Shown: positions 1 through 64,000 of the stretch, one piece after another
Numbering within the stretch: the stretch's first letter is position 1
How the letters are laid out: the number at the start of each line of letters is the position of its first letter
Assembly (NCBI RefSeq): GCF_006345805.1
Contig: NC_043005.1
Span: forward strand, 20,708,001 to 20,772,000
Reading direction: 5' to 3'
Source of the DNA: Octopus sinensis
Lineage: Eukaryota
Length of the DNA: 64,000 nucleotides
Notes under the pieces: model-generated
Databases searched by the model: none
The model's input: the letters and a program-made list of their open reading frames with translations, nothing else
What the model was told of the DNA's origin: nothing
Program-made: the position numbers and the translations under genes

Positions 1-1900
1 ACTGTCATGGCTTTTGGCAATGTCAGAAATGAAGGATATGTGATACCTCCTCACTTCTTTCCGCAGGGCTTTAGAATTAACTCTGCTGGTTACATTAAGG
101 TTCTGGAAACAGTTGTCAAGCACTAGATAGACAGAGTACACAATGAAAGACTGTACATGTTTCAGCAGGTTCTTTGCACCATCACATAATGCTCAAGAAA
201 TCCAGAATTGGATAACTGACAATTTTTGTAACTAGGAAAGTAGGAAAGTAGACAAGTCACAAACGCCTTCAGGTAGATGGCCCTGCTCGATCTGTAAAAA
301 AGGTGTAGGTAGAAACTCTATAAGATGCACCAAGTGCAAGCTATGGACACATAAGAGGTGTAGCAATGTCAAAGGAAGGCTAACTAGGAAAATAGTTTTT
401 GTCTGTCTCAGATGCTCAGGAGCAATAAACACTGAAAATGTGCAGAGACCAACGTCTACCATGTTCCAGGGAGAAAAACTAGAAGTAGTTGATAGCTTCT
501 GCTACCTAGGTGACCAAGTCAGTAGCGGGGTGGGTGTGCTGAAAGTGTAACTGCTAGAGTAAGAATAGCCTGGGCAAAGTTTAGAGAGCTCTTACCCCTG
601 CTGGTGACAAAAGGCTTCTCGCTCAGAGTAAAAGGCAGACTGTATGATGCATGTGTACATACAGCCATGCTACATGGTAGTGAAACATGGGCTGTGACTG
701 CTGAGGATATGCGTAAGCTTGCAAGAAATGAAGCCAGTATGCTCCGATGGATGTGTAATGTCAGTGTTCAAAATCGACAGAGTGTAAGTACCTTGAGAGA
801 AAAATTGAACCTAAGAAGCATCAGTTGTGGTGTGCAAGAGAGACGTCTGCGCTGGTATGGGCATGTGACGAGAATGGGTGAAGATAGTTGTGTGCAAAAG
901 TGCTACACTCTAGCAGTTGAGGGAACCTGTGGAAGAGGTAGACCCAGGAAAACCTGGGACGAGGTGGTGAAGCACGACCTTCGAACTTTAGGTCTCACTG
1001 AGGAAATGACTAGAGACCGAGACCTATGGAAGTATGCTGTGCGTGAGAAGACCCGGCAAGACCAGTGAGAAGTCAAAATCAAACCAAATCAACATCAGTG
1101 GAAATTGCAGATGTGGTTAAGCGAACCATCTGATCATTTGTCCATTGCCAGCCTCGCCTGGCCCCCGTGCCGTTGGCACATAAAAGTACCACCCGCTCGT
1201 GTCCGTTGCCAGCCTCGCACCATCCGCTCGTGTCCGTTGCCAGCCTCGCCTGGCCCCCGTGCCGGTAGCATGCAAAAGCACCATCCGTTTGTGTCCGTTG
1301 CCAGCCTCGCCTGGCCCCCATGCCGTTGGCACGTAAAAGCACCATCTGCTCGTGCCCGTTGCCAGCCTCGCCTGGCCCCGTGCTGGTAGCACGTAAAAGC
1401 ACCATCCGTTTGTGTCCGTTGCCAGTCTTGCCTGGCACGTAAAAACACCATCCGTTCGTGGCCGTTTGCCAGCTCTGTCTGGCACCTGTGCAGGTGGCAC
1501 ATAAAAAGCACCCACTACACTCACGGAGTGGTTGGCGTTAGGAAGGGCATCCAGCCGTAGAAACACTGCCAAATCTGACTGGGCCTGATGAAGCCTTCCG
1601 GCTTCACAGACCCCAGTTAAACTGTCCAACCCATGCTAGCATGGAAAATGGACGCTAAATGATGATGATGATGATGATGTAATTCCTAAAATTTGGCCTC
1701 GAAACTCACCAGACCTCAATCCATTGGCCTACTATGTGTGGAGTATTGTTGAAAGAGGGGGCAATCAACATCCCTTTAAAACCAAGGATTCTTTGAAAGC
1801 CACTTATCAGAGTAATGTCTGATATTAACCAGCACCATGTGGACCGTTCAGGTTTTGCCAAAAAAGCAGTTATTGATGCTGAAGGTGACTACATTGAATA
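1..1900 (+). mobile_element. Decayed Tc1/mariner-superfamily transposase remnant (possibly DD37D/maT-like), split by the RTE LINE at ~232-1679
   Basis: Left part reads VMAFGNVRNEG..PPHFFPQG.RINSAGYIKVLETVV...YMFQQ; right part resumes VIPKIWPRNSPDLNPLAYYVWSIVE (WPxxSPDLNP motif); contains stops and frameshifts. Confidence 0.7.
232..1679 (+). mobile_element. 5'-truncated RTE-clade LINE with PHD finger, RT C-terminal region, tandem-repeat 3' UTR and (GAT)n tail
   Basis: ORF 604-1068 has [29 protein letters not shown]; C4HC3 finger at 284-415; ~60-bp repeats at ~1140-1500; tail tgatgatgat ending ~1679. Confidence 0.9.
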
Positions 1901-2175
1901 AAATTATAAGGAAGATGAACTAGTTTATATGTACAAATTTTTCATCAGTAAAGTTGTTTTCTGGTATTCTGTGTATATGCACCCTATATACACAGATATG
2001 TGTGTGAGTGTATACATACATAAATACTTATATATGACTATTTCTGTCTGTGTACATGTTTCTTCAGTGTGTTTCAGTCAATATCTTTATTCTAAATTTG
2101 TCATTATCTCCTCATCCTTACACTTCTCCTAACATATAATTACCATTGATACCATTTTCTCTGTATTATTTCCAG

Positions 2176-2346
2176 TGTTTTCCAAAGTGGACTGTGGACA
2201 GCCAAAAGACATTACTGGTGCTTCAAAGTCCTATAAAACCACTACCTATAAATCTAAAGTAATCTACACTTGTCCAGAAGGAGAAAAATTAAAATCGATA
2301 TGTGAAGACGACAATAAATGGACCCCAGTAGCATCTTCTTGTAAAG
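2176..2346 (+). CDS. Exon S1, Sushi/CCP domain (171 nt)
   Basis: ttccag|TGTTT...AAAG|gtaatg; [57 protein letters not shown], matching C-x-x-P...Y-x-C-x-x-G...C...W...C. Confidence 0.9.
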
Positions 2347-5300
2347 GTAATGAAAATAGGCTCTCACTTGTTGCTTGTGTCTATGTAATTTTGTTTTGAT
2401 TTTTGTGTTATGTATTTTTGTCAGAGGAAGAATTGCTGTGTCCATGACAATTTCCATTGTGATAGTGGTTGTTGGAAAAGAGAAAAGTTATCCTCAGAGC
2501 AAAGAGCACTTCAAATGCTTGCAACATTGCAACAGATTGGGCTTGTGAGTGTTACCCAAGGGCCAGATAATGCAATTAAATTGGGAGATGATTCATGTGT
2601 GCCAAACAAGCACAAGAACTGTGGAATCTTGTACCTTCCTGAAATTTCTATGGAGTTGCTATCAACCAAATTTCATGCACACGGCTCAGATGTGAAGCAA
2701 ATTCTTAAGCATGCAGACTGAACTCTACCCAATATCCCATTGTTGTTAAGCAAAACTATTATGTCCACAGTTATACCTCACTTCATCTTGACATTTTTTC
2801 TCTAATTTCTCACTTGACCTTTCTCATCCATACTTTGTGTCATCATCTAGAATTCTGTATACAGTAATCCCTTGCCATATTGCAGTACACCTATTGTGAT
2901 TCACCTATTGCAGTTCACCTATCATGGTTTATAATTTAAGCTTATGTCAATTCCTCTGTGGTGTTGTTTTGCATTTATAATAAAACAAATATATACAAAT
3001 TATAAAGTAATAAAAAAGAATATGCAATATAGTACTGTTTTTACTTCACAGATTTTCACCTATCTCAGGGGGTTTAGGAATGTAACATCCACGATAGTTG
3101 AGGGACTACTGTAATACAATGCACTGAGTTATTCTTTAATATAATTCAGAATTCAGGATGCTGTACATTTCAGATGAGATAGAAAAGGGCCAAGAAATCT
3201 GATGCTTTGCTGCACTCAAGAAAATGTATCAACCATAACAGATGTTTTAAAAATGCAAATGAAAAATAACCTGAAGTTAGAAGTCCCTGTCTTCTGACCT
3301 TTGAACTTCATCCACTGCACAACCTCTATCACTACAGCTACCAGACAGAGGAAATTTGGCTTCTTTACTTAGTTAAAGGAGGGTGTGGGGCAATCATCAT
3401 GATGGACGGATTTGTCACACACATAACAGTCACAGTTTGACATATCTTTACAAATCAGCAATGCATGGACAATGAACATGTGCATGTAAAATGGTTTTGA
3501 TGCACTGTGCACATCTTGGACAACACTGATGGCACTTCCATGACTGTAGATTTTACCTTGAACCAATTGACTTCCAAGAACTCCAGAAAGTTGTCCATCT
3601 TAGTCCCTGATCATAATCCTTGACCAAAAAGATCTTTGAAACAAACTTGGCAATTCATTTTCTTCAATGCACTGAGCATCCTTGAGAATGGTACTACTCA
3701 TTTTCTTCAGTTCACTGAGAATTCCTGAGTATTTTGGTACACTAGCTTATAACAGATTGCTAGAGTGGAACACCCACTAATTCTATTGCCGATGTTAGGT
3801 TTCATTTTGTGTACTTTATTGTTTGTAATCCTTAGGATTACATTAGATAATATGGCCATCCTTTTTTATGATAGTTGGATGGAATTGGGGGAAATTTTGT
3901 TGATAATTCTAACATGTTGGGTGCCTATATTACAAGGTCCTCCTCAGTGGCTGGCCACAGTAAATATTGAGCTTTAATATTCCAGGTTAACAGACCTGAC
4001 ACAACTCCTCCCTGCTCCTCATCCACACTATCATCATCATCATCATAATCTTCATCATCACAATCATCAATCATCATCATCATCATCACGTTTAATTATA
4101 TTGCTACCTGATCAAGGTGAATGTGGTGGACAACACTTAATCTGATGTTAATATGTCTATATATTGCAGTCAGACAACGTACCAACAGGTTGAATGGTGA
4201 TTGGCAGTGATGAAATAGAGGAGGTAAAGGAATATGTCTACCTGGGACAGGAAGTGAATATGTGCCGAGATATTGAAAAGGAGATCTCACGGAGAGTAAG
4301 GACCGGATGGAAGGCGTTTAATGGCATAAGTGATGTGCTCAAGGGAAGGTTGGACAGGACCACCCGCACCAACCTCATCAACAGTACAGCTCTACCTGCA
4401 ATGTTATATGGTAGTGAAACATGGGCTACCACTTAGAGAGAAGAGCAAAGACTGGTAATGGCTCAAAGAGCCATGGAACGGTCAATGCTTGGTATCTCGT
4501 TGAGAGAGCACATCAGTAGCGAGATCATCAGAAAGAAGTCTGAAGTGAGGGATGTCATCACAGAGTATACACGCAACAAGTTTAGATGGGCTGGACACAT
4601 TGCCCGGCTCACCGATAATCGGTGGACCCGCGCAGTTGTCGAGTGGTACCCACACGAGTGGAAACGACCATCCGGAAGGCCTCCACGACGGTGGAGTTAT
4701 GATTTCAGGAGGACAATTGGGATCACGTGGATGAGAAAGGCATGATCCAGAGAGGAGTGGACAGCATGCTGTGACCAGCGGTGTCAAATGGACGCCCGAC
4801 GGACTGGTCGGTCAAGGTTATCAAGATGATATTGCAGTACCAAATACATTGATCCACAGTTGCTAAGACTTGGCTTGGGCTATTTTAACTTCACAAGCAT
4901 TGTAGGTATTGTGGCCTGTGTGTTTCATAACATAGTTCAAATTTTTCTGTCATGATTAGCATATAAAGATGAACGTATCAGTTTGTATATACATTGTATA
5001 TTCACTGTTTTGAGACATGGCCAAACATAGTTAAAAAAAATTAATGAGATTATATGATATTTACCTCTTCTTCAAAAGCATTAACAATCTATGTACTGTA
5101 ACCAAACTTAAACACAGAATCAAACTCTGATCATTGACTTACACAACACTATCAATGTTTTTATTGACAGAACAGCTATGGGAAATAGGGTGGAGCAAAA
5201 AAATGCAACTTTTGAAATTGGTAATCAAGAATCAATATTTTGTTGTGAATTATGGTTAAAAGAAAGGTGTATAAAGAACTTTGTGGTTAGATATTTTTTT

Positions 5301-8300
5301 CAGGCTCTGCAACACAATTGAAAATTTTAAAAATCATTATTTTTGGTCAAATTTTGGATTTCATAGATTATAAGTCATAACAAATACATATTTCTACATA
5401 GCAGAATGCAAAACAGTAAATATAGTATTCTTAAGAGGTTGCATACCAAGTTTCAATACAATTGACTAATATCTTGAGGTTCCACATTGACTATAAAGAG
5501 TCTGGGAATGTGAACTTCTCACTAGTGTCACGGCAACAATTGTTGTGTGTGGATGTATGTTGTGCATGTGTAAAGTTTTCTGCTTTGTACCTTGACTTTA
5601 TGCTATTGTATTAAAATTAATGATCATGTTAAATTTAGTGTTGTTTACATTTAGTGATGATTTGTAAGTCAATAATGCATCATTATACTGAATGCCCAAT
5701 ATTTGGTACTCCATGTGATCTTAGCAAGCAAGTTTTGCCAACTTACAAGGATGTACTAAATGTGTTTTATTTCAATGAGAAAAAGAAAAGAATGTAGTTA
5801 AAGATCCTTCAATTATACAAATTGTCAAGATTGTAGCAGAAAAGATAATTCTTCTATGGCAAAAGACATCCATCCCTTGTGTCATGAGTTTGTTAAACCG
5901 AAAATTTAAAAATTTTATCTTAAGTACCAAGCATTACTAAAATCTGTGAAAAATAGGAAAAAATGTGCCATTGTTTCAAGCAAAGTGCAATGTGTTTGAA
6001 AACAATGCAACAAAAGATCTATTTAACATTTTCTTTAGCAAGTGCAATTCCTTTAACAACTGCAGTTCTATTAGAGACAAAAACGTACCACAGTGAGAAC
6101 AAGATTTTTTATAGGATCAATGGACAAATAAAAAAATGGCGGAATAGATCAAACAGTATCTAAACAACATTCAGAAGTTGATCAGAAAGAATTAACCAGA
6201 TCACACTCACCCTTCTACACCAACGAAGGATTCTGAATTGGTAGCATTTTCATCAAGCAGTGAATCTGGAAGTGGATCAGCAGGTGAAGACGAAGATTTT
6301 CCAATTCCATTTTCCATGAAACAAAAAGATGCCAGCAAAAATGTAAATTCAAAAACATCAATAAAATTAATGAAATTCCCAGAACTAGCTTCTGCCTGTG
6401 ACTGCACTGGTGTGTCAGACGGTGCTGAAGATCGGTCATCAGCAACTTAAATGCAGACTAAAAACATGCAACAGTTACTCTTCCTGGTTCATACATTTTT
6501 AGAGTTCTTAACATACTGTATTTTCCGGTCTATAAAACACATTGGGGGAATATTTTGGTCTTATCCACACATAGAGCACACCAGTGTTTAAAAGACCTAT
6601 AGAGTTATGGGTCCACAGCTAGCTTTTTTGTTGCTGACCTGTATGTAGTTTCAAAATGCCTTAATTTAGAACTATGAGATGTATTGTTATTGTTATATCT
6701 TACTAAAATCAACAACAAACACATTTTGTCAATATTAAAGTTTTTATTAGATTAAAAATAACATTATCAAAACATGAAGGTAAAACAAAACAACTTTGTT
6801 TTCTTTCTGTAGCCGTAGTCTTTCATGTTGTTCACCGACCAAACCTTTCTTTTGAAAAAATCAGTGGAATCATTCGATCTCCATACACAAATCATTTTCC
6901 TCCTGAAACTTATAAAAAATGCACACATTAGGTGCACACTAAATTTCCCAGGTAAAAAATAGCGGCTTATACACTGAAAAATATGGTACACATTGGTGGT
7001 TAACTGCTTAGGGGTAATTTTCCTAGGAGGTTGTTGCCCTTGGCGGGTTATTGTCTATGGTGGGTAAATGTCGTAGACTGGGATTACTTTCTGCATGGAA
7101 AACAAGTAGTAAAGTGGCTGCTTATTGACCCAAGATATTATGATTAATTAAAATTTTTACCCTCGGTAGTTGATAAAATCATTATGCTTATGACTTATTC
7201 TGGTCATGAGATTCAGAAAAGACAGCTCTGTAAAGTTTGAATTGTTTTGTTTATTTGCAATTCACTAAAAGTATACTTTTGCATAAATAAAAATTTCTTA
7301 GCTTGTTACATTACATTTTTAGTTCCCATTTTCTCTATATTTACAAGGTGGTATCAAAAAGTTCCAACAGATGGCAGCACATGGTTGCCTGCACTGTAAG
7401 ACCTAGCAGCGATCTTCATGAGGCAGTGTTCTGAATGACATTGCTGTGTTTAATTTGTAAATTGTAAAATTTGAGTTTTGAGATCGTGTGTATGCTGTAG
7501 CCTACAATTTAGTCATAGACAAGTAAAAAATTTTGTTTTAAATTTGGGAAGTCTGCTACAGAGACATTGAGCATGTTTTGGCAAGCTTATGGTGATGAGG
7601 CAATGGGTCATATGTCTTGTTTTGGGTGGCACTAGTGCATTAAAAGCGAAAGAATATCCCTGGAAAATGATGAGCAATCTGGAAGACCCGCAGCAAACAT
7701 CACCCCTGGAAATGTGATACTGTGGTTCAAGAATTCATTCCCCAGGGTCAGACAGTGAATTGAGAGTTCTACTGTGACATTTTGAAGCATTTGAGGGAGG
7801 ACATTCAACAAAAGCAACTGGATCTGTGGAGCACAAAGAATTGGATTCTACACAACAACAACGCATCCTGTCACTGAGCTCTCCTCACTCATGAGTTTCT
7901 AACCAAAAACAGCACCCACCCTATTCACCAGATTTAGCACCTGCAAGCATCCATCTCCTCCCCAAGATGAAAATGCAGCATAAAGTTGCCATTTTAACAC
8001 TATTGTTGAAATCCAGAGTGAATTGCAGAAAGTTCTTGACTAGCTTACAGAAAATTTCTTGCAGGCCAGAGTCCATAAGTGGTAGAAATGCAAGATGACT
8101 ATTTCGAAGGAGATGATTTCAAATGTTGCATAATCACTCAAGTCAGGTCTTGCAGTTACTAGCCATATTTAGTTATCTTCTTTTATATTCTGGATTCAAA
8201 GCTCATCTGATTATATTTACCTTCCATTATTGGGAGATTAACAAAACTAGCACTAGTCAAGTACTGAATTCATTTATTCATATGCATTCTCAATGCAAAA

Positions 8301-11300
8301 TGCATGGCTTTGTGTTTGTATTAGAAACCATTATTGTAAATATTGTTAATATCAACAATAATTATATTTCTTGTTAAGGGTGCTGTATTTACAGAATCAT
8401 TAGATCCTCAGACAAAATGTATGGTGGTATTTGTTATGGCACTTCAGCTTTTGATTTCAAATCCTACTAATGTTAATTTTGCTCTTGCAGGGCCAGTAAA
8501 TTAAAATAACAGTTAAGTGTAGAGGCATATTTGATTAACTTCTACCTAAAATTTTTGCCCTTTCTATATTAGAAATTATTATGATTGTTATTGTTTTTGT
8601 CTTTTATATTCATCTAAATCTTACTTCAATTTCAGTCACTGCGATGCATTTTGTGAAAGTCACAGATGCAATTCTGGATGTAGCCGGGAAATCATTGGTT
8701 GAGGAAAATGTAACCACAGATGCCTGTGCTGAAAAATGTTTGTCTGATCCAAATTGTTTAGCATTTGAAATAACTAAAAGAGGTGGAAAATGTTACTTAA
8801 CAAATAAAACTGCAGCCTCCACCAAGAAAGTGAAGTCAGACAAAAGCAGAGATTATTACCAACGAATAGAACGTAATTATTCTTTGTATTTTATCATTGG
8901 ACTTCTTTTTCCTCTTTTTCTAAAATTTGTAATTCCATTTGTACTTTATAGTGTATAGACAACCATTTCTGTAAAGACATTGACAGGTTTACCTATGAAG
9001 GCAGGCATAGGCATGTTCCTGAGAAAGAAAAAGAAATATTAGTAACTGTAAATACTGTGAGGGCAATCTCATACAGACTTTGTTCATCTTGAACAATTTT
9101 ATGCATGTTTACAATCCATTGTTTTATGTCAGAAATTAAATTCTTGTTGTTTGCCTTAAACCTGAATAATTGCATCAGCTGTAGTGGCAGTAGTAGTAGT
9201 AGTTTCAAATTTTGGCCAAATGACAGCAGATTGAGTCAATGTTAATTGATACAATCAAACCTAATTCTTGTCTGGTATTATATTGTATCAACCCTGAAGA
9301 AATGAATGGCAGTGTTTGAGCTTATAATGTAATGAGCTGGAAGGAATACCACAATGTGACATGGATCTACACATTATCATACCACTAGTTGTTGTTCATC
9401 TGATATACAAAATATCAGGAAAAGAGATGCCAGTTGATGAAGTTGCATATCTCCTATAAATTAGCATTGTTACTAGGGCTGGGTATCCTTTCTATCACTA
9501 ACCATTATACCACATATAAAGAGTACATTTTATCATGCTTTTGGAGTTAGAAAAGTTCTCTGCAGTAACTGAAGAAATCACTCAACATAAAATAAGTTCC
9601 TATTCAGAATAGTTCTATGATTTAAAAACAAAATGTTTAACAATTTCACCCACTTTGATTAGGAGGATTTTTTTTACCTTTCCTATCAAAATCCTTCCTT
9701 CTCAAAACCCTGGATATTGGGAAATTTGCTAGGTGTAGTGATTTCTCAGTATATATATGAGGAACTATAATTCGTCTAAAGTCACAGACTCCTCTGCGGT
9801 ATTCTGGATACTTTCAACAAATTTAAGTACATTTACAGCTCAGGTTTATACAGAGACAGTTATCTAGCAATTTCATGTCATGTAAATAGCCATATCAAAA
9901 ACAGATTAAGGTAAAAATTTTATTTTTAAAAAATGATTGTTACCTTGTTACCAACAGTTGTTAGAACGATTGTTAACTACATTTGACTAAGTGGACATTA
10001 TTTTAGATTTGAAGTACATTTTAGATACTGTGATTTGAAGGTATGTAAATAAAATTGATTTTACCTCAACTTGTAATCGGGTATTGCTGGCAGATAGATC
10101 AGTTCCTTACCCGTGTTGTCACAATCTCTGTATCTCTATGATTGATGTCTGTCACTGCTAGCATCCCAAGGAAAAACAAATCACAGGGAAAAACTTTTCT
10201 TCTCACTTGCCGATGTGACATCATCTGTTGTTGCTTCAGGTCTTCCTTCCACCATATACCCCACTGATCCAAAGATCACTGCTCTCCTGTTTTGTCTCGT
10301 AATTGTCCATCCACCTGGTGTGGGGAAAGATGGGGTGGGCGATGCTCCCTTAGAGATCTCCGTAGGGTCTCAGGGCTGCCTTCCCCCTCCTCTTCATCAT
10401 TGTAAGAGCTAATCACCCTTCAGATATCCAGGACGTGACACAGCATTCCATCCACTGATACATTATTCAGAGTACTGATCGCTGTCACCTTTCCTTTTTC
10501 CACTACGTTGTGCACTGAGAATTCGGGGTTTCAACCACCTGCACAAATGTAATCCCTTCCACCTCTTGCTGCTGCAGCACAACGCACGGGTGTCTCCATT
10601 TCTACCAGAATATGGCCCTGTGCGGGAACGACTCTTTGGCTTTCTCTACCCAAGGTAACATATTATATTAGAAGCCTGCCTCCATTGGGGAGGTTCATCC
10701 CCTCTCAGCCATGGCTTTAATCATACGCTGGTGCCGTCCCACAATCCCATTTCCATTTGGTCTGAATGCAGCTTTGAAGAAGTGTCTTGTGCTCCATTTT
10801 CCAAGCATCTCTCTCAGCTACTGTGAGTGAAAAACTGCTGTTATCCATCAGTAGCTCATTTACAGACCTCATTTCCAAAAACATCTCATTCGGCACCTCT
10901 GCGACCTTGGCAACAGTCTCTGCCCTGATTTCTTTCCATATAGCCATTCACCCCAGTCCACAGTCGACCATTTCAAGGTACACCTTTTCCCAGTAGTATG
11001 TCACATCAATGACTAGCCTCTTCTATTCTTACTTTACCTAAATCTTTCCTAGTTCATGTGTGTTTGGGACAGGATTGATTGGCACCTGTTGCAGATCCCC
11101 ACTATCCTCTGAAAGCTCTCCCTTGTGACATCAGGGTTGACCATCCTAGCCAAAAACAATATCTTGTTGACCTCCATATGGTGCCTGTTGTGCAGTCTCC
11201 TTAGTTCTGTGCCCTCCAGCCAACAAACTGCTACCACCCCATCCAGAACATCCTCTACTGTTTCCAACCAATACTGTTTCACTCTGGTTAGAACACCTGC

Positions 11301-14300
11301 CTTATTCTTTTCCAAGGGCACAAGCACTGCATACAGCTCTGGAGTGAACTTGGCAGTTAGCTCCCTCAGGATTCCCAGACAATGCTTGATCACCATTTCC
11401 ATGGCCCCTTTCATATGAATCCTCTTCCAGTTAGTGATCACTGACTTCATCCACCCTAGCACAGTGGCAGAATCAGTTCAGATCTTGACTGTTTGCAGGC
11501 CCCATCTCAATACTATGTTGATGCCCTTCAATACAGCATCCAGTTCAGCCACTCTGATGTGGTTGCCGTCGTCCTTCTTCCTAAGCCATGCTGTGTCTTC
11601 CACCTCGACACCTCCTGTTTCCAGCATGACTCCCAATGCTATGCTGCTTGCGTTGCACCATATGATCCCTTTCTTTATATCAGGCACATACCAGCCACTC
11701 CTCACTGGATCCTCTGCTCACACTCTCTCCAAGACCTCTCATCATTACCATCATCTCTCTCCTACTTTATCGCCTCAGTTCACTCTTTCTGTTCACCTTT
11801 TGAGACAGCTACATGCTGTTTGGAGCCATCCTGCAACCGGGTAATGGCCCACCAACTTCCCACATATTGACAACAGCTCTTGCCTATTCATATTCTGATT
11901 CAAATCTGGGATCTCATTTCCTCTGTGAAGCACATACTCTTTTAAGCCTGTGCCTCAGTACCTCACTTGTCACAAAGCGATACTCAAGATGTAGTGGCAA
12001 CAGTGATGATGGATACAAGTGGGACAAAGAAACAGGCATGAAACAACAACAGCAAGAACCTGGTGAGGTGAATGACCAAGGGACCAGCACCGTACCTCCT
12101 TCTATACCCTCTGGTAGTTTTGCTGTCAGCCCAAACCTCCTAAGATGGCCCATTATTTCCTCTGCTAATACCACATTCACACCCACTAAAATATCGTCAA
12201 TACATGAACTAGTAGCCTATTCCACTTAGGCCTCTTTGCCCAAAACCGTCTCGAGGACCTTTGCCATGATCTTTAGCACCGAACTCAATCCAAAACCTAG
12301 TCTTGTTTGGCAATATGTTTTTCCCTGCGTTTTGGTTTTCCTTGGGATGCTAGCAGTGACAGACACCTGTTGTGGAAATAGAGAGGTCATGACAATACAG
12401 GTGAAAAACCAATCAATCTGCCCAGCAGTATCCATTCCGAGTCAAGGGAAGAACAATTTTATTTACATGCCTTTGTAGCAAGTCTTAATAAACCTTTACC
12501 AGCAGTAATATGACGTCATGGTCATGTTGGCCGAATAGGTATAATTATTAGTTTCCCATTGGTTAAAATTACTGCCTATATTTGAATTCTAACTTTCGTC
12601 AAAGAGAAATCTTCCTTCTCAATTGCTGATGTGATGTCATCTCTCGTTGCTTCCAGTTTTCCTTTCACCACAGATACTCCAAGGGAAAGCCTAACAAGCA
12701 GAATAGACACCTTCATAGGAATTTCAATTTCTATCCCCACACTATAATAAGAAACTTAGTAACTGGCATTACTAAAAACTCTCAGAGTTATGCTCAGATA
12801 GAGATAATTTTGACAGCAATTTCATGCTTCAAAACATTGCTTACTTTTTATTTGGCCTGATAGTTTTTTAGCATAAGATACCCTTCTTAAACTTCATGTA
12901 AATTCTGGTATATCATGAGACATACTTGGAACTTCACCTTCATGATTCAGTTGCAGATTATGCATTTGTATGTCCCTCTTCTGACACTGTTTTTGTTTAT
13001 GATTTAATGGCCATAACACTTGACACATTCATTGACCTTATAAAAATACATCATTAGAAGTGGGGTTATATAAGTGTGTTATGTGCACCTTAAGTTTTGA
13101 AACACATTTACAAATAAATCTGAAGATGTGTTACAATTCACATGAATCCTTAGTTGTCATTATGGATGTTATATGATATTCAGTGTGTGAGTTTAAGAAT
13201 GTGTTTCTTGTCTTTTTTCTTTTATATTTCTCCAGCAAAAGATGAGATTCTTAAATTTAAAAGCGCTATGATACCAGGAGAGGATACTTTTGAACGAGTG
13301 ACTAATGTGAGCTTAAAGGAGTGTGCTCAAGCTTGTCATCAAAATCCAAAATGTAATTCTTATGAGTACCAAGAAAAATCTAAGTTCTGTGATCAAAGTA
13401 ATGTGACTCACTTGTCTCATGACCTTCAACCCAGCAAATGGGGTTGGGATGTATACATCGTTAACCCAGGTCAGTGGTGTTTGCATTTCATTTTTTTATG
13501 TGTGCTTGCATGTTAGTGTGTTTGTTTGTATTGTCATATATGTAATGTGTGTGTGTGTATACCGAATGTGTACCGTTGGCGACTTTTTTACTCCGTCTTC
13601 CCTTCTTTGGATCTTTCCTTTTCCTATGTTTCTGATGAAGAGTTCCGCTCGAAACATTAAACCCTCCTTCTTTCCTTCTTTCCTGAGCGTCCAATAACAC
13701 TATACTTGTTCCACATCCTTGCATTGTTGTTTTCTCTTTGTATTTTCATGGATTAACTATATATATATATATATCATCATCATCATCATCATCATCATCA
13801 TTTAGCGTCCGTTCTCCATGCTAGCATGGGTTGGACGGTTCAACTGGGGTCTGTGAAGCTGGAAGGCTTCATCAGGCCCAGTCAGATCTGGCAGTGTTTC
13901 TACGGCTGGATGCCCTTCCTAACGCCAACCACTCCGTGAGTGTAGTGGGTGCTTTTTACGTGCCACCCACACAGGTGCCAGACAGAGCTGGCAAACGGCC
14001 ATGAACGGATGGTGCTTTTACGTGTCACCAGCACGGGGGCCAGGCGAGGCTGGCAACGGACACGAACGGATGGTGCTTTTACATGCCACCGACACGGGGG
14101 CCAGACAGGGCTGGCAAACGGCCACGAACGGATGGTGCTTTTACGTGTCACCGGCACGGGGGCCAGGCGAGGCTGGCAACGGACACGAACGGATGGTGCT
14201 TTTACATGTCACCGACATGGGGGCCAGACAGGGCTGGCAAACGGCCAGGCTGGCATACATATATTCATCCTGATAAATATAATATATATATGTATATATA

Positions 14301-17300
14301 TCTATCATCATCATCATTATTGTCATTTAACGTCTGCTTTCCATGCTGGCATGGGTTGGACGGTTTGACTGAGGACTGGTGAACCAGAAGGCTGCACTGG
14401 GCTCAGTCTGATCTGGCAAAGTTTCTACAGCTTGATGCCCTTCCTGACTCCATCCACTATGAGAGTGTAGTGGGTGCTTTTTACGTGCCACCGGCACGAG
14501 GGCCAGTCAGGCGGTTCTGGCAATGACCATGCTCAAAAGGTGCTTTTTGTACATGCTACCTGCACAGGAACCAGTCCGGCAGTACTGGCAATGACCACCT
14601 TCAAATATTGTTTTTCACATGCCACCAGCACATGTGCTGGTAAAGCGACGCTGGCAATGATCATTCTTGAATAGTGCTTTTTACATGCCACTAGCTTGGG
14701 AGCCAATCTGTGGCCCTGGCAACGATCATGCTTGGATGTGCTTTTAGCGTTCCACTAGCATGAGTGCCAATCAGGTGGTACTGTTATCGGCCATGTCAGC
14801 GATTTTGATTTGGTTTCATTTGCCTTAATGGGTCTTCTCAAGCAAAGTTTATTGTCCAATGAATGAGGAGTACTCATAAGTGGGTTGGTTACACCCCATG
14901 CTTGGATGTGCTTTTAACATTCCACTGGCATGAGTGCCAATTAGGCAGTGCTGTCATTAGTCATGTCAGTGATTTTGATTTTGATGTATGTATATATGTA
15001 TGTATATCTACATATCTCTATCTGTCTGTCTATATTGCTTATCTGGGTCCAGCATTTAAAAGATTGACATGAAGTAAAGCTTCTCTTGGACTTGTGACTG
15101 CTACATCACATCACATTTCAAAGACTATGCACTTGCAATCTAAGAACAAGAGATTTCTATTGAATGCCTAACCAACAAAAGGGAGAGTGAAGCACTTGGA
15201 CTTCCAAGTTGCAGCCAGAAATGTAGATTATGTCCTATTTCTGTGGAAGACACCACATGTGTGATTAGCAGCTGTCCAAAAATCTCATCAAGGTATGACC
15301 TCGCTATACGACATGATGTCGCCAAAACAATATATGTAAAATGATATTCAGAAAAAAAAATGTCCTGGAATAAATATAGAGAATCCCCATGTTATTGAAT
15401 ATGTACACATATATCATCACAAGGAATACTGGTGGAGTATTTCCATCAAAACATCTGTCGAGTGTAAACATAACACGCCAGATATTGTTGTTTGAGACAG
15501 ACAAGGAAAGTATGTACCATCACAGAGGTTGGCTGTCCTGCTGATGTGAATAATGCTTTGACAATCAGAGAAAGAAGATAATTATGGGCAACTGTTTCAA
15601 AACCTCAAACTTCTATATCCAGATTACAAATTTAGGTTTATACCAATAATAATAGGATAACTTTTGTAAGTAAAAGACTGTCAGTCTGGAAAGCTTGGAT
15701 TTTCAGAAAAAGAAATCAACCAACTTTCACATTACAAATACAATCTGTTAGTTGAACAGTAAAACTTTGCAAGAATTTGTATGTATATACGTACATACAT
15801 ATGTTTGTATGCACCTACTTATCTGCCTATCTAGCTACCTACCAACATTACCACCTACCTATGTACATGCATCCATACATACCTACGTACACACACTTAC
15901 ACAAACACACACACACACACACACATGCACATATTGTTATGTATGTTTTTATATTCTAGTGCAGATTTCTCAATTTGATTCATTCATGATATTTTATTTA
16001 TTGTAATGTTATTTTCTCCTTATTCTGACCTACCTCTAAACATACAAGCACAATTAGTGTCAATTTTTCTTTTCAATATCAGGTTTTTCACAAATTGACT
16101 GTGGACCTCCTAAAGAAGTTGATGGTTCAGTGAAGTCCTTTAATTCCACCTTGTATAAATCTGAAGTCACCTATACTTGCCCAAAAGGAGAAAAACTGAA
16201 GTCCATGTGTGAAAAGAACGATGAGTGGACTCCAGTAGTATCTTCTTGTAAAGGTAACATAAAATGCTTGTTGTCTCTGTGTATGTTGCTTCTGTCCCTT
16301 ATTTCATCTGTCTACATAAATTTGTTTTACACCAGTCTTTGATGTGAAGTAAATTCTTAACTACACAGCAAAAAACTCCATGCAAAACCACATTGTTGCT
16401 TATTAAACTTGTTATCTCCAGAGCTATGCCTCATCTCATCTTGGTCGTTTTCCTCTTAATTTCTAACTTGAACTTTTGCACCCATATTTTTGTTATCACC
16501 CAAAACCCTGCACAATACCCTCTTCCCAACTTTACCAAAACTTGGTTATCCTCTGGGAAAATAAAAAAATAAAAAGATGATGATGATGATTCTGCAATAC
16601 TCAATGTAGCAGGACTTCTATCTAGGACAAATTGAAGAAACCCACCACAAAAACATCACCCTGAATTCCATGGATAAGTGTGCTCTCCAGTTATTGTTCA
16701 ATTTACTTGTTTATGCCCTGTGATTTTCATTCATGCAGGCCCTTTTCGCTACTTTTACCTTACTTTCAATACTACCCTCGAGGACAGTGTCTTCCTTTCT
16801 ATTCTCACTTTCTTTGCTAGGGAAACTTCAAAAATACAAATGTGGGATTAATCAAACAAGAAAGTCACTGTCATCTGATCTATCAATCTTATCCATCTTG
16901 ACTAAAAATTCTACATGACAGTACCCCTGCATGGCTGAAGTTCAATAACTGAAGCAAGTAAAAGATAGAAGATAAGAAACTATGTTGACCATCCACAATG
17001 GGGTATTCACAATAGCTGGTCCATGATAAAATTTGAACTTAGTATTGGAGTCTAACAGATTTAAATGCTGTTATTATCTGGTTCAGGTCATAGAAAAGAT
17101 GGTGGACAACACTTGGTTCAATGTTAATGTATTTATTACAATAATAAACACTTACATTGACACACAAATGCTTAGGTTGGGCATGAACTATGTTCATGTC
17201 ACAGGTCTAGAAAGGAGGGTGGCCAAGAGTTCCATGACATAGCTTTATTTTTTCTGTCATAACTAGTTTATTGAAAGATAAAAACACTATTTTGTAATGT

Positions 17301-20300
17301 ATTATATATTTATTGTTTAAGCACATCATCAGGCATAAAAAAAAATCAATGAAATTGTGCAATAATCATGTCTTTCTCAAGAGCACCAACTCTCAATCTA
17401 AAGTGAACTGAATTAGGCTGAAAATCAAACTCAGTTAATGGATTCACATCTTTCTCCATTTGCACTAAACAAATAACAAGGGGAAAATACATAGGTGAAC
17501 TTAATGCATACAAAATATATTAAAAAATTGGCTATTTACTGAATGACAATATTATATTTGATTAGAATTTCTCAGCGAAATCCTTATGTTAATAACTTAT
17601 TCTGCTCATGAGATTCAGAAGTGACAAAATTATAAAAACAATCACTTTTTCTTCAGCTCACTAAAAGTATAAAATTCATTAGTTAAAATTTCTTATCTTG
17701 CTACATTAAGTTTTGTGTGTATATTCACTACATATTTATGTTTCTTCACTAGACGATGAAAATTAATTTATTTTAGTTTTATAAGTCAAAACATTGTAAA
17801 ATCACTTAAGTCAGGGGTCATAGTCCTTTTCATGACTAAGTATAGTTAGTGTCATCCATTTACATACTGGCTTGAAATCACAACAGAATTTATTTCACCT
17901 TTCATACTTCTGATGTGCATGGAACAAGCATTAGTTATGTACTGAGATTGGTATATTTTCATGTATCTTCACTGCAGAATGTGTCATCTTGTGTTTAAGT
18001 TAGAAACTATTATTAACAATAATTATCGGTATTCTTGTTGTGAAGGGTGATGGATTGCAAGACTCATTTGAGCATCAGACAAAATGTGTTGTGGCATGTG
18101 TTCTGGCTATTTTACTTTTGAGCTTAAATCCTTCTGATGCAAACTTTGCTCTTCTTCAGCCAATAAAATGCAGTGCCTGTCTTGTGTAGAAGCCAATTTA
18201 ATTGATTTATTCCTACCACTAGGTTTGGCCTAGTTTCTATATCACAGTTTATTATTCTTGTAATATTTCATTGCTTTAAATTTTATTTTAACTCTAGATG
18301 CTCAGATCCATTTTGTGAAAATAAAAGATGCAGCTCTGGATGAAACAGGGAAAACATTGTGGAGTAAGAAAAAAGTAACACCAGATGCATGTGCAGAAAA
18401 ATGTTTTTCTGACAAAAATTGTTTATCATTTGAAATAACTAAAGGAAGTGGACTGTGTTACTTATCAAAGCAAACTGCAGCTTCCTCCAAGAAAATAAAA
18501 ACAGACAAAAGCAGAGATTACTACCAACGAGTAAAATGTAAATATGTTTTGCATTTTATTATTGGATATTCTTTTCCTCACTTTCTGATTCCATTTGTAC
18601 TTCATAGTATATAGTATATAGACAACAATTTCTGTACAGACATTGACAGGTTTATCTATAAGGACAGAAATAAGTAGTATTAAGAACTGTTAATACTGTC
18701 AGGGCATTCTAAAACAATTTTTGTACACTTTGAACATTTAAATGCATGATTTTGATTAATTTTCTTTATACAGAAAAGCATCTTTTGTTTACTAAAACCT
18801 AGACAGTAGTAATGGCAGTAGCAGTAGTAGTGGTACTGGTAGTGTAGTGGGAGTGTCATAATAGCAGTAGTAGTAATATTATCTACTGCTTTCTCTTTAT
18901 TTTTGTATGTAGATGTGGTTTAGTGCTACTATTGGATAGTACCTCAAGACTTGTAGCTGTCGTACATAATCTGATATACACAAATTACAGAAAAAGTAAT
19001 GCCAAATAATGTGGTTGAGTATCTCCTATATTTTGGCATGGTTATTATGGCAGAATTCTCTTCCTGTCATTAACTATTATGTCACATTTAGAGAGTACAT
19101 TTTCCCATGTTACTAAAATTGTTTGATATGAATGAAGAATTCTCTTGATGTAAAACAAGTTCCTATTTAGAATAGTTCCATTTTATGAGAACAAAATAGC
19201 CAAGAATTTCACTTAGCTTATTTCAAAGATGTTCTTTATTCCTGAAATATTTCCTTATTCAAACTCAGAACATCAGGGGAAATTCACTAGGCTTAGAGTA
19301 AACCCAAAATTAGAAGACTCAGGAATACTAGGATGTCAATACAGTAATGATGAATTTTTCTCAGTTCAAAAGAAGGCAAGCCATTTCCATACGTATATCT
19401 ATGAGGACCTTCAACTGGGCTGAAGTTGCAGACTTCATTGCAGTCTTTGTACTAGTCACCCACAAGAACTTTAATCTGAGCATGTTTATACAGAGACAAT
19501 TGCCCTGAAATTTCAAGTAATATGAATGGCCATGCCATGAATATATATAAAAGAACTTAAAAGGAATCTCTAAGATGTTTGATTTAAACTAACATTTTAA
19601 CCATGTTCAACTAAATGAACATTACTTTAGTCTTGAAGCCAGGAATAAGATAAATAATACGCCTACAGAAAGCCTAACAAGGAGAACAACTTCCAGATTG
19701 TATTATGAAACATAGGAGCTGGCTTTGCTAAAAGAATCTGCAATTTATCTTCAAATAGAAAATAGAGACACTTTTGACAATATTTTGTGTATTACAACAA
19801 GGTGTTAGCTAGGATTGTGTTTATATAGAAGTTAGCATAAACAGATTATGCTCCACCTCCAAATCCAAAGAAAATTAAGAAAAGAAAATAAGTCAATCCT
19901 CTCTCCAGACTAAATGTTTCTATAAGTACTGCTAGAAAGTTTTTATCCTGCATTAGACACTGTTTCTCAGGTGCACATAAGCATGATAAACTGAGGAATG
20001 TGCATAGTATTATCTTGTTTGTTATTACGTTTTGGCTGATGTACTCGTAATAACAAACAATCTTGTTTGTTATTACGTTTTGGCTGATGTACTCTCCAAC
20101 CTTCATCAGGTGTTCTGGTGGAATTTCGAATCCAATCCTTTATTTGACTAATAGGATACATTGTTCCGATTCCTAAGGTATGTTGCTGATGTTATTTTTC
20201 TGTCGATATTATTTTTCGAGTCCCTACCTGTGATTGAACTTAGAATCTGAGGAATTTCAATGAATGTGGGGCACAAAATTGGTTCAGAGGATTCAAAGAA

Positions 20301-22421
20301 GGTGACACCAGTCTTGGAAATGAACCAGAGTCAGTGAGACCTTATGTGTGGAAGATGAAGACTTACTTGATGTGGGTTAACAGCCTAGCACAATCACTTG
20401 TACATTGCTGGCAGAAACTAGTCCTTCACTAACCATCATCAATCAACACCTCCATAAGCTCACCTCTGTGAATAGATGCTGTTAAGAAGATCCTCATGAA
20501 CTGAACAATTACCAGGCTCAACAACGTGTGAACATTTACAAACAACTGATGGCAAATCCACAAGATCACCATTTTTTTGCATCAAATTGTAACTAGGAAT
20601 AAAAATAGTTCTATTTCCATAATCCTAAGAGAAATCAGTGGCTTCATTTTGGCCAGGCTTTAGAACCTGTTGTCAAACAAGTTTGAACAGAAGGTTGTGT
20701 TGTGTGTTTGGTTGAATTTTGAGAGAATGTTACATTTTGAGCTTGTCCCAGATGGTCGTGCTGTGAATGCTAACCTTTATGATCAGTAACTACAGTGAGT
20801 ACATGATGCTTTGAAAGCCTACTACAGTTGACAATGCACACACCCACAGCACAACAGTACTCCAGAACATACTGCCATGGTGAACAAGTGCAAACTTGAG
20901 AAACTTGTGGTGTTGAAAGTGTTGCCCCACACTGACTACAGTCCAGACCTTGCACTGTCAGATTACCATCTTTTCTGAGTCATAGCTTATTTCTTGTATG
21001 GACAGAGAATCAATAGTATGGATGAAGGAAAACAAGTGTAAGAAATTTTTTGCCTCTACGTGAGCCAGGTGGTATAAGTATGGAATTAAGCTTCTGACAC
21101 AATAATGGCAACAGACAATAGAATATGATGAGATATATTTTGATAAATAAACACTTTTTGTATGTAATTTATTTGAACTAATATTTAAAGCTTAAAATAC
21201 ATAAAAAGTTTTGACCCAGCCTGGTATACACATGTACATATGTACACATGCATGCATACAGACAGACAGACACATGCAGACACACAATGGGCCTCTTTCA
21301 ATTTTCATCTATAAATCCACTCATAAGGCTTTTGTAGGCCCAAAGCTATTGTAGAAGGCACTTCTCAAACTGTCATGCAGAACAAAACCTAGAACCATGG
21401 GGTTAAGAAGTAAACTTCTTACCCCACAGCCACACCTATACTTGTTTGTAACACATTTCTCATTTGCAAAATTATCCTCCAGATGCTTTACAATATTTAA
21501 TACATACTAGTATGTATTAAGGTGGATGGGTGAGTATAAAATGTATTTTTTGTTTTCTTTTTTTCAGCTGATAAGCCTCTTCAAATTAAAAAAGTTAGCA
21601 TACCAGAGAAGGATAATATTGGAAGTCTTATGAATGTGAACTTAAAGACATGTAATGAAGCTTGCCTTCAGTATCCAGAATGTAATTCTTATGGGTACAA
21701 TGAGAAAGAAAAACTGTGTTACCTGAGCAATGTGACTCAGTTGACTGCTGAACTTAAACCAAACAATGGAGGTTGGGATGTATACATTATTAAACCAGGT
21801 CAGTAGTGTGTTTCCATTTAATTTGTATATCTGTCAATGTGTACTTGCACATATGTATATGTGTGTGTGTATATATGTTTGTGTGTGTGTGTGTGCATAC
21901 AGCAGTAGAGGGAACCTGTGGGAGATGTAGACCCAGACCCAGGAAGACCTGGGATGAGGTGGTGAAGCATGACCATTGAATATTGGACCTCATGGAGGCG
22001 ATGACAAGTGACCGAGACCTTTGGAGATATGCTGTGCTTGAGAAGACCTGGCAAGCCAAATGAGGCCTTAACTGTGGTCTATGCCAGTACAGCATAACTG
22101 GACCATTTAAGAGTACCCTTCAATCATTGGGCAATAAACTGTGCTTGTGGAGACCTGTTGAGGCAAGTGAAGTCATTGTCATGGCCAATGCCCATACTGC
22201 TTGACTGGTGACCGTGCCAGTGGCATATAAAAAGCACCATTCGGTGACATGTAAAAAGCACACACTACACGCTCGGAATGGTTGGCATTATGAAGGGCAT
22301 CCAGCTGTAGAAATCTTGCCAGATCAGATTGGATTCTGGTATAACCTTCTGGCTTGCCAGTCCTCAGTCAAACCATCCATACCATGCCAAAATGGAAAGC
22401 AGATCTTAAACGATGATGATG

Positions 22422-22457
<36 letters not shown>

Positions 22458-24158
22458 ATACACACACACACACACATGTGAAAGCTTGACTGAAATGAAG
22501 CTAGTATGCTTTGCTGGATGTGCAATGTCATTGTGCATGTATGACAAAGTGTGAGCATCTTAAGAGAAAAATTAGGGATAAGGGGCATGAGATGTGGTGT
22601 CCAAATGAGACAACTGCAATGGTATGGTCATGTGAAGCATATAGATGAGGACAGTTGCATAAAAAAGTACTGATATCTAACTGTGGAGGGAACCTGTGAA
22701 AGAAGTAGACCCTAGAAAATAAGGACAAGATGGTGAAGCATGATCCAACTAACCCATGCCAGCAGGGAAAGAAGATACTAAATGATTTTGATGATGATGA
22801 TGCTATAGTTAGGTAGATAAATAGACAAATAGATGGATATGTGTGTGTTTGTGAGTGATTTAATAAAATACAGAAAACAATTTGCATTTTGATTGTTAAA
22901 AATTACAGCGATTATAAGCTAAACAAGCACACGCATGTTTACTCACACACACACATGTAGATACATATAAGTTATTGATATCTCTATATATATAAAACTG
23001 AGAATGTGTGTGTGTCTGTCTGTTTGTCTGTCTGTGTGTTTCCCTAAAACGTGAGAACTACACAACCAATTTCATTCAAATTTTACACATGCCTTACTTG
23101 GGGTCCTGGGAGTGTCATTGGCAAAAGAAATTTTTAACTTTTTGCCTAGAGCGAGCCCACAGCAATATCATATCTCTCACTACGATTCCCCAATATAATA
23201 TTCATTGCATTGTGGGCATGTGATACAATATATCAGATTTTTGCTTTTGCAGTTCACATTTGCATTCACCTTCAATTCTTTTCCCAATCTCTACACTAAG
23301 AAGAAAAAAACACTCACACTGAGGATAAATGGAAAAATGGACTTAAAAATATCCTATTTGTCATCACTTACAATCCCAAGAACCACATATTCTACAAATA
23401 GCCAAACACCTTCTATGAATTCTACACCAGTCCCCATGTCTCTGACAAATAATCAACAGCCAAAGACAACCAGCAGGTCTTAAGAAACTTCTAACCAAAG
23501 CAAGATTTGCATCAGAGGAAGAAATGATGCAAGTTACCAAATGTAGAGACCCCCAATGTGGGACATGTGATCTAATAGAACAGAGACCAGCCAAAAAATT
23601 CAAGAATGGAAAAGAATTAAAGATGAATGCAAATATGAACTGTAAAAGCAAAAATCTGATCTATTGTATCACATGCCCATGATGCAATGAACATTATACT
23701 GGGGAAACGTAAACTAAACTAACCAACTGTGTAAATGTGCATACACATATATAAAACATCCCGTACTTAGATGCATAACATCATTTGAACACCTGTGCAG
23801 AAGGAAAATTTACAATTTTCATTCTTCATAAAAAAAATGAAGAGAACAACCGTCCCTGGAGGGGTAAAAGAAGAATATTTCATAAAATTTCTGATTCTGA
23901 AACTATACCAGAATTAGTCAACAACAATTTTACTGAAAACAACTTCCACTATATATAATAACATGTGCTTGAAAACATTAAGAAATGAAAGTGTTTGCAC
24001 ATCTATAAAAGCACAACCTACACATTTTGTGAAACCTTTTCCCAAAGGTTAGTATTTTTCCAATTTCTAGAAAGGTTCTTTTCTCAGTTTTAATTCTTTT
24101 AGAAAAAAATCTTCTCTCCAAATATATATATATATATATTTATGCATATGTATGTATG

Positions 24159-24228
<70 letters not shown>

Positions 24229-24423
24229 TCGTCTGGCACCCGTGCAGGTGGCATGTAAAAAGCACCCACTACACTCACGGAGTGGTTGGCGTTAGGAAGG
24301 GCATCCAGCTGTAGAAACACTGCCAGATCTGACTGGGCCTGGTGCAGCCTTCGGGCTTCTCAGACTCCAGTTGAACTGTCCAACCCATGCTAGCATGGAA
24401 AACGAACGTTAAACAATGATGAT

Positions 24424-24478
<55 letters not shown>

Positions 24479-24966
24479 ATATTATAAAATATTATTCGAG
24501 ACAAAACCACTATTTTGCAAAACAAACAAGGAAAGACTTAATCAATACATAAAATTTTAATAAATAGTCAAAAAAACCGCCACTACAATCGTTTCTTGTC
24601 TTGATCGACAATCTTCAGGTGGACTTCCAATAATTCAGTGTCAAATTATGAAGTAATTTGACACTGAATTATTGGAAGTCCACCTGAAGATTGTCGATCA
24701 AGACAAGAAACGATTGTAGTGGCAGTTTTTTTGACTATTTATTAAAATTTTATGTATTGATTAAGTCTTTCCTTGTTTGTTTTGCAAAATAGTGGTTTTG
24801 TCTCGAATAATATTTTATAATATTTTACTATAAAATCGATTTAATCCTAAATCTGATTTTTTCCCTGTAAATTTGGATTTATTCCCTAATATTTATTATG
24901 TATGTTTATATATATATGTATATATATATGTATGTATGTATATGTATATATATATATGTATGTATG

Positions 24967-25043
<77 letters not shown>

Positions 25044-25168
25044 GTATATGTATATGTATATGTATATATATATACATATGTATATGTATATATATGTATA
25101 TATATATACATATGTATATATATTTATATATATATATATACATATGTATATATCTATTTGTATATATA

Positions 25169-25245
<77 letters not shown>

Positions 25246-25314
25246 GTATATATATTTATACATATGTGTGTATATATATATATATATACACATGTATATA
25301 TATTTATACATATG

Positions 25315-25361
<47 letters not shown>

Positions 25362-25562
25362 TTAAATCCTTAAAAATGTTTCAGCCCAAAAGCTGTGGTC
25401 ATGCTGGGGCACCACCTTTGAATGAGCTACACTAGTATGTGAAGCCACCTCTGATATGTGGCTCTTGGTCAACAAGGGAATTTGACACTCCCACATCTGT
25501 GTTTCCTGCTGAGAGGTAGGTTCATCTGGAACCGATGACAAGAAGAGATCCAGTTTAGTATG

Positions 25563-25595
<33 letters not shown>

Positions 25596-25820
25596 GTATA
25601 TGTATATATATATATACACATTCGTATATATATATATGTATTTATATACACATTTGTATATATATACACATATGTATCTATATATATATTTATAGATATG
25701 TATATATATTTATTTATACATATGTATGTATAATATATATGCATATGCATATATATATATATATATAATAATAATAATATATATATATATATACATATAT
25801 ATAGTATATACATATATATA

Positions 25821-25858
<38 letters not shown>

Positions 25859-26475
25859 ATTATATATATATATATATATATATATGCATATGTATATATA
25901 TTATACATACATATGTATAAATAAATATAGTAATATACATCTGGAAAATCCTGGAGGGTCTTATCCCAAACTTTGGCATTCAAAGTTACTCCAACCGCAG
26001 AACGGGGCGCCGCTGCGTGGTGCCAAGGATTCCAACATCACCATCAAAATACAGGTCCAGATACTGCAACAGCTTGGGTTTCAGAGGACCACAGCTTTTC
26101 AACATCCTCCCTAAATGCCTGAGAGACTTACATGGTGTGGATGTGGGTTTCTTTAAAACTAAACTGGATCTCTTCTTGTTGGGAGTCCCAGATGAACCTA
26201 CCTCACGACAGGAGACACGGATGCGGGCAGCAGCATCGAACTCCCTTGTTGATCAAGTGCCACGTATCAGAGGTGGATTCACAAACTAGTGTGGCTCATT
26301 CAGCGGTGGTGCCCCAGCATGGCCGCGGCCTTCGGGCTAAAACATTTTTAAGGATTTAAGGATTTATATACATATCTATAAATATATATATAGATACATA
26401 TGTGTATATATATACAAATGTGTATATAAATACATATATATATATACGAATGTGTATATATATATATACATATAC

Positions 26476-26506
<31 letters not shown>

Positions 26507-27828
26507 CACATACTAAACTGGATCTCTTCTTGTCATAGGTTCCAGATGAACCTACCTCTCAGCAGGAAACACAGATGTGGGAGTGTCAAATTCCCTTGTT
26601 GACCAAGAGCCACATATCAGAGGTGGATTCACATACTAGTGTAGCTCATTCAAAGGTGGTGCCCCAGCATGACCGCAGCTTTTGGGCTGAAACATTTTTA
26701 AGGATTTAAGGATATATATATATATATATATACTATATATATGTATCATCATCATCATCATCATCGTTTAGCGTCCGTTTTCCATGCTAGCATGGGTTGG
26801 ACGGTTCTACTGGGGTCTGTGAAGCCAGAAGGCTTCATCAGGCCCAGTCAAATCTGGCAGTGTTTCTACGGCTGGATGCCCTTCCTAACGCCAACCACTC
26901 CGTGAGTGTAGTGGGTGCTTTTTACGTGCCACCCGCACTGGTGCCAGACAGAGCTGGAAAACGGCCACGAACGGATGGTGCTTTTTATGTGCCACCTGCA
27001 CGAGGGCCAGGCGAGGCTGGCAACGGACACGAAACGGGGCGGTGCTGGCAACGGTTGCGAAACGGAAAGTTCCCTTACATGCCACCGGCACTGGTAACAC
27101 ATCTGCAATTTCCATTGATCGATTTCGATTCTGATCCTCACTTGCCTCAACGGGTCTTCACAAATAGAGTTTCGACATGCCACCGGCACTGGTAACACAT
27201 CCGCAATTTCCATTGATCGATTTCGATTCTGATCCTGACTTGCCTCAACACGTCTTCACAAGTAGAGTTTGTGTCCCAAGAAGGGAAGGTATGCATACGT
27301 AGGCTGGCTCCATCCCATGTAGAAGGCCACAGGTTATGGACTCACTTGTCCTGCCGGGTCTTCTCGCACACAGCACACTTCCAAAGGTCTCGGTCTCTAG
27401 TCATTTCCTCAGTGAGACCTAAAGTTCGAAGGTCGTGCTTCACCACCTCGTCCCAGGTTTTCCTGGGTCTGCCTCTTCCACAGGTTCCCTCAACCGCTAG
27501 GGTGTGGCACTTTTTCACACAACTATCTTCATCCATTCTCGCCACATGACCATACCAGCGCAAACGTCTCTCTTGCACACCACAACTGATGCTTCTTAGG
27601 TCCAGCTTTTCTCTCAAGGTACTTACACTCTGCCGAGTGTGAGTACCGGCATTACACATCCATCAGAGCATACTGGCTTCATTTCTAGCGAGCTTACGCA
27701 TATCCTCAGCAGTCACGGCCCATGTTTCACTGCCATGTAGCATGGCTGTTCGTACACATGCATCATACAGTCTGCCTTTCACTCTGTGCGAGAGGCCTTT
27801 TGTCACCAGTAGAGGTAAGAGCTCTCTG

Positions 27829-27873
<45 letters not shown>

Positions 27874-30800
27874 TAAACAATTTAGGAATGGCCTTAATAG
27901 GCCATTCGTCCACTAGAAAGAGCAGCCATAACTCAAACCGCTAAGTAGTAGTAATTCAGAAATTAGGTGAAAATTTAAAAACGTTTACCCTAATTCATCT
28001 TTATACGATGCATCGTTTCGGTGTTTTTAATGATAAACTAGCCTAATTAAATTAAATTAAATTAAATTAAGTCAATCTACCATGGGTTACACTTCATCAG
28101 TAAAGAAACCGGGAGAGACTGATATACACGAGGCGTATGTATCAATGCCTTCGGAATATCTGTCTTAAAATTTTCAAGACCATCGTATTCGCGCCAACTT
28201 ATCAGCAGTAAATATAAACTGCCGATTCAATTTCAGAATTAGTCAGAAAATTATCAATTAATCAATTTAGGGTAGCAAAAAATTCAAATAGAAATTTATC
28301 GCTACCAGCGGTCTAGTGGGAAAGAGAAAATAGTCAAAGACTAAATATATAAAATCGCTGGTAGCGATAAATTTCTATTTGAATTTTTTGCTACCCTAAA
28401 TTGATTAATTGATAATTTTCTGACTAATTCTGAGATTGAATCGGCAGTTTATATTTACTGCTGATAAGTTGGCGCGAATACGATGGTCTTGAAAATTTTA
28501 AGACAGATATTCCGAAGGCATTGATACAGACGCCTCGTGTATATCAGTCTCTCCCGGTTTCTTTACTGATGAAGTGTAACCCATGGTAGATTGACTTAAT
28601 TTAATTTAATTTAATTTAATTAGGCTAGTTTATCATTAAAAACACCAAAACGATGCATCGTATAAAGATGAATTAGGGTAAACATTTTTAAATTTTCACC
28701 TAATTTCTGAATTACTACTACTTAGCGGTTTGAGTTATGGCTGCTCTTTCTAGTGGACGAATGGCCTATTAAGGCCATTCCTAAATTGTTTAATTTTATA
28801 TATTTAGTCTTTGACTGTTTTCTCTTTCCCACTAGACTGCTGGTAGCGATAAATTTCTATTTGAATTTTTTGCTACCCTAAATTGATTAATTGATAAATA
28901 TATATATATGTATATATATATAACTAGCAGAGTTACCTGGCGTTGCCCATGTTACATACAATTGAAGAATTAGATTTTCTGTTATATTTTCTGTAATGAA
29001 CTGGAATATCTATGTTTCAAATATCATCAAAATTGCAGATGAGGGTTATTTCCCTCTTTACACACCCAAACAAAATAGTAATCGTGCCACATGTATCCCA
29101 TACTACTGATTTTTATGTGCATATTCCAAAATTCCAGTCTTATAGAACCTGTTAAAAGGATTTTGCTCCTGAAAAATGGAGATCATGGAGCTCTAAAATG
29201 TGAGAGTTAATGCCCCTATTGGGAGTGGGCATCTTAATGTCAATCAGAAAAGTTGAATTGTTGAGAATCTTTTTAACATGGGTCTTATATCTATTGTTTG
29301 AATTTCTTTGAAATAGGAAATATATGTTCACTGGGTTTGTAAAAGAGAGCAAAGCTACAGGAAACGAAAAGACAAATGATCACAATAAGCAGTCAGCTAC
29401 CCTACCTCAGTCGTTACCACACCCAATGTAGAATTCCTCACCATGCAGGTGACAGGCGCAGCCGTAAGATGCATTACAAATCTATAGCAATTGGAAGGGC
29501 GTGACCCAACTGAAATAAACATTAACAACTGTGTGATGTGAGAGCTATGTAGAAATGAAAGTTAGAGTTTGCAAATGACCACTATACTGATACATAACTG
29601 GACAGAATAAATTTTACAATCTATAAATGTCTTTGAATAACCAGTTACTCATCTGGGAAGGCCTTGAAATCAATGTTACCATCTGGGGACTATGTGTGAC
29701 CCAGTGATAATAAAAAGACTGAAAGGAGGTCTGCAACCAAATAACTTTACTCAGCACTTTGCAACTGAATCAGTGGAAGCAAAGATGCCTCTCATTTATT
29801 TGACAATTTATTTAGCACATTGCAGAAATCACAATCTAAGTGTATGTCAAAGCAAATTCTTACACTGTTGTACCATTGAATTACAAATAATGCTCATCTT
29901 CTATGCTCGGGTGACCCTACAGATATGGAGTAGCAGCAAGTTCTGACAAGGTGGCAGCTTAAGATTTCATGTGTGGATTCCACCTGTTCATTGCAACTGA
30001 GGTGTATATTGTACAACAGGTATTGAGCTGTGATGAAACTGGCCCCTTTTTGGGGAAAAAAATGCCCAGAAGAACCTACATAACTGCAAAGAAGAAGAAA
30101 ATGCCAGGCCACAAGCCTATGAAAAAATAGCTAACTCTTGCCCTTTGTGCCAAAGCAAGTGGAAACTTGAAGATTAAGCTGCTCCTTGTCTACCATTCCG
30201 AAAGCTCATGAGTGTTCAAGTTGCACATCACCTGAAGGGCAAACATTAAAGTCTGGATCATCAGGCAATTCTCTGAGTGGGTCGACCTTGTCTTCAGGCC
30301 AGCAGTGAAAATATACCTTCTGACGAACATTGTTCCTCACAAGGCCCTCCTCCTCCTTGAAAATGCTCCTGCTCACCCTCCTAACTTCAAAGATGATATC
30401 CTGGATGAATTTTAGTTTATAAAAGTTATGTACCTTTCATGCAACACCACCAGTATCTTGCAGTCCATGGACCAACATGTGATTTCTAATTTTAAGAAAT
30501 CATGCACCAAACACCTGTTTCATCAGTGCTTTGAAGTCACTAAAAATACAATATCTCTGAGTTTTGGATGGCGCACTACAACATTGCCTGAAAATCATCA
30601 ATATGGCCTGGCAGAGTGTAATGAGGAGAACGTTGAATTCTGCATGGAAGAAACTGTGACCTGACAGTGTATCTGAAAGAGATTTTGAGGAGTTTGAGTT
30701 TGAGATACCTGCAATAAAGGAGATAGTATCTCTTGGCAAGTCCATGGGCACTGAGGTAGATGATGGGGACACTAATAATCTCATCAAGGAACACTCAGAG

Positions 30801-31703
30801 GAGTGATGACAGATGAATTCCAGAGGAGGACTTAGCATATGTTGAAGTGTGCAGTCTGCCCAAACATTACAGATATGATACTTTTCACAATGAAACAGCT
30901 TTCATTCCATGTACCTTACTTTCTTATTTCTTTGTTGCCCACAAAAGGCTAAACATAGAGGGGATAAACAAGGACAGACAAAGGGATTACATCGACCCCA
31001 GTGCATAACTGGTACTTAATTTGTCAACCCTGAAAGGATGAAAGGCAAAGTCAACCTCAGCGGAATTTGAACTCAGAACATAACTGCAGACGAAATACAG
31101 CTAAGCATCTCGTCTGGCTTGCTAACGTTTCTGCTAGCTTGCTGCCTTTCTGCCATACAGATACCTCTACATCCACATACGTCATCCAATTCTTTTAATC
31201 TGTAAGTCTAGGTCATTTCGGAGGCAATGTTAGGATTTCATTTTAATCTAAGCTGCTATTCTACATGTTTTTAATGTCAATAATTCCAGCATTGTTCATC
31301 ACAAAATGACCAAGAAACATTTTTATGAAGAAAAGTTGTTTGCTTCACATTCAACTTGTGCTGATACTGCCCATAAGAAAGAAACAAATTCTACAATGTG
31401 GCCGTAGGTCATAGCACCCGGACAATGCTGGTATGCATTGCTTGTATATATATATATATATATATATGTAAGAATTTTTTGCGTAATGTGATAAAAAAAC
31501 CAAGGCTGTATAGATATTAGAGCATTTATAGATAGAAGGTCTTACAGCTGTTTCTAGGATATTAATTAATAATATCGCTTCATCAGAGACGTTGTGAGAG
31601 GAAAAATTAAGTCGTATTTAATTTCGATGTGATACAAATAGAGAGTGAGGTGGAGAGAAAATAGATGTAAGATATGTATGGGTATTGAATTCGTAAATCC
31701 ATT

Positions 31704-31734
<31 letters not shown>

Positions 31735-34700
31735 TGCATTTATGTATGTATTTATATTTGAGTACATATTTCTTCTATTTGTTTCAGTTTGATTTTTGAT
31801 TTTGATTTTTCCAGTTTCAGCTAATGAGCTGTGGCCATGCTGGGGCACCGCCATTAATATATTCTATTTCAAATTTGTCATTATCTTTTCATTTTCACCC
31901 TCCTAACATATATTCGCTATTAATCTCAATTTCTCTTATCACTTCCAGTCATCAGAATAATTGACTGTGGACCTCCAAAAGACATTGCTACTACATCAAA
32001 GTCTTACAATTCCACCACCTATAAATCTGAAGTAATCTATACATGTCCAGGAGGAGAAAAATTAAAATCAGTATGTGAAAAGGACAATGAATGGGCTCCA
32101 TTGTCATCTAGTTGTAAAGGTAATGTAAATAGGTTCTCTCTTCTTGCCTTTACCTATATGAATTATCAAGGTGAAGATGAAAGTAAAAATAGTTTGTTTT
32201 CTTTGGGAAAAGATTCCAAAATCAGTAGTAAAGTGATGTTTCTTGTCATGACCAGACTACTGATATTTAATTACATTCTTTTACATTCTGGATTCAAATC
32301 CTACCAGTAGATACATCACCTTTTATGCTTCTGAAGTTGATAAAAAAGCATTAGTTAAATAGTAAGTTTCATTCATTTTCATGTACCCTCACACTGCAAA
32401 AATTTGTGACTTTATTACCAGCAACAATAATTATAATAATTCTTGTTGAAGGCAAAGGATTGAGAAAATCGTTCAAGCATCAAGCAAAATGTTTTGTGAT
32501 ATTTGTTCTGGCTTTTGAACTTCTGGGTTCAAATCTGGCTTTTGACTACTTTATCTTTCCGAGGCCAATATGTAAAAATGCTGCCAATCAAGGGTAGAAG
32601 TGTATTTTAATCAGCCAATTCCTACCATGACTCTGTTAGTTAATATATTTCTTTGATCTAAATTTTAATTTAATTTCAGTCACTGGCATCCTTTTTTTGA
32701 AAGTAAAAGATGCAATTCTGGATGTATCTGGGAAAATATTGTGGCCTAAGAAAAATGTAACAGCAGAAGCCTGTAAGAAAAAATGTCTGTCTGACAAAGA
32801 TTGTTTATCATTTGAAATAAATAAAGAAAAGGGACAATGTTACTTATCGAAGGGAAGTGCAGCTTCTTCCAAGAAATTAAAGTCAGCCAAAGGCAAAGAT
32901 TACTACCAACGAGGGAAACGTAATTATTATTTGTATTTTATTATTGGTCTGCTTTTTTTCTTTTTTTTTTCTGAAGTTTGTGATTCAGTTTACACTTTAT
33001 GTTATATAGAACACCATTTCTCTTAAAACATTGACAGGTTTACCTATGTGGAGAGACATAAACATGTTCTTGACAAAAAAAAAAGGAAAAAAGACAATAT
33101 TAAGAACTGTATACACTGTTAAAACATTCTGGTACAGCATTTGTTCAACTTGAATACTTTTCTATATATTTTCAGTTGTTTGTTTCTTATTTTAAGTCAG
33201 AAAGGAAACTATTGTTCTTTTACTTAAACTTGAAGAGTAGCAGCAGCAGCAAGTTTTTATTCATTTGTCTATTTTGGCATGACTTATTGCTGGTACAACA
33301 AAGTGTTTCACAAGGGATGTTATGTTCTACATAACACAATATACAAAATAACAGAGAAATAAATGTCAATCTGCAGATTCATGTATTTTCTACATTTTGA
33401 CATGGTTGCTATGGCTGGATGCCCTTCCTATCACCAACCATTATACCACATGAAGAAAATACATTTTCTTATACTGCTAGAATTAGAAAAACTATTTACA
33501 AGGACTAAAGAATCACCTCACTTTAGATAGGTTTCTATTCAAAGTAGTTCCATGGCTTTAAAAACATACAATCCAGCAAATTCAATCAGTTTGAGCACAA
33601 GGACTTTTGTATTCATTTTGAAATCCTTCAACATTGAAATCTTAGACATAAGGGAAAATTCATTAAATTTATTGATCTCAGTATTAAAATACTTGTGCAT
33701 GTAATTATGTCATTACTTTCATGATAAGCCTCTTGGGCCAAAAAGAATGTGCAGCTATTTTTCTGTATAACTATGCAGAACTGCAACTAGGCTGGAGTGA
33801 GAGATATTACTGCAATACTTAACCTGGGCTCCTTCAAAAAGTTCAAGCATATTCAAAGATAAGTTTTGTACAGAGCAAGTAGCCACACAATTTCTGGTAA
33901 TTTCAAAAGCCATGCCATAAAGAGATTTAAGAACTTAACTGGAATCTTCAAGAAATTTGATTTAAACTTAAAGATTACTACTAATCTAGATTCAACTAAG
34001 TGGGTATTATTTTAGAATTGATGTCCTGTATCCAGCAAATAATACTCCTGTATAAAGCCTAACAAGGAGAACAGACACCTTCATAGGAATTTTGACTACT
34101 ATTCCCAAGTTATAAGAAATGTAGTAACTGGCAATTCTAAAAGAACCTCGAATTTATCATCAAATAGATACTTTTGATGGTAATTTTTACAGTGCAAGGT
34201 GCAAACTAGAATTGGCTTTAGTAGGAAGTTAGTATAAACAGAGCATCCTCCATTACTAAATCCAAAGAGAATCAGAAAGAGAATAACTTGATTTAGTCTT
34301 GTCTTTAATGTAAATGTCTCCATGAACATTACAAGAGAAGTTTTATTCTGTTTTACTCAACATTTCTGAGCTATACATAAGTACTACGAGCTTCTGAATG
34401 TGCATTAATTTAAGGTTCATCACTCCCATCTAGACAATATAATTCCAGCATTGTATGTTAACAGAGGCAAACATTTCAGTTATCTGGCCTTTATCCCAGA
34501 CAAAATCAATCTACTTCTTTCTTGAGAGAATTCTGCCATTCTAAGACAATGGTTTACAGAGTAACCTTCACTCCACCCAATGATTTCCTAAATAATTAAA
34601 TGGAGGTCACAGCCGACAGTTTCAAGAAAAGTTATATTCAGCAATTATACTCCTTCAAGTTCATGAACAGGGACAATTCTACCAATCTGTCATGTTTTAT

Positions 34701-36443
34701 TTGGAGACTTGTGAACCAGAGACAGTTTGTGTTGTGAAAAACCTCAAGCATGCTCCTCAAATTCACTCCCTAATAAGAGACACTTTTTGTCTCTGAATAG
34801 ATGAGAGAAAACCCTTGCATATGAATGTATACATATACAAGTGGGGTACTTGAACTTAAGTTCATATGTATGCATATAGATATGTGTGTAACATAGCAGG
34901 TATGAAATTATGCATGCATGCATATATTTTATGTGAGACTTTCCAGTGTTTCAACCTTGAACTGACAAATTCAAATGCATAACTACATGCGTACATACAT
35001 TCATACAGGCATACATGCATGCATACATACACACACACACACTTAACTACATACATACATATGTATGTGAATAGCATTGTACGAGTTGGCAGTGAACTCC
35101 TCAAGAAGCACTCTCTTTCTGATGGTCTCCTATACAGCCCCAAAACAACTGGGCTCTTTTTTTCTCAGGGAAGACTCGGCATACAAAAAAAAATCTATGC
35201 ATGGGTTACATTGCCCAGAAGCTTGAAGAAGATAGTAGAATTGAGACAGAATGCAGCCTCTCTTGGATACAAGACCACTACATCACATCGCACTTTGAAA
35301 ACTATGCGTTTGCAATCCAGGAACAGGAGATGGCCCCAAAGTACCTGGTGAACAAGAGAGACAGTGATGCTCTTATAATCCCAAGGTGCAACCGCATATG
35401 TAGGCTAGGTCATGGTTTGTGGAAGACATCACACATGCGATTAGCAGCTGTCCTAAAACGTCATTACAGTACTACCTTTCTGTGCAGCATGATTTTGTTG
35501 CTAAAACAATTTACAATGCCATCCGCAAAAAAGACTGTCCTGAAATAAACTCAGAAAATCCCTCTGTTATGGAATACATTCATAAACACCAACTCAAGGA
35601 ATACTGATGGAATACTCCCATCAAAACCTCTGTCAAATGTAAACATAACAAGCCAGATATTGTTGTTCGGGACTGAGCGGCAAAAGTATGTACCATCATA
35701 GAGGTCAGCTATCCTGCAGATATAAATATCTCTTTGAAAATCAAAGTAAAAGAGGATATCAGACTATGAATTCATATTCATACTAATAATAATTGGAGCA
35801 CTAGTAAATGCTTAAAAGAGAATCATGGATAAAGTAGGATTATCAGAAAGAGAAACTGATCAGCTATTTCGTACATTACAAGTGCGTGCAGTCTCTGAGT
35901 GCAAAACATATGCAAGACTTCTCAAGTCCCAAATGTGACTTTGTCTGTGTTAACTTCATCCCAAAGAATCATCTGCAACTTAGACATTGAGACAAGTTTT
36001 AAAATGAATCTTAAGATGTTCTAAGACTCAGGTGAATTGTTTTGTAACTTGTGGATCATTTTGTGAATCATTTGTTTGTGCATAATGCATGTGTATGGAT
36101 GTGTAAATGTGTATGTCTGCATTTAAAATGTATTCTTTCTTCTTTTTCTTCTAGCCAATAATGAACATTTCATGCTTAAAAAAGTTAGCATACCAGTGGG
36201 GGATATTTTAGGACAGCATAAGAATAAGACCTTAAAGGAATGTACTGAAGAATGCTACGAATATGATGGATGTAATTCTTACCAGTACAGTGAAGAAAAT
36301 AATTTATGTGTTCTGAGTAATGTGACTCAGTCGACCGATAAACTTAAACCCAGCAAAAAAAATGTGGATGTGTACATAACTAACCCTGGTCAGTAGACTA
36401 TTTTCATTTTATTTATTGTATGCATGTGCTTTTTGTATTTGCA

Positions 36444-36508
<65 letters not shown>

Positions 36509-39500
36509 ACTGCAATGCTGCATAGCAAAAGACATGGTCTTGACTGCAGAAGATGTGAAAAGACTGCCCTTCCCCCACATTTCTCCCGACAAACCTCTAT
36601 TCCTCCTTCAGCCAGGACCATGTTTCTTCCTTGCTACCTGAAAACATATCACTTGTTAGCCATTCTTCATTAAGTAATATTGCTCTCTAACCCACACATT
36701 ACACTGGTCATTCTCTCCTCCATTCCTCCTCTCCTCACTGGACCATCATATTATCCCTTCTCATACCCTAAATATGCCTCCACCTTCCTTCAGCTCCAAC
36801 CATTTGTAATCACTTCTTTGTCCCCTCTCTCTATCAATTCTATCATTACTATCATGTAGTTACTTTCCCCTGCACACTTCTTGCATCCTTCTTCTTTCCT
36901 AACTCATGTACCATTGGCCATCCTCCTTTCCTCTCATTCATCAGTCCTAACAGCCACCCTTCATCACTACCCAATCTTTATAGATGCTGCTTACCAGCTC
37001 TCATCCATTGCCTCACTACACATTGTTGTAACTCACACTGACTCATAGTCCGAGTTTCTCTGTTCTCACTCACTTCTACTCACCTTGAAAATTAAGGTGC
37101 CACATAAATACCTCTTCATTACTTTTTTTTTTCAGCTACTAGTGATTAATTCTTGCACTGTCCCCCAAATGTGAATAACCAGATGGCTCTTCTACATCAA
37201 GTATCTACTCTACTCCATCTTCTTCTCTCATATTATCTGTCAGCTTCTAGCATAAAGCTATTATAACTCTGCTCTAGAATTTGTAGTCTTGCAAGCTGCA
37301 TGGCAACTTTACTAGTGGCACAAGGAAAGCACCTTTTACACATTGTTAAGTGGATGGCATTTGAAAGAGCATCCAGTCATAGAAACCTTAGCAAAGTAGT
37401 AACTGGAGCACAATGCAGTCTTATCAAACTGTCCAGCTGATGCCAGCATGAATATTAAATATTGATGGTGATGTTTATATGAGTGTGTAGCGTATACACA
37501 CACACACATTGTGAGAGAAAAGTATAGGCATGAACTTTGTACTCCATTATTACTTCTGTTTACGAGGAAATGCAGTATCTGAGTATTTCCTTAGGGATAT
37601 AGCTCCACCCCAAGCAAAGACTATACCTTAAGTTGGTGGTACAGAAGTCTACTCTGTTAATCTTCCAGTGATTTTGCTGTATCTCTTATGTGCCCATAGC
37701 TTCTACTGGCTACACTGTGTGAAATTTCTACCTACACCTTTTCTACATAATTAGTAAGGTCATTTCCTAGAAGGAATTAATAATTTTTCTGTTTTCCTTC
37801 TCCCTAGCACTTTGGTCTTTGCTAAATTAACTCTAAGCTCCTTTGATTCCAGGCCTTGCTTCTACACCTGAAATGTCTTCTCTAATTCTACAATAGATTA
37901 AACTATAAAAACAATGTCATCAGTGTAGAGGTGTGCCCATGGGCAACCAGTTTTAAGTACCTCTGTTATGGCCTGGGTGTCTGTGATAGACAAGAGTGGG
38001 CTAAGAAGTGATCCTTTGTGAGCTACCTGCATACAAAACTCATTGACATATTCATTTCTGACTTTCAATTTACTGACAGCATCCCTGTACATAGCTTGGA
38101 TAGTTGTCACCAACCAGCTTCTGCTGTAATCACAAGATGGCATTCTTAATATCAACAAATACCAAGTACAGTGGTTAGTTTTTGCTAAATTTCTCTTCTG
38201 CAGTTGCCTTACTCAGAAGGCAGCATCAGTAGTGCTTATCTCTGATACAAAAGCAAACTACATGCCATCTAGCTTACAACTCTTCTTAATGAGTTGATCT
38301 ATGAGCCCTTCTGTAACTTTCATCACCTGGTCCAACAATATATATATGTACACACACACACACACACACTTGTACATATGTGTGTTTGTGTGTGTGTATA
38401 TATATTTTTAAAGAAGTCATGGGCCAACACGTTTTTGGGATCTGAGAATATGCTATAAACATCTTTGTGGATGGGAAACTTAAGGTAATCACATAAACTG
38501 GATTTCCCCATTTTTAATGTATACTGCTCTACATCACAGAATGTGTTTCCTCTTTCAGATTTATATATTTTTACAAACGAAGATATATATACATATGTGT
38601 TTGATAGATGAATATCTTGTGAAAGCAGTACAGGACATGTGCAGAGATGCTGCTAGTAAGGCAAGAGTTGACCATGGGTACAGTGATGAATTTAGGTGTT
38701 CACCAAGGGAAGGTCCCCAGCCCCTTCTAATTCATCATAGACCATAACAGAGATTTAAGACTGGATGCCCATGAGAACTACTATATGCTGATGATCTTTC
38801 CCTCATAGCAGAATCTGTAATAAAATTAGAACAGAAATTCCATGGACATACAGTGGAATAGTAGGAAGGTTAGCAGAGAAAGTAATGTTTGTATGTGGAA
38901 GATGTATGGGTGCCATAAAAACCACATATACATAGGAAAGTGATTTTCTCAATGTCCTGGTGACTCTTATAATTCTTGTTAATTAGCAGTGGATGAAGTA
39001 GTACAGAAAGTGTAATTTGCAAGAATAATAAAAGGATGGAGAAAGTTCAGAGACCTTTCATCTTTGTTGGCAAGCAAATGTTCCACTCTCCAAGTAGTAT
39101 TTGTGACACCACATGGTTGTGAGACATAGGCCTTGAATACAGAGGAGATGCGATGGCTGGAGATTTATGAAGCTGGTATGCTCTGTTGGATATGTGATGT
39201 CAGTGTGCATGTGCAACAGAGCACTAGTGTATTGAGAAAGAATTTGGGCATAAGAGGAATTGTATGTAGTGTGTAAGAGAGGAGACTGTGCTTGTTTGGT
39301 CATGTGATGTGGATGGATGTGGTGAGTTACATAAGGAAGTGCTGATCACTTAAAATGGGAAGACATTGTGGATGAGGGAGACACAAGAAGACATAGGATG
39401 GAGTATTTAAGGCTGAACTCAAAATGCTGAGCCTTACAAAGGAGATGACAGAGGGCTGAGCAATGCGAGACTTTGCTATACTAAAGAAGACCTACCCACC

Positions 39501-42500
39501 TCCACAGAATTGAGATCCTAAAACCAAGGTGCCACATAAGAAGCATTGATGTTGGTGATGGCTCGACATAAAAGCACCCAGTACACTCTGCAAAATGGTT
39601 TGCATTAAGAAAAGCAGCCAGCCTTAGAAAACAAATCAAAACAGACCATGGAACATAGTGTAGCCCCTGACCTTGCAAGTTCCTATCAAGTCATTGAACC
39701 CAAGCCAGCATGGAAAACATATGGCCAATGTTGATCATTGCCATGATATATATAGATATACATATATAGGTTAAAGTAGAAAGGAGAGGCAAATAATTTC
39801 CAAGACTTGATGAAAACATTTAATTTAATTTAGCAATAAAATGAAAGGTAAGATAGTCTCTAACAGCTGTCTCTGGGATATCCCTGCTCCTGGGACATAA
39901 TGCCAAGTGAAGATTCCATATGCTGTATATTCCATCATCGGAGAGAGATAGATAGGTAGAGATAGGTCAAGCATATGTAACAGTGGAATAAAAGTTTCTC
40001 ATCAGTGGCAGTTGCTGTGGTTCCTTATGTCCAGAGAGGGAGGAGAATTCCAAATAAATCCAGTTAGATCATGTGTAATTAGGTATTCCTTAAGTAAAAT
40101 AATGATCAGAGAGGATGGCTAGATTGTAGTCCATAGAGAGGAAAAATGGATGCTAGAAGTTCCAGGAGTACATCATACTGTACTGATTAGTAAATATCTA
40201 ATGCAAAACTCCTATCTATCTATCATTCTCCCACCAAAGTGTATCATAATAATTCTTCCTCTCAATATTTTTCCAAATTTGGAATGACTACGTTTCACTT
40301 GGCTTGACGAGATTTCTCAATCACAGCACAGTTTGAGATCAGCACTTCTTTATGTGGCTCTCTTCATCTAATGCCTCTTATGCCTCTTTTTCTCCCAAGA
40401 CACTTACACTGTATTTTATAAGCACACTGACATTGTATATCTGGTTCCTTCTTCAAATTTTTCTTTCTGTATGGTTCAAATCCTACTTCAGGATTTTTAA
40501 TATTTTTCACCATGTGTGGTTCAGTTCTGTGTTAGTCTTATCTGCCACAGCATGTAGTTTGACTCCTCGTCACCACTGATATGACCTGCATTATGATGAC
40601 GTATTTCATCATCTGCGTGACTGGCCCATATAGCATACCTCACTGACTGACACTACTTGCTGTGTCTGTCCACTATTTATTAGTAGTGGACCAGTCCACT
40701 TCTCACTTAGGGGTGTCCACCACAACAGTTAGAAACCAGCTCTTTCTCTATTGGCAAGAAATCTTTGAATAAAACTGAATAATGACATATATGCATATGC
40801 ATAATAACATACATGTATTATATCTGTGTGCAAATTTCTTCCATTTCTTTCATTCCATATCTTTTATTGAATGAGGTGATATCAAAAAGTTCCCAGACTA
40901 GTTCTATAGCACACCAACAGATGGCTGCATTCAGTTGTATGTGTAGTGAGAGCTAGAAGTAACCTTCATGATGTAGTGCACTGAGTAACATTTAAGTGTT
41001 TACTTTGCAAATTGTGAAATTTGTGTTTTTGTAATCATGTGTATGCTGTAGTCTGCAATATTTGTCATAGACAAGAAGCTGGAACAAAGAGCCAACATGT
41101 AATTTTGTGTTAAACTTTGAAAGTCTACTGCAGAGACTTTGAGCATGCTCTGCCAAGCTTATGTCAATGAGTCAATGAGTTGTACATAATAATTTGAGTG
41201 GCATGGACACTTCAAAAATGGAAGAATGTCCCTGGAAGATGATGGGCATTCTTGATGACCTGCCATCAGGGCATGCCCAGAAAGGAAAAAATTCATCAGC
41301 TCGTGCATGAAGATTTTTGAGGACAATCAGTGGCATTGCTTGTGTTGTTATTTAGTTGTATGTGTCTGTGCAGGCAATCCTCACATCTGAATTGAACATG
41401 CGACATGTCTCTTCCAAGTTTTTCCCCCATCTACTGACCACTAAGCAGAAAGAACATTGTGTTGAAGTCTGTTAAGATTTCTGTCAGGATGTTACTGATG
41501 ACCCATCCTTCATATTGAGGAACATCACTAGTGATGAGAGTTGAGTCTAAGTAGTATTCATCACAATGGAAGAGCCCTTCATCTCTGCAACTGAAGAAGG
41601 CACAACAGAGCTGCAGCTCAGTCTAGAGCATTCCCATCATTTATTTCAATATCCGTGGTATTGAGCATAGAGAATTCATCAACCAGGGCCAGACCATCAA
41701 TCAGGAGTCCTGCCATGATATTGTGAAGTGCTTGAAGGAGGACATTCAGCAAAAGCAACTGGATCCGTGGAGCTCGAAGAATTAGATTCTTTATGATGCA
41801 CTCTATCACTGAGCTATGCACATTCATAAGTTTCTTGCCAAAAGTGACTTTATGCCACTTCTACACCTGCCCTATTCACCAGATTTAACACCTGCAGACT
41901 TCCATCTCTTCCCCAAGATGAAAATGCAGCTTAAAAGTTGTTGTTTTAACACCGTAGTTGAGATACACAGGGAATCGTAAGAGTGACAGGAATGCTGGGA
42001 CCAGTGTATTGCTGCAAAGGTGACTATTTTGAAGGAGATGATGTTAAAACTTAGGTTAATAAGATATTTATTATTAAATTTATCTCCTCCTGAAACTTTT
42101 TGATACCACCTTGTAACTTTTCTATCTCCTAATTTTAACCTTCCTCCTAACATACATGCAGAACTCATATTAGTTTGTTATCAATTCCAGTTTTCTCAAA
42201 AATTGACTGTGGATCTCCAAAAGATGTTGTTGGTGCATTGAAATTGTATAATACCACCACCTATGAATCTGAAGTGGTCTATACTTGCTCAAATGGAGAA
42301 CAACTGAAGTCAGAATGTGAAAAGGACAGCAAATGGACACCTGTTCCATCTGTATGTGAAGGTAATGTAAATAGTTTCTCTTTTGTCACTCTTTATGTAG
42401 TTTAGTTTAATTTTGCACAATTTCCACTGTGTTTGTGACAGGTTGGAGGGAAAGAAGAGTCTAGTCTCAGACCACAAGTCATCCTCAAATGATTGCAACC

Positions 42501-45500
42501 GCACAGACATCATTAATTGCACCCAAGGGCCAGGTATTAAGTTGGGTAATGGATTAAAGTCTGCCAACCAAACAGTGGAAATATGGAAGCTTGTTCCCTA
42601 GAGTAGGCTTCCATATAGTTTTCATCTATCAAATTTTCATGGGAAGCATATTTACAAGCACAGGATTTCTTCCCTCTTCCACAATTTCCCTACTCTCATC
42701 AATCCTCCCTCATGTATCCAACTACCTACCTGCACGCCATATGCTCCCATTAAATGCCTTTGTATACCAGCCACATCTAGCTCCCACTGTCTTTCCAAAA
42801 TCTTGTGACTCACCCACATTTTCATCATTTTTTTCTTGTTTTTCTCTCCTTCATCAGAGGAAGACAATCTCTCTTCCATTGCAAGACATCTTTTTCTCCT
42901 TCAATACTATTCAACTCCAATTTAGGAGTCTAATCCTACAAGTTACTTGGTGGCCTCACTCTGCTGATGCCATGTAAAAATCACCTACTACACTCTGTAA
43001 AGTAGTTGATATCAGGAAGATCATCCAGCCATGGACACCATGCTAAAACAGACAGCAGAACTTCGTGTAGTCTTCTGATTTGTCTGTTTCTATTAGACTG
43101 TCCTACACATACCAGCATGGAAACTGGATACTAAATGATGATGATAATGACTATGATTCCACTCAGTACCACAGGCTTGTGAAGGAAACTCCTTTATCTC
43201 ACAGTTATACCTAAGTATATGTATGCAGATCTTTACTTAATTTCTAACTAGACCTTTTCCACTTGTACCATGTGTCATCATCCAAAACCCTGTATGATAT
43301 AATGCCTTGAGTCCTACAAAAATTCAGCAGTCCTTTGAAATAGCACTAATGATTATTCTAATCCACCACCCTCAGTTATAATAAATACAACTAATAATCA
43401 CATTTGCTATAAGCCCAAGGACTGAAATTTATGTGGGGAGGACTAGTCAATTACACCGACATCCATACTGAACTAGAACTTATTTTATCAATTCCAAAAA
43501 GGTTGAAAGACAAATTGAAGCTCTTAAACTGAGAATATAAAGCTAGAAGCAATGTTGTTAAGCATTTTGTCTGGAGTGGTAACAGTTAAACTAGCTTGCC
43601 ATCTTATATACAACTAACAATTATAACTCTTTCTTATTTATTAACAAGAACAGGAATTTTTGATGGCAGGAGTTTAGTCTTTACCACTGGTTTCAGTACT
43701 TGAATAGTACTGAATAACACCAATCCTTGAATGGATAAAAGGCAAAGTTGACATTTGCTGGATTTCAACCCAGAGCATAAATGTCCTGAATACATAGTGA
43801 AAAGGATTTCTTCCAATGTTCTAATGATTCTTATTATAAGCATAATAATAATGATTTCTATTAATTGCCACCAGTGTGATAGTTAAGGTTGATGATACAT
43901 ACACAGACATATTGTTATGGTGTGTTATATAGAATGAAATGAGTAAAAACGAAATATATGAGAGTACATGGCATTCTTTTATAAAGAATGATGTTGAGGA
44001 TGATTAAAGGCACAATCAAGATACCCCATGACCAAGAATCACTGAACACTGAGTGGTTATGACCTCACTAATTGTCATTCTCTGACTTACAGGCTTCTGC
44101 ATATTTGTCCCATTAACACTTGTAAACTTTGCCACTTTCACCACCTTTTCAATGGTCTCATTCTAGGAAAGTATCACCCTCATCACCCTCCCTTTCTTTT
44201 ACAGGTAAAATGTGACAGGACAATGAGTTATCAGTGAAACCTAATAGCCTCAGTCCTTGAATGTTTTGACTTTATCCACCATAAACATATTTTCTTATGG
44301 CTTCAATAATATAATATCTGTGGTTCTAGTTCCATGATAGAATACCAATAATATACTTTGTAAAATGGTCAGTGAGGAAGCAGAGAGATCATAGTTTTGA
44401 GACGAACCTTTATTCTTGTCTTGTCAACAATATGACAATAACCTGTGTAGTGCTGGTGCCATGAAGACATACACCTTGTACATTCTATAAAGCAGTTGGT
44501 GTTAGGCAGAGCATCCAACCAAGAAGCCATGTTGGACAAGTAGGTGGTGATTAGTTGATAGCTCAGCCCCACTCTTCACAGAATGAAAGAAATCCAAATG
44601 ACAGCAAGATCTATCTGTGACCCATGTCCCACTATGTATCTTTTATTCCATGTTTATCTCTCCATTCTCTCCCACCTCATACATATGCAGCATTGGTAAA
44701 CATTACAGTTTTCAATTACAGATTTTGCAGAAATAAATTGTGGAACTCCAAAAGATATTGCTAATGCATCGAAGTATTATAAAACCACCACCTATAAATC
44801 TGAAGTGACCTATACTTGCCCAAAGGGAGAAAGACTAAAGTCAACATGTGGAAAGGGCAACAAATGGACTCCAGTAGCTACTGCTTGTAAAGGTAATGTA
44901 AATATCTTCTCTCCTGTTGTCTTGATCTGTCTATTGATATTTGATTTTTGCATTAAATTTTTTTTATTAGAAAAAGACTGGTTAACTCCATGACAATTTC
45001 CATGGTGTTCTTGGTTGGTGAGAGGAAGAGAAGGAACTGACCTCAGACCAGAGACCTCTCCATATACTTGCAACAGAGTGAAATCCTCCTCTTCCTCATC
45101 GTCATCATCATCATCATCATCATCATTTAACGCTCATTTTCCAAGCTGACATGGGTTGAACTGTTTGACAGGTTTCAATGATCCACAGGATTGCATGAGG
45201 CCCAAATGTCACCTTTGGCATGGTTTCTGTCACCTTTGGCATGGTTTCTGTCACCTTTGGCACTTTCTAGCACCAACCACTTTACAGTGTGTACTGGGTG
45301 GTGCTTTTTTTCATGAAACTGGCATTAGTGAGGTCAGCAAACAACTTGAAAGACAAAGTAAAGAGAAGAATAGGGTGAAAAGCTTCTCCACCTTGTGGAT
45401 CTGTACTTGAGGGAGGGAGAATAGCATTATGCTAGGTGGTCTAGGCAAAAGTATGACAAAGAGACAAGCACAGGTATCTTACTATAAAGGAAATACATGG

Positions 45501-48500
45501 CCACCCCAGTTTTGCAAGGGTGGGTGAGAGTAGTTGGAAGGGAGAAAATGATGGTGGTGACAGATATCCTGATCATACTTTCTAGGTACAAGAAAGTGAG
45601 TATCAGGAAGAATATAGTGAAGTGGAGAGAAAAGTGTGGATAAATTAATAAAAAGTATGGTGGGAGAGTTAAAAAAACAGTTAGAGATTGGGCTATAGGT
45701 GGATGGAGTGAGTGATGAGAAAGAATGAAGCTGTGGTTGATAGAGAGGGAGGTAAGATATAGATGTGACTCAGGAAGCAGGAAGTGACAAATAGCAGCAC
45801 AGAAGTGAAGGACAACAGTATCATATATTTCTGGACAGATCAGTAGGAAGATAATGTGCAGGGATTAGACTAGTGGAAGGTAGAAGGGTGAAAGAATGTG
45901 ACAAAGATGAGGGTGGCTATAGCAAATGGGATACCAAAGTTAGAGAGAGCATTGATAGTGAACACAAAAAGATAATTAGAATGACAGATAGGAAAGGTGT
46001 TAACCATGATGTATGGGAGACCTTAGATTTAGCTTAGAGTGGAAGGAGAGGATTAATGAAAGCACAGAAAAGAGGTAATTGGTGGAAAGTAGTATGACAG
46101 GGATGATTATGAGAGAGAGATAACTGGTTGTGACAAAGTGAGGATGAAAAATGTGCTGATTCTGTATCTGAAATGATTTCAGCTGCTGAACAGTGTCATG
46201 TAAAACTGAACATAAAGATGAGAATAATGTGACAATCCTCTTGAATGTAAAAGAATCTCTTTGCACAGGCCAGTGGAAGACACCTATCATCAAATGTTCA
46301 GTCTGAGCTTCAAGGGCAAGTTTCCTCTCCTAGTATTTTCCTCTGTGCTACATGTTTATACACAGTAGTCTCCATCCACTCTAACCATTTTTACCACTTT
46401 CACCTTACATTCAATACTTTCTCTCCTCTCTTATCTTCTCTAAAAGTGCAAATTTGAGTGAGAGATTGATGAAGAAGGTCAGTCTCTGTTATCTGATCTT
46501 TCAGCCCCTTTCAGCTCCTTTCAGCTCACATTATCTTCAATTATAGCTTCAAATCAAGTAAACCTGCCTTCCCTACCCAGTTAATGAAGGGTTTGGGACA
46601 ACCACCTTAAATGCAACAGCAGTTGTTTCACATAATTCTACAAGTCAGGTCAACAATGCCTGATTAATGACTGGGTGCATGCAAAATGTTTTTGTTTTGC
46701 TGCAAGTATCTCAGACAGGATTATCAACTGGCAGTTCCTTGACTGTAGATTTTTTATCTTGGACTAGTAAAACTCTTTGGTAGTTTTGCAAAGCCAAGGA
46801 TTTTAGGAAGTTTTCCATGGTATTCAGTGACCAAAAGATTTAGTTAGTTTTCATTGATCATCATCATCATCATCATTTAGTGTCTGCTTTCCAAGCTGGC
46901 ATGGGTTAGATGGTCTAGCGCCTGGTCTGGCAAGGCCTCTAGAGCTGGATGCCCTTCCTAATGCAAACCACTGTGATAGTGTAGTGTGTGCTTTTTGCAT
47001 GCCAACAGCACAGGAGCCAGTCAGGTGGTATCGATGCTCAGTGCAAACCTTTAGATTACCAGTGCTCTATCTATCCACTAACTCTCAATTGATTGCTAGA
47101 ATGGAATATCTACCAATTCCATTACCCATGCCAGAATTCATCCAGTGCACTTTATCCTTTGTAATCCATAGGATTACATTGGATAATATTGTCATCCCCT
47201 TTACTTAAATAGTGGTGTGTGACTGAGGGAAATTTTGTTACTATTTCTAGCATAAGTGCTTTCACAGTCATGATAAATATTATCACAGTCATGATAAATA
47301 TTGAAGTTTAATATTGTGAGCTACCAAATCTGACATAGCTGATCCTCTGATATAATCTGTTGCCTGGTTCAACACCACAACCTTCAGATGGTCATGGCAA
47401 ATATGGTGAACAATATTTGGTCCAATGTTTATATATTTATTACAATATCAAACACTCATATTGAGCCACATATTTTCTCAGGCTTCGTATTTAGCATTGA
47501 GATTTTTTATCAAAGGTAATGTTTATTCACAGTTTAAGAAATTAATCATGCATCAATTTGTAGCTTGAAGATTTCAGTGATGTGATTATTTTGTTCTAGA
47601 ATGACATTGTAGGTTAGGTATGAAAGGCTGGATATGGCTGATTTCATCATAAAGCAGGTAGAAATTTTTGGCTGGATGTGGCTGGTTTAAATGCTAAAGG
47701 TTTAATGACATGTGTAGGACAGAGGGTTGCCTCAAAATTTCATGTCATGATTGTTTCTGCTATGACTAGTTTATTAAGAAACAAAAATAACCTCAGTGAA
47801 TCAATTATGTATTCATTGTTGAGGGACATGACCAAACAGGATTTAAAAAATGAATGGGACTGTGTAATGTCTTTGTCAAGAACACTAACTGTCCATGTAA
47901 AGTGAACTGATGAGGCTGAGAATCAAACCTAGATCCTTAACCACACCACTCAGTTCACATTTATACTAAAAGAACAACTAGGGGAAATACTTTCTGCATG
48001 GAAAACAAATATTAAACTGGCTAATTATTGAACAAAGATATTATGATGAATTAGGATTTCACTCTCAGTTCATGGTAAAATCATTATATTGACTTATTCT
48101 GGTGAAGAAATTCAGAAGAAACAACCTCTTAAAGATAATCATTATTTTTCTTATCACACTAAAAAAGTTACATTAAGTTGTGAGTTTACACTTTTACTAC
48201 ATACACTAATTACGATGAAAGTGCAATCATTTTTGTTGTCCAGGCCAAAAACAGTCAATTCATGTATTTTTCTGTGACATACCACATTTAGTTACATTAT
48301 TGTATATTCTGGGTTTAATTTACAGAGGATGTATTATGCTTTTTACACTTTTGATGTTGATAAATCAAGCACTAGTGAAGTAATAGGGTTACTTTATATT
48401 CATGTATCCTCACAGCAAAATGTGTGGCAATATGCTTATATGAAGAACTACTTCTATCAACAGTGTTACTGTGAAAAATAATCATAATTACTGTTGTTGG

Positions 48501-51500
48501 TTATGGTGATGTATTCACAGAATTATCCTAGCATCAGACAAAATGTGTAGTGGTATTTTTCTAATTCTTTAACTTCTGCCTACAAATCCTGCAAGTGATA
48601 ATTTTGCTCTTCCAGGGCCAATAAAATGTAGGGACCAGTTTAATTTTATTAGTCCCTTCAGGGCAAAATATATTAATTAATACATACCTCAAACTTTTGG
48701 CCTTCTTTCTATGTCAGAAATGTATAGTATTGTTGTTATTTTTCATTCTTCTCAATTATATTTTGACTCTAGATTCTCAGATCCATTTTGTGAAAGTAAA
48801 AGATGCAGCTCTGGATGTAACACAAAAAACATTATGGAGTAAGAAAAAAGTGACAACAGATGCATGTGCTGAAAAATGTTTTTCTGACAAAACTTGTGTA
48901 TCATTTGAAATAGAAAAAACAAGTGGACTCTGTTACTTATCAAAACAAACTGCAACATCCTCCAAAATAAAAACAGACCAAAGCAGAGATTACTACCAAC
49001 GAGTAAAATGTAATTATTCTTTGTATTTTATTATTGGAATTCTCTTTTCTATTTTTTTTTTCTGATATTTCTGATTCCATTCCTGCTTCATAGTATATAT
49101 ACACAACCATCTCTTTAAAGATATTGAGAAAGTTACTAATATGGACAGACATAAAGACATAGCTGCAAGAAAAAAAGAAAAAACGGAAGAAAGCAGTACA
49201 AAGAAGTGTAAATACTGCTAGGGTATTCCAATATGAACACTTTTAATACTATTTTCATTTTCTTTTATCTTCTTTGAAGTGTTTTTACCTGTTTCAATCA
49301 TTAAACAGTGGACATACTGGGGCAATGTCTTGCAGGGCTCATTTGAAGGAAACTCCAGTACTATTTTTTAAAACCTGGTACTTATTCTATCAGTCTGTAG
49401 GGATGTAAAGAAGCTAATTCCGGCTGTCCAGCAGTGAGGGTGGGGTTCAAACTCATACGCAGACACACATATGCATATATAGATGAATAAATAAATAGAT
49501 ACTGTAGAACATCCCACACAAGCTGCACTAATTTTTGCCTAGTCTTCAAAGGAACATGCAGTCTAGCATTGTCCTTATGTAAGATGTCACATTTTTGGTT
49601 GCCTTCTTTAATTGGTTTTTGTTGGGAACAATAATAGTCTGAATTTAATGTCTGATTTTGTGGAAGTAGCTCAGAATGCAAATGCCTTCCAATCCCACCA
49701 GATACAGAGCATCACCTTCCTTGAATACAGACCAGCTTTTGGAGAGATTTAAGGCAGTTCATCTCATTTTCCCCAAGATCTTTCTTGTTTTATGCTGTAA
49801 ATTATCCATTTCTCATAACACATGATCATTCTTTTAAAATGTGGATCCTTCGTGTTTCATCTGAGCAGCGAATCACAGATGGAAATGAACTCTATAAAGT
49901 TTTTTTTCTGTTAAGTTATGAGGCCTGTAACCATCATAACATTCCACATAATCAAGTGTTTTAAATGCTTTATAGCGCTCATGTGAGATATGTGGAGAAT
50001 CTCTGTGATGTCTCAAATCATATGACATGGATTATTATTTATTAAAACCTAATTTTGTTCATTATCAATGACTGTAAGCCTGCTGGAACATTCACCATTT
50101 TCCTGGTCAAAATTTTCAGTTCTAAACCTATTGAATCACTCATAAACAGTACTTTTATCTATGACATCATTTCCATACACAACACATATCTTCTGTGTTG
50201 TTTATGTAGTGTTTTAGCCTTTCCAGAAATAAAAGAGCATTAAATGATGAAAATGGATTTCATTTTCCTTCATTTTCAATTTTATCATAAAAACAGTGGA
50301 AGTAAATAATCCACACAACATTCAAAAAGAAACATGAGTTAAGATCTCCACTTTCTGAATATATACATATCTTATATGTTCTTGTCACATGATAAAATAG
50401 ATCACATAATTAAGCATCACCAATTGAAAAATGCTATGCACATTTTTACCAACCCAATATATATAAACATACATACATATACATAAACACATGCACACAC
50501 ACACATATTCTCCAAATCATGGGGACTCCTTTGAAGAGAGCCTATAAAGATGGAAGAAGTGTTATCCAGCATTGATGGCAGCTTTCACACTCGTCTTTAA
50601 CGAGACTTCGACCTTCCTAACATTGAATAGCCTGGAGGCTGTCTCGTAGGTATGTCACTGCATGAACAGAAGCAAACAGCATTTCTGTTTGATCTCACAA
50701 ACATGCTTTTTATGGAGCTAATAGTGTTCCACACCACCAAGGGGAAAAAGTATACTGGACCTCTGCTTCACAAATAATGTGGTGCTCATCCATAATGTTA
50801 AGGGAACACTGACAGTTCTCTTATAACTTAATAGAACTAATAACGTATGGTCCACAGCACTCATCTAGAAACATTCTTAGGAGTATCTCACACTTTAGTA
50901 CTAATGGGAGACTGGAATAGTATTTTGGATGCAGAGAGGGACTGTTTTGCTTTAGTTCAAAGCAGAAATGGGTGTAAAAGCCTCGGAAACCTTCTCAAAA
51001 ATTTCCAGCTAGGACTGACTGGATTTCTCTGATGTGCATGTGGGGACATGGAGCAACTGCAACATGTGATCCAGATAATATTTAGATAGAGTATTTGTTA
51101 GGCTAGAAGATAAAGAATAATGTAGGTTGTCCACAATTTAGATTGATCAGCTGCACAGATCACAGGTTTGTGATATGCACATTCAGTTTAGATAGGACGC
51201 ATAGATAAGGGCCCATTTAATGGAAGTTCAATGCATATGTAGTGGAAGAAATTTGTAACGATAAAGTTTTTGGTTCTTAAGAAGGCTGCAATTCTCTTGT
51301 TTGGGGTCACCAGTTGTAACAGGAGAAATTAATTAGTAAAGAATATTATAATGGGAGTCGGGGTCACCAATTTGTAATGGTAGAAATTGTATTTGTAATG
51401 ATTAAAATTAATTGATAAACAATATTACGGAATGTCAGTCAGCAATTGTAATGATAGAAATGTGTTATTACAATTGCATGTTGTAGGATGTGAAAGATGA

Positions 51501-54500
51501 ACAATGCATGAAGTTTTAAGGAAATATTTATTTACCGTTATAAGTTACAATACCTATCCTCAACAGGCAGGTTATGATAAATCCAAAAGCATGCGAAGTA
51601 AAGTTTGTGTTCTCTTCATTGTTTAGTAGTAAATACATAGAGAGATAGAATGATATTGTTAGAGAACAGAATTAGAGCTAGAGAGAATTGTAGGGTGTTG
51701 TCTGACAGTTGCTGACAGTAAACTTCATTTCTCCCTCTTACCAAGATTGTAGCTGGTCAGCCAGACTTTGTTGTCATTGAGTTGTCACTATGTGACTGAA
51801 TCCGTTGAGTCTTCACCGACTGTGACTAACTGATTTTTGCTTGGTGTATTCTTGCTTATATAACTATCCAGAAGGATAGAAATATCATTGAGAACAATAG
51901 ATTTAGTTGGTGGTCTTGTTATCTCTATTCTAGCTTTTGGTGAAGTAGAAGAGGTTAGAAAGGGACAGGTGGTGAAGACATTATTTCGGGCTAGCCAAAA
52001 GTATCTGGAAAGTGTAAAACTTCTGTCAGAGAAAAACCATTGTTCCATCGTGAGAAAAGAGCTGTTGCAGTGTTAATTTAAATTTGACTGTGGTGGATCG
52101 AATCCACTTCATGCATGTAAGATCCACTACACATAATTACCAACATGCAAAGACTACAGGGACTGGATTAGCAAACAAGTTAAGTGGCAGTTAATGGGGG
52201 CTGTCATCAACAATCAGTGGTGGATTTCCCTGAAGAAGGTAGTTAGAGTAGAATTAATAATATTTAGCATTGGCAAGAAATAGATTAGAGGGAGCACTAG
52301 TTGTCAAACTAGCAGTGGCAATTACTAAAGGCATCATGACTGATAAGTTAGCAGTGAGAATGTGGCGAAACATAAAGGATACATTTTCAGACCCAGTGCT
52401 CATGCACTAAATTGTGAAGGAACTAAAGCTGTCCAGTGGGCCTGAACAGTAGAGATGGGATGTGGCAATAAATCATGATCAGGTCTTTGATGGATCAAAA
52501 CAGGCTTGTGCTAATTGGTTTCAAGCAGATGTGTGCAGCTTTCCTGCTGAACTTTGCATGGCTGTTTGGAGAGAGTGATGGGTTGATAATGGTAGCAGGC
52601 TTTAGTTCATATCTGGATGGCCTACCTTGCCTTTTTTTACTGAATGCCAGATTCTGCAGAAAGCCAATAATGGCTGAAATATGGCAGGCGATGATTCATT
52701 ACACAAGTCGCATATCACTCGGTTCAGATGATCTGCCTCGTGAATTCTATGTATTCAGGCCATATTTGTTCAGTAGTTTCTTTGCAGACATCTACTGTAA
52801 CTGGCAGCTGAATGGGAGAATTCCTAGAGATGTTAGCTGGGGTGTGGTAGCATTTGTGAGAAAGGATGCTGACAGTAAGGATCTGCCAGAGAATTTTTGA
52901 CCTACAACTCTGCTAAACCCAGTTTAAGTTTTTAGCCAAGGTTTTAGTGAAAAGGTTGGTGCTTGTCATTGGTAGTCTGGTCAGGGAGCAAAAAACATGC
53001 ACAAAACCAAACAAGTCAATCCACGACAACCTCCACCTTCTGTGATACATCATAGATATGAGCTGGCAGAACAGTTAGCACACTGTATGAAATGCTTAAG
53101 AGAATATCATATGTCCTTATGCCTATTCTTCCTTTTGGTGTCGATAAAATAATTGCCAGTGGTGCACTGGGGTCAATGTAATCAAATATCCCCTCCCTCA
53201 AAGTTTAGGTCATGTGCCTGTAGGGGAAAAAGATTATAATTATTATTTATCATCATAACTCATTATAATCATCATCATCATCATTATTTTTTCATAGATA
53301 TTTTTAAAATATTTGATAATTAGAAGTACATATAAGTGAAGTTTTGAATAAAATTTGAGAAAACTATCTTGTGATTTGTTGTGTACAGGGACAAGCAAAT
53401 CCATCCAGAAAATAGTTTTTCCAGCATAAGACTCCCTTCTCAGAAGTAATGTGAATTCTAGTACATCATGAGACATGCTTCAGACTTTGCCTCGGAGCTT
53501 TGGTTGTAAAATATCGATTTGTACATCCCTCTCCCTATGGTGTGTTTTCCTTTAATACTGAATGGTCATAACAACACTTGATACATTGGTGGATTACCTG
53601 TTCAGGAGGGTGTTGACCCTACAAAATTTCCTCATTGGAAGAGAGATGTTCAAATGCATTGTCTTGAGCCTAATTATTGAGACAAGGTTTCAAATATGTC
53701 TGAGAATATTCTACTAGTTGTATGCATTCTGATTAGTGTGTCATTTTGTGAATCAATTATTTCTTGATAATAAATTGTCCATTTACAAAATTATACCCTG
53801 CTTGCTTTAAAATATTTATTATGAGTGTGTGTTTGTGAGGGTGTACAAGTATATACTGTATTTCTTGGTTTCTATTTCTTTCCCCAGCTGACACCCCTTT
53901 GAAGCTTAAGAAAGTTAGCATACCACAGAAGGCTACTTTACAACAGCTTAAACAGAAGACCTTAACTGAATGTAATGAAGCTTGTCAACAATATGAAGGA
54001 TGTAATTCTTATGAGTACAATGACAAGGATAATCTGTGTGGTCTGAGCGATGTGACACAATTGACTAGTGAACTTAAACCCGACGATGGAAATTGGGATG
54101 TTTATCTCATGAGCCCAGGTCAGTAGAGTATTTCTATTTTATTTATATGTTCTAAATCCTGTATGTATTTACATGTATGCATCTGTGGGAATATAGTATA
54201 TACTGTGTACAGTATATACAGAATAGAGTATATACAGTGCTTGTTTGTGGTTCAGCATTTGCAGTCCCGGTTATTCGTGGGACCGATAATTGTTCACAGT
54301 AATCACCACATATTTGTGGAATTGTAAATATTGTCTGTGATGTTTTATTGCATTTTCCATGGTAATATATACTTTCTCACACTTGTTATGGCTAAATCAT
54401 TAATAATATTTTATCGTATTTGCCAATTTTCTGGACACCCCTTCACAGCTGAAGATCCCTCTGATTAGAATTACTGCACATCAAGTCACTTGATGTTTTT

Positions 54501-54658
54501 TTAGATACAAGTACGCTGTATCTTGTATGTCTTATTCTTGCTTTCAATAAAAGCTTGCTAATTCGTATAGCGACATCTATTTATATTTCATGCATACAGT
54601 CTCTCTCTCTCTCTCACTGTATTTGTCTCTCAACAACAACCTATCAATGTAGTGAAAG

Positions 54659-54690
<32 letters not shown>

Positions 54691-57600
54691 GAGGTGGGCA
54701 TTGTTAATTGAAAAATTAACTTCGTTCAGCATGAAACCATTAATTCTTTGCAAATTTAACAGAAGTTAACTTCAATCCATTAAAATTAGCTTTCATTGTA
54801 AAAGGCATATCTACAGTTTAATACCTCACTGACTGTGTTGCCTCATAACTTCCAGAGAAATAGAAACTTTCTAATGAAACTTAATTGCTTATAACCTGTA
54901 GATTGGGTGGTGAAGATTTGTTGGAAACAAATTTTTTTAGGGGTTGGAGAGAGGAGTTTCAGAAAATTCACAGGATCCGACATTTTCCCGTTCATCACTT
55001 CCTGGAAAATAGGATGTTTTAACAAAATTTTATAGAAATACATTTTAAACGGTGTAGATTACAATTGCAAAGAAATATATTGGTAAAACTTTTGAAAGAG
55101 GCTGGAGGGATGGGTGTAATTTCTGGAAAATGGAGTTTTGAATCATACAGCCCATACAAGTTGGAAGTTCTCCGTTTTGATGGGGAATTCTTCAAATGTT
55201 TTTCACCAAAGTTTTCAGAATGATGGGAGGCATCTTTTCATGGAAAAGAAGAAAAAGATTTTAAAAATTTATTTCCTTTCATTCCCACCACTCCAGTCTG
55301 AAATGATTTGGGTCATTTTTCTTTTTCACTACACACTTGAAACCTGTGAGAGAAACATTTTCAGTTTAAAAGAGAATTGTAAATAATTTGAGAGGAGAAA
55401 GAGTAATTTAAGGTAGATCAAGCTGTTGTTTCTAGTACATACTAAAACCCCCCTTCTCGTTTCTTTCTCCCCCACACATCTATTGATATTTTTCTGCCCA
55501 TAAACAAATCTTATGGAATGATGATGTCAAAGTAACAGAAGTGTAGTCCCAACCAAGTGAAGCCGTGCTATGTGTGTAAGGGCAAAAAACACCTAAAATC
55601 ATCTTTAGTGTTCATGTTAATCTATCAAAAGTAATGCTTATTTGTTTGTTATTCTGAATTATTCAGGTTCAAGAGGGTTGTTCTCAATATTTGTTTGTAA
55701 CTTTGTACATGCAGATTTGAAATTTTGTCATGCGGATTTGAAATATGGTTTATAATTATGTAAATTTAGCTGATCTTGCTGAGCAAATTTGACTTTCATG
55801 TGCAGTTAAAATTAATTAACAGGTGTAAAAGAAATAGCATTATGGATAAACACTAGAATTGAAATTCTTAATGCATCTTACCTGTTTGATTTGTTACTAA
55901 AATGATACCAGATTGCAACTGACAAAATATTTGCCGCTTTTAAAGATGAGGTACTTATATTTGAATCAATTGAAATACAGATATAATCAGTACAAGATTT
56001 TATGCTTTCAGGAAATATTTCATACCTTATTGAGGAATAATTTTTTCCTCAGATTTTTTAGGGTGCATTGAATGTATCTGACCTCCAAACGTGCTGCAAG
56101 TCACATTTTTACGGAACAGAGAAGAAGGAAGGGTAGAGGGGACCATGTTATTTTGCATCCTTTCAATGAAAGTGACATCGAAGTCACGCGTAAACAGCTT
56201 TTTTTCCAGAAAAGGAAAGATTTTGCTGCTCTTTCTAGTGTACCTTCTACCATGCTACAACGAAATATTTACCAACCTTTTTCCTTCCATTTGCTTTTTA
56301 TGGAAGTTGGACCTCAGCGAGGTCACAGATCAAGTGGATAGACATCAATCACTGTTCCCTCTTGACAGAATAAAGAAATTTCCTGCTGTCTTTGCAAGCA
56401 GCAAGCTGATGGTTTTGGTTTCAAATCCAGGCAGGGCTAAATGATGTTCTACACATCTTTTATAATAATAAGTGGCCTATATCAGGGTTGAAAGGATGGT
56501 ATATACAATATTAAATATGCTAAAATAATCTGAAAACATTAGAAACTTTTAAATGTTCACTGGTTCTCTTGAAATTTTTGGGTTAATGGACTTGAGTTAA
56601 CAGAAGTCAAATGTAGTGGAAGTTAATTTGTCCGATAAAGATTTTCAAAGTTACCTTGAAAGTTAAATTGCTAACTTCGTTAATTAACAATTCATGAATT
56701 AACAGACTAACACCCAGTTCTGTATATATATATATATTGCACCAGCATTACTTGGGGTAGTGATGACAGACCAAATATATATACAGCAAGAGACTGAACA
56801 TTAATTTTATACCAGTGTTTTTGTAAAACCATCGCTACATTTGATCATACACATTGTTTATGTCAACAGGATAATTTTTAAGTTAATGAGCCAATAGAAC
56901 CTCATTCAAATTTGGCTACTTGCTGGTTTCTCTCCCTTTCTCGCTGTCATAATTATAGTATCGATTACTATATCTAGTGGTAATATAAACTAAATGTTTC
57001 AAAACCATGATTATTTTTAATCTCTGGTGAATCTCCCATCAGTGAGATGTGCATATCAGATGCAATGAAAATATCTTTGCAGGTTGTTTTGGAAAAACTG
57101 CATCCAGTAACTATCTCCATTATTTTGTTGAGTGCTTAGATGCTGCCCAAACGCCCTACACCTATGGTTTCTGGCAGTGAACCTGCTGGATATGTTCCAG
57201 AAAGGTAACAGTTATGCTGCAGTAGGTCACTGCTATGTTGTCAACAAAAGCACCATAAGCTACATAAAGTAAAACAAGGTGGCAAAAAAGGCTATCGTAG
57301 CAGTAATTTTCTGTGGAAGTGTCAAAAGATATCGATAGTGAGAAATAAGAACTTTGTTGGGATGGAATCTACCTTGGCATTGTGGCTGCAAGAAGAAAAA
57401 CATCCCCTTGAGCGGTAAGATCATCAGTGAGAAAGCATGGAAATTATACCAGCAGTTCAACAGAGAATACAAAGCAGAAGATACTGAAGAACTGTGACCA
57501 AGACCATTGGCAGTATTAGAACCCGAAGATTTTCAAACCAGCAAGGTATGGTTTGACCATTCCCAGAAATGGTTTAAAGTAAAGTGTTTCCCTGAAAAGA

Positions 57601-59368
57601 GAGAGACCATCAGCCAACAAAAATACCACTAAGAAGTAACATTAGACCTTCAAGTAATCATCAGGGACAAGGGTTACAAGCCAGATCGAGTTTTCAGTGC
57701 AGATGAGACTGGCTTGTTCTGGAAGAAGATGCCTTCCAGAATGTACATCATGAAGGACGAAGCCAGAGCCCTAGCATTTAAGGCACAGAAGGACAGAGTT
57801 ATGCTAATTACGTGTGGCTATGCTGCTAGCTTCATAATGAAACCAGGACTTATCAAAAAGTTTGTAAACCCAAGGTCTTGAAAAATGAGAATAAAAACCT
57901 GTTGCCTGTCCACTGGATGCAGAGCCCAAGGCCCAGATTACCAAAAGTCTAACTTTGAATTGGTTCCACCAAATGCTTCATCTCTGAAGCCAAGGAATAC
58001 CTCCAAAATTTTGCATGCAATTCAAGGTGTTGCTTGTTATGGATTATGCTGGTGGTCACTCTTTGGATTTGAATTATGAGGGAGTTCAAGTAGCGTTCCT
58101 CCCTGCCAACACCACCTCTCATCAAGCCTATGGATCAAGGATGATCTGTGCTTTCCACACTCTCTACACACAGAACACTCTCCAACAATGGATTCGGACA
58201 AGAATTTCTAGTTAAAGGAGTATTGGTGTAACATTTTGATTGCAGTGTGACTGTCAGTCATCCACATTGCTCTTAAAGACATGGAAAATGAAAATCTCAT
58301 CTCATGCTGGAAGAAAGTGTGGCCAGAGTGTGTCGAGGACTACGAGGGCTTCTCACCTGAAGGTATTCAACATGAGATTGTGAACAATGTCGTGAAACTG
58401 GCAAAGGTACCTAGTGGTCACAGTTTTGCTGACATCACAGAAGAGGAGGTCAACGACCTCATCAATGCCTACTCTGAAACCCTGACAAACAAAGATTTAT
58501 TGGAGTTAATGAAATCTACCAGTGAGGAGGAAGTAGAAGTGCCAGATACAGAGGAAGAGGAAGAGGAAGATGGGCCTGCCAATTGAACGTCTTCTGACCT
58601 ATTAAAAACAGCAAAGGAATTGCAAGTGAAGGCAGAATCATGGGATCTCTATATTATTCAGTCTCTCCAATTTAAAAATACCTTTGATGCTTCTATAGAG
58701 ATATATAAAACTCTCCTGAAAACCATGAAGAAACAACAACAGCAACTTCCCATCACAATGTTCCTCAAGGCCACAAAGAAAGCCTTGCACAAAGATACAA
58801 CATCCCCCTAAAACACCTGAAGAAGAGGTGTCTCATGAAGAGTTTTAAATCTTGTTTGCTGTGCAGTCATTAAATTCATTATTTTCATCATCATCGTCTT
58901 AAATCAATATCATTCATTATTGGTGAGTAACAATAAATTTTACTTTATTTAAAAAAAAATTATTATTAAATATATATATATATTTAAAATATTTTACGTT
59001 ATATTTTGATGTTTATAAGCATTTTTATGGAGCACATCCAATATTCACAGTTTCACAATTCGTGGGTGCTCTAGGAACATAAACCCCACGAATACTGGGA
59101 GAATACTATATATATATATATATATATATAGTCAGTAGTTCATGTATCCAGACTTACAGTTGTAATGTATATATTTTAGGAACTCAAAAGTTATGGCTGT
59201 TCATAGGGTGTCTTGTTTTCGCACCTATAAAGTACTTAGGAGTAGAAGTGACTAGCCACACTCAAATGGTTGAAGGTGTGCATTCAGATACCTTAGCTCC
59301 TTCGCCTTTAGCCACTCCAGTCAGAAGAGTTGCCTATGCTACTAAGCACTTTAAGGTGCAAAACCAAT

Positions 59369-59408
<40 letters not shown>

Positions 59409-62400
59409 GAAAGAAAGAGAGACTAAGATTTATTAATATATACAGTATTTAAATGTGAGCTAGTTTTAATTTCAAGCTGATATCCAAATACTCTGTAAAT
59501 TTGAAGTTAGTTACCTCTCACTGGACAGAGGACATACTTTGTTGATGCTACTAATAATGGAACTATAAATTGTATTTATATATATTTGTGTGGGTGTTTG
59601 GATTTGTGCATGTGTTTGCATACACACACATATTTTTACATATGCGTTATATATAAAGACATATGCACAAAGATATGTGTATATCTATACATGTAGTTAT
59701 ATATATATATTGGGTCATTGCATAAATAATGGTCTCTTTTTTCATACTTCTTTTATATTTCAAAATTAAGAGAAAGTTCTTTTTCTATCTAAAATATACT
59801 CTCCTTCAGCTTGTAAATTTGCAAGGCCCGTCTTCCAAAATTCACTTTTCTGTGACAAAAGATACTCCTCCAGTACTGTTCTCACCTCATCCACAGAATG
59901 CATAACTTTTCCATCCAAATGACTTTGAAGATTTTGGATTAACTGATCATCAGATTGGGTAATGTCTGGTGAATACGGTGGCTGGGGCCTCATTTCCCAT
60001 TCAAGCTGCTCCAACCTTTGGAATGTCATCCTTATAGTATGTGGGTGAACATTTCCCTGATGGAAGAACACCTTTCGTCTTGAAATCCAAAACCATTGTT
60101 TTCCATCTAGCGCTGACTTAAGCCGCTCAAGCTGTTCATAGAAGTTCTCCTTTGTTATCATTTGCTTTGGGTTTAAAAGTTTAAAGTGGACTAAACCTTT
60201 CATATCACGCCAAACATAACAACATTTTATGTGGGTGAAGACCTTGTTTAGCTTAGGGTACTGGTGTTTCTCCTTTCCCTATCCCTGGTCTTCAGCACTT
60301 AACATTTTTATAGATAACCCTTTTCTTGTCTCCAGTCATATTCAGTCCAAAGAAGGTTCATTCGTGAGGCATGACAGCAAACAGCACACTTTTACTCTCT
60401 GAGTGCAATTACTCAGAAAGTTTGTGTAGTACCCATTGACCCAATTTGTTGAATTTTCTAATGGCCTGCAAGTATCACTGACTGGCTGAAGAACCAAATC
60501 CAAATTTATTTGCTTGTTCCTCAACTGTTACAATGGGATTTTGTTCCATTATGGTTTGCAGGATGTCCCCATATGTAACTGTAATTAGTGGGGCCCTGGG
60601 ATATGTAACACACTCTCTAAATACCAATCTTGCAAAATTAGGCTTGTCAAAACCAGGAAGGAGAAAGCCAATTTGAAGACTACAGATCCAATCCATCATT
60701 GGAACAGTAACAATCTGTAAAACTTTCCTGAAGTTTATCATTTAAATATATATCAACATGTCTAAAAATGCAAGTATATGCATGAGAATACATGCATAAA
60801 ACAAAACATATGAATCTGCACATATACATACATTCACACATACATACAAACAAAAATACCCAGTTGTTAATGTTGAAATTCCAATGAAGGAGTCTTAGAT
60901 CCAAGTCAGAAACTGGTTCTTTCTCTGTTGGCAAGAAATCTTGAAATAAAACTTAACAATGACATACATAAATATATATATATGCCTATTTCTGTCTGTG
61001 TACATGCTTCTTCAGTGTGTTTCAGTCAATATCTTTATTCTAAATTTGTCATTATCGCCTCATCCTTACACTTCTCCTAACATATAATTACCATTGATAC
61101 CATCTTCTCTGTATCATTTCCAGTGTTATCCAAAGTGGACTGTGGACCACCAAAAGACATTGCTGGTGCTTCAAAGTCCTATAATAGCACTACCTATAAA
61201 TCTCAAGTAATCTACACTTGTCCAGAAGGAGAAACATTAAAATCGAGATGTGAAGATGACAATAAATGGACTCCAGTACCATCTACCTGTAAAGGTAATG
61301 TAAAGAGGCTCCCTCTTGTTGTTTCCAACTACATTATTTTTTTTTGTGTGTGTGTTAAGTGTTTTTGTCAGAGGAAGAAATGCTGTGTCCATGACAATTT
61401 CCATTGTGAATTTCACTGTTGGGAAAGATAGAAGTTAATGTCAGAGCAGAAACCTCTTCAAATGCTTGCAAGAGTATCGGCTTTGTGAGTGTTACTCAAA
61501 GGGAGGATGATTCATGTTGTGCCAAACAAGCACAGGAAGAGTGGAATCTTGTCCCTACCTGAAATTTTCATGGAGTTTTCATCAACTAAATTTCATGTGT
61601 AAGGCTTAGATGTGAAGCAAATTCTTAAGCACAGAGAACCCTGCGCAATATTCCATTGTTTTTAAGCAAACTATTATGACCACAGCTATAACTCAGCTCG
61701 TGTAATTTTTTTCTCTAATTTCTCACTTGACTTTTCTCATCCATACTTTGTGTTATCATCTATTATTCTGTACAATACAATGCACTGAGTTTTTTTACTA
61801 GAATTCAGCAATCCTCTGAAACAGACTTCCGATGCTCAAGTGATATTCTATCCAGTCCATAATCCTAAATTATAACAACACAAATAATAATAATGATTCT
61901 TTCTAATTTGGGAAAAGAAAGCCAATAATTTTCTATATGTTGTAGATTAAGTTCCATTTTGTTGTTTTCGTATAGATTATTGGTTTGAGGATGTATCCAT
62001 CGGTTACAATATAATTAAGTTGACTAAATATGTTTGGGTGTGTGATATGTATATGTCTTCCAATTAAACGAAGTCCTTTTTGCATCCTGCTGTTGGTAGA
62101 ATGAAAAGAAAAGTCAAATTCATTTTTGTGGAGAAATGTAAAAATGATGAGTTACAAAGACAGTTTCAACGAATTCTCTTTTTATTTCAAGGATATATGC
62201 TATTACATGTAAATACATCAGGAGTAATCTCTCTTCGTCAGTGAAAGTAACTTGAAGAGTATCATATTGTAGAATGTTATTTCTAGGTTTTCGTCTAAAA
62301 GTTTGTCCATAAAGAAGTGAAAGGAATCATATTGCTTATCAAGTCCATTGAAACTACACTTGAGAAAGAGTTTAGCTTTATGACTTATGGTCATTATTGA

Positions 62401-64000
62401 GAAGGATAACGTCTTATGTCATTAGTAGAAGAATGTCAAAATTCAACAAGGAGTGTATGTGAGTTTCAGTGACATAGCTTCCCAAAGGCAAACTATCCAC
62501 TTATTAAAATCAGAAAAAATATCATGGTTTTTATAACTTCCCATGGAAATTTCTAGAAGCGTTCTGAAATATGATTTAAAATAATTTAGGCTAAAATGGA
62601 GAATGATTTTGGATGAAATCTATAGCGGTTGTCGTTGGCTGTTCAAGTGCTTGTTATTAAATGGAAAAACAGCATGAATCATCATAAGACACTTTTGTGT
62701 ATAAATATATTGATTATTCTGTGTTCACCTTTTGTGGTGGAAGCCTGTAGTATGATACAAAAACATGTCTGTTTATATAGAAAGAAAGTTTTGATTTTTG
62801 CTTTTGCACTGAAAGAAGTAACATATAACATTTGTATTACATTATGTTTGCATGTGTAGAATGAGAACAGTCATTTTGAGAATGTGTTTGTGATAAAGTA
62901 TCTTCATTTACGAACCGCATATCTTGTGTCGAGGTGAATACACATGTGAGTCGCACGTGGAATATTGTGTGCAGAGCAACAGAGAAGACATTTGTCTTTG
63001 ACCAAAACCTGGCAGGAACTTAGATCTTCTACTGTGTAGCTCAGAACGAGGCTGGTGTCTCAGAACAAGGCTAGTGTATCAAAGCAAGGGTAGTTGTCTC
63101 ATCGATATATTCGTCTGCTGTGTAGGTCAACTTACATATTACCACGTAATATGTAGATTTGCTACAAATATTTTTAGCCAATGAGAGAACTTGTAGATTT
63201 TGTTTAGTTGTAGATTTTGTAAGCCACCAAATAAAAAGCCTTTACTACAAATCGATGCCATTTAGTGAGTATCATCAACTCCAGTTCTTCACTAATATTT
63301 TATGCTTTTGACCTCTGCAAGAATGAAAGGCAAAATTGATACTGGCTGGATTTAAACTGAATACATGAAATACTTGAATACAAATCTTAAAGCATTTCTT
63401 TCAATTCTGACACCAACTTGTGTAGTTTTCCACTCAAAATGAAAGTGAATTTGTATTTGGTTTGCAGGGCAAAATGTTACATAATCAGTAAAGTAATGTC
63501 TTGCAGTGACTAGCCATATATAGTTACCTTCTTTTATATTCTGGATTCAAAGACCATCCGGATATATTCACCTTTCATTATTCAAAGGTTGATAAAATTA
63601 GGCCTAACCAAGTACTGAGTTTCATTTATTCATATTCATTCTGAATGCAAAATGTGTGGCTTTGCATTTGTATTAGAAACCATTTTCATAAATACTGTTT
63701 TTATCCACAATAATTATAATTATTCTTGTTGCTAAAGGTGATGCATTTGCAGAATCCGAGAACATCAGATAAAATGTGTGGTGGTATTTGTTTTGGCACT
63801 TCAGCTGCTAATTCCAATTCCTACTGATGTTAATTTTGCTATTGCTGGGCCAATAAATTAAAATAGCAGTCAAGCATAGAGGCCATATTTTGTTGATTAA
63901 CTCATACCTCAAAATTTTGTCCTTTCTAAGTTAGAGATTATTATTATTGTTATTCTTTTTGTCTTTTACATTCATCTAAATCTTACTTGAATTCCAGTTG
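2176..64000 (+). CDS. Multi-exon gene (internal part only) for a large, probably extracellular protein made of Sushi/CCP-PAN-PAN repeats
   Basis: 14 exons with canonical AG/GT boundaries, all lengths multiples of 3 and phase 1-1; they join into one stop-free 970-codon frame with conserved Cys patterns and N-glycosylation sequons. 5' and 3' ends lie outside the window. Confidence 0.88.
2862..3111. mobile_element. pogo/Tigger-type MITE
   Basis: TA-flanked TIRs CAGTAATCCCT...AGGGACTACTG; the paralogous site near 61770 is empty. Confidence 0.85.
4171..4828 (+). mobile_element. 5'-truncated RTE-clade LINE (second family) with 10-bp TSD
   Basis: [36 protein letters not shown] motifs; ATATTGCAGT at 4161-4170 and 4829-4838. 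Confidence 0.88.
5186..6450 (+). mobile_element. Decayed DNA transposon 5' portion, hATm-like (tentative)
   Basis: Begins TAGGGTGGAGC; fragmented frames [37 protein letters not shown]; family assignment from recollection only. Confidence 0.45.
6516..6986. mobile_element. TcMar/pogo-type MITE
   Basis: TA-flanked imperfect TIRs CTGTATTTTCCGGTCTATAA / TTATACACTGAAAAATATGG. Confidence 0.7.
7343..8122 (+). mobile_element. Internally deleted mariner remnant
   Basis: TIR CAAGGTGGTATCAAAAAGTTCC; [11 protein letters not shown] motif near 7915-7945; same family as 40872-42113. Confidence 0.75.
8636..8872 (+). CDS. Exon A1, PAN/Apple domain type A (237 nt)
   Basis: tttcag|TCACT...GAAC|gtaatt; [15 protein letters not shown]...[30 protein letters not shown]...RDYYQRIE; CxxxC..CxxF..CxL and DYY motif of PAN domains. 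Confidence 0.9.
10029..12672 (-). mobile_element. Rearranged, deleted Gypsy-type LTR retrotransposon
   Basis: GATAC TSD (10024-10028 and 12673-12677); LTR 12368-12672 bounded by TG/CA; minus-strand RT ([15 protein letters not shown]), RNase H ([21 protein letters not shown]) and integrase (HNRHH..C..C) remnants. Confidence 0.82.
13236..13469 (+). CDS. Exon B1, PAN/Apple domain type B (234 nt)
   Basis: ctccag|CAAAA...CCAG|gtcagt; [16 protein letters not shown]...[31 protein letters not shown]...WDVYIVNP. Confidence 0.9.
13628..13662 (+). ncRNA. Degenerate minimal hammerhead ribozyme motif in a small Penelope-like insert
   Basis: gttt-CTGATGA-agag ttcc gctc-GAAA-cat t-aaac; stem III/cleavage region degraded. 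Confidence 0.5.
13775..14252 (-). mobile_element. 3' end of the RTE LINE family seen at 232-1679
   Basis: Reverse complement of the LINE tail and its ~60-bp tandem repeats; (CAT)n at the left end. Confidence 0.85.
14305..14985 (-). mobile_element. Older, related RTE 3'-UTR/tail copy
   Basis: (CAT)n followed by ttaacgtctgctttccatgctggcatgggttggac and degenerate tandem repeats. Confidence 0.75.
15060..15778 (+). mobile_element. Remnant of an RLE-endonuclease non-LTR retrotransposon (R2/R4-like 3' region)
   Basis: CRLC..EDT...SSCP zinc knuckle, RHD motif and [10 protein letters not shown] endonuclease motif; frameshifted; same family as 35075-35940. Confidence 0.65.
16083..16253 (+). CDS. Exon S2, Sushi/CCP domain (171 nt)
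   Basis: atcag|GTTTT...AAAG|gtaaca; [57 protein letters not shown]. Confidence 0.9.
18298..18537 (+). CDS. Exon A2, PAN/Apple domain type A (240 nt)
   Basis: ctctag|ATGCT...AAAT|gtaaat; [58 protein letters not shown]...RDYYQRVK. Confidence 0.88.
20260..21222 (+). mobile_element. Decayed mariner transposon
   Basis: IVT..K.W-like, [10 protein letters not shown] and YSPDLA.SDYHLF motifs in broken frames. Confidence 0.72.
21568..21798 (+). CDS. Exon B2, PAN/Apple domain type B (231 nt); absent from the ORF track
   Basis: tttcag|CTGAT...CCAG|gtcagt; hand translation [77 protein letters not shown]. Confidence 0.9.
21902..22805 (+). mobile_element. Two RTE LINE 3' fragments separated by microsatellites
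   Basis: gagggaacctgtgg...aggaagacctgggatgaggtggtgaagcatgac matches 920-1000; (GAT)n tails near 22415 and 22795. Confidence 0.8.
22981..23185 (+). mobile_element. Probable Helitron-type 5' end
   Basis: a|TCTCTATATATATAAAA followed by a (GTCT)n microsatellite, as in non-autonomous Helitron 5' ends. Confidence 0.45.
23186..23910 (+). mobile_element. Penelope-like element remnant (GIY-YIG endonuclease) with an inverted partial copy
   Basis: [10 protein letters not shown]...[18 protein letters not shown] at ~23540-23708; reverse-complement copy at 23186-23284 reads [14 protein letters not shown]. Confidence 0.72.
24226..24425 (+). mobile_element. Short RTE-tail/SINE-like insertion within a (TA)n tract
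   Basis: Matches 1475-1679. Confidence 0.8.
24479..24823. repeat. Near-perfect palindrome, 170-bp arms with a 5-nt loop
   Basis: 24479-24648 is the reverse complement of 24654-24823 with one mismatch seen; loop TGAAG. Confidence 0.93.
24680..24722 (+). ncRNA. Minimal type I hammerhead ribozyme (mirror copy on - strand at 24580-24622)
   Basis: ccac-CTGAAGA-ttgtc gatcaa gacaa-GAAA-cgattg-TA-gtgg: stem I ccac/gtgg, CUGANGA core, 5-bp stem II, GUA cleavage triplet. Confidence 0.75.
24895..25358. repeat. Long compound (TA)n microsatellite
   Basis: About 460 bp of TA with TG/CA interruptions; further tracts at ~24120-24225 and ~25560-25935. Confidence 0.95.
25359..26712. mobile_element. CR1/L2-like LINE 3' ends: + strand copy at ~25937-26365 between two arms of an inverted duplication (~25359-25706 and ~26366-26712)
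   Basis: ORF 26017-26289 [34 protein letters not shown]; (AAGGATTT) tail; the arms are near-identical reverse complements that include microsatellite sequence. Confidence 0.8.
26746..27832 (-). mobile_element. 5'-truncated RTE LINE, same family as 232-1679
   Basis: ORF 27342-27659 nearly identical to 604-1068; same tail and (CAT)n. Confidence 0.9.
27868..28897. repeat. Large inverted repeat (~440-bp arms) built from a 482-nt head-to-tail monomer; Penelope pLTR/retrozyme-like
   Basis: 27870-28310 mirrors 28356-28796; the 45-nt spacer reappears reverse-complemented at ~28797-28837, then the right arm restarts at 28838 (period 482). Confidence 0.9.
27999..28105 (-). ncRNA. Type I hammerhead ribozyme with palindromic stem III and long loop II
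   Basis: Minus strand: cttta-CTGATGA-agtgt...acacc-GAAA-cgatgcatcg-TA-taaag; the + strand copy (28561-28667) has GAAA changed to AAAA. Confidence 0.75.
28924..29150 (-). mobile_element. Probable Helitron 3' end
   Basis: Minus strand reads catgggcaacgccaggtaactctgCTAG|t: subterminal hairpin remnant plus CTAG; upstream extent uncertain. Confidence 0.55.
29960..30830 (+). mobile_element. Decayed pogo/Tigger (CENP-B-like DDE) transposase
   Basis: [59 protein letters not shown] motifs. Confidence 0.8.
30945..31150 (-). mobile_element. tRNA-derived SINE; related older copies at ~9200-9350, ~43400-43600, ~43690-43830, ~63310-63410 and upstream of each A exon
   Basis: Minus strand has B-box-like GTTCAAATTCC followed by gactttgcctttcatcc...aagtaccagtt...actggggtcgatgtaatc. 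Confidence 0.72.
31539..31590 (-). ncRNA. Minimal type I hammerhead ribozyme
   Basis: Minus strand: gtct-CTGATGA-agcgatatt attaatt aatatccta-GAAA-cagctg-TA-agac; palindromic stem III, GUA triplet, stem I gtct/agac. Confidence 0.75.
31949..32119 (+). CDS. Exon S3, Sushi/CCP domain (171 nt)
   Basis: ttccag|TCATC...AAAG|gtaatg; [57 protein letters not shown]. Confidence 0.9.
32680..32919 (+). CDS. Exon A3, PAN/Apple domain type A (240 nt), very Lys-rich
   Basis: tttcag|TCACT...AAAC|gtaatt; [58 protein letters not shown]...KDYYQRGK. Confidence 0.9.
35075..35940 (+). mobile_element. RLE-type non-LTR retrotransposon remnant (R2/R4-like)
   Basis: [47 protein letters not shown] motifs. Confidence 0.72.
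36155..36388 (+). CDS. Exon B3, PAN/Apple domain type B (234 nt)
   Basis: ttctag|CCAAT...CCTG|gtcagt; [16 protein letters not shown]...[31 protein letters not shown]...VDVYITNP. Confidence 0.9.
37540..38290 (-). mobile_element. Decayed RTE LINE RT fragment
   Basis: [31 protein letters not shown] (RT core). Confidence 0.75.
38600..39745 (+). mobile_element. Decayed RTE LINE RT-to-tail fragment
   Basis: [19 protein letters not shown] and [11 protein letters not shown] motifs followed by the family tail. Confidence 0.75.
40872..42113 (+). mobile_element. Near full-length decayed mariner
   Basis: TIRs GAGGTGATATCAAAAAGTTCC / GAAACTTTTTGATACCACCTTG-TA; ITSDES.V and [17 protein letters not shown] motifs. 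Confidence 0.85.
42191..42361 (+). CDS. Exon S4, Sushi/CCP domain (171 nt)
   Basis: ttccag|TTTTC...GAAG|gtaatg; [57 protein letters not shown]. Confidence 0.9.
44722..44892 (+). CDS. Exon S5, Sushi/CCP domain (171 nt)
   Basis: ttacag|ATTTT...AAAG|gtaatg; [57 protein letters not shown]; an in-frame alternative acceptor is possible at 44731. Confidence 0.88.
45108..46330 (-). mobile_element. Old RTE-tail-bearing element with a purine-rich body; a similar element lies on + at ~36510-37470
   Basis: (CAT)n plus tail motif at 45108-45310; low-complexity body. Confidence 0.5.
48773..49009 (+). CDS. Exon A4, PAN/Apple domain type A (237 nt)
   Basis: ctctag|ATTCT...AAAT|gtaatt; [58 protein letters not shown]...RDYYQRVK. 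Confidence 0.9.
49505..50458 (-). mobile_element. Decayed mariner transposon
   Basis: [26 protein letters not shown]-like and [11 protein letters not shown] motifs; TIR-like end TTGGGTTGGT near 50457. Confidence 0.72.
50850..53060 (+). mobile_element. L1/Tx1-clade LINE ORF2 remnant (APE endonuclease to RT start), interrupted by a solo LTR
   Basis: [42 protein letters not shown] and KFLAKVL motifs. Confidence 0.75.
51238..52131. mobile_element. Solo LTR (894 bp)
   Basis: TGTAGTGGA...TCCACTACA inverted termini; 4-bp TSD CATA (51234-51237, 52132-52135); splits the L1 WKFNA coding stretch. Confidence 0.82.
53888..54118 (+). CDS. Exon B4, PAN/Apple domain type B (231 nt)
   Basis: ccccag|CTGAC...CCAG|gtcagt; [57 protein letters not shown]...WDVYLMSP. 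Confidence 0.9.
54235..59107 (+). mobile_element. pogo/Tigger transposon (transposase remnant at ~57140-58850) with nested insertions
   Basis: [47 protein letters not shown] motifs and an acidic C-terminus; Tigger-like termini; left boundary approximate. Confidence 0.72.
54689..56722. mobile_element. Nested DNA transposon, hAT-like (tentative)
   Basis: Imperfect TIRs CAGAGGTGGGC / ACCCAGTTCTG with GTTAAC/TTAAC subterminal repeats at both ends; inserted in (TA)n. Confidence 0.55.
59710..60560 (-). mobile_element. mariner transposase remnant
   Basis: ORF 59766-60203: [21 protein letters not shown]; TIR TTGGGTCATTGCATAAATAA after (TA)n. Confidence 0.85.
61124..61294 (+). CDS. Exon S6, Sushi/CCP domain (171 nt), close paralog of S1
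   Basis: ttccag|TGTTA...AAAG|gtaatg; [57 protein letters not shown]. Confidence 0.9.
61900..63100 (-). mobile_element. Possible highly decayed Penelope-like remnant
   Basis: Minus-strand fragments resembling [14 protein letters not shown]; absent from the paralogous S1-A1 intron; weak. Confidence 0.35.
63998..64000 (+). CDS. Start of the predicted next exon A5 (PAN type A), cut by the window edge
   Basis: 63490-63997 aligns with the intron just upstream of A1 (8140-8635) and ends in ...ttgaattccag|. Confidence 0.7.

Follow-up and report, generated by a model that had tools for sequence, protein, structure and literature searches.

A 1.63-Mb array of Sushi and PAN exons in Octopus sinensis may encode a giant secreted chain, probably derived from a short salivary gland protein

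The closest described relatives of the locus analysed here are short proteins of coleoid cephalopods. GON-Abd-1 of Abdopus aculeatus (UniRef R4G2C1), which Ruder et al. (2013) reportedly were the first to describe, from transcripts of the venom gland, its orthologs, and GON-Sep-2 of cuttlefish are built from the same signal exon, micro-exon, PAN-A, PAN-B, Sushi and four GON exons as the octopus gene. While the GON-Abd-1 type is an expressed protein of 465 aa with one repeat unit, the giant gene has about 101 units and about 23,500 aa, as predicted from DNA. Its C-terminal GON domain (Pfam PF08685) is also common to ADAMTS9, ADAMTS20 and GON-1, and it is the GON domain alone that accounts for the database name “ADAMTS-like”; an ADAMTS protease was rejected, since neither reprolysin (M12B) nor TSP1 occurs in the short gene or the terminal model (database proteins P0009 and P0013), and the fragments contain only Sushi (S), PAN type A (A), PAN type B (B) and GON domains. 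The PAN fold is shared with Toxoplasma MIC4, Sarcocystis SML-2, the N-domain of HGF and plasminogen, and factor XI/prekallikrein, but, unlike these, the octopus gene has Sushi spacers and about 200 PAN copies, with no kringle or protease domain. SVEP1/polydom, from which other fragments derive their “SVEP1-like” names, has many Sushi modules; it was rejected because vWA, EGF, pentraxin and HYR domains are absent from the Pfam lists of P0014-P0019 and, again, because no uncovered segment of the models is long enough to hold them and real SVEP1 proteins match at only 21-27%.

In overall design the nearest parallel is Drosophila Dumpy, which shares no domain with the octopus gene but, like it, is a megadalton extracellular chain with a three-module unit and a super-repeat; Dumpy is membrane-anchored through a ZP domain, whereas the giant gene has no anchor and ends in GON. 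Passages of PMC10895422 describe Dumpy as a protein of 2.5 MDa with an EGF-DPY-EGF unit, a higher-order super-repeat and 78 coding exons, as compared with about 337 here, one per domain. Judged from DNA only, the predicted chain of 23,513 aa has the attributes of a Dumpy-like class, namely a megadalton secreted chain, repeated modules and super-repeats. Titin and PKZILLA-1, both intracellular, belong to the same size class, and both are larger; they are unrelated in sequence to the octopus protein, which is predicted to be secreted. PKZILLA-1 (45,212 aa, about 25% larger than titin) also escaped annotation, according to part of 10.1101/2024.01.29.577497.

The window, i.e. the whole 64-kb stretch of DNA that was analysed, lies in the interior of the giant locus, of which it makes up about 4%. 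Its exons were located by a six-frame scan combined with tblastn using the window's own exons, and carry the numbers given to the 336 exon matches along contig C9. All are on the plus strand, and coordinates are those of the window; unless otherwise stated, they rest on Pfam matches and splice sites.

1..64000 (C9:20,708,001-20,772,000), plus strand: window, interior of the giant locus, exon matches no. 57-71
2176..2346, plus strand: Sushi exon no. 57, 171 nt, phase 1-1 (Pfam; 98% to O. vulgaris model P0171)
8636..8872, plus strand: PAN type A exon no. 58, 237 nt
13236..13469, plus strand: PAN type B exon no. 59, 234 nt
16083..16253, plus strand: Sushi exon no. 60, 171 nt
18298..18537, plus strand: PAN type A exon no. 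61, 240 nt
21568..21798, plus strand: PAN type B exon no. 62, 231 nt
31949..32119, plus strand: Sushi exon no. 63, 171 nt
32680..32919, plus strand: PAN type A exon no. 64, 240 nt
36155..36388, plus strand: PAN type B exon no. 65, 234 nt, closing the 13-exon super-repeat no. 53-65
42191..42361, plus strand: Sushi exon no. 66, 171 nt, leading member of the SS pair with which super-repeat no. 66-78 begins
44722..44892, plus strand: Sushi exon no. 67, 171 nt
48773..49009, plus strand: PAN type A exon no. 68, 237 nt
53888..54118, plus strand: PAN type B exon no. 69, 231 nt
61124..61294, plus strand: Sushi exon no. 70, 171 nt
63998..64000, plus strand: PAN type A exon no. 71, first 3 bases; the exon continues to window-equivalent 64234 (locus L052)

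A previous sequence-only reading of the window had proposed 14 complete symmetric exons adding up to 970 codons in the order (SAB)x3, SSAB, S(A), with every cysteine kept. Indeed, all 14 are preceded by AG and followed by GT, are in phase 1-1 and have lengths divisible by 3; their sum is 2910 nt, or 970 codons, the same order was recovered, and each carries 4 Cys. The Pfam check that it called for placed 14 of 14 above the curated cut-off, with all six S exons recognized as Sushi/CCP (PF00084) and all eight A and B exons as PAN_1 (PF00024), in agreement with the predicted fold, and the exons were found to continue beyond both window edges, as it had expected. Its picture of introns full of transposons held in part: among 10 intronic ORFs scanned, one matched a DDE_1 transposase (window 30416-30661) and one a PHD finger (236-547), the latter sitting in what we take to be a LINE remnant, while the other eight matched nothing at the cut-off. 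Skipping of exons without a frameshift, which it had suggested, is formally possible, and no pair of exons within the window creates a stop. The intron after exon no. 62 also contains a 371-nt inverted repeat (window 25339-25709 and 26362-26732, 99% complementary, 652 nt apart) adjoining a long AT microsatellite, which may be a recent inversion-duplication, a foldback element or an assembly slip.

We searched the 2.72-Gb genome with one exon each of the S, A and B types. Matches on C9 comprised 129 S (of 129), 103 A (of at least 111) and 104 B (of at least 109), the A and B counts being lower bounds from the 150 candidates scored; weak A- or B-type matches also occur on C13 (18.85-19.18 Mb and 64.9 Mb), C17, C3 and C6. 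All 336 matches on C9 lie on the plus strand between 20.347 and 22.050 Mb, and neighbouring pairs are almost exclusively AB (102), BS (100), SA (100) and SS (29), with only four others, so that the recurrent unit is (S)SAB. The first three matches, separated from the other 333 by an 85-kb gap, belong to the short paralog described below. Removal of two decayed extra copies (no. 165 and 168) leaves 331 array slots, consisting of 128 S, 101 A and 102 B. A 13-exon super-repeat, SSAB-SAB-SAB-SAB, occurs exactly 13 times, and identity between units is maximal at a lag of four units, with an excess of 0.077 and 0.119 as compared with maxima of 0.018 and 0.032 in 2000 shuffles. No additional S, A or B exons were found in the array introns scanned, 181 of 330 of them whole; the shortest array intron separates A no. 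332 from B no. 333 (L017, C9:22,034,705-22,035,331), and its length of 132 nt is a multiple of three and stop-free in frame, so that its retention would preserve the frame.

The array locus spans C9:20,437,578-22,070,114 in assembly G000, i.e. 1,632,537 bases (about 1.63 Mb). At its 5′ end, an ATG at 20,437,578 opens a 55-nt phase-1 exon resembling a signal peptide, followed by a 30-nt micro-exon, both with proper splice sites; the signal peptide call is based on homology and inspection. At its 3′ end, four GON exons with matching phases lead to a stop at 22,070,114. The coding sum is 70,539 nt in 337 exons, equivalent to 23,513 aa and about 2.66 MDa, a DNA-based prediction in which five frameshifted slots enter with nominal lengths. 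Thus, the long Sushi-PAN-PAN repeat announced by the sequence-only reading is real, but that reading missed its scale (about 331 repeat exons over 1.63 Mb), its C-terminal GON domain and a known short paralog. Of the two forms that it had considered, the secreted one gained support from the signal exon found by extending beyond the window, while the cell-surface one was not supported: no hydrophobic stretch occurs in 328 repeat exons, in which the highest 19-residue hydropathy mean is only 1.38, and the gene ends in GON and a stop, so that a membrane-anchored form was rejected.

The short paralog lies 71 kb upstream of the array on the same strand and encodes 465 aa with a single unit:

C9:20,341,798-20,366,748 (L006-L008), plus strand: short paralog, with a signal exon, a 30-nt micro-exon, A, B, S and four GON exons

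It is the ortholog of GON-Abd-1, with an O. bimaculoides ortholog XP_014778328.1. The region upstream of the first array exon is colinear with its 5′ region; DNA of the signal exon and micro-exon matches the genome at two places only, the short gene and the start of the array, and the GON domain of database fragment P0004 likewise at two, downstream of the short gene and of the last repeat.

This distribution of terminal exons bears on whether the locus is one gene or, as annotated, a tandem cluster of several separate genes. Annotations of O. bimaculoides, O. vulgaris and O. sinensis each give several models here, splitting the array into “uncharacterized”, “SVEP1-like” and “ADAMTS-like” proteins, the longest of which, among those returned (search range up to 7,496 aa), has 6,537 aa. 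However, these models begin or end inside domains or run into intron sequence, at places that differ from species to species, and GON occurs only in the last model. When the six terminal exons were profiled, each profile being made from its two copies in the short gene and the array, no third copy was found in the 773,271 of 1,632,537 locus bases scanned (181 of 330 introns whole, no N), a search for internal starts and ends that covered about half of the locus and thus leaves the cluster some room. With start and end exons seen only at the two ends, we consider a cluster very unlikely and are highly confident that the locus is one gene; the present multi-gene annotations are likely wrong.

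The exons are well preserved. Open slots with AG/GT and phase 1-1 number 326 of 331, comprising 325 standard exons and no. 144, a short atypical B that is atypical in O. bimaculoides as well (81%). The remaining five (no. 23, 83, 149, 308 and 335) contain one-base frameshifts; one-base indels at such a rate are a typical residue of long-read assemblies, and O. vulgaris models show an open domain at four of these slots, no. 23 being without a counterpart in the models compared. The latter may represent a truncating allele or an obligatory skip. No stops arise at consecutive exon junctions across the array, and there are no in-frame stops in the 325 standard exons, as against about 174 expected under neutral change on the terminal branches of the exon trees; on the same branches, neutrality would have cost about 184 of the 325 exons a cysteine. 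The C, C, C, W, C pattern of Sushi domains is retained in at least 90% of 125 copies, and 4 Cys are present in all but one of 102 A exons and all but one of 103 B exons. For reciprocal closest paralogs, dN/dS is 0.55 in S (21 pairs), 0.78 in A (16) and 0.70 in B (13). The lack of stops and these ratios indicate that frame and fold are under constraint, with much of the surface free, and the ratios would suit a structural chain and diversifying binders alike.

The five frameshifted slots, the two decayed extra copies and the lack of giant-gene expression in the RNA runs and proteome tables examined would be in keeping with an array that is silent and decaying, or with a short gene multiplied by faulty assembly. 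We give this almost no credence: in-frame stops are absent where about 174 would be expected, exon pairs at least 95% alike are few (5, 6 and 4 by type), so that the copies are not assembly duplicates, the same order is found in other assemblies, and the DNA examined contains no N. The decayed copies, at C9:21,314,658 and 21,326,775 (L104, L105), consist of a partial A and a scrambled B beside intact exons, and provide an internal control for the rate at which unused copies decay.

Comparison with other species shows array order to be conserved across three Octopus assemblies. In O. vulgaris, five models together run in order through exons 39-131, exons 146-336 and GON, including most window exons, with 224 exons at 95% identity or more and the last model ending in GON. 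Seven O. bimaculoides models contribute 226 domains with a median identity of 82-87% (86-88% for the short gene in the same comparison); P0003, P0001, P0025, P0017 and P0004 map cleanly in array order, and P0006 and P0014 less cleanly owing to recent block duplications. O. vulgaris has extra in-frame exons: one A lies between no. 315 and 316, one S precedes no. 308 and a block follows no. 240; the O. sinensis introns at these sites (C9:21,974,533-21,980,639, 21,935,284-21,939,973 and 21,655,847-21,661,297; L182, L183, L198) lack counterparts, indicating that unit number differs between assemblies or species, through either a copy-number difference or a collapsed assembly. Ten single-exon database proteins, two of them traced to Logan, match array exons at 60-76%, which suggests that the array is present in further octopods. 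In protein database searches close relatives came from octopods only, as the sequence-only reading had anticipated in proposing an undescribed lineage-restricted repeat; among the hits, those from cuttlefish were limited to short PAN-Sushi-Sushi-GON and Sushi-GON proteins, and those from gastropods were short GON proteins. A protein atlas gave as a lead a mollusc PAN/Sushi cluster at 0.88. Neither the array nor any of 12 accession and locus names is described in the literature searched, which lay outside subscription journals, and passages of PMC4280546, PMC7656900, PMC12607849 and 10.64898/2026.04.09.716377 make no mention of the array. The gene is real, under selection and restricted to octopods.

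What one gene makes of so many exons is less certain. The balance tips slightly towards a single 1.63-Mb gene with a predicted mRNA of about 70 kb, whose product, secreted and rich in disulfides, would be about 23,500 aa long and act as a very long multivalent binding scaffold. The same gene could instead serve as a cassette library, in which splicing would join constant signal and GON exons to a single S-A-B block, or a few, out of about 100, to give a large set of short secreted isoforms of varied specificity, in the manner of variable-constant designs such as Dscam and the clustered protocadherins. Since every repeat exon is in phase 1-1, nearly any jump keeps the frame; a single unit with GON makes a working protein, as the short paralog demonstrates; the units are diverse (mean identity 58%, 58% and 46%), their dN/dS is relaxed, and RefSeq model P0016, identical to O. 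sinensis genome exons, leaps blocks of 3-23 exons, twice exactly 13. Such jumps, however, can arise by cross-mapping between near-identical blocks. Dscam-type cassette genes cluster like alternative exons, whereas the S, A and B exons of the array are interleaved and not grouped as alternatives; moreover, conservation of order and super-repeat phase between species suggests that neighbours matter, and most models in the two other species follow long consecutive runs (57 and 93 domains). On this evidence we regard a cassette library, in which the choice would be made block by block, as the leading alternative, possible but rather doubtful, and slightly prefer joint use of most array exons in long transcripts. 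Symmetric exons may also let one gene produce a giant chain alongside very many shorter, rearranged binders of the same family.

RNA and protein data were examined for signs of expression. A search of sequencing runs listed no match in a run recorded as RNA. In four probable RNA runs (X1, X2, X5 and X9), checked on window 2100-22000, repeats dominate the cover, with short interspersed repeats at window 13388-14715 extremely deeply covered by contigs in all four, and no joint between window exons appears among the 15 joints listed of 226 for these repeat-swamped runs. Run X1 has one unspliced 116-letter contig piece inside exon no. 59, and unique intron pieces are similarly deep. By comparison, a contig from run X5 with a depth of 935 joins the micro-exon, A and B exons of the short gene, which is shallow in X9. 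In Table S1 of PMC7693380, the protein group of the short gene has 18 peptides and 43% coverage in O. vulgaris posterior salivary gland, and the one giant-gene accession searched is absent from the examined part of the same proteome table; the examined parts of the supplements to PMC10138644, PMC9712504 and PMC12607849 contain no giant-gene matches.

The structure model of an S-A-B-S segment has a mean pLDDT of 75 and a pTM of 0.49, indicating folded domains whose relative placement is uncertain. The A-domain model matches plasminogen and HGF PAN domains with Z of 13.1 and 13.0 and rmsd of 1.6 and 2.3 Å over 77 and 82 residues, the S model matches complement CCP modules at Z 4-6, and in a sequence search of solved structures the tandem apple pair of Toxoplasma MIC4 scores best (E 2.8e-6). 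True apple domains have six Cys and three disulfides; a domain of the factor XI type was rejected, the PAN exons carrying 4 Cys as in HGF and plasminogen. Mean net charge is +7 in A, +2.6 in S and about 0 in B, and there are about 260 N-glycosylation sequons and no RGD in array exons. A single isolated HExxH string occurs in 328 exons, and no protease domain was found in the exons and models of the predicted giant protein examined, which with its signal peptide, PAN/Sushi modules and terminal GON has the coleoid PAN/Sushi-GON architecture. The GON domain of P0009 (residues 245-436) is modelled with high confidence, most blocks being above 90, and the beginning of the domain matches the fibrillar collagen C-terminal family at a sub-threshold score; a fold search with the short-gene model, in which the GON part was weakly probed, listed no solved structure covering GON. 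Other octopod database proteins join PAN pairs to reprolysin-TSP1, VWD-C8-TIL-VWA or WSC domains, and with such varied partners the PAN pair looks like a mobile module.

PAN modules elsewhere bind glycans, heparin or proteins, and Sushi and PAN modules are 3-3.5 nm long. By analogy with its domain family, each PAN pair could form a glycan- or protein-binding head, with Sushi modules as spacers between heads, and the basic A domain would bind polyanions, as the HGF N-domain binds heparin. About 100 heads on a chain of about 1 micrometre would confer high avidity and might cross-link a gland secretion or an extracellular layer into a gel or matrix. The non-catalytic GON domain may aid ER export of so bulky a cargo; part of PMC3338439 attributes to GON a role in ER-to-Golgi transport in ADAMTS9 and GON-1 that needs no protease activity. 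Only tentatively do we propose, from these analogies, that the exact role is that of a multivalent cross-linker with PAN heads in a gland secretion or extracellular layer. The chain might also be a polyprotein, cut after secretion into separately acting S-A-B units or blocks, to which its lysine content (14% of residues) and the abundance of serine proteases in the gland of the paralog, reported in part of PMC7693380, would lend themselves. Nevertheless, only 3 of 328 exons contain a furin-type motif, the domains follow one another directly, with no linker exons, and no conserved cleavage site was found, making this quite improbable in comparison with an intact scaffold.

As to origin, the giant gene was probably born, to judge by the shared exons, through duplication of the short gene followed by internal duplication of exon blocks, which the phase 1-1 exons would have made easy; single units would have been duplicated first and 13-exon super-repeats afterwards. 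We see about even chances that, in this way, a 465-aa salivary (venom) gland protein became a gene of 337 exons and 1.6 Mb that annotations have split; its secreted chain, at about 23,500-24,000 aa, would equal or exceed Dumpy in size and might be the largest soluble secreted animal protein.

It should be kept in mind that split annotations prevent expression and proteome studies from seeing the locus as one unit. If made whole, the product would join a handful of proteins above 2.5 MDa, as one that is secreted without an anchor, and would raise the question of how cells splice about 336 introns, fold about 660 disulfides and export the product. If the locus is a cassette library, it would be a new source of binder diversity in cephalopods. 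In the locus, the growth of a short gland protein by exon-block duplication within octopods can be followed in a clean, dated record.

Follow-up and report, generated by a model that had tools for sequence, protein, structure and literature searches.

The window, the whole 64,000-nucleotide stretch of Octopus sinensis DNA analysed here, contains 14 in-frame exons in the order S-A-B three times, S-S-A-B and S, where S is a Sushi domain and A and B are PAN types. All 14 have GT-AG splice sites and phase 1-1 (969 codons, zero stops), and as each encodes a single domain in this phase, any block of them could be duplicated in frame. No extra, leader or broken S, A or B exon was found in the window. 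A further exon, A5, starts at 63998, with its acceptor at 63996-63997.

2176..2346, + strand: S1, Sushi; 171 nt, phase 1-1; PF00084 at 25 bits; 98% to domain 15 of O. vulgaris CAI9728790
8636..8872, + strand: A1, PAN type A; 237 nt; 99% to domain 16 of CAI9728790
13236..13469, + strand: B1, PAN type B ('B1 class'); 234 nt
16083..16253, + strand: S2, Sushi
18298..18537, + strand: A2, PAN type A; 240 nt; probable conversion partner of A4
21568..21798, + strand: B2, PAN type B; 231 nt
31949..32119, + strand: S3, Sushi
32680..32919, + strand: A3, PAN type A; 240 nt
36155..36388, + strand: B3, PAN type B; 234 nt; non-B1 type, interrupting the hexamer alternation
42191..42361, + strand: S4, Sushi; opens the S-S pair by which each unit is recognised
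44722..44892, + strand: S5, Sushi
48773..49009, + strand: A4, PAN type A; 237 nt
53888..54118, + strand: B4, PAN type B; 231 nt; final exon of the unit, counting from S1
61124..61294, + strand: S6, Sushi; takes the place of S1 in the following unit; 91.7% of nucleotides identical to S1; 56/56 aa identical to XP_036361599
60962..61772, + strand: S6 flanks; homologous to the region surrounding S1 at 2014-2859 (84% across 847 columns; offset 58,948)
63472..64000, + strand: intron end and acceptor of A5, homologous to 8121-8636 before A1 (83%, offset 55,351)

As listed in a preliminary description of this DNA, A1 and A3 start V-T and end in C before gt, A2 and A4 start D(A/S)QIHFVK and end in T before gt, B1 and B3 are 234 nt long, B2 and B4 are 231 nt long with an S-D-x-P start, and S2 and S5 have 10 protein letters (not shown) in common. 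These alternating motifs are real but selective, as S2 and S5 share only 57% protein identity, tied lowest among the S pairs, and A1/A3 (76.9% of nucleotides) fall below A1/A2 (81.2%).

Recurrence of the 13-exon unit

S6 is closest to S1, as against 73-79% nucleotide identity to the other S exons, and its 150-nt upstream flank is 95% identical to that of S1 (44-62% for the others). Ahead of the A5 acceptor, 250 nt of sequence are 85% identical to the stretch before A1, compared with 63-68% for A2-A4. Both likenesses, and a return of the whole 13-exon block downstream, had been claimed in the preliminary description and are borne out. As the offset is 58,948 for S6 and 55,351 for A5, the period in bases is not constant.

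Beyond position 64000, where A1-, B1- and S2-like exons had been predicted, public protein models were the sole basis for judging the DNA. The O. sinensis model XP_036361599 has S6 at its start (100%), followed by domains of just these kinds (82, 88 and 87%), and the same continuation is present in the O. vulgaris model CAI9728790. The latter reads SAB-SAB-SAB-SSAB six times in succession, with some exons missed by the model, and 43 of 48 domains match the exon at the corresponding position in the window. This pattern is also continuous in LOC128248839 and LOC128248841. On the class trees the domain classes required 3 changes where shuffling gave 19.6, 5 where it gave 15.4 and 7 where it gave 30.1. 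The value of 3, the minimum, is that of the B classes, and none of 200 shuffles was as low.

The arrays of O. vulgaris and O. bimaculoides are collinear at roughly 70-95%, and between the same flanking units there are three units in the former and apparently two in the latter. Unit length varies along the array (13, 10, 7), the C-terminal units being of 7-10 domains; a 10-exon unit, SSABn-SAB1-SABn, occurs near the array C-terminus. Summed read depth near S6 was 193, against about 41-64 on long single contigs (run X2), a figure that gives no copy number. An assembly artefact is ruled out, the units differing by 4-28% and being present in three species.

As judged by sequence comparison, the window holds one 13-exon super-repeat of many in an Octopus Sushi-PAN-PAN exon array. 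The block recurs as first proposed, but as one of many units in an array of about 300 domains rather than as a single second copy.

Growth of the unit and gene conversion

The unit may have grown by unequal crossing-over, in which an S-A-B triplet would have been doubled into an (S-A-Bn)(S-A-B1) hexamer, the hexamer would have become a 13-mer with an extra S, and the 13-mer would then have been amplified. A triplet step, part of the nested scheme in the preliminary description, is supported. The hexamer step of that scheme is, on the sequence of the window, only partly supported: when triplets 1 and 3 are set against 2 and 4, S fits weakly, the A fit is confounded by conversion and B either does not fit or gives no clear split.

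S1 and S3 group weakly (67/84), and the tree with A1+A3 lies 0.68 log-likelihood units below the best, whereas the alternatives cost 17-20. In the window B tree, however, B1 and B2 are separated from B3 and B4 with 92% bootstrap, and B3 is of the non-B1 type, with the B4 class as its neighbour in a FastTree analysis (0.90); in this respect the window B tree goes against the pairing of B1 with B3 that had been expected. With more sequences B1+B3 was neither shown nor rejected (p-AU 0.32), and AU tests on the S, A and B trees rejected no grouping (mixture=False, 56-79 columns). The AU-test trees were made without partial domains, O. sinensis rows and those O. vulgaris rows near-identical to the window.

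Quartet sites in the short flanks favoured the 13-versus-24 split (59/27/28). With 250-nt flanks and the A exon left out, the excess was gone (62/57/50, p=0.20), and sites in the B exon (7/11/2) go against a hexamer. A2 and A4 are 90.7% identical inside the exon and 69.8% upstream, and this exon-versus-flank contrast has p=1.4e-8, against p>=0.02 for the remaining five A pairs. The A2/A4 sequence likeness is confined to the exon, as expected from gene conversion, and looks like its product. Later conversion of A2/A4, and probably of B3, together with unit turnover, would have erased part of the hexamer signal here.

Elsewhere, Bn-B1-Bn-B1 alternation, as in two hexamers, is found in CAI9728793, CAI9728795, XP_036361601 and LOC128248841. 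An even-lag (lag-2) permutation test, which is weakened by missed exons and phase shifts, was positive for B in XP_036361601 (p=0.0012), whereas the other three models examined, LOC128248841, LOC128248839 and CAI9728795, gave negative results; for A, one of four models gave p<0.05.

A tentative alternative is that no hexamer stage occurred here, a 10-exon unit (SSABn-SAB1-SABn) having been joined by one triplet to give the 13-mer and the alternating motifs having been produced by conversion. Such a route agrees with the type and tree position of B3, with the B1B2 versus B3B4 split, with units of 7-10 domains toward the C-terminus and with a likeness of A2 and A4 restricted to the exon. It is opposed by S3, which joins S1 in trees, by the 120-nt flanks alone, which support the 13-versus-24 split (34/13/22, p=0.004), by the small likelihood cost of A1+A3 and by the alternation of Bn and B1 in both neighbouring regions farther along. 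The choice between a hexamer and the 10+3 route concerns history only, and the latter is compatible with a single giant gene.

Gene models, gene number and predicted product

The seven O. vulgaris models comprise 296 S/A/B domains and 20,402 aa; as the product of a single gene, this would come to a calculated mass of about 2.3 MDa. Most of the 18 Octopus models begin inside a domain, and a hydrophobic N-terminus or signal peptide was found in none of the 18, the 5' end of the gene lying outside the retrieved sequence. A 222-aa tail is present in two of them only, CAI9728796, which consists of S/A/B domains up to this tail, and LOC106869402, where the tail is a GON domain. Among the seven O. 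vulgaris models only the last has the GON end. No signal-peptide exon and no transcript of the array were found, which weighs against the single-gene reading below. Of 21 read runs listed, three match part of S3-A3, with no RNA run among them; they cover introns over 41900-61700 with no exon-exon joint among the matches listed, and hence are DNA, a result that has no bearing on expression.

Array models carry the database names SVEP1 and ADAMTS20. SVEP1 (polydom) has VWA, EGF and pentraxin domains with its Sushi runs, and ADAMTS9/20/GON-1 proteins have a metalloprotease and thrombospondin repeats ahead of GON. Membership of SVEP1 is ruled out, as PAN, Sushi and GON but no VWA, EGF or pentraxin domains were found in Pfam scans of models P0003 and P0011 and, for other models, in precomputed lists; membership of ADAMTS20 is ruled out by LOC106869402, which has PAN, Sushi and GON only, with no metalloprotease or TSP1. 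Sushi or GON domains alone are common to these proteins and the octopus models, and the names are automatic misnomers. No match to the array gene was found in the literature searched, and the array locus ids were absent from the readable supplementary files searched, though expression tables may exist elsewhere. A 'svep' marker in two octopus single-cell papers cannot be tied to the array locus.

Read from the gene models, the odds lean slightly towards the array being one gene, split by annotation, that would encode a predicted secreted, disulfide-rich protein of >20,000 residues with a GON end. The fuller reading, given a probability of roughly 0.5, is of one unannotated Octopus gene with >300 single-domain exons encoding a secreted Sushi-PAN-PAN filament of at least 2.3 MDa, in which nested 3-, 6/7- and 13-exon super-repeats would still be gained, lost and converted between close relatives.

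Less probably, several large genes, each of 2,000-5,000 aa, lie at the locus in a tandem cluster, with a common repeat structure and their own unannotated leader exons. Annotation divides the array into 7-8 models in O. vulgaris and no fewer than six in O. bimaculoides, its parts are joined by gene models only and by no read, and the breaks in the two species coincide approximately at three junctions (the start and end of CAI9728790 and the start of CAI9728792), which could be real gene ends. However, these coincidences need not be independent, as the annotations of the two species may share hints. The cluster is also opposed by the signal peptide being found in no model, by model ends that often run through a splice donor into the intron, by the one GON end found per species and by four model breaks that are bridged by a model of another species.

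In Dscam, exons of the same type are clustered and mutually exclusive, one being chosen per mRNA. A Dscam-like array, in which combinatorial splicing of phase-1 exons would yield many short proteins of immunity or adhesion with a constant GON, would suit a 1-1 phase that keeps any exon subset in frame, surfaces that diverge almost neutrally around fixed cysteines and a single constant C-terminus, but is improbable given that the S-A-B types are interleaved in the window, in strict order over ~300 domains in two species, rather than grouped by type as in mutually exclusive clusters, and that no broken exon was found in the window.

For the single gene preferred here, a role can be proposed from domain type and composition only. 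Exactly four Cys are present in 405 of 408 domains and none has fewer; A domains have a mean net charge of +6.8 and B domains a mean of 1.4 N-glycan sequons. The dN/dS ratio is near 1 between most A exons (0.87-1.05), and there is thus little constraint beyond the fold. A predicted model matches apple-domain structures (factor XI, kallikrein, MIC4 and lectin SML-2); the A2 sequence gave no match in the PDB. The product would belong to a secreted matrix or mucus as a long, multivalent scaffold, glycosylated and with a positive charge, in which PAN pairs would bind acidic glycans and Sushi domains would act as spacers, with selection mainly on fold and length and less on individual surfaces. GON, which according to PMC3338439 acts in ER-to-Golgi transport, may help ER export.

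Comparison with known repeat proteins

An array of many units was found in Octopus alone; Atlas leads, all with matches <0.9, include molluscan clusters of PAN+Sushi and of GON+PAN. Cuttlefish CAE1175485 (B-S-S-GON, 359 aa) resembles the array in its domain types, B1-type PAN and alignable GON, but such small molluscan PAN/Sushi/GON proteins are of a few hundred residues and possibly fragments. Drosophila Dumpy, described in PMC5715762 as a protein of 2.5 MDa and 800 nm with EGF repeats and a ZP domain, is likewise a cysteine-rich extracellular repeat chain, and would be similar in size to the product of the array as a single gene. Neither EGF nor ZP domains were found in the scanned octopus models or Pfam lists of matches. 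Dumpy and NOAH-type PAN-ZP apical matrix proteins have a C-terminal ZP domain and a membrane anchor, unlike the array, which has a GON C-terminus; the two models that end in GON lack any hydrophobic stretch.

Nebulin (PMC7754682) also has a super-repeat number that varies between species, but is a muscle protein whose modules are short and bind actin, unlike a secreted chain of folded domains. For titin, PMC10665226 describes domain groups from serial, nested duplication and reports the central repeats as most alike; its A-band super-repeats, like the octopus array, form a giant chain in which same-position domains of different repeats are most similar. Titin is intracellular, with Ig/FnIII domains and a periodicity matching the thick filament, whereas the octopus array has disulfide-bonded Sushi/PAN domains and a changing unit length. 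As in titin and nebulin, a fixed domain pattern is repeated and same-position domains are closest relatives (43/48); growth by super-repeats is already known from these two proteins and is not new.

If one gene, the array would encode a protein ranking with the largest known outside the cell, similar in scale to Dumpy and nearing that of titin. Three genomes carry it unrecognised, in the form of separate models under wrong names ('SVEP1-like', 'ADAMTS20-like', 'uncharacterized'). Because there is one domain per exon, the introns are still alignable and unit length changes, the origin, conversion and turnover of super-repeats are unusually readable here; in titin this history can be inferred from protein only, unlike the DNA record of the octopus array.

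Recurrence of the 13-exon unit

With two window exons as seeds and AG..GT frames then listed, 14 forward-strand exons were identified, in the order S1 A1 B1 S2 A2 B2 S3 A3 B3 S4 S5 A4 B4 S6. All are of phase 1-1, and when joined they give 969 codons with no stop. The Pfam Sushi cut-off was passed by all six S exons and that of PAN_1 by all eight A and B exons, and the motifs listed in the preliminary description are all present. A six-frame scan with profiles of the whole array (the entire Octopus Sushi/PAN run) recovered the same 14 exons and, beyond them, only three weak matches (≤5.2 bits). A further exon, A5, begins at the window's edge:

63996-63997, + strand: acceptor of the fifteenth exon

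The 13-exon block was expected to recur about 58.9 kb downstream, and this was borne out. S6 is 91.7% identical in DNA to S1, as compared with 73-79% to the other S exons, and its flanks align to those of S1 at an offset of 58,948. The intron end before A5 is 85% identical to that before A1 and 63-68% to those before the other A exons. As judged from public protein models, the sequence following the window continues accordingly: O. sinensis model XP_036361599 starts at its N-terminus with S6 (56/56 residues) and goes on with A1-like (82%), B1-like (88%) and S2-like (87%) domains. The O. vulgaris model CAI9728790 (4,470 aa) includes the window exons at 95-100%, together with five further units of the same pattern, one preceding and four following the window's unit. 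With the latter left out, the best-matching window exon was that of the same position for 43 of 48 full domains. In class trees, which took in O. bimaculoides rows, the four B classes required 3 changes, the minimum, versus 19.6 when shuffled, the four A classes 5 versus 15.4, and the five S classes 7 versus 30.1. The 13-exon higher-order repeat is real and predates the split of O. vulgaris and O. bimaculoides.

Between equivalent flanking units, three copies are present in O. vulgaris and apparently two in O. bimaculoides, and in trees the B3 domains of the two species form separate groups (90/73 and 94/77). Within CAI9728790, units 2 and 3 share 91-98% identity at 6 of the 11 positions compared. 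Identity between the window and CAI9728790 falls from 98-100% across S1-S4 to 95% at B4 and S6, which suggests exchange or copy-number change among close relatives or haplotypes.

Insertions account for the unequal unit period, which is 58.9 kb when measured at S and 55.4 kb at A. Elements noted in the window are:

59769-60278, − strand: Mariner-type transposase remnant (PF01359)
578-1069 and 27341-27832, opposite orientation: 492-bp repeat, 92%
1139-1512, 13948-14247 and 26914-27033: 61-bp minisatellite family adjoining the 492-bp repeat
25326-25709 / 26362-26746: inverted repeat, B2-S3 intron, 385 bp, 98%
28251-28355 / 28793-28897: inverted repeat, B2-S3 intron, 105 bp, 98%
23181-23284 / 23608-23711: inverted repeat, B2-S3 intron, 104 bp, 90%

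Stretches 7364-8023 and 40914-41975 (71-73% alike) appear to be of the same kind as the Mariner-type element at 59769-60278. The 492-bp repeat, which resembles a LINE reverse-transcriptase end, gave no match in a Pfam scan, and the three inverted repeats are possibly fold-back or MITE-like elements. In the intron before S4, 40727-40864 matches 60904-61036, upstream of S6, at 75%, placing S4 in a B-to-S type intron; a 1-kb insertion separates the former from S4. The upstream flank of S5 is the least similar to other S flanks (43-50%).

The proposed hexamer step

The preliminary description further proposed that an S-A-B triplet was duplicated into a hexamer, which was doubled again. In trees of the window exons alone this stood in part: A2 joined A4 and S3 was placed by S1/S6 (89%), whereas the B exons split as B1B2|B3B4 (92%). 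The A split depends on A2/A4, since A1/A3 (76.9% identity) are no closer than A1/A2 (81.2%). A2 and A4 are 90.7% identical in the exon and 69.8% upstream (exon versus flanks, p=1.4e-8; p≥0.02 in the remaining five A pairs), and likeness so limited to the exon is what gene conversion would produce. In exons with 120-nt flanks, quartet sites favoured grouping triplets 1 and 3 against 2 and 4 (59/27/28), as they did once the A exon was taken out of this set (47/26/27, p=0.003); with 250-nt flanks, A exon likewise excluded, this excess was gone (62/57/50, p=0.20). In trees with more rows, support for S1+S3 was 67/84 and S2+S5 cost 10 log-likelihood units, A1+A3 cost 0.68 (alternatives 17-20) and B1+B3 cost 3.3 (p-AU 0.32); these trees neither establish nor reject any of the groupings.

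Along the array, two types of B domain are distinguished in a tree, B1 and non-B1 (Bn), the class seeds having been picked after viewing that tree. The 13-mer SSABn-SAB1-SABn-SAB1, found in CAI9728793, CAI9728795, XP_036361601 and the second half of LOC128248841, is two hexamers plus one S. That of the window's region is SSABn-SAB1-SABn-SABn, and units near the C-terminus of the array are smaller (7-10 domains). Lag tests on B agreed with the hexamer in one of four models, and a 10+3 route in place of a hexamer stage is a possible alternative. We favour, at a probability of about 0.6, a hexamer stage with B3 overwritten later in the window's region, where the hexamer level is plausible yet blurred.

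Gene models and extent of the array

Models were gathered by homology searches, a profile-library search and cluster look-ups. Those recovered were CAI9728789, CAI9728790, CAI9728792, CAI9728793, CAI9728795, CAI9728796 and P0172 (a working handle) from O. vulgaris, LOC128248837-841, LOC106869402 and the older LOC106869390 from O. bimaculoides, and four from O. sinensis. The O. bimaculoides models align to the O. vulgaris ones largely in order; LOC128248840 matched P0172 only, and by this match P0172 was placed between CAI9728790 and CAI9728792. The seven O. vulgaris models hold 296 S/A/B domains in 20,402 aa, a lower bound for the array as CAI9728794 is not included and exons are skipped by models. 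One of the four window A exons is complete in CAI9728790 (P0014). Its A2/A4-type exons are repeatedly cut at the same place, at ~22 residues (domains 14, 19, 23, 47 and 51), where an internal donor-like site has likely misled the annotation.

A hydrophobic N-terminus is absent from all 18 Octopus models; most begin within a domain, and several run into intron at their end. A 222-aa tail, a GON domain, occurs among them only in CAI9728796 and LOC106869402. Four model breaks (792/793, 795/796, 837/838 and 838/839) are spanned by another species' model, but three breaks roughly coincide between two species. The gene models thus lean somewhat towards the array being one gene. A megadalton octopus protein is probably hidden by annotation, a more interesting outcome than the repeat levels themselves.

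Argonauta hians GAB1601772.1 (P0043; 356 aa) starts with a signal-peptide-like stretch and contains four PAN domains with distant similarity to the A/B pair; it may be a small secreted relative, or it may hint at what the missing 5' end looks like.

Domain fold and comparison with known systems

Exactly four cysteines are present in 405 of 408 full domains and fewer in none, and dN/dS among window paralogs is 0.26-0.79 for S, 0.51-1.05 for A and 0.60-0.87 for B; thus, fold and frame are kept while surfaces drift. The A domains have a mean net charge of +6.8, and the B domains average 1.4 sequons. The predicted structure of XP_036361599 (pLDDT 71 overall and about 80-93 in the first PAN pair) resembles apple-domain proteins, among them factor XI, kallikrein, MIC4 and SML-2, a galactose-binding lectin, matches valid at domain level only, as overall TM is low. 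GON functions in ER-to-Golgi transport in ADAMTS9/GON-1 (PMC3338439). The array product might, tentatively, be a secreted, multivalent scaffold that binds glycans, the weakest step of this account.

The database names SVEP1 and ADAMTS20 do not agree with the domain content of these models. A 293-aa protein (P0027 cluster), 45% like the GON tail, clusters with the cuttlefish entry GON-Sep-2, a name we take to come from a salivary-gland survey. No paper was found on this gene or its domain combination, and no long array outside Octopus among the models recovered; the same parts occur, as B1-S-S-GON, in a cuttlefish model of 359 aa. Titin (PMC10665226) and nebulin (PMC7754682) are published cases of nested super-repeats, and Dumpy, at 2.5 MDa, serves as the size reference among giant extracellular proteins (PMC5715762).

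What the first reader, a model, noticed from the sequence alone, without database searches (positions are those of the whole stretch)
27868..28897. 482-nt hammerhead-bearing monomer arranged as a long palindrome plus head-to-tail restart (retrozyme/Penelope pLTR-like)
Seen: ~440-bp inverted arms with very few mismatches. The spacer and right flank show that both sides are permutations of one 482-nt tandem unit with no long ORF. The unit carries a type I hammerhead: stem I cttta/taaag, CUGAUGA, stem II with a long AT-rich loop, GAAA, palindromic stem III CGATGCATCG and GUA. The copy antisense to the host gene is intact; the sense copy has GAAA changed to AAAA. Established: Penelope-like elements and retrozymes carry minimal hammerheads in direct or inverted repeats, and retrozymes produce circular RNA. 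Inference: a recent insertion from a self-cleaving, possibly circular RNA; loss of the sense-strand core could protect the host pre-mRNA, although CpG decay explains it equally well.
Basis: partly seen in the sequence, partly recalled or inferred. Interest (0 to 1): 0.75.

Follow-up and report, generated by a model that had tools for sequence, protein, structure and literature searches.

The report
Two-armed hammerhead retrozyme, Penelope-type insertion
This is one young copy of a common non-coding jumping element whose 482-base unit carries a predicted self-cutting hammerhead RNA; nearly every two-armed copy ends at a different fixed point on each arm, which suggests a Penelope-type enzyme likely copied the RNA from both ends of a DNA cut, while cutting and RNA circles remain untested.

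Summary
Two head-to-head arms (27869-28355 minus, 28356-28897 plus) of one 482-nt non-coding unit sit in a (TA)n tract, in an intron of a + strand PAN/Sushi gene. The family is large: 1,333 exact hits to a 17-nt core pattern, 1 for the control. Hammerhead and tail helices covary. The stem II closing pair is a mismatch in most copies, and Rfam gives no hit. Two-armed loci are always head-to-head. Of the 49 with both ends classifiable, 48 have one arm ending at site A and the other at site B, ~97 nt apart, each after a hairpin and the same 9-nt motif. A second retrozyme family and an RT+GIY-YIG Penelope-like family show the same rule. Best reading: a non-LTR retrozyme (non-autonomous Penelope-like element), likely copied by priming from both target strands. 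The artefact and fold-back readings fail. The GAAA loss is ordinary CpG decay: the arms pair in the pre-mRNA anyway. Not shown: cleavage, expression, circles, the driver. The class is known, and this scan reported the same design before, in this genome (e1-8807062) and others.

The parts
27832..27868 (.). (TA)n target tract, left part
   Evidence: (TA x18.5)
27869..28355 (-). Arm B: one full unit, q437-482 + q1-441, whose outward 3' end is at site B
27878..27886 (-). 9-nt motif after hairpin B, just inside the left end (inferred reverse-transcription start B)
27998..28106 (-). Type I hammerhead with intact conserved core; stem I 6 bp, long stem II with an A.C first pair, palindromic stem III, predicted cut between 28004 and 28003
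28311..28355 (-). 45-nt 'spacer' = q437-482 of arm B; the arm-to-arm junction at 28355/28356 has no overlap
28356..28897 (+). Arm A: 1.12 units, q482 + q1-482 + q1-59, whose outward 3' end is at site A
28560..28668 (+). Second hammerhead copy with G12 changed to A at 28647 (CpG transition)
28750..28885 (+). Structured tail: closing helix 28750-28756/28829-28835 around hairpin B, motif B 28780-28788 and a small hairpin; then hairpin A 28842-28877 and motif A 28877-28885
28898..28923 (.). (TA)n target tract, right part
21564..21797 (+). Nearest detected upstream host exon (PAN domain)
31948..32127 (+). Nearest detected downstream host exon (Sushi domain)

Best explanation
This is a young insertion of a ~475-480-nt non-coding tandem element with a predicted hammerhead ribozyme (a non-LTR retrozyme), likely pasted in by a borrowed Penelope-like RT/GIY-YIG enzyme. 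Shown: dispersed copies sit in (TA)n, run from part of a unit to 15 units, and are single-armed or head-to-head two-armed, one arm ending at site A and the other at site B. Inferred: the enzyme, probably a dimer, binds the structured tail and cuts both strands of (TA)n. Each freed 3' end primes reverse transcription, one at A and one at B. The two cDNAs stop at mostly unrelated points and are joined, often by microhomology. Because both arms copy the same sequence, the template must hold more than one unit: a circle or an uncut multimer (about even odds). Inferred: the ribozyme is weak or works as a dimer through its palindromic stem III. This copy is predicted to be silent in read-through RNA because its arms pair.
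For: Copy number and layout. End rule: in 44 loci taken in order along contig C1, 29 are two-armed A+B, 0 AA, 0 BB, 1 has an unclassifiable end and 14 are single-armed; in 34 loci picked by similarity, 19 are A+B, 1 AA, 0 BB, 5 have an unclassifiable end and 9 are single-armed. P for 29 of 29 against a coin toss is 2e-9. The same 9-nt motif precedes both ends. Covariation, tail: 97.7% of cells paired, 9 of 28 pairs with changes on both sides. Covariation, hammerhead stems II-III: 93.4% paired, 6 of 14 pairs. Neither count was reached by any of 500 shuffles or by slid pairings. The unit folds at z = -5.2 as a circle against 60 shuffles. Same rule in a second ~500-nt family: 16 of 20 two-armed loci A+B, 4 unclassifiable, among 28 examined. 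Same rule in an RT+GIY-YIG family with a 784-aa frame: 5 of 5 two-armed loci with both ends seen, among 10 fetched, with a 32-39-nt tail. Both arms here share a 10-nt expansion found in no other family locus held. B-arm 5' ends fall at site B in 7 of 48 loci against 2.1 expected, p = 0.005 uncorrected, 9 tests, as a circle would give. In vitro, an anole Penelope-like protein cuts and extends both strands and starts at two internal sites that bound the tail (PMC11167929).
Against: No driver identified: the unit has no DNA similarity to the coding parts or own termini of the Penelope-like elements in the 64 loci searched. The only link is a short shared motif at end A, noticed after the fact. 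The canonical G10.1-C11.1 pair is present in only 8 of 178 hammerhead copies counted; 151 have A.A or A.C, so activity is uncertain. Rfam gives no hit. No 5' enrichment at the cut site. Against a single-circle template: one 12-unit array shows variants repeating every 4 units, and the outer unit of a 15-unit array differs from the rest at 3 linked sites. A-arm 5' ends are not enriched at site A (1 of 48). The tail is ~97 nt, against 30-40 nt in published elements. Covariation counts come from related copies, so one change is counted many times. The in vitro paper saw no difference in start site between strands.
Confidence: 0.8

Rival explanations
1. Same enzyme and same two start sites, but the template is a linear, uncleaved read-through transcript of a genomic array; circles play no part. 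This is a rival to one step only.
For: Higher-order 4-unit pattern and a mixed array. Mismatched stem II base in most copies. In the anole element, hammerhead cleavage was not needed for insertion in vitro (PMC11167929). Loci with a mismatched pair are slightly longer across all 72 loci scored (p = 0.035) but not in the 42 scored from the unbiased sample (p = 0.17).
Against: B arms, but not A arms, tend to stop at site B, which gives whole-unit lengths (7 of 48 against 2 of 48). The core stays intact in 176 of 178 copies matched (the pattern favours intact copies). The array patterns could have arisen after insertion.
Confidence: 0.5
2. The inverted arm arises by fold-back self-priming of one cDNA or on an antisense template, as proposed for rotifer Penelope elements.
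For: Arkhipova et al. 2013 (PMC3846280, passages) report palindromes at inversion junctions. Six of 48 loci have arms starting within 20 nt of each other.
Against: Chance predicts 4.1 such loci (p = 0.22), and most arm starts are unrelated. Here they are 45 nt apart. Fold-back does not explain two fixed outward ends, each joined to (TA)n.
Confidence: 0.07
3. Terminal-repeat debris of an autonomous Penelope-like element that became a local tandem repeat by DNA-level duplication.
For: Li et al. 2026 (10.64898/2026.07.22.740005) propose this route for the birth of retrozymes. Some arrays show signs of later local turnover.
Against: Arrays lie on both sides of the inversion point and are bounded by the same A and B ends at dozens of dispersed loci. 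None of the 38 contig C1 loci fetched with ~2.5-kb flanks has a Penelope-like RT match; two have short matches to the endonuclease end, 0.8 kb or more from the element.
Confidence: 0.06
4. The G-to-A change in the sense copy was selected to stop the ribozyme cutting the host pre-mRNA.
For: The broken copy is the one on the host's sense strand, and core changes are rare in the family.
Against: It is one of three CpG transitions in that arm, and the unit has 16 CpGs. The sense hammerhead is predicted to be paired to the upstream arm, apart from the changed base, in any + strand transcript.
Confidence: 0.05
5. The palindrome is an assembly fold-back.
For: No read or contig spanning the locus was found (uninformative).
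Against: The arms differ at 6 sites, with derived changes on both; the spacer is the next piece of the unit; the two ends differ; and 47 other loci have the same A+B layout.
Confidence: 0.02

Closest known systems
Metazoan non-LTR retrozymes (Cervera & de la Pena 2020, PMC7229834; passages and Discussion read)
   Same: Non-coding, low-GC (33%) tandem units, each with one type I hammerhead, dispersed as dimers to multimers.
   Different: The unit is ~480 nt against 220-390 nt in their coral, mussel and axolotl examples. The word 'inverted' does not occur in their main text. Their elements were shown to cleave and make circles; here neither is tested.
Retrozymes as non-autonomous Penelope-like elements (Li, Clavereau & Pollet 2026, bioRxiv 10.64898/2026.07.22.740005; parts 1-3 of 5 read; supplements not seen)
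   Same: Same class and same proposed driver; units of 51-972 bp.
   Different: Their evidence is co-occurrence and similarity to terminal repeats in Xenopus. Here the link is the insertion footprint, and no homologous terminal repeat was found. Only 1 of their 9 tested dimers cleaved.
Endonuclease-positive Penelope-like elements: tandem/inverted pLTRs, optional tail, (TA)n targets (Craig et al. 2021, PMC8557442, passages; Arkhipova et al. 2013, PMC3846280, passages)
   Same: Head-to-head inverted arms, a tail often present at one end only, microsatellite targets (Naiads).
   Different: No ORF; the tail is ~97 nt rather than 30-40 nt; the one-A-one-B rule is counted here (48 of 49).
Anole Poseidon element in vitro (Frangieh et al. 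2024, PMC11167929; parts 1-2 of 4 and passages read; supplement not seen)
   Same: Hammerhead upstream of two internal start sites; AT-rich target; both strands cut and extended; predicted dimer.
   Different: They report no strand difference in start site and do not show that one event uses both sites. The genomic copies here imply such coupling.
Minimal hammerheads of Penelope-like elements (Cervera & de la Pena 2014, PMC4209133; parts 1-2 of 4 read)
   Same: Palindromic stem III, an extra base after position 9, pairs of motifs on opposite strands 100-700 bp apart, weak activity expected.
   Different: They find G10.1-C11.1 highly conserved; here it is rare, and stem II is ~75 nt long.

Membership tests
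non-LTR retrozyme | Tandem repeats with one type I hammerhead per unit | tested here: met
   arrays up to 15 units. This locus has no two complete hammerheads in tandem, so it is not an 'active' copy by the criterion of Li et al.
non-LTR retrozyme | No protein-coding capacity | tested here: met
   Longest ATG ORF inside the element is 28 aa; no match to the 781-aa protein
non-LTR retrozyme | Self-cleavage of the RNA | not testable with these tools
   The hammerhead fold is 1.9 kcal/mol above the minimum; the first stem II pair is mismatched
non-LTR retrozyme | Expressed as monomeric linear and circular RNA | tested here: inconclusive
type I hammerhead ribozyme | Conserved core, NUH triplet, three helices in type I order | tested here: met
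   36 copies: stem I pairs 1-4 and stem III pairs 1-4 in 36 of 36, triplet GUC 24 and GUA 12; covariation
type I hammerhead ribozyme | G10.1-C11.1 pair closing stem II | tested here: not met
   A.C in this copy; G-C in 8 of 178. It may be read as an extra base after A9, as in Penelope-type motifs
type I hammerhead ribozyme | Match to an Rfam hammerhead model | tested here: not met
   No hammerhead hit at E<=5; the long stem II is the likely cause (inference)
Penelope-mobilised element | Head-to-head inverted arms, tail at one end, AT-rich or microsatellite target | tested here: met
Penelope-mobilised element | Terminal sequence shared with an autonomous RT+GIY-YIG element | tested here: inconclusive
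   No extended similarity in 64 loci with Penelope-like genes, out of 5,029 endonuclease candidates; short motif at end A only
Penelope-mobilised element | Target-site duplication | tested here: inconclusive
   Cannot be read inside (TA)n
autonomous Penelope-like element | RT and GIY-YIG ORF | tested here: not met

The most novel reading that the evidence does not exclude
A dimeric Penelope-type enzyme binds one circular RNA through a conserved two-hairpin tail domain, assigns site A to one cut DNA strand and site B to the other, and copies the circle round and round from both. The head-to-head arrays would be the genomic footprint of coupled double rolling-circle reverse transcription, and the tail fold shared by several retrozyme families with otherwise little shared sequence would be a portable signal for inserting any RNA into (TA)n.
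Probability: 0.35. Interest if true: 0.72.

Novelty: new member of a known kind. Interest (0 to 1): 0.42.

Why it matters
The class is known, but who moves animal retrozymes, and how Penelope-like elements make their inverted ends and one-sided tail, are open questions (stated in PMC7229834 and PMC8557442). This family gives counts that bear on both. It shows one fixed end per arm in 48 of 49 loci, unrelated inner ends, an excess of whole-unit B arms, and a covarying tail structure. A ~480-nt RNA, a (TA)n target and intact RT+GIY-YIG frames in the same genome make the model directly testable in vitro. For the host, each two-armed intronic copy would put a duplex of hundreds of base pairs into a pre-mRNA.

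Tried and rejected
Rfam scan of 26000-31000: no hammerhead; only weak hits, mostly miRNA models on TA-rich DNA. Sequencing runs: no RNA holder listed. Laying two raw-read DNA runs and two contig sets gave 0 and 1 reads, and short contig pieces of the family with none spanning the locus; this says nothing about this junction. Expression was not examined. Search for the driver: GIY-YIG hits and two young two-ORF RT+GIY-YIG families. No DNA similarity to the unit was found, and a tail profile hit only other non-coding elements and TA runs (output partly cut). An apparent link at L137/L101 proved to be a second retrozyme family in the same (TA)n tract. An apparent pile-up of 5' ends at the cleavage site in the first BLAST table did not survive counting (4 of 102, p = 0.20; 5 of 96). 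The link between weak ribozyme and longer arrays was not significant in the unbiased sample. Motif-based end calling found 23 A+B loci among the 44, missed ends with variant motifs and made one false call per set, so I used the alignment-based classes. For locus L016 I dropped two hits to an older adjacent copy before classing. Literature searches that found no description of this family or of a coupled two-site rule; one search found nothing on the 10.1-11.1 mismatch. The library lacks most subscription papers, and I saw no supplements. PMC12602865 and PMC13282606 (passages) added nothing.

Full report
Observation. The arms lie at 27860-28310 and 28356-28806 (451 nt, 99%), and a 59-nt direct repeat recurs after 482 nt. 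With q = position minus 28356, the minus arm reads q437-482 then q1-~441, one whole unit, and the plus arm reads q482, q1-482, q1-59. The hammerhead strand points outward on both arms, and both end in (TA)n. No ATG ORF over 28 aa lies inside.

The hammerhead. Stem II is a long irregular helix rather than a loop, and the hammerhead fold is 1.9 kcal/mol above the minimum. In 36 copies, the first four pairs of stem I and of stem III hold in all 36, and the triplet is GUC in 24 and GUA in 12. Stems II-III show 6 of 14 pairs with changes on both sides, unmatched by 500 shuffles or by slid pairings; the copies are related, so this is not a probability. Of the first 100 listed hits to a pattern that allows either base at two stem III positions, 99 keep the palindrome (counted by eye). 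Against activity: position 10.1-11.1 is A.C here, and among 178 copies it is A.A in 117, A.C in 34, A-U in 17 and G-C in 8. Rfam gives no hammerhead hit. Cervera and de la Pena 2014 (parts 1-2 of 4 read) describe an extra base after position 9, palindromic stem III, dimer action and weak cleavage in Penelope-type hammerheads, but a conserved G-C pair.

The family. A search with the unit gave 2,013 candidates, of which 40 were scored, with arrays of up to 15 units. The stem III pattern has 1,333 exact hits against 1 for its control. For an unbiased view I took the 44 loci formed by the first 100 listed hits on contig C1 (38 fetched already held). Twenty-nine are two-armed with one arm ending at site A (q45-66) and the other at site B (q426-457); none is AA or BB; 1 has an unclassifiable end; 14 are single-armed. 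Among 34 loci picked by similarity, this one included, 19 are A+B, 1 is AA, 5 have an unclassifiable end and 9 are single-armed. All two-armed loci are head-to-head. The sample requires an intact stem III, so it leans to young copies.

The ends. Both sites follow a hairpin and the same 9-nt motif, ~97 nt apart. The tail forms four helices, with 97.7% of cells paired and 9 of 28 pairs changed on both sides. A similar predicted fold and a short shared motif occur in other non-coding elements of this genome. One of them, a ~500-nt hammerhead unit with 1,393 candidates, has 16 A+B loci among 20 two-armed, with 4 unclassifiable, out of 28 examined; that query favoured loci with end A. A young two-ORF RT+GIY-YIG family (784-aa frame) also has two ends 32-39 nt apart, one on each arm in 5 of 5 two-armed loci with both ends seen, among 10 fetched. 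A few bases before its end A resemble those of the retrozymes, but I found no extended similarity in 64 loci holding Penelope-like genes. The driver is therefore not identified.

Mechanism. Frangieh et al. 2024 (parts 1-2 of 4 read) showed in vitro that an anole Penelope-like protein cuts and extends both strands of AT-rich DNA and starts at two internal RNA sites that bound the tail. They also predicted that it forms a dimer. The copies here fit one event that uses both sites, one per target strand (inference). The inner 5' ends of the two arms are unrelated (6 of 48 within 20 nt, 4.1 expected), and 29 of 48 junctions overlap by at least one base. That argues against the fold-back self-priming proposed by Arkhipova et al. 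2013 (passages). Both arms of this locus carry a 10-nt expansion seen in no other family locus held, so they share a source; conversion between the arms after insertion is not excluded.

Circle or multimer. Since both arms copy the same sequence, the template held more than one unit, or was a circle, or was two molecules. For a circle: B arms stop at site B, giving whole-unit lengths as in this locus, in 7 of 48 cases against 2.1 expected (p = 0.005, one of 9 tests), while A arms do not (2 of 48). Against: A arms show no excess at site A, there is no excess at the cleavage site, one array has variants repeating every four units, and another has a distinct outer unit. I leave this at even odds.

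The broken sense core. The arms differ at six sites. By comparison with other copies, two changes are derived on the minus arm and four on the plus arm, three of those four being CpG transitions, including the G12 change (for q482 the ancestral base is read from the tail sequences). In a + strand transcript the upstream arm is made first and is predicted to pair with the sense hammerhead; by symmetry the same holds for a minus-strand read-through. The protective reading is not needed, and this copy is unlikely to be a source of new RNA.

Artefact. Derived changes on both arms, an asymmetric spacer that is the next piece of the unit, two different ends and 47 other loci with the same layout make an assembly fold-back very unlikely. 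Reads did not test it.

Comparison and novelty. It works like, and is filed as, a non-LTR retrozyme (Cervera and de la Pena 2020, passages and Discussion; Li et al. 2026, parts 1-3 of 5), with cleavage and circles untested. Inverted arms, a tail often at one end only and (TA)n targets are described for Penelope-like elements (Craig et al. 2021, passages). Four searches found no paper on this family or on a coupled two-site rule; supplements and most subscription papers were not seen. After I had formed this reading, the scan's notes showed the same design reported for a ~479-nt unit in this genome and for other units elsewhere; these are not independent evidence. Verdict: real, a new member of a known kind, with counts that make an open mechanistic question testable. 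Interest 0.42.

Noticed in passing
window 24478-24890: A second head-to-head element between TA-rich flanks in the same host region. It is a 345-nt palindrome (98%) with a compact type I hammerhead motif on each arm (cores at 24618 minus and 24684 plus), and one arm runs ~65 nt further. It does not match the 482-nt unit. Rfam gave no hammerhead hit.
   Followed up: partly
window 25339-25709 / 26362-26732: 371-nt inverted repeat (99%) with 652 nt between the arms, beside a long TA-rich tract and a retroelement-like 3' fragment.
   Followed up: no
L101:6990-7460, L137 left part, L152-L181: Second retrozyme family (~500-nt unit, 1,393 candidates) with a U4C core and a mismatch at the base of stem II; same two-end rule. 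In L101 it is joined at the 3' end site of an RT+GIY-YIG element.
   Followed up: partly
L100 and L113:6776-8218; L107:1220-1690; L109:6316-6508; L112:7982-8088; L188:1184-1552: Further non-coding elements that share the tail motif or match the tail profile; some are two-armed, and a hammerhead was seen only in L100/L113.
   Followed up: partly
L098, L182-L195: Two young two-ORF Penelope-like families (781- and 784-aa RT+GIY-YIG frames, many intact, copies up to 98-99% identical) inserted in (TA)n. My scans found no canonical hammerhead near their ends.
   Followed up: partly
L049 and L048: A 12-unit array with variants repeating every four units, the only AA locus and without TA at its left end; and a 15-unit array whose outer unit differs at three linked sites.
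   Followed up: partly
window 2175-61302: Host gene on the + strand made of repeating Sushi, PAN, PAN exon groups; 13 exons detected.
   Followed up: no
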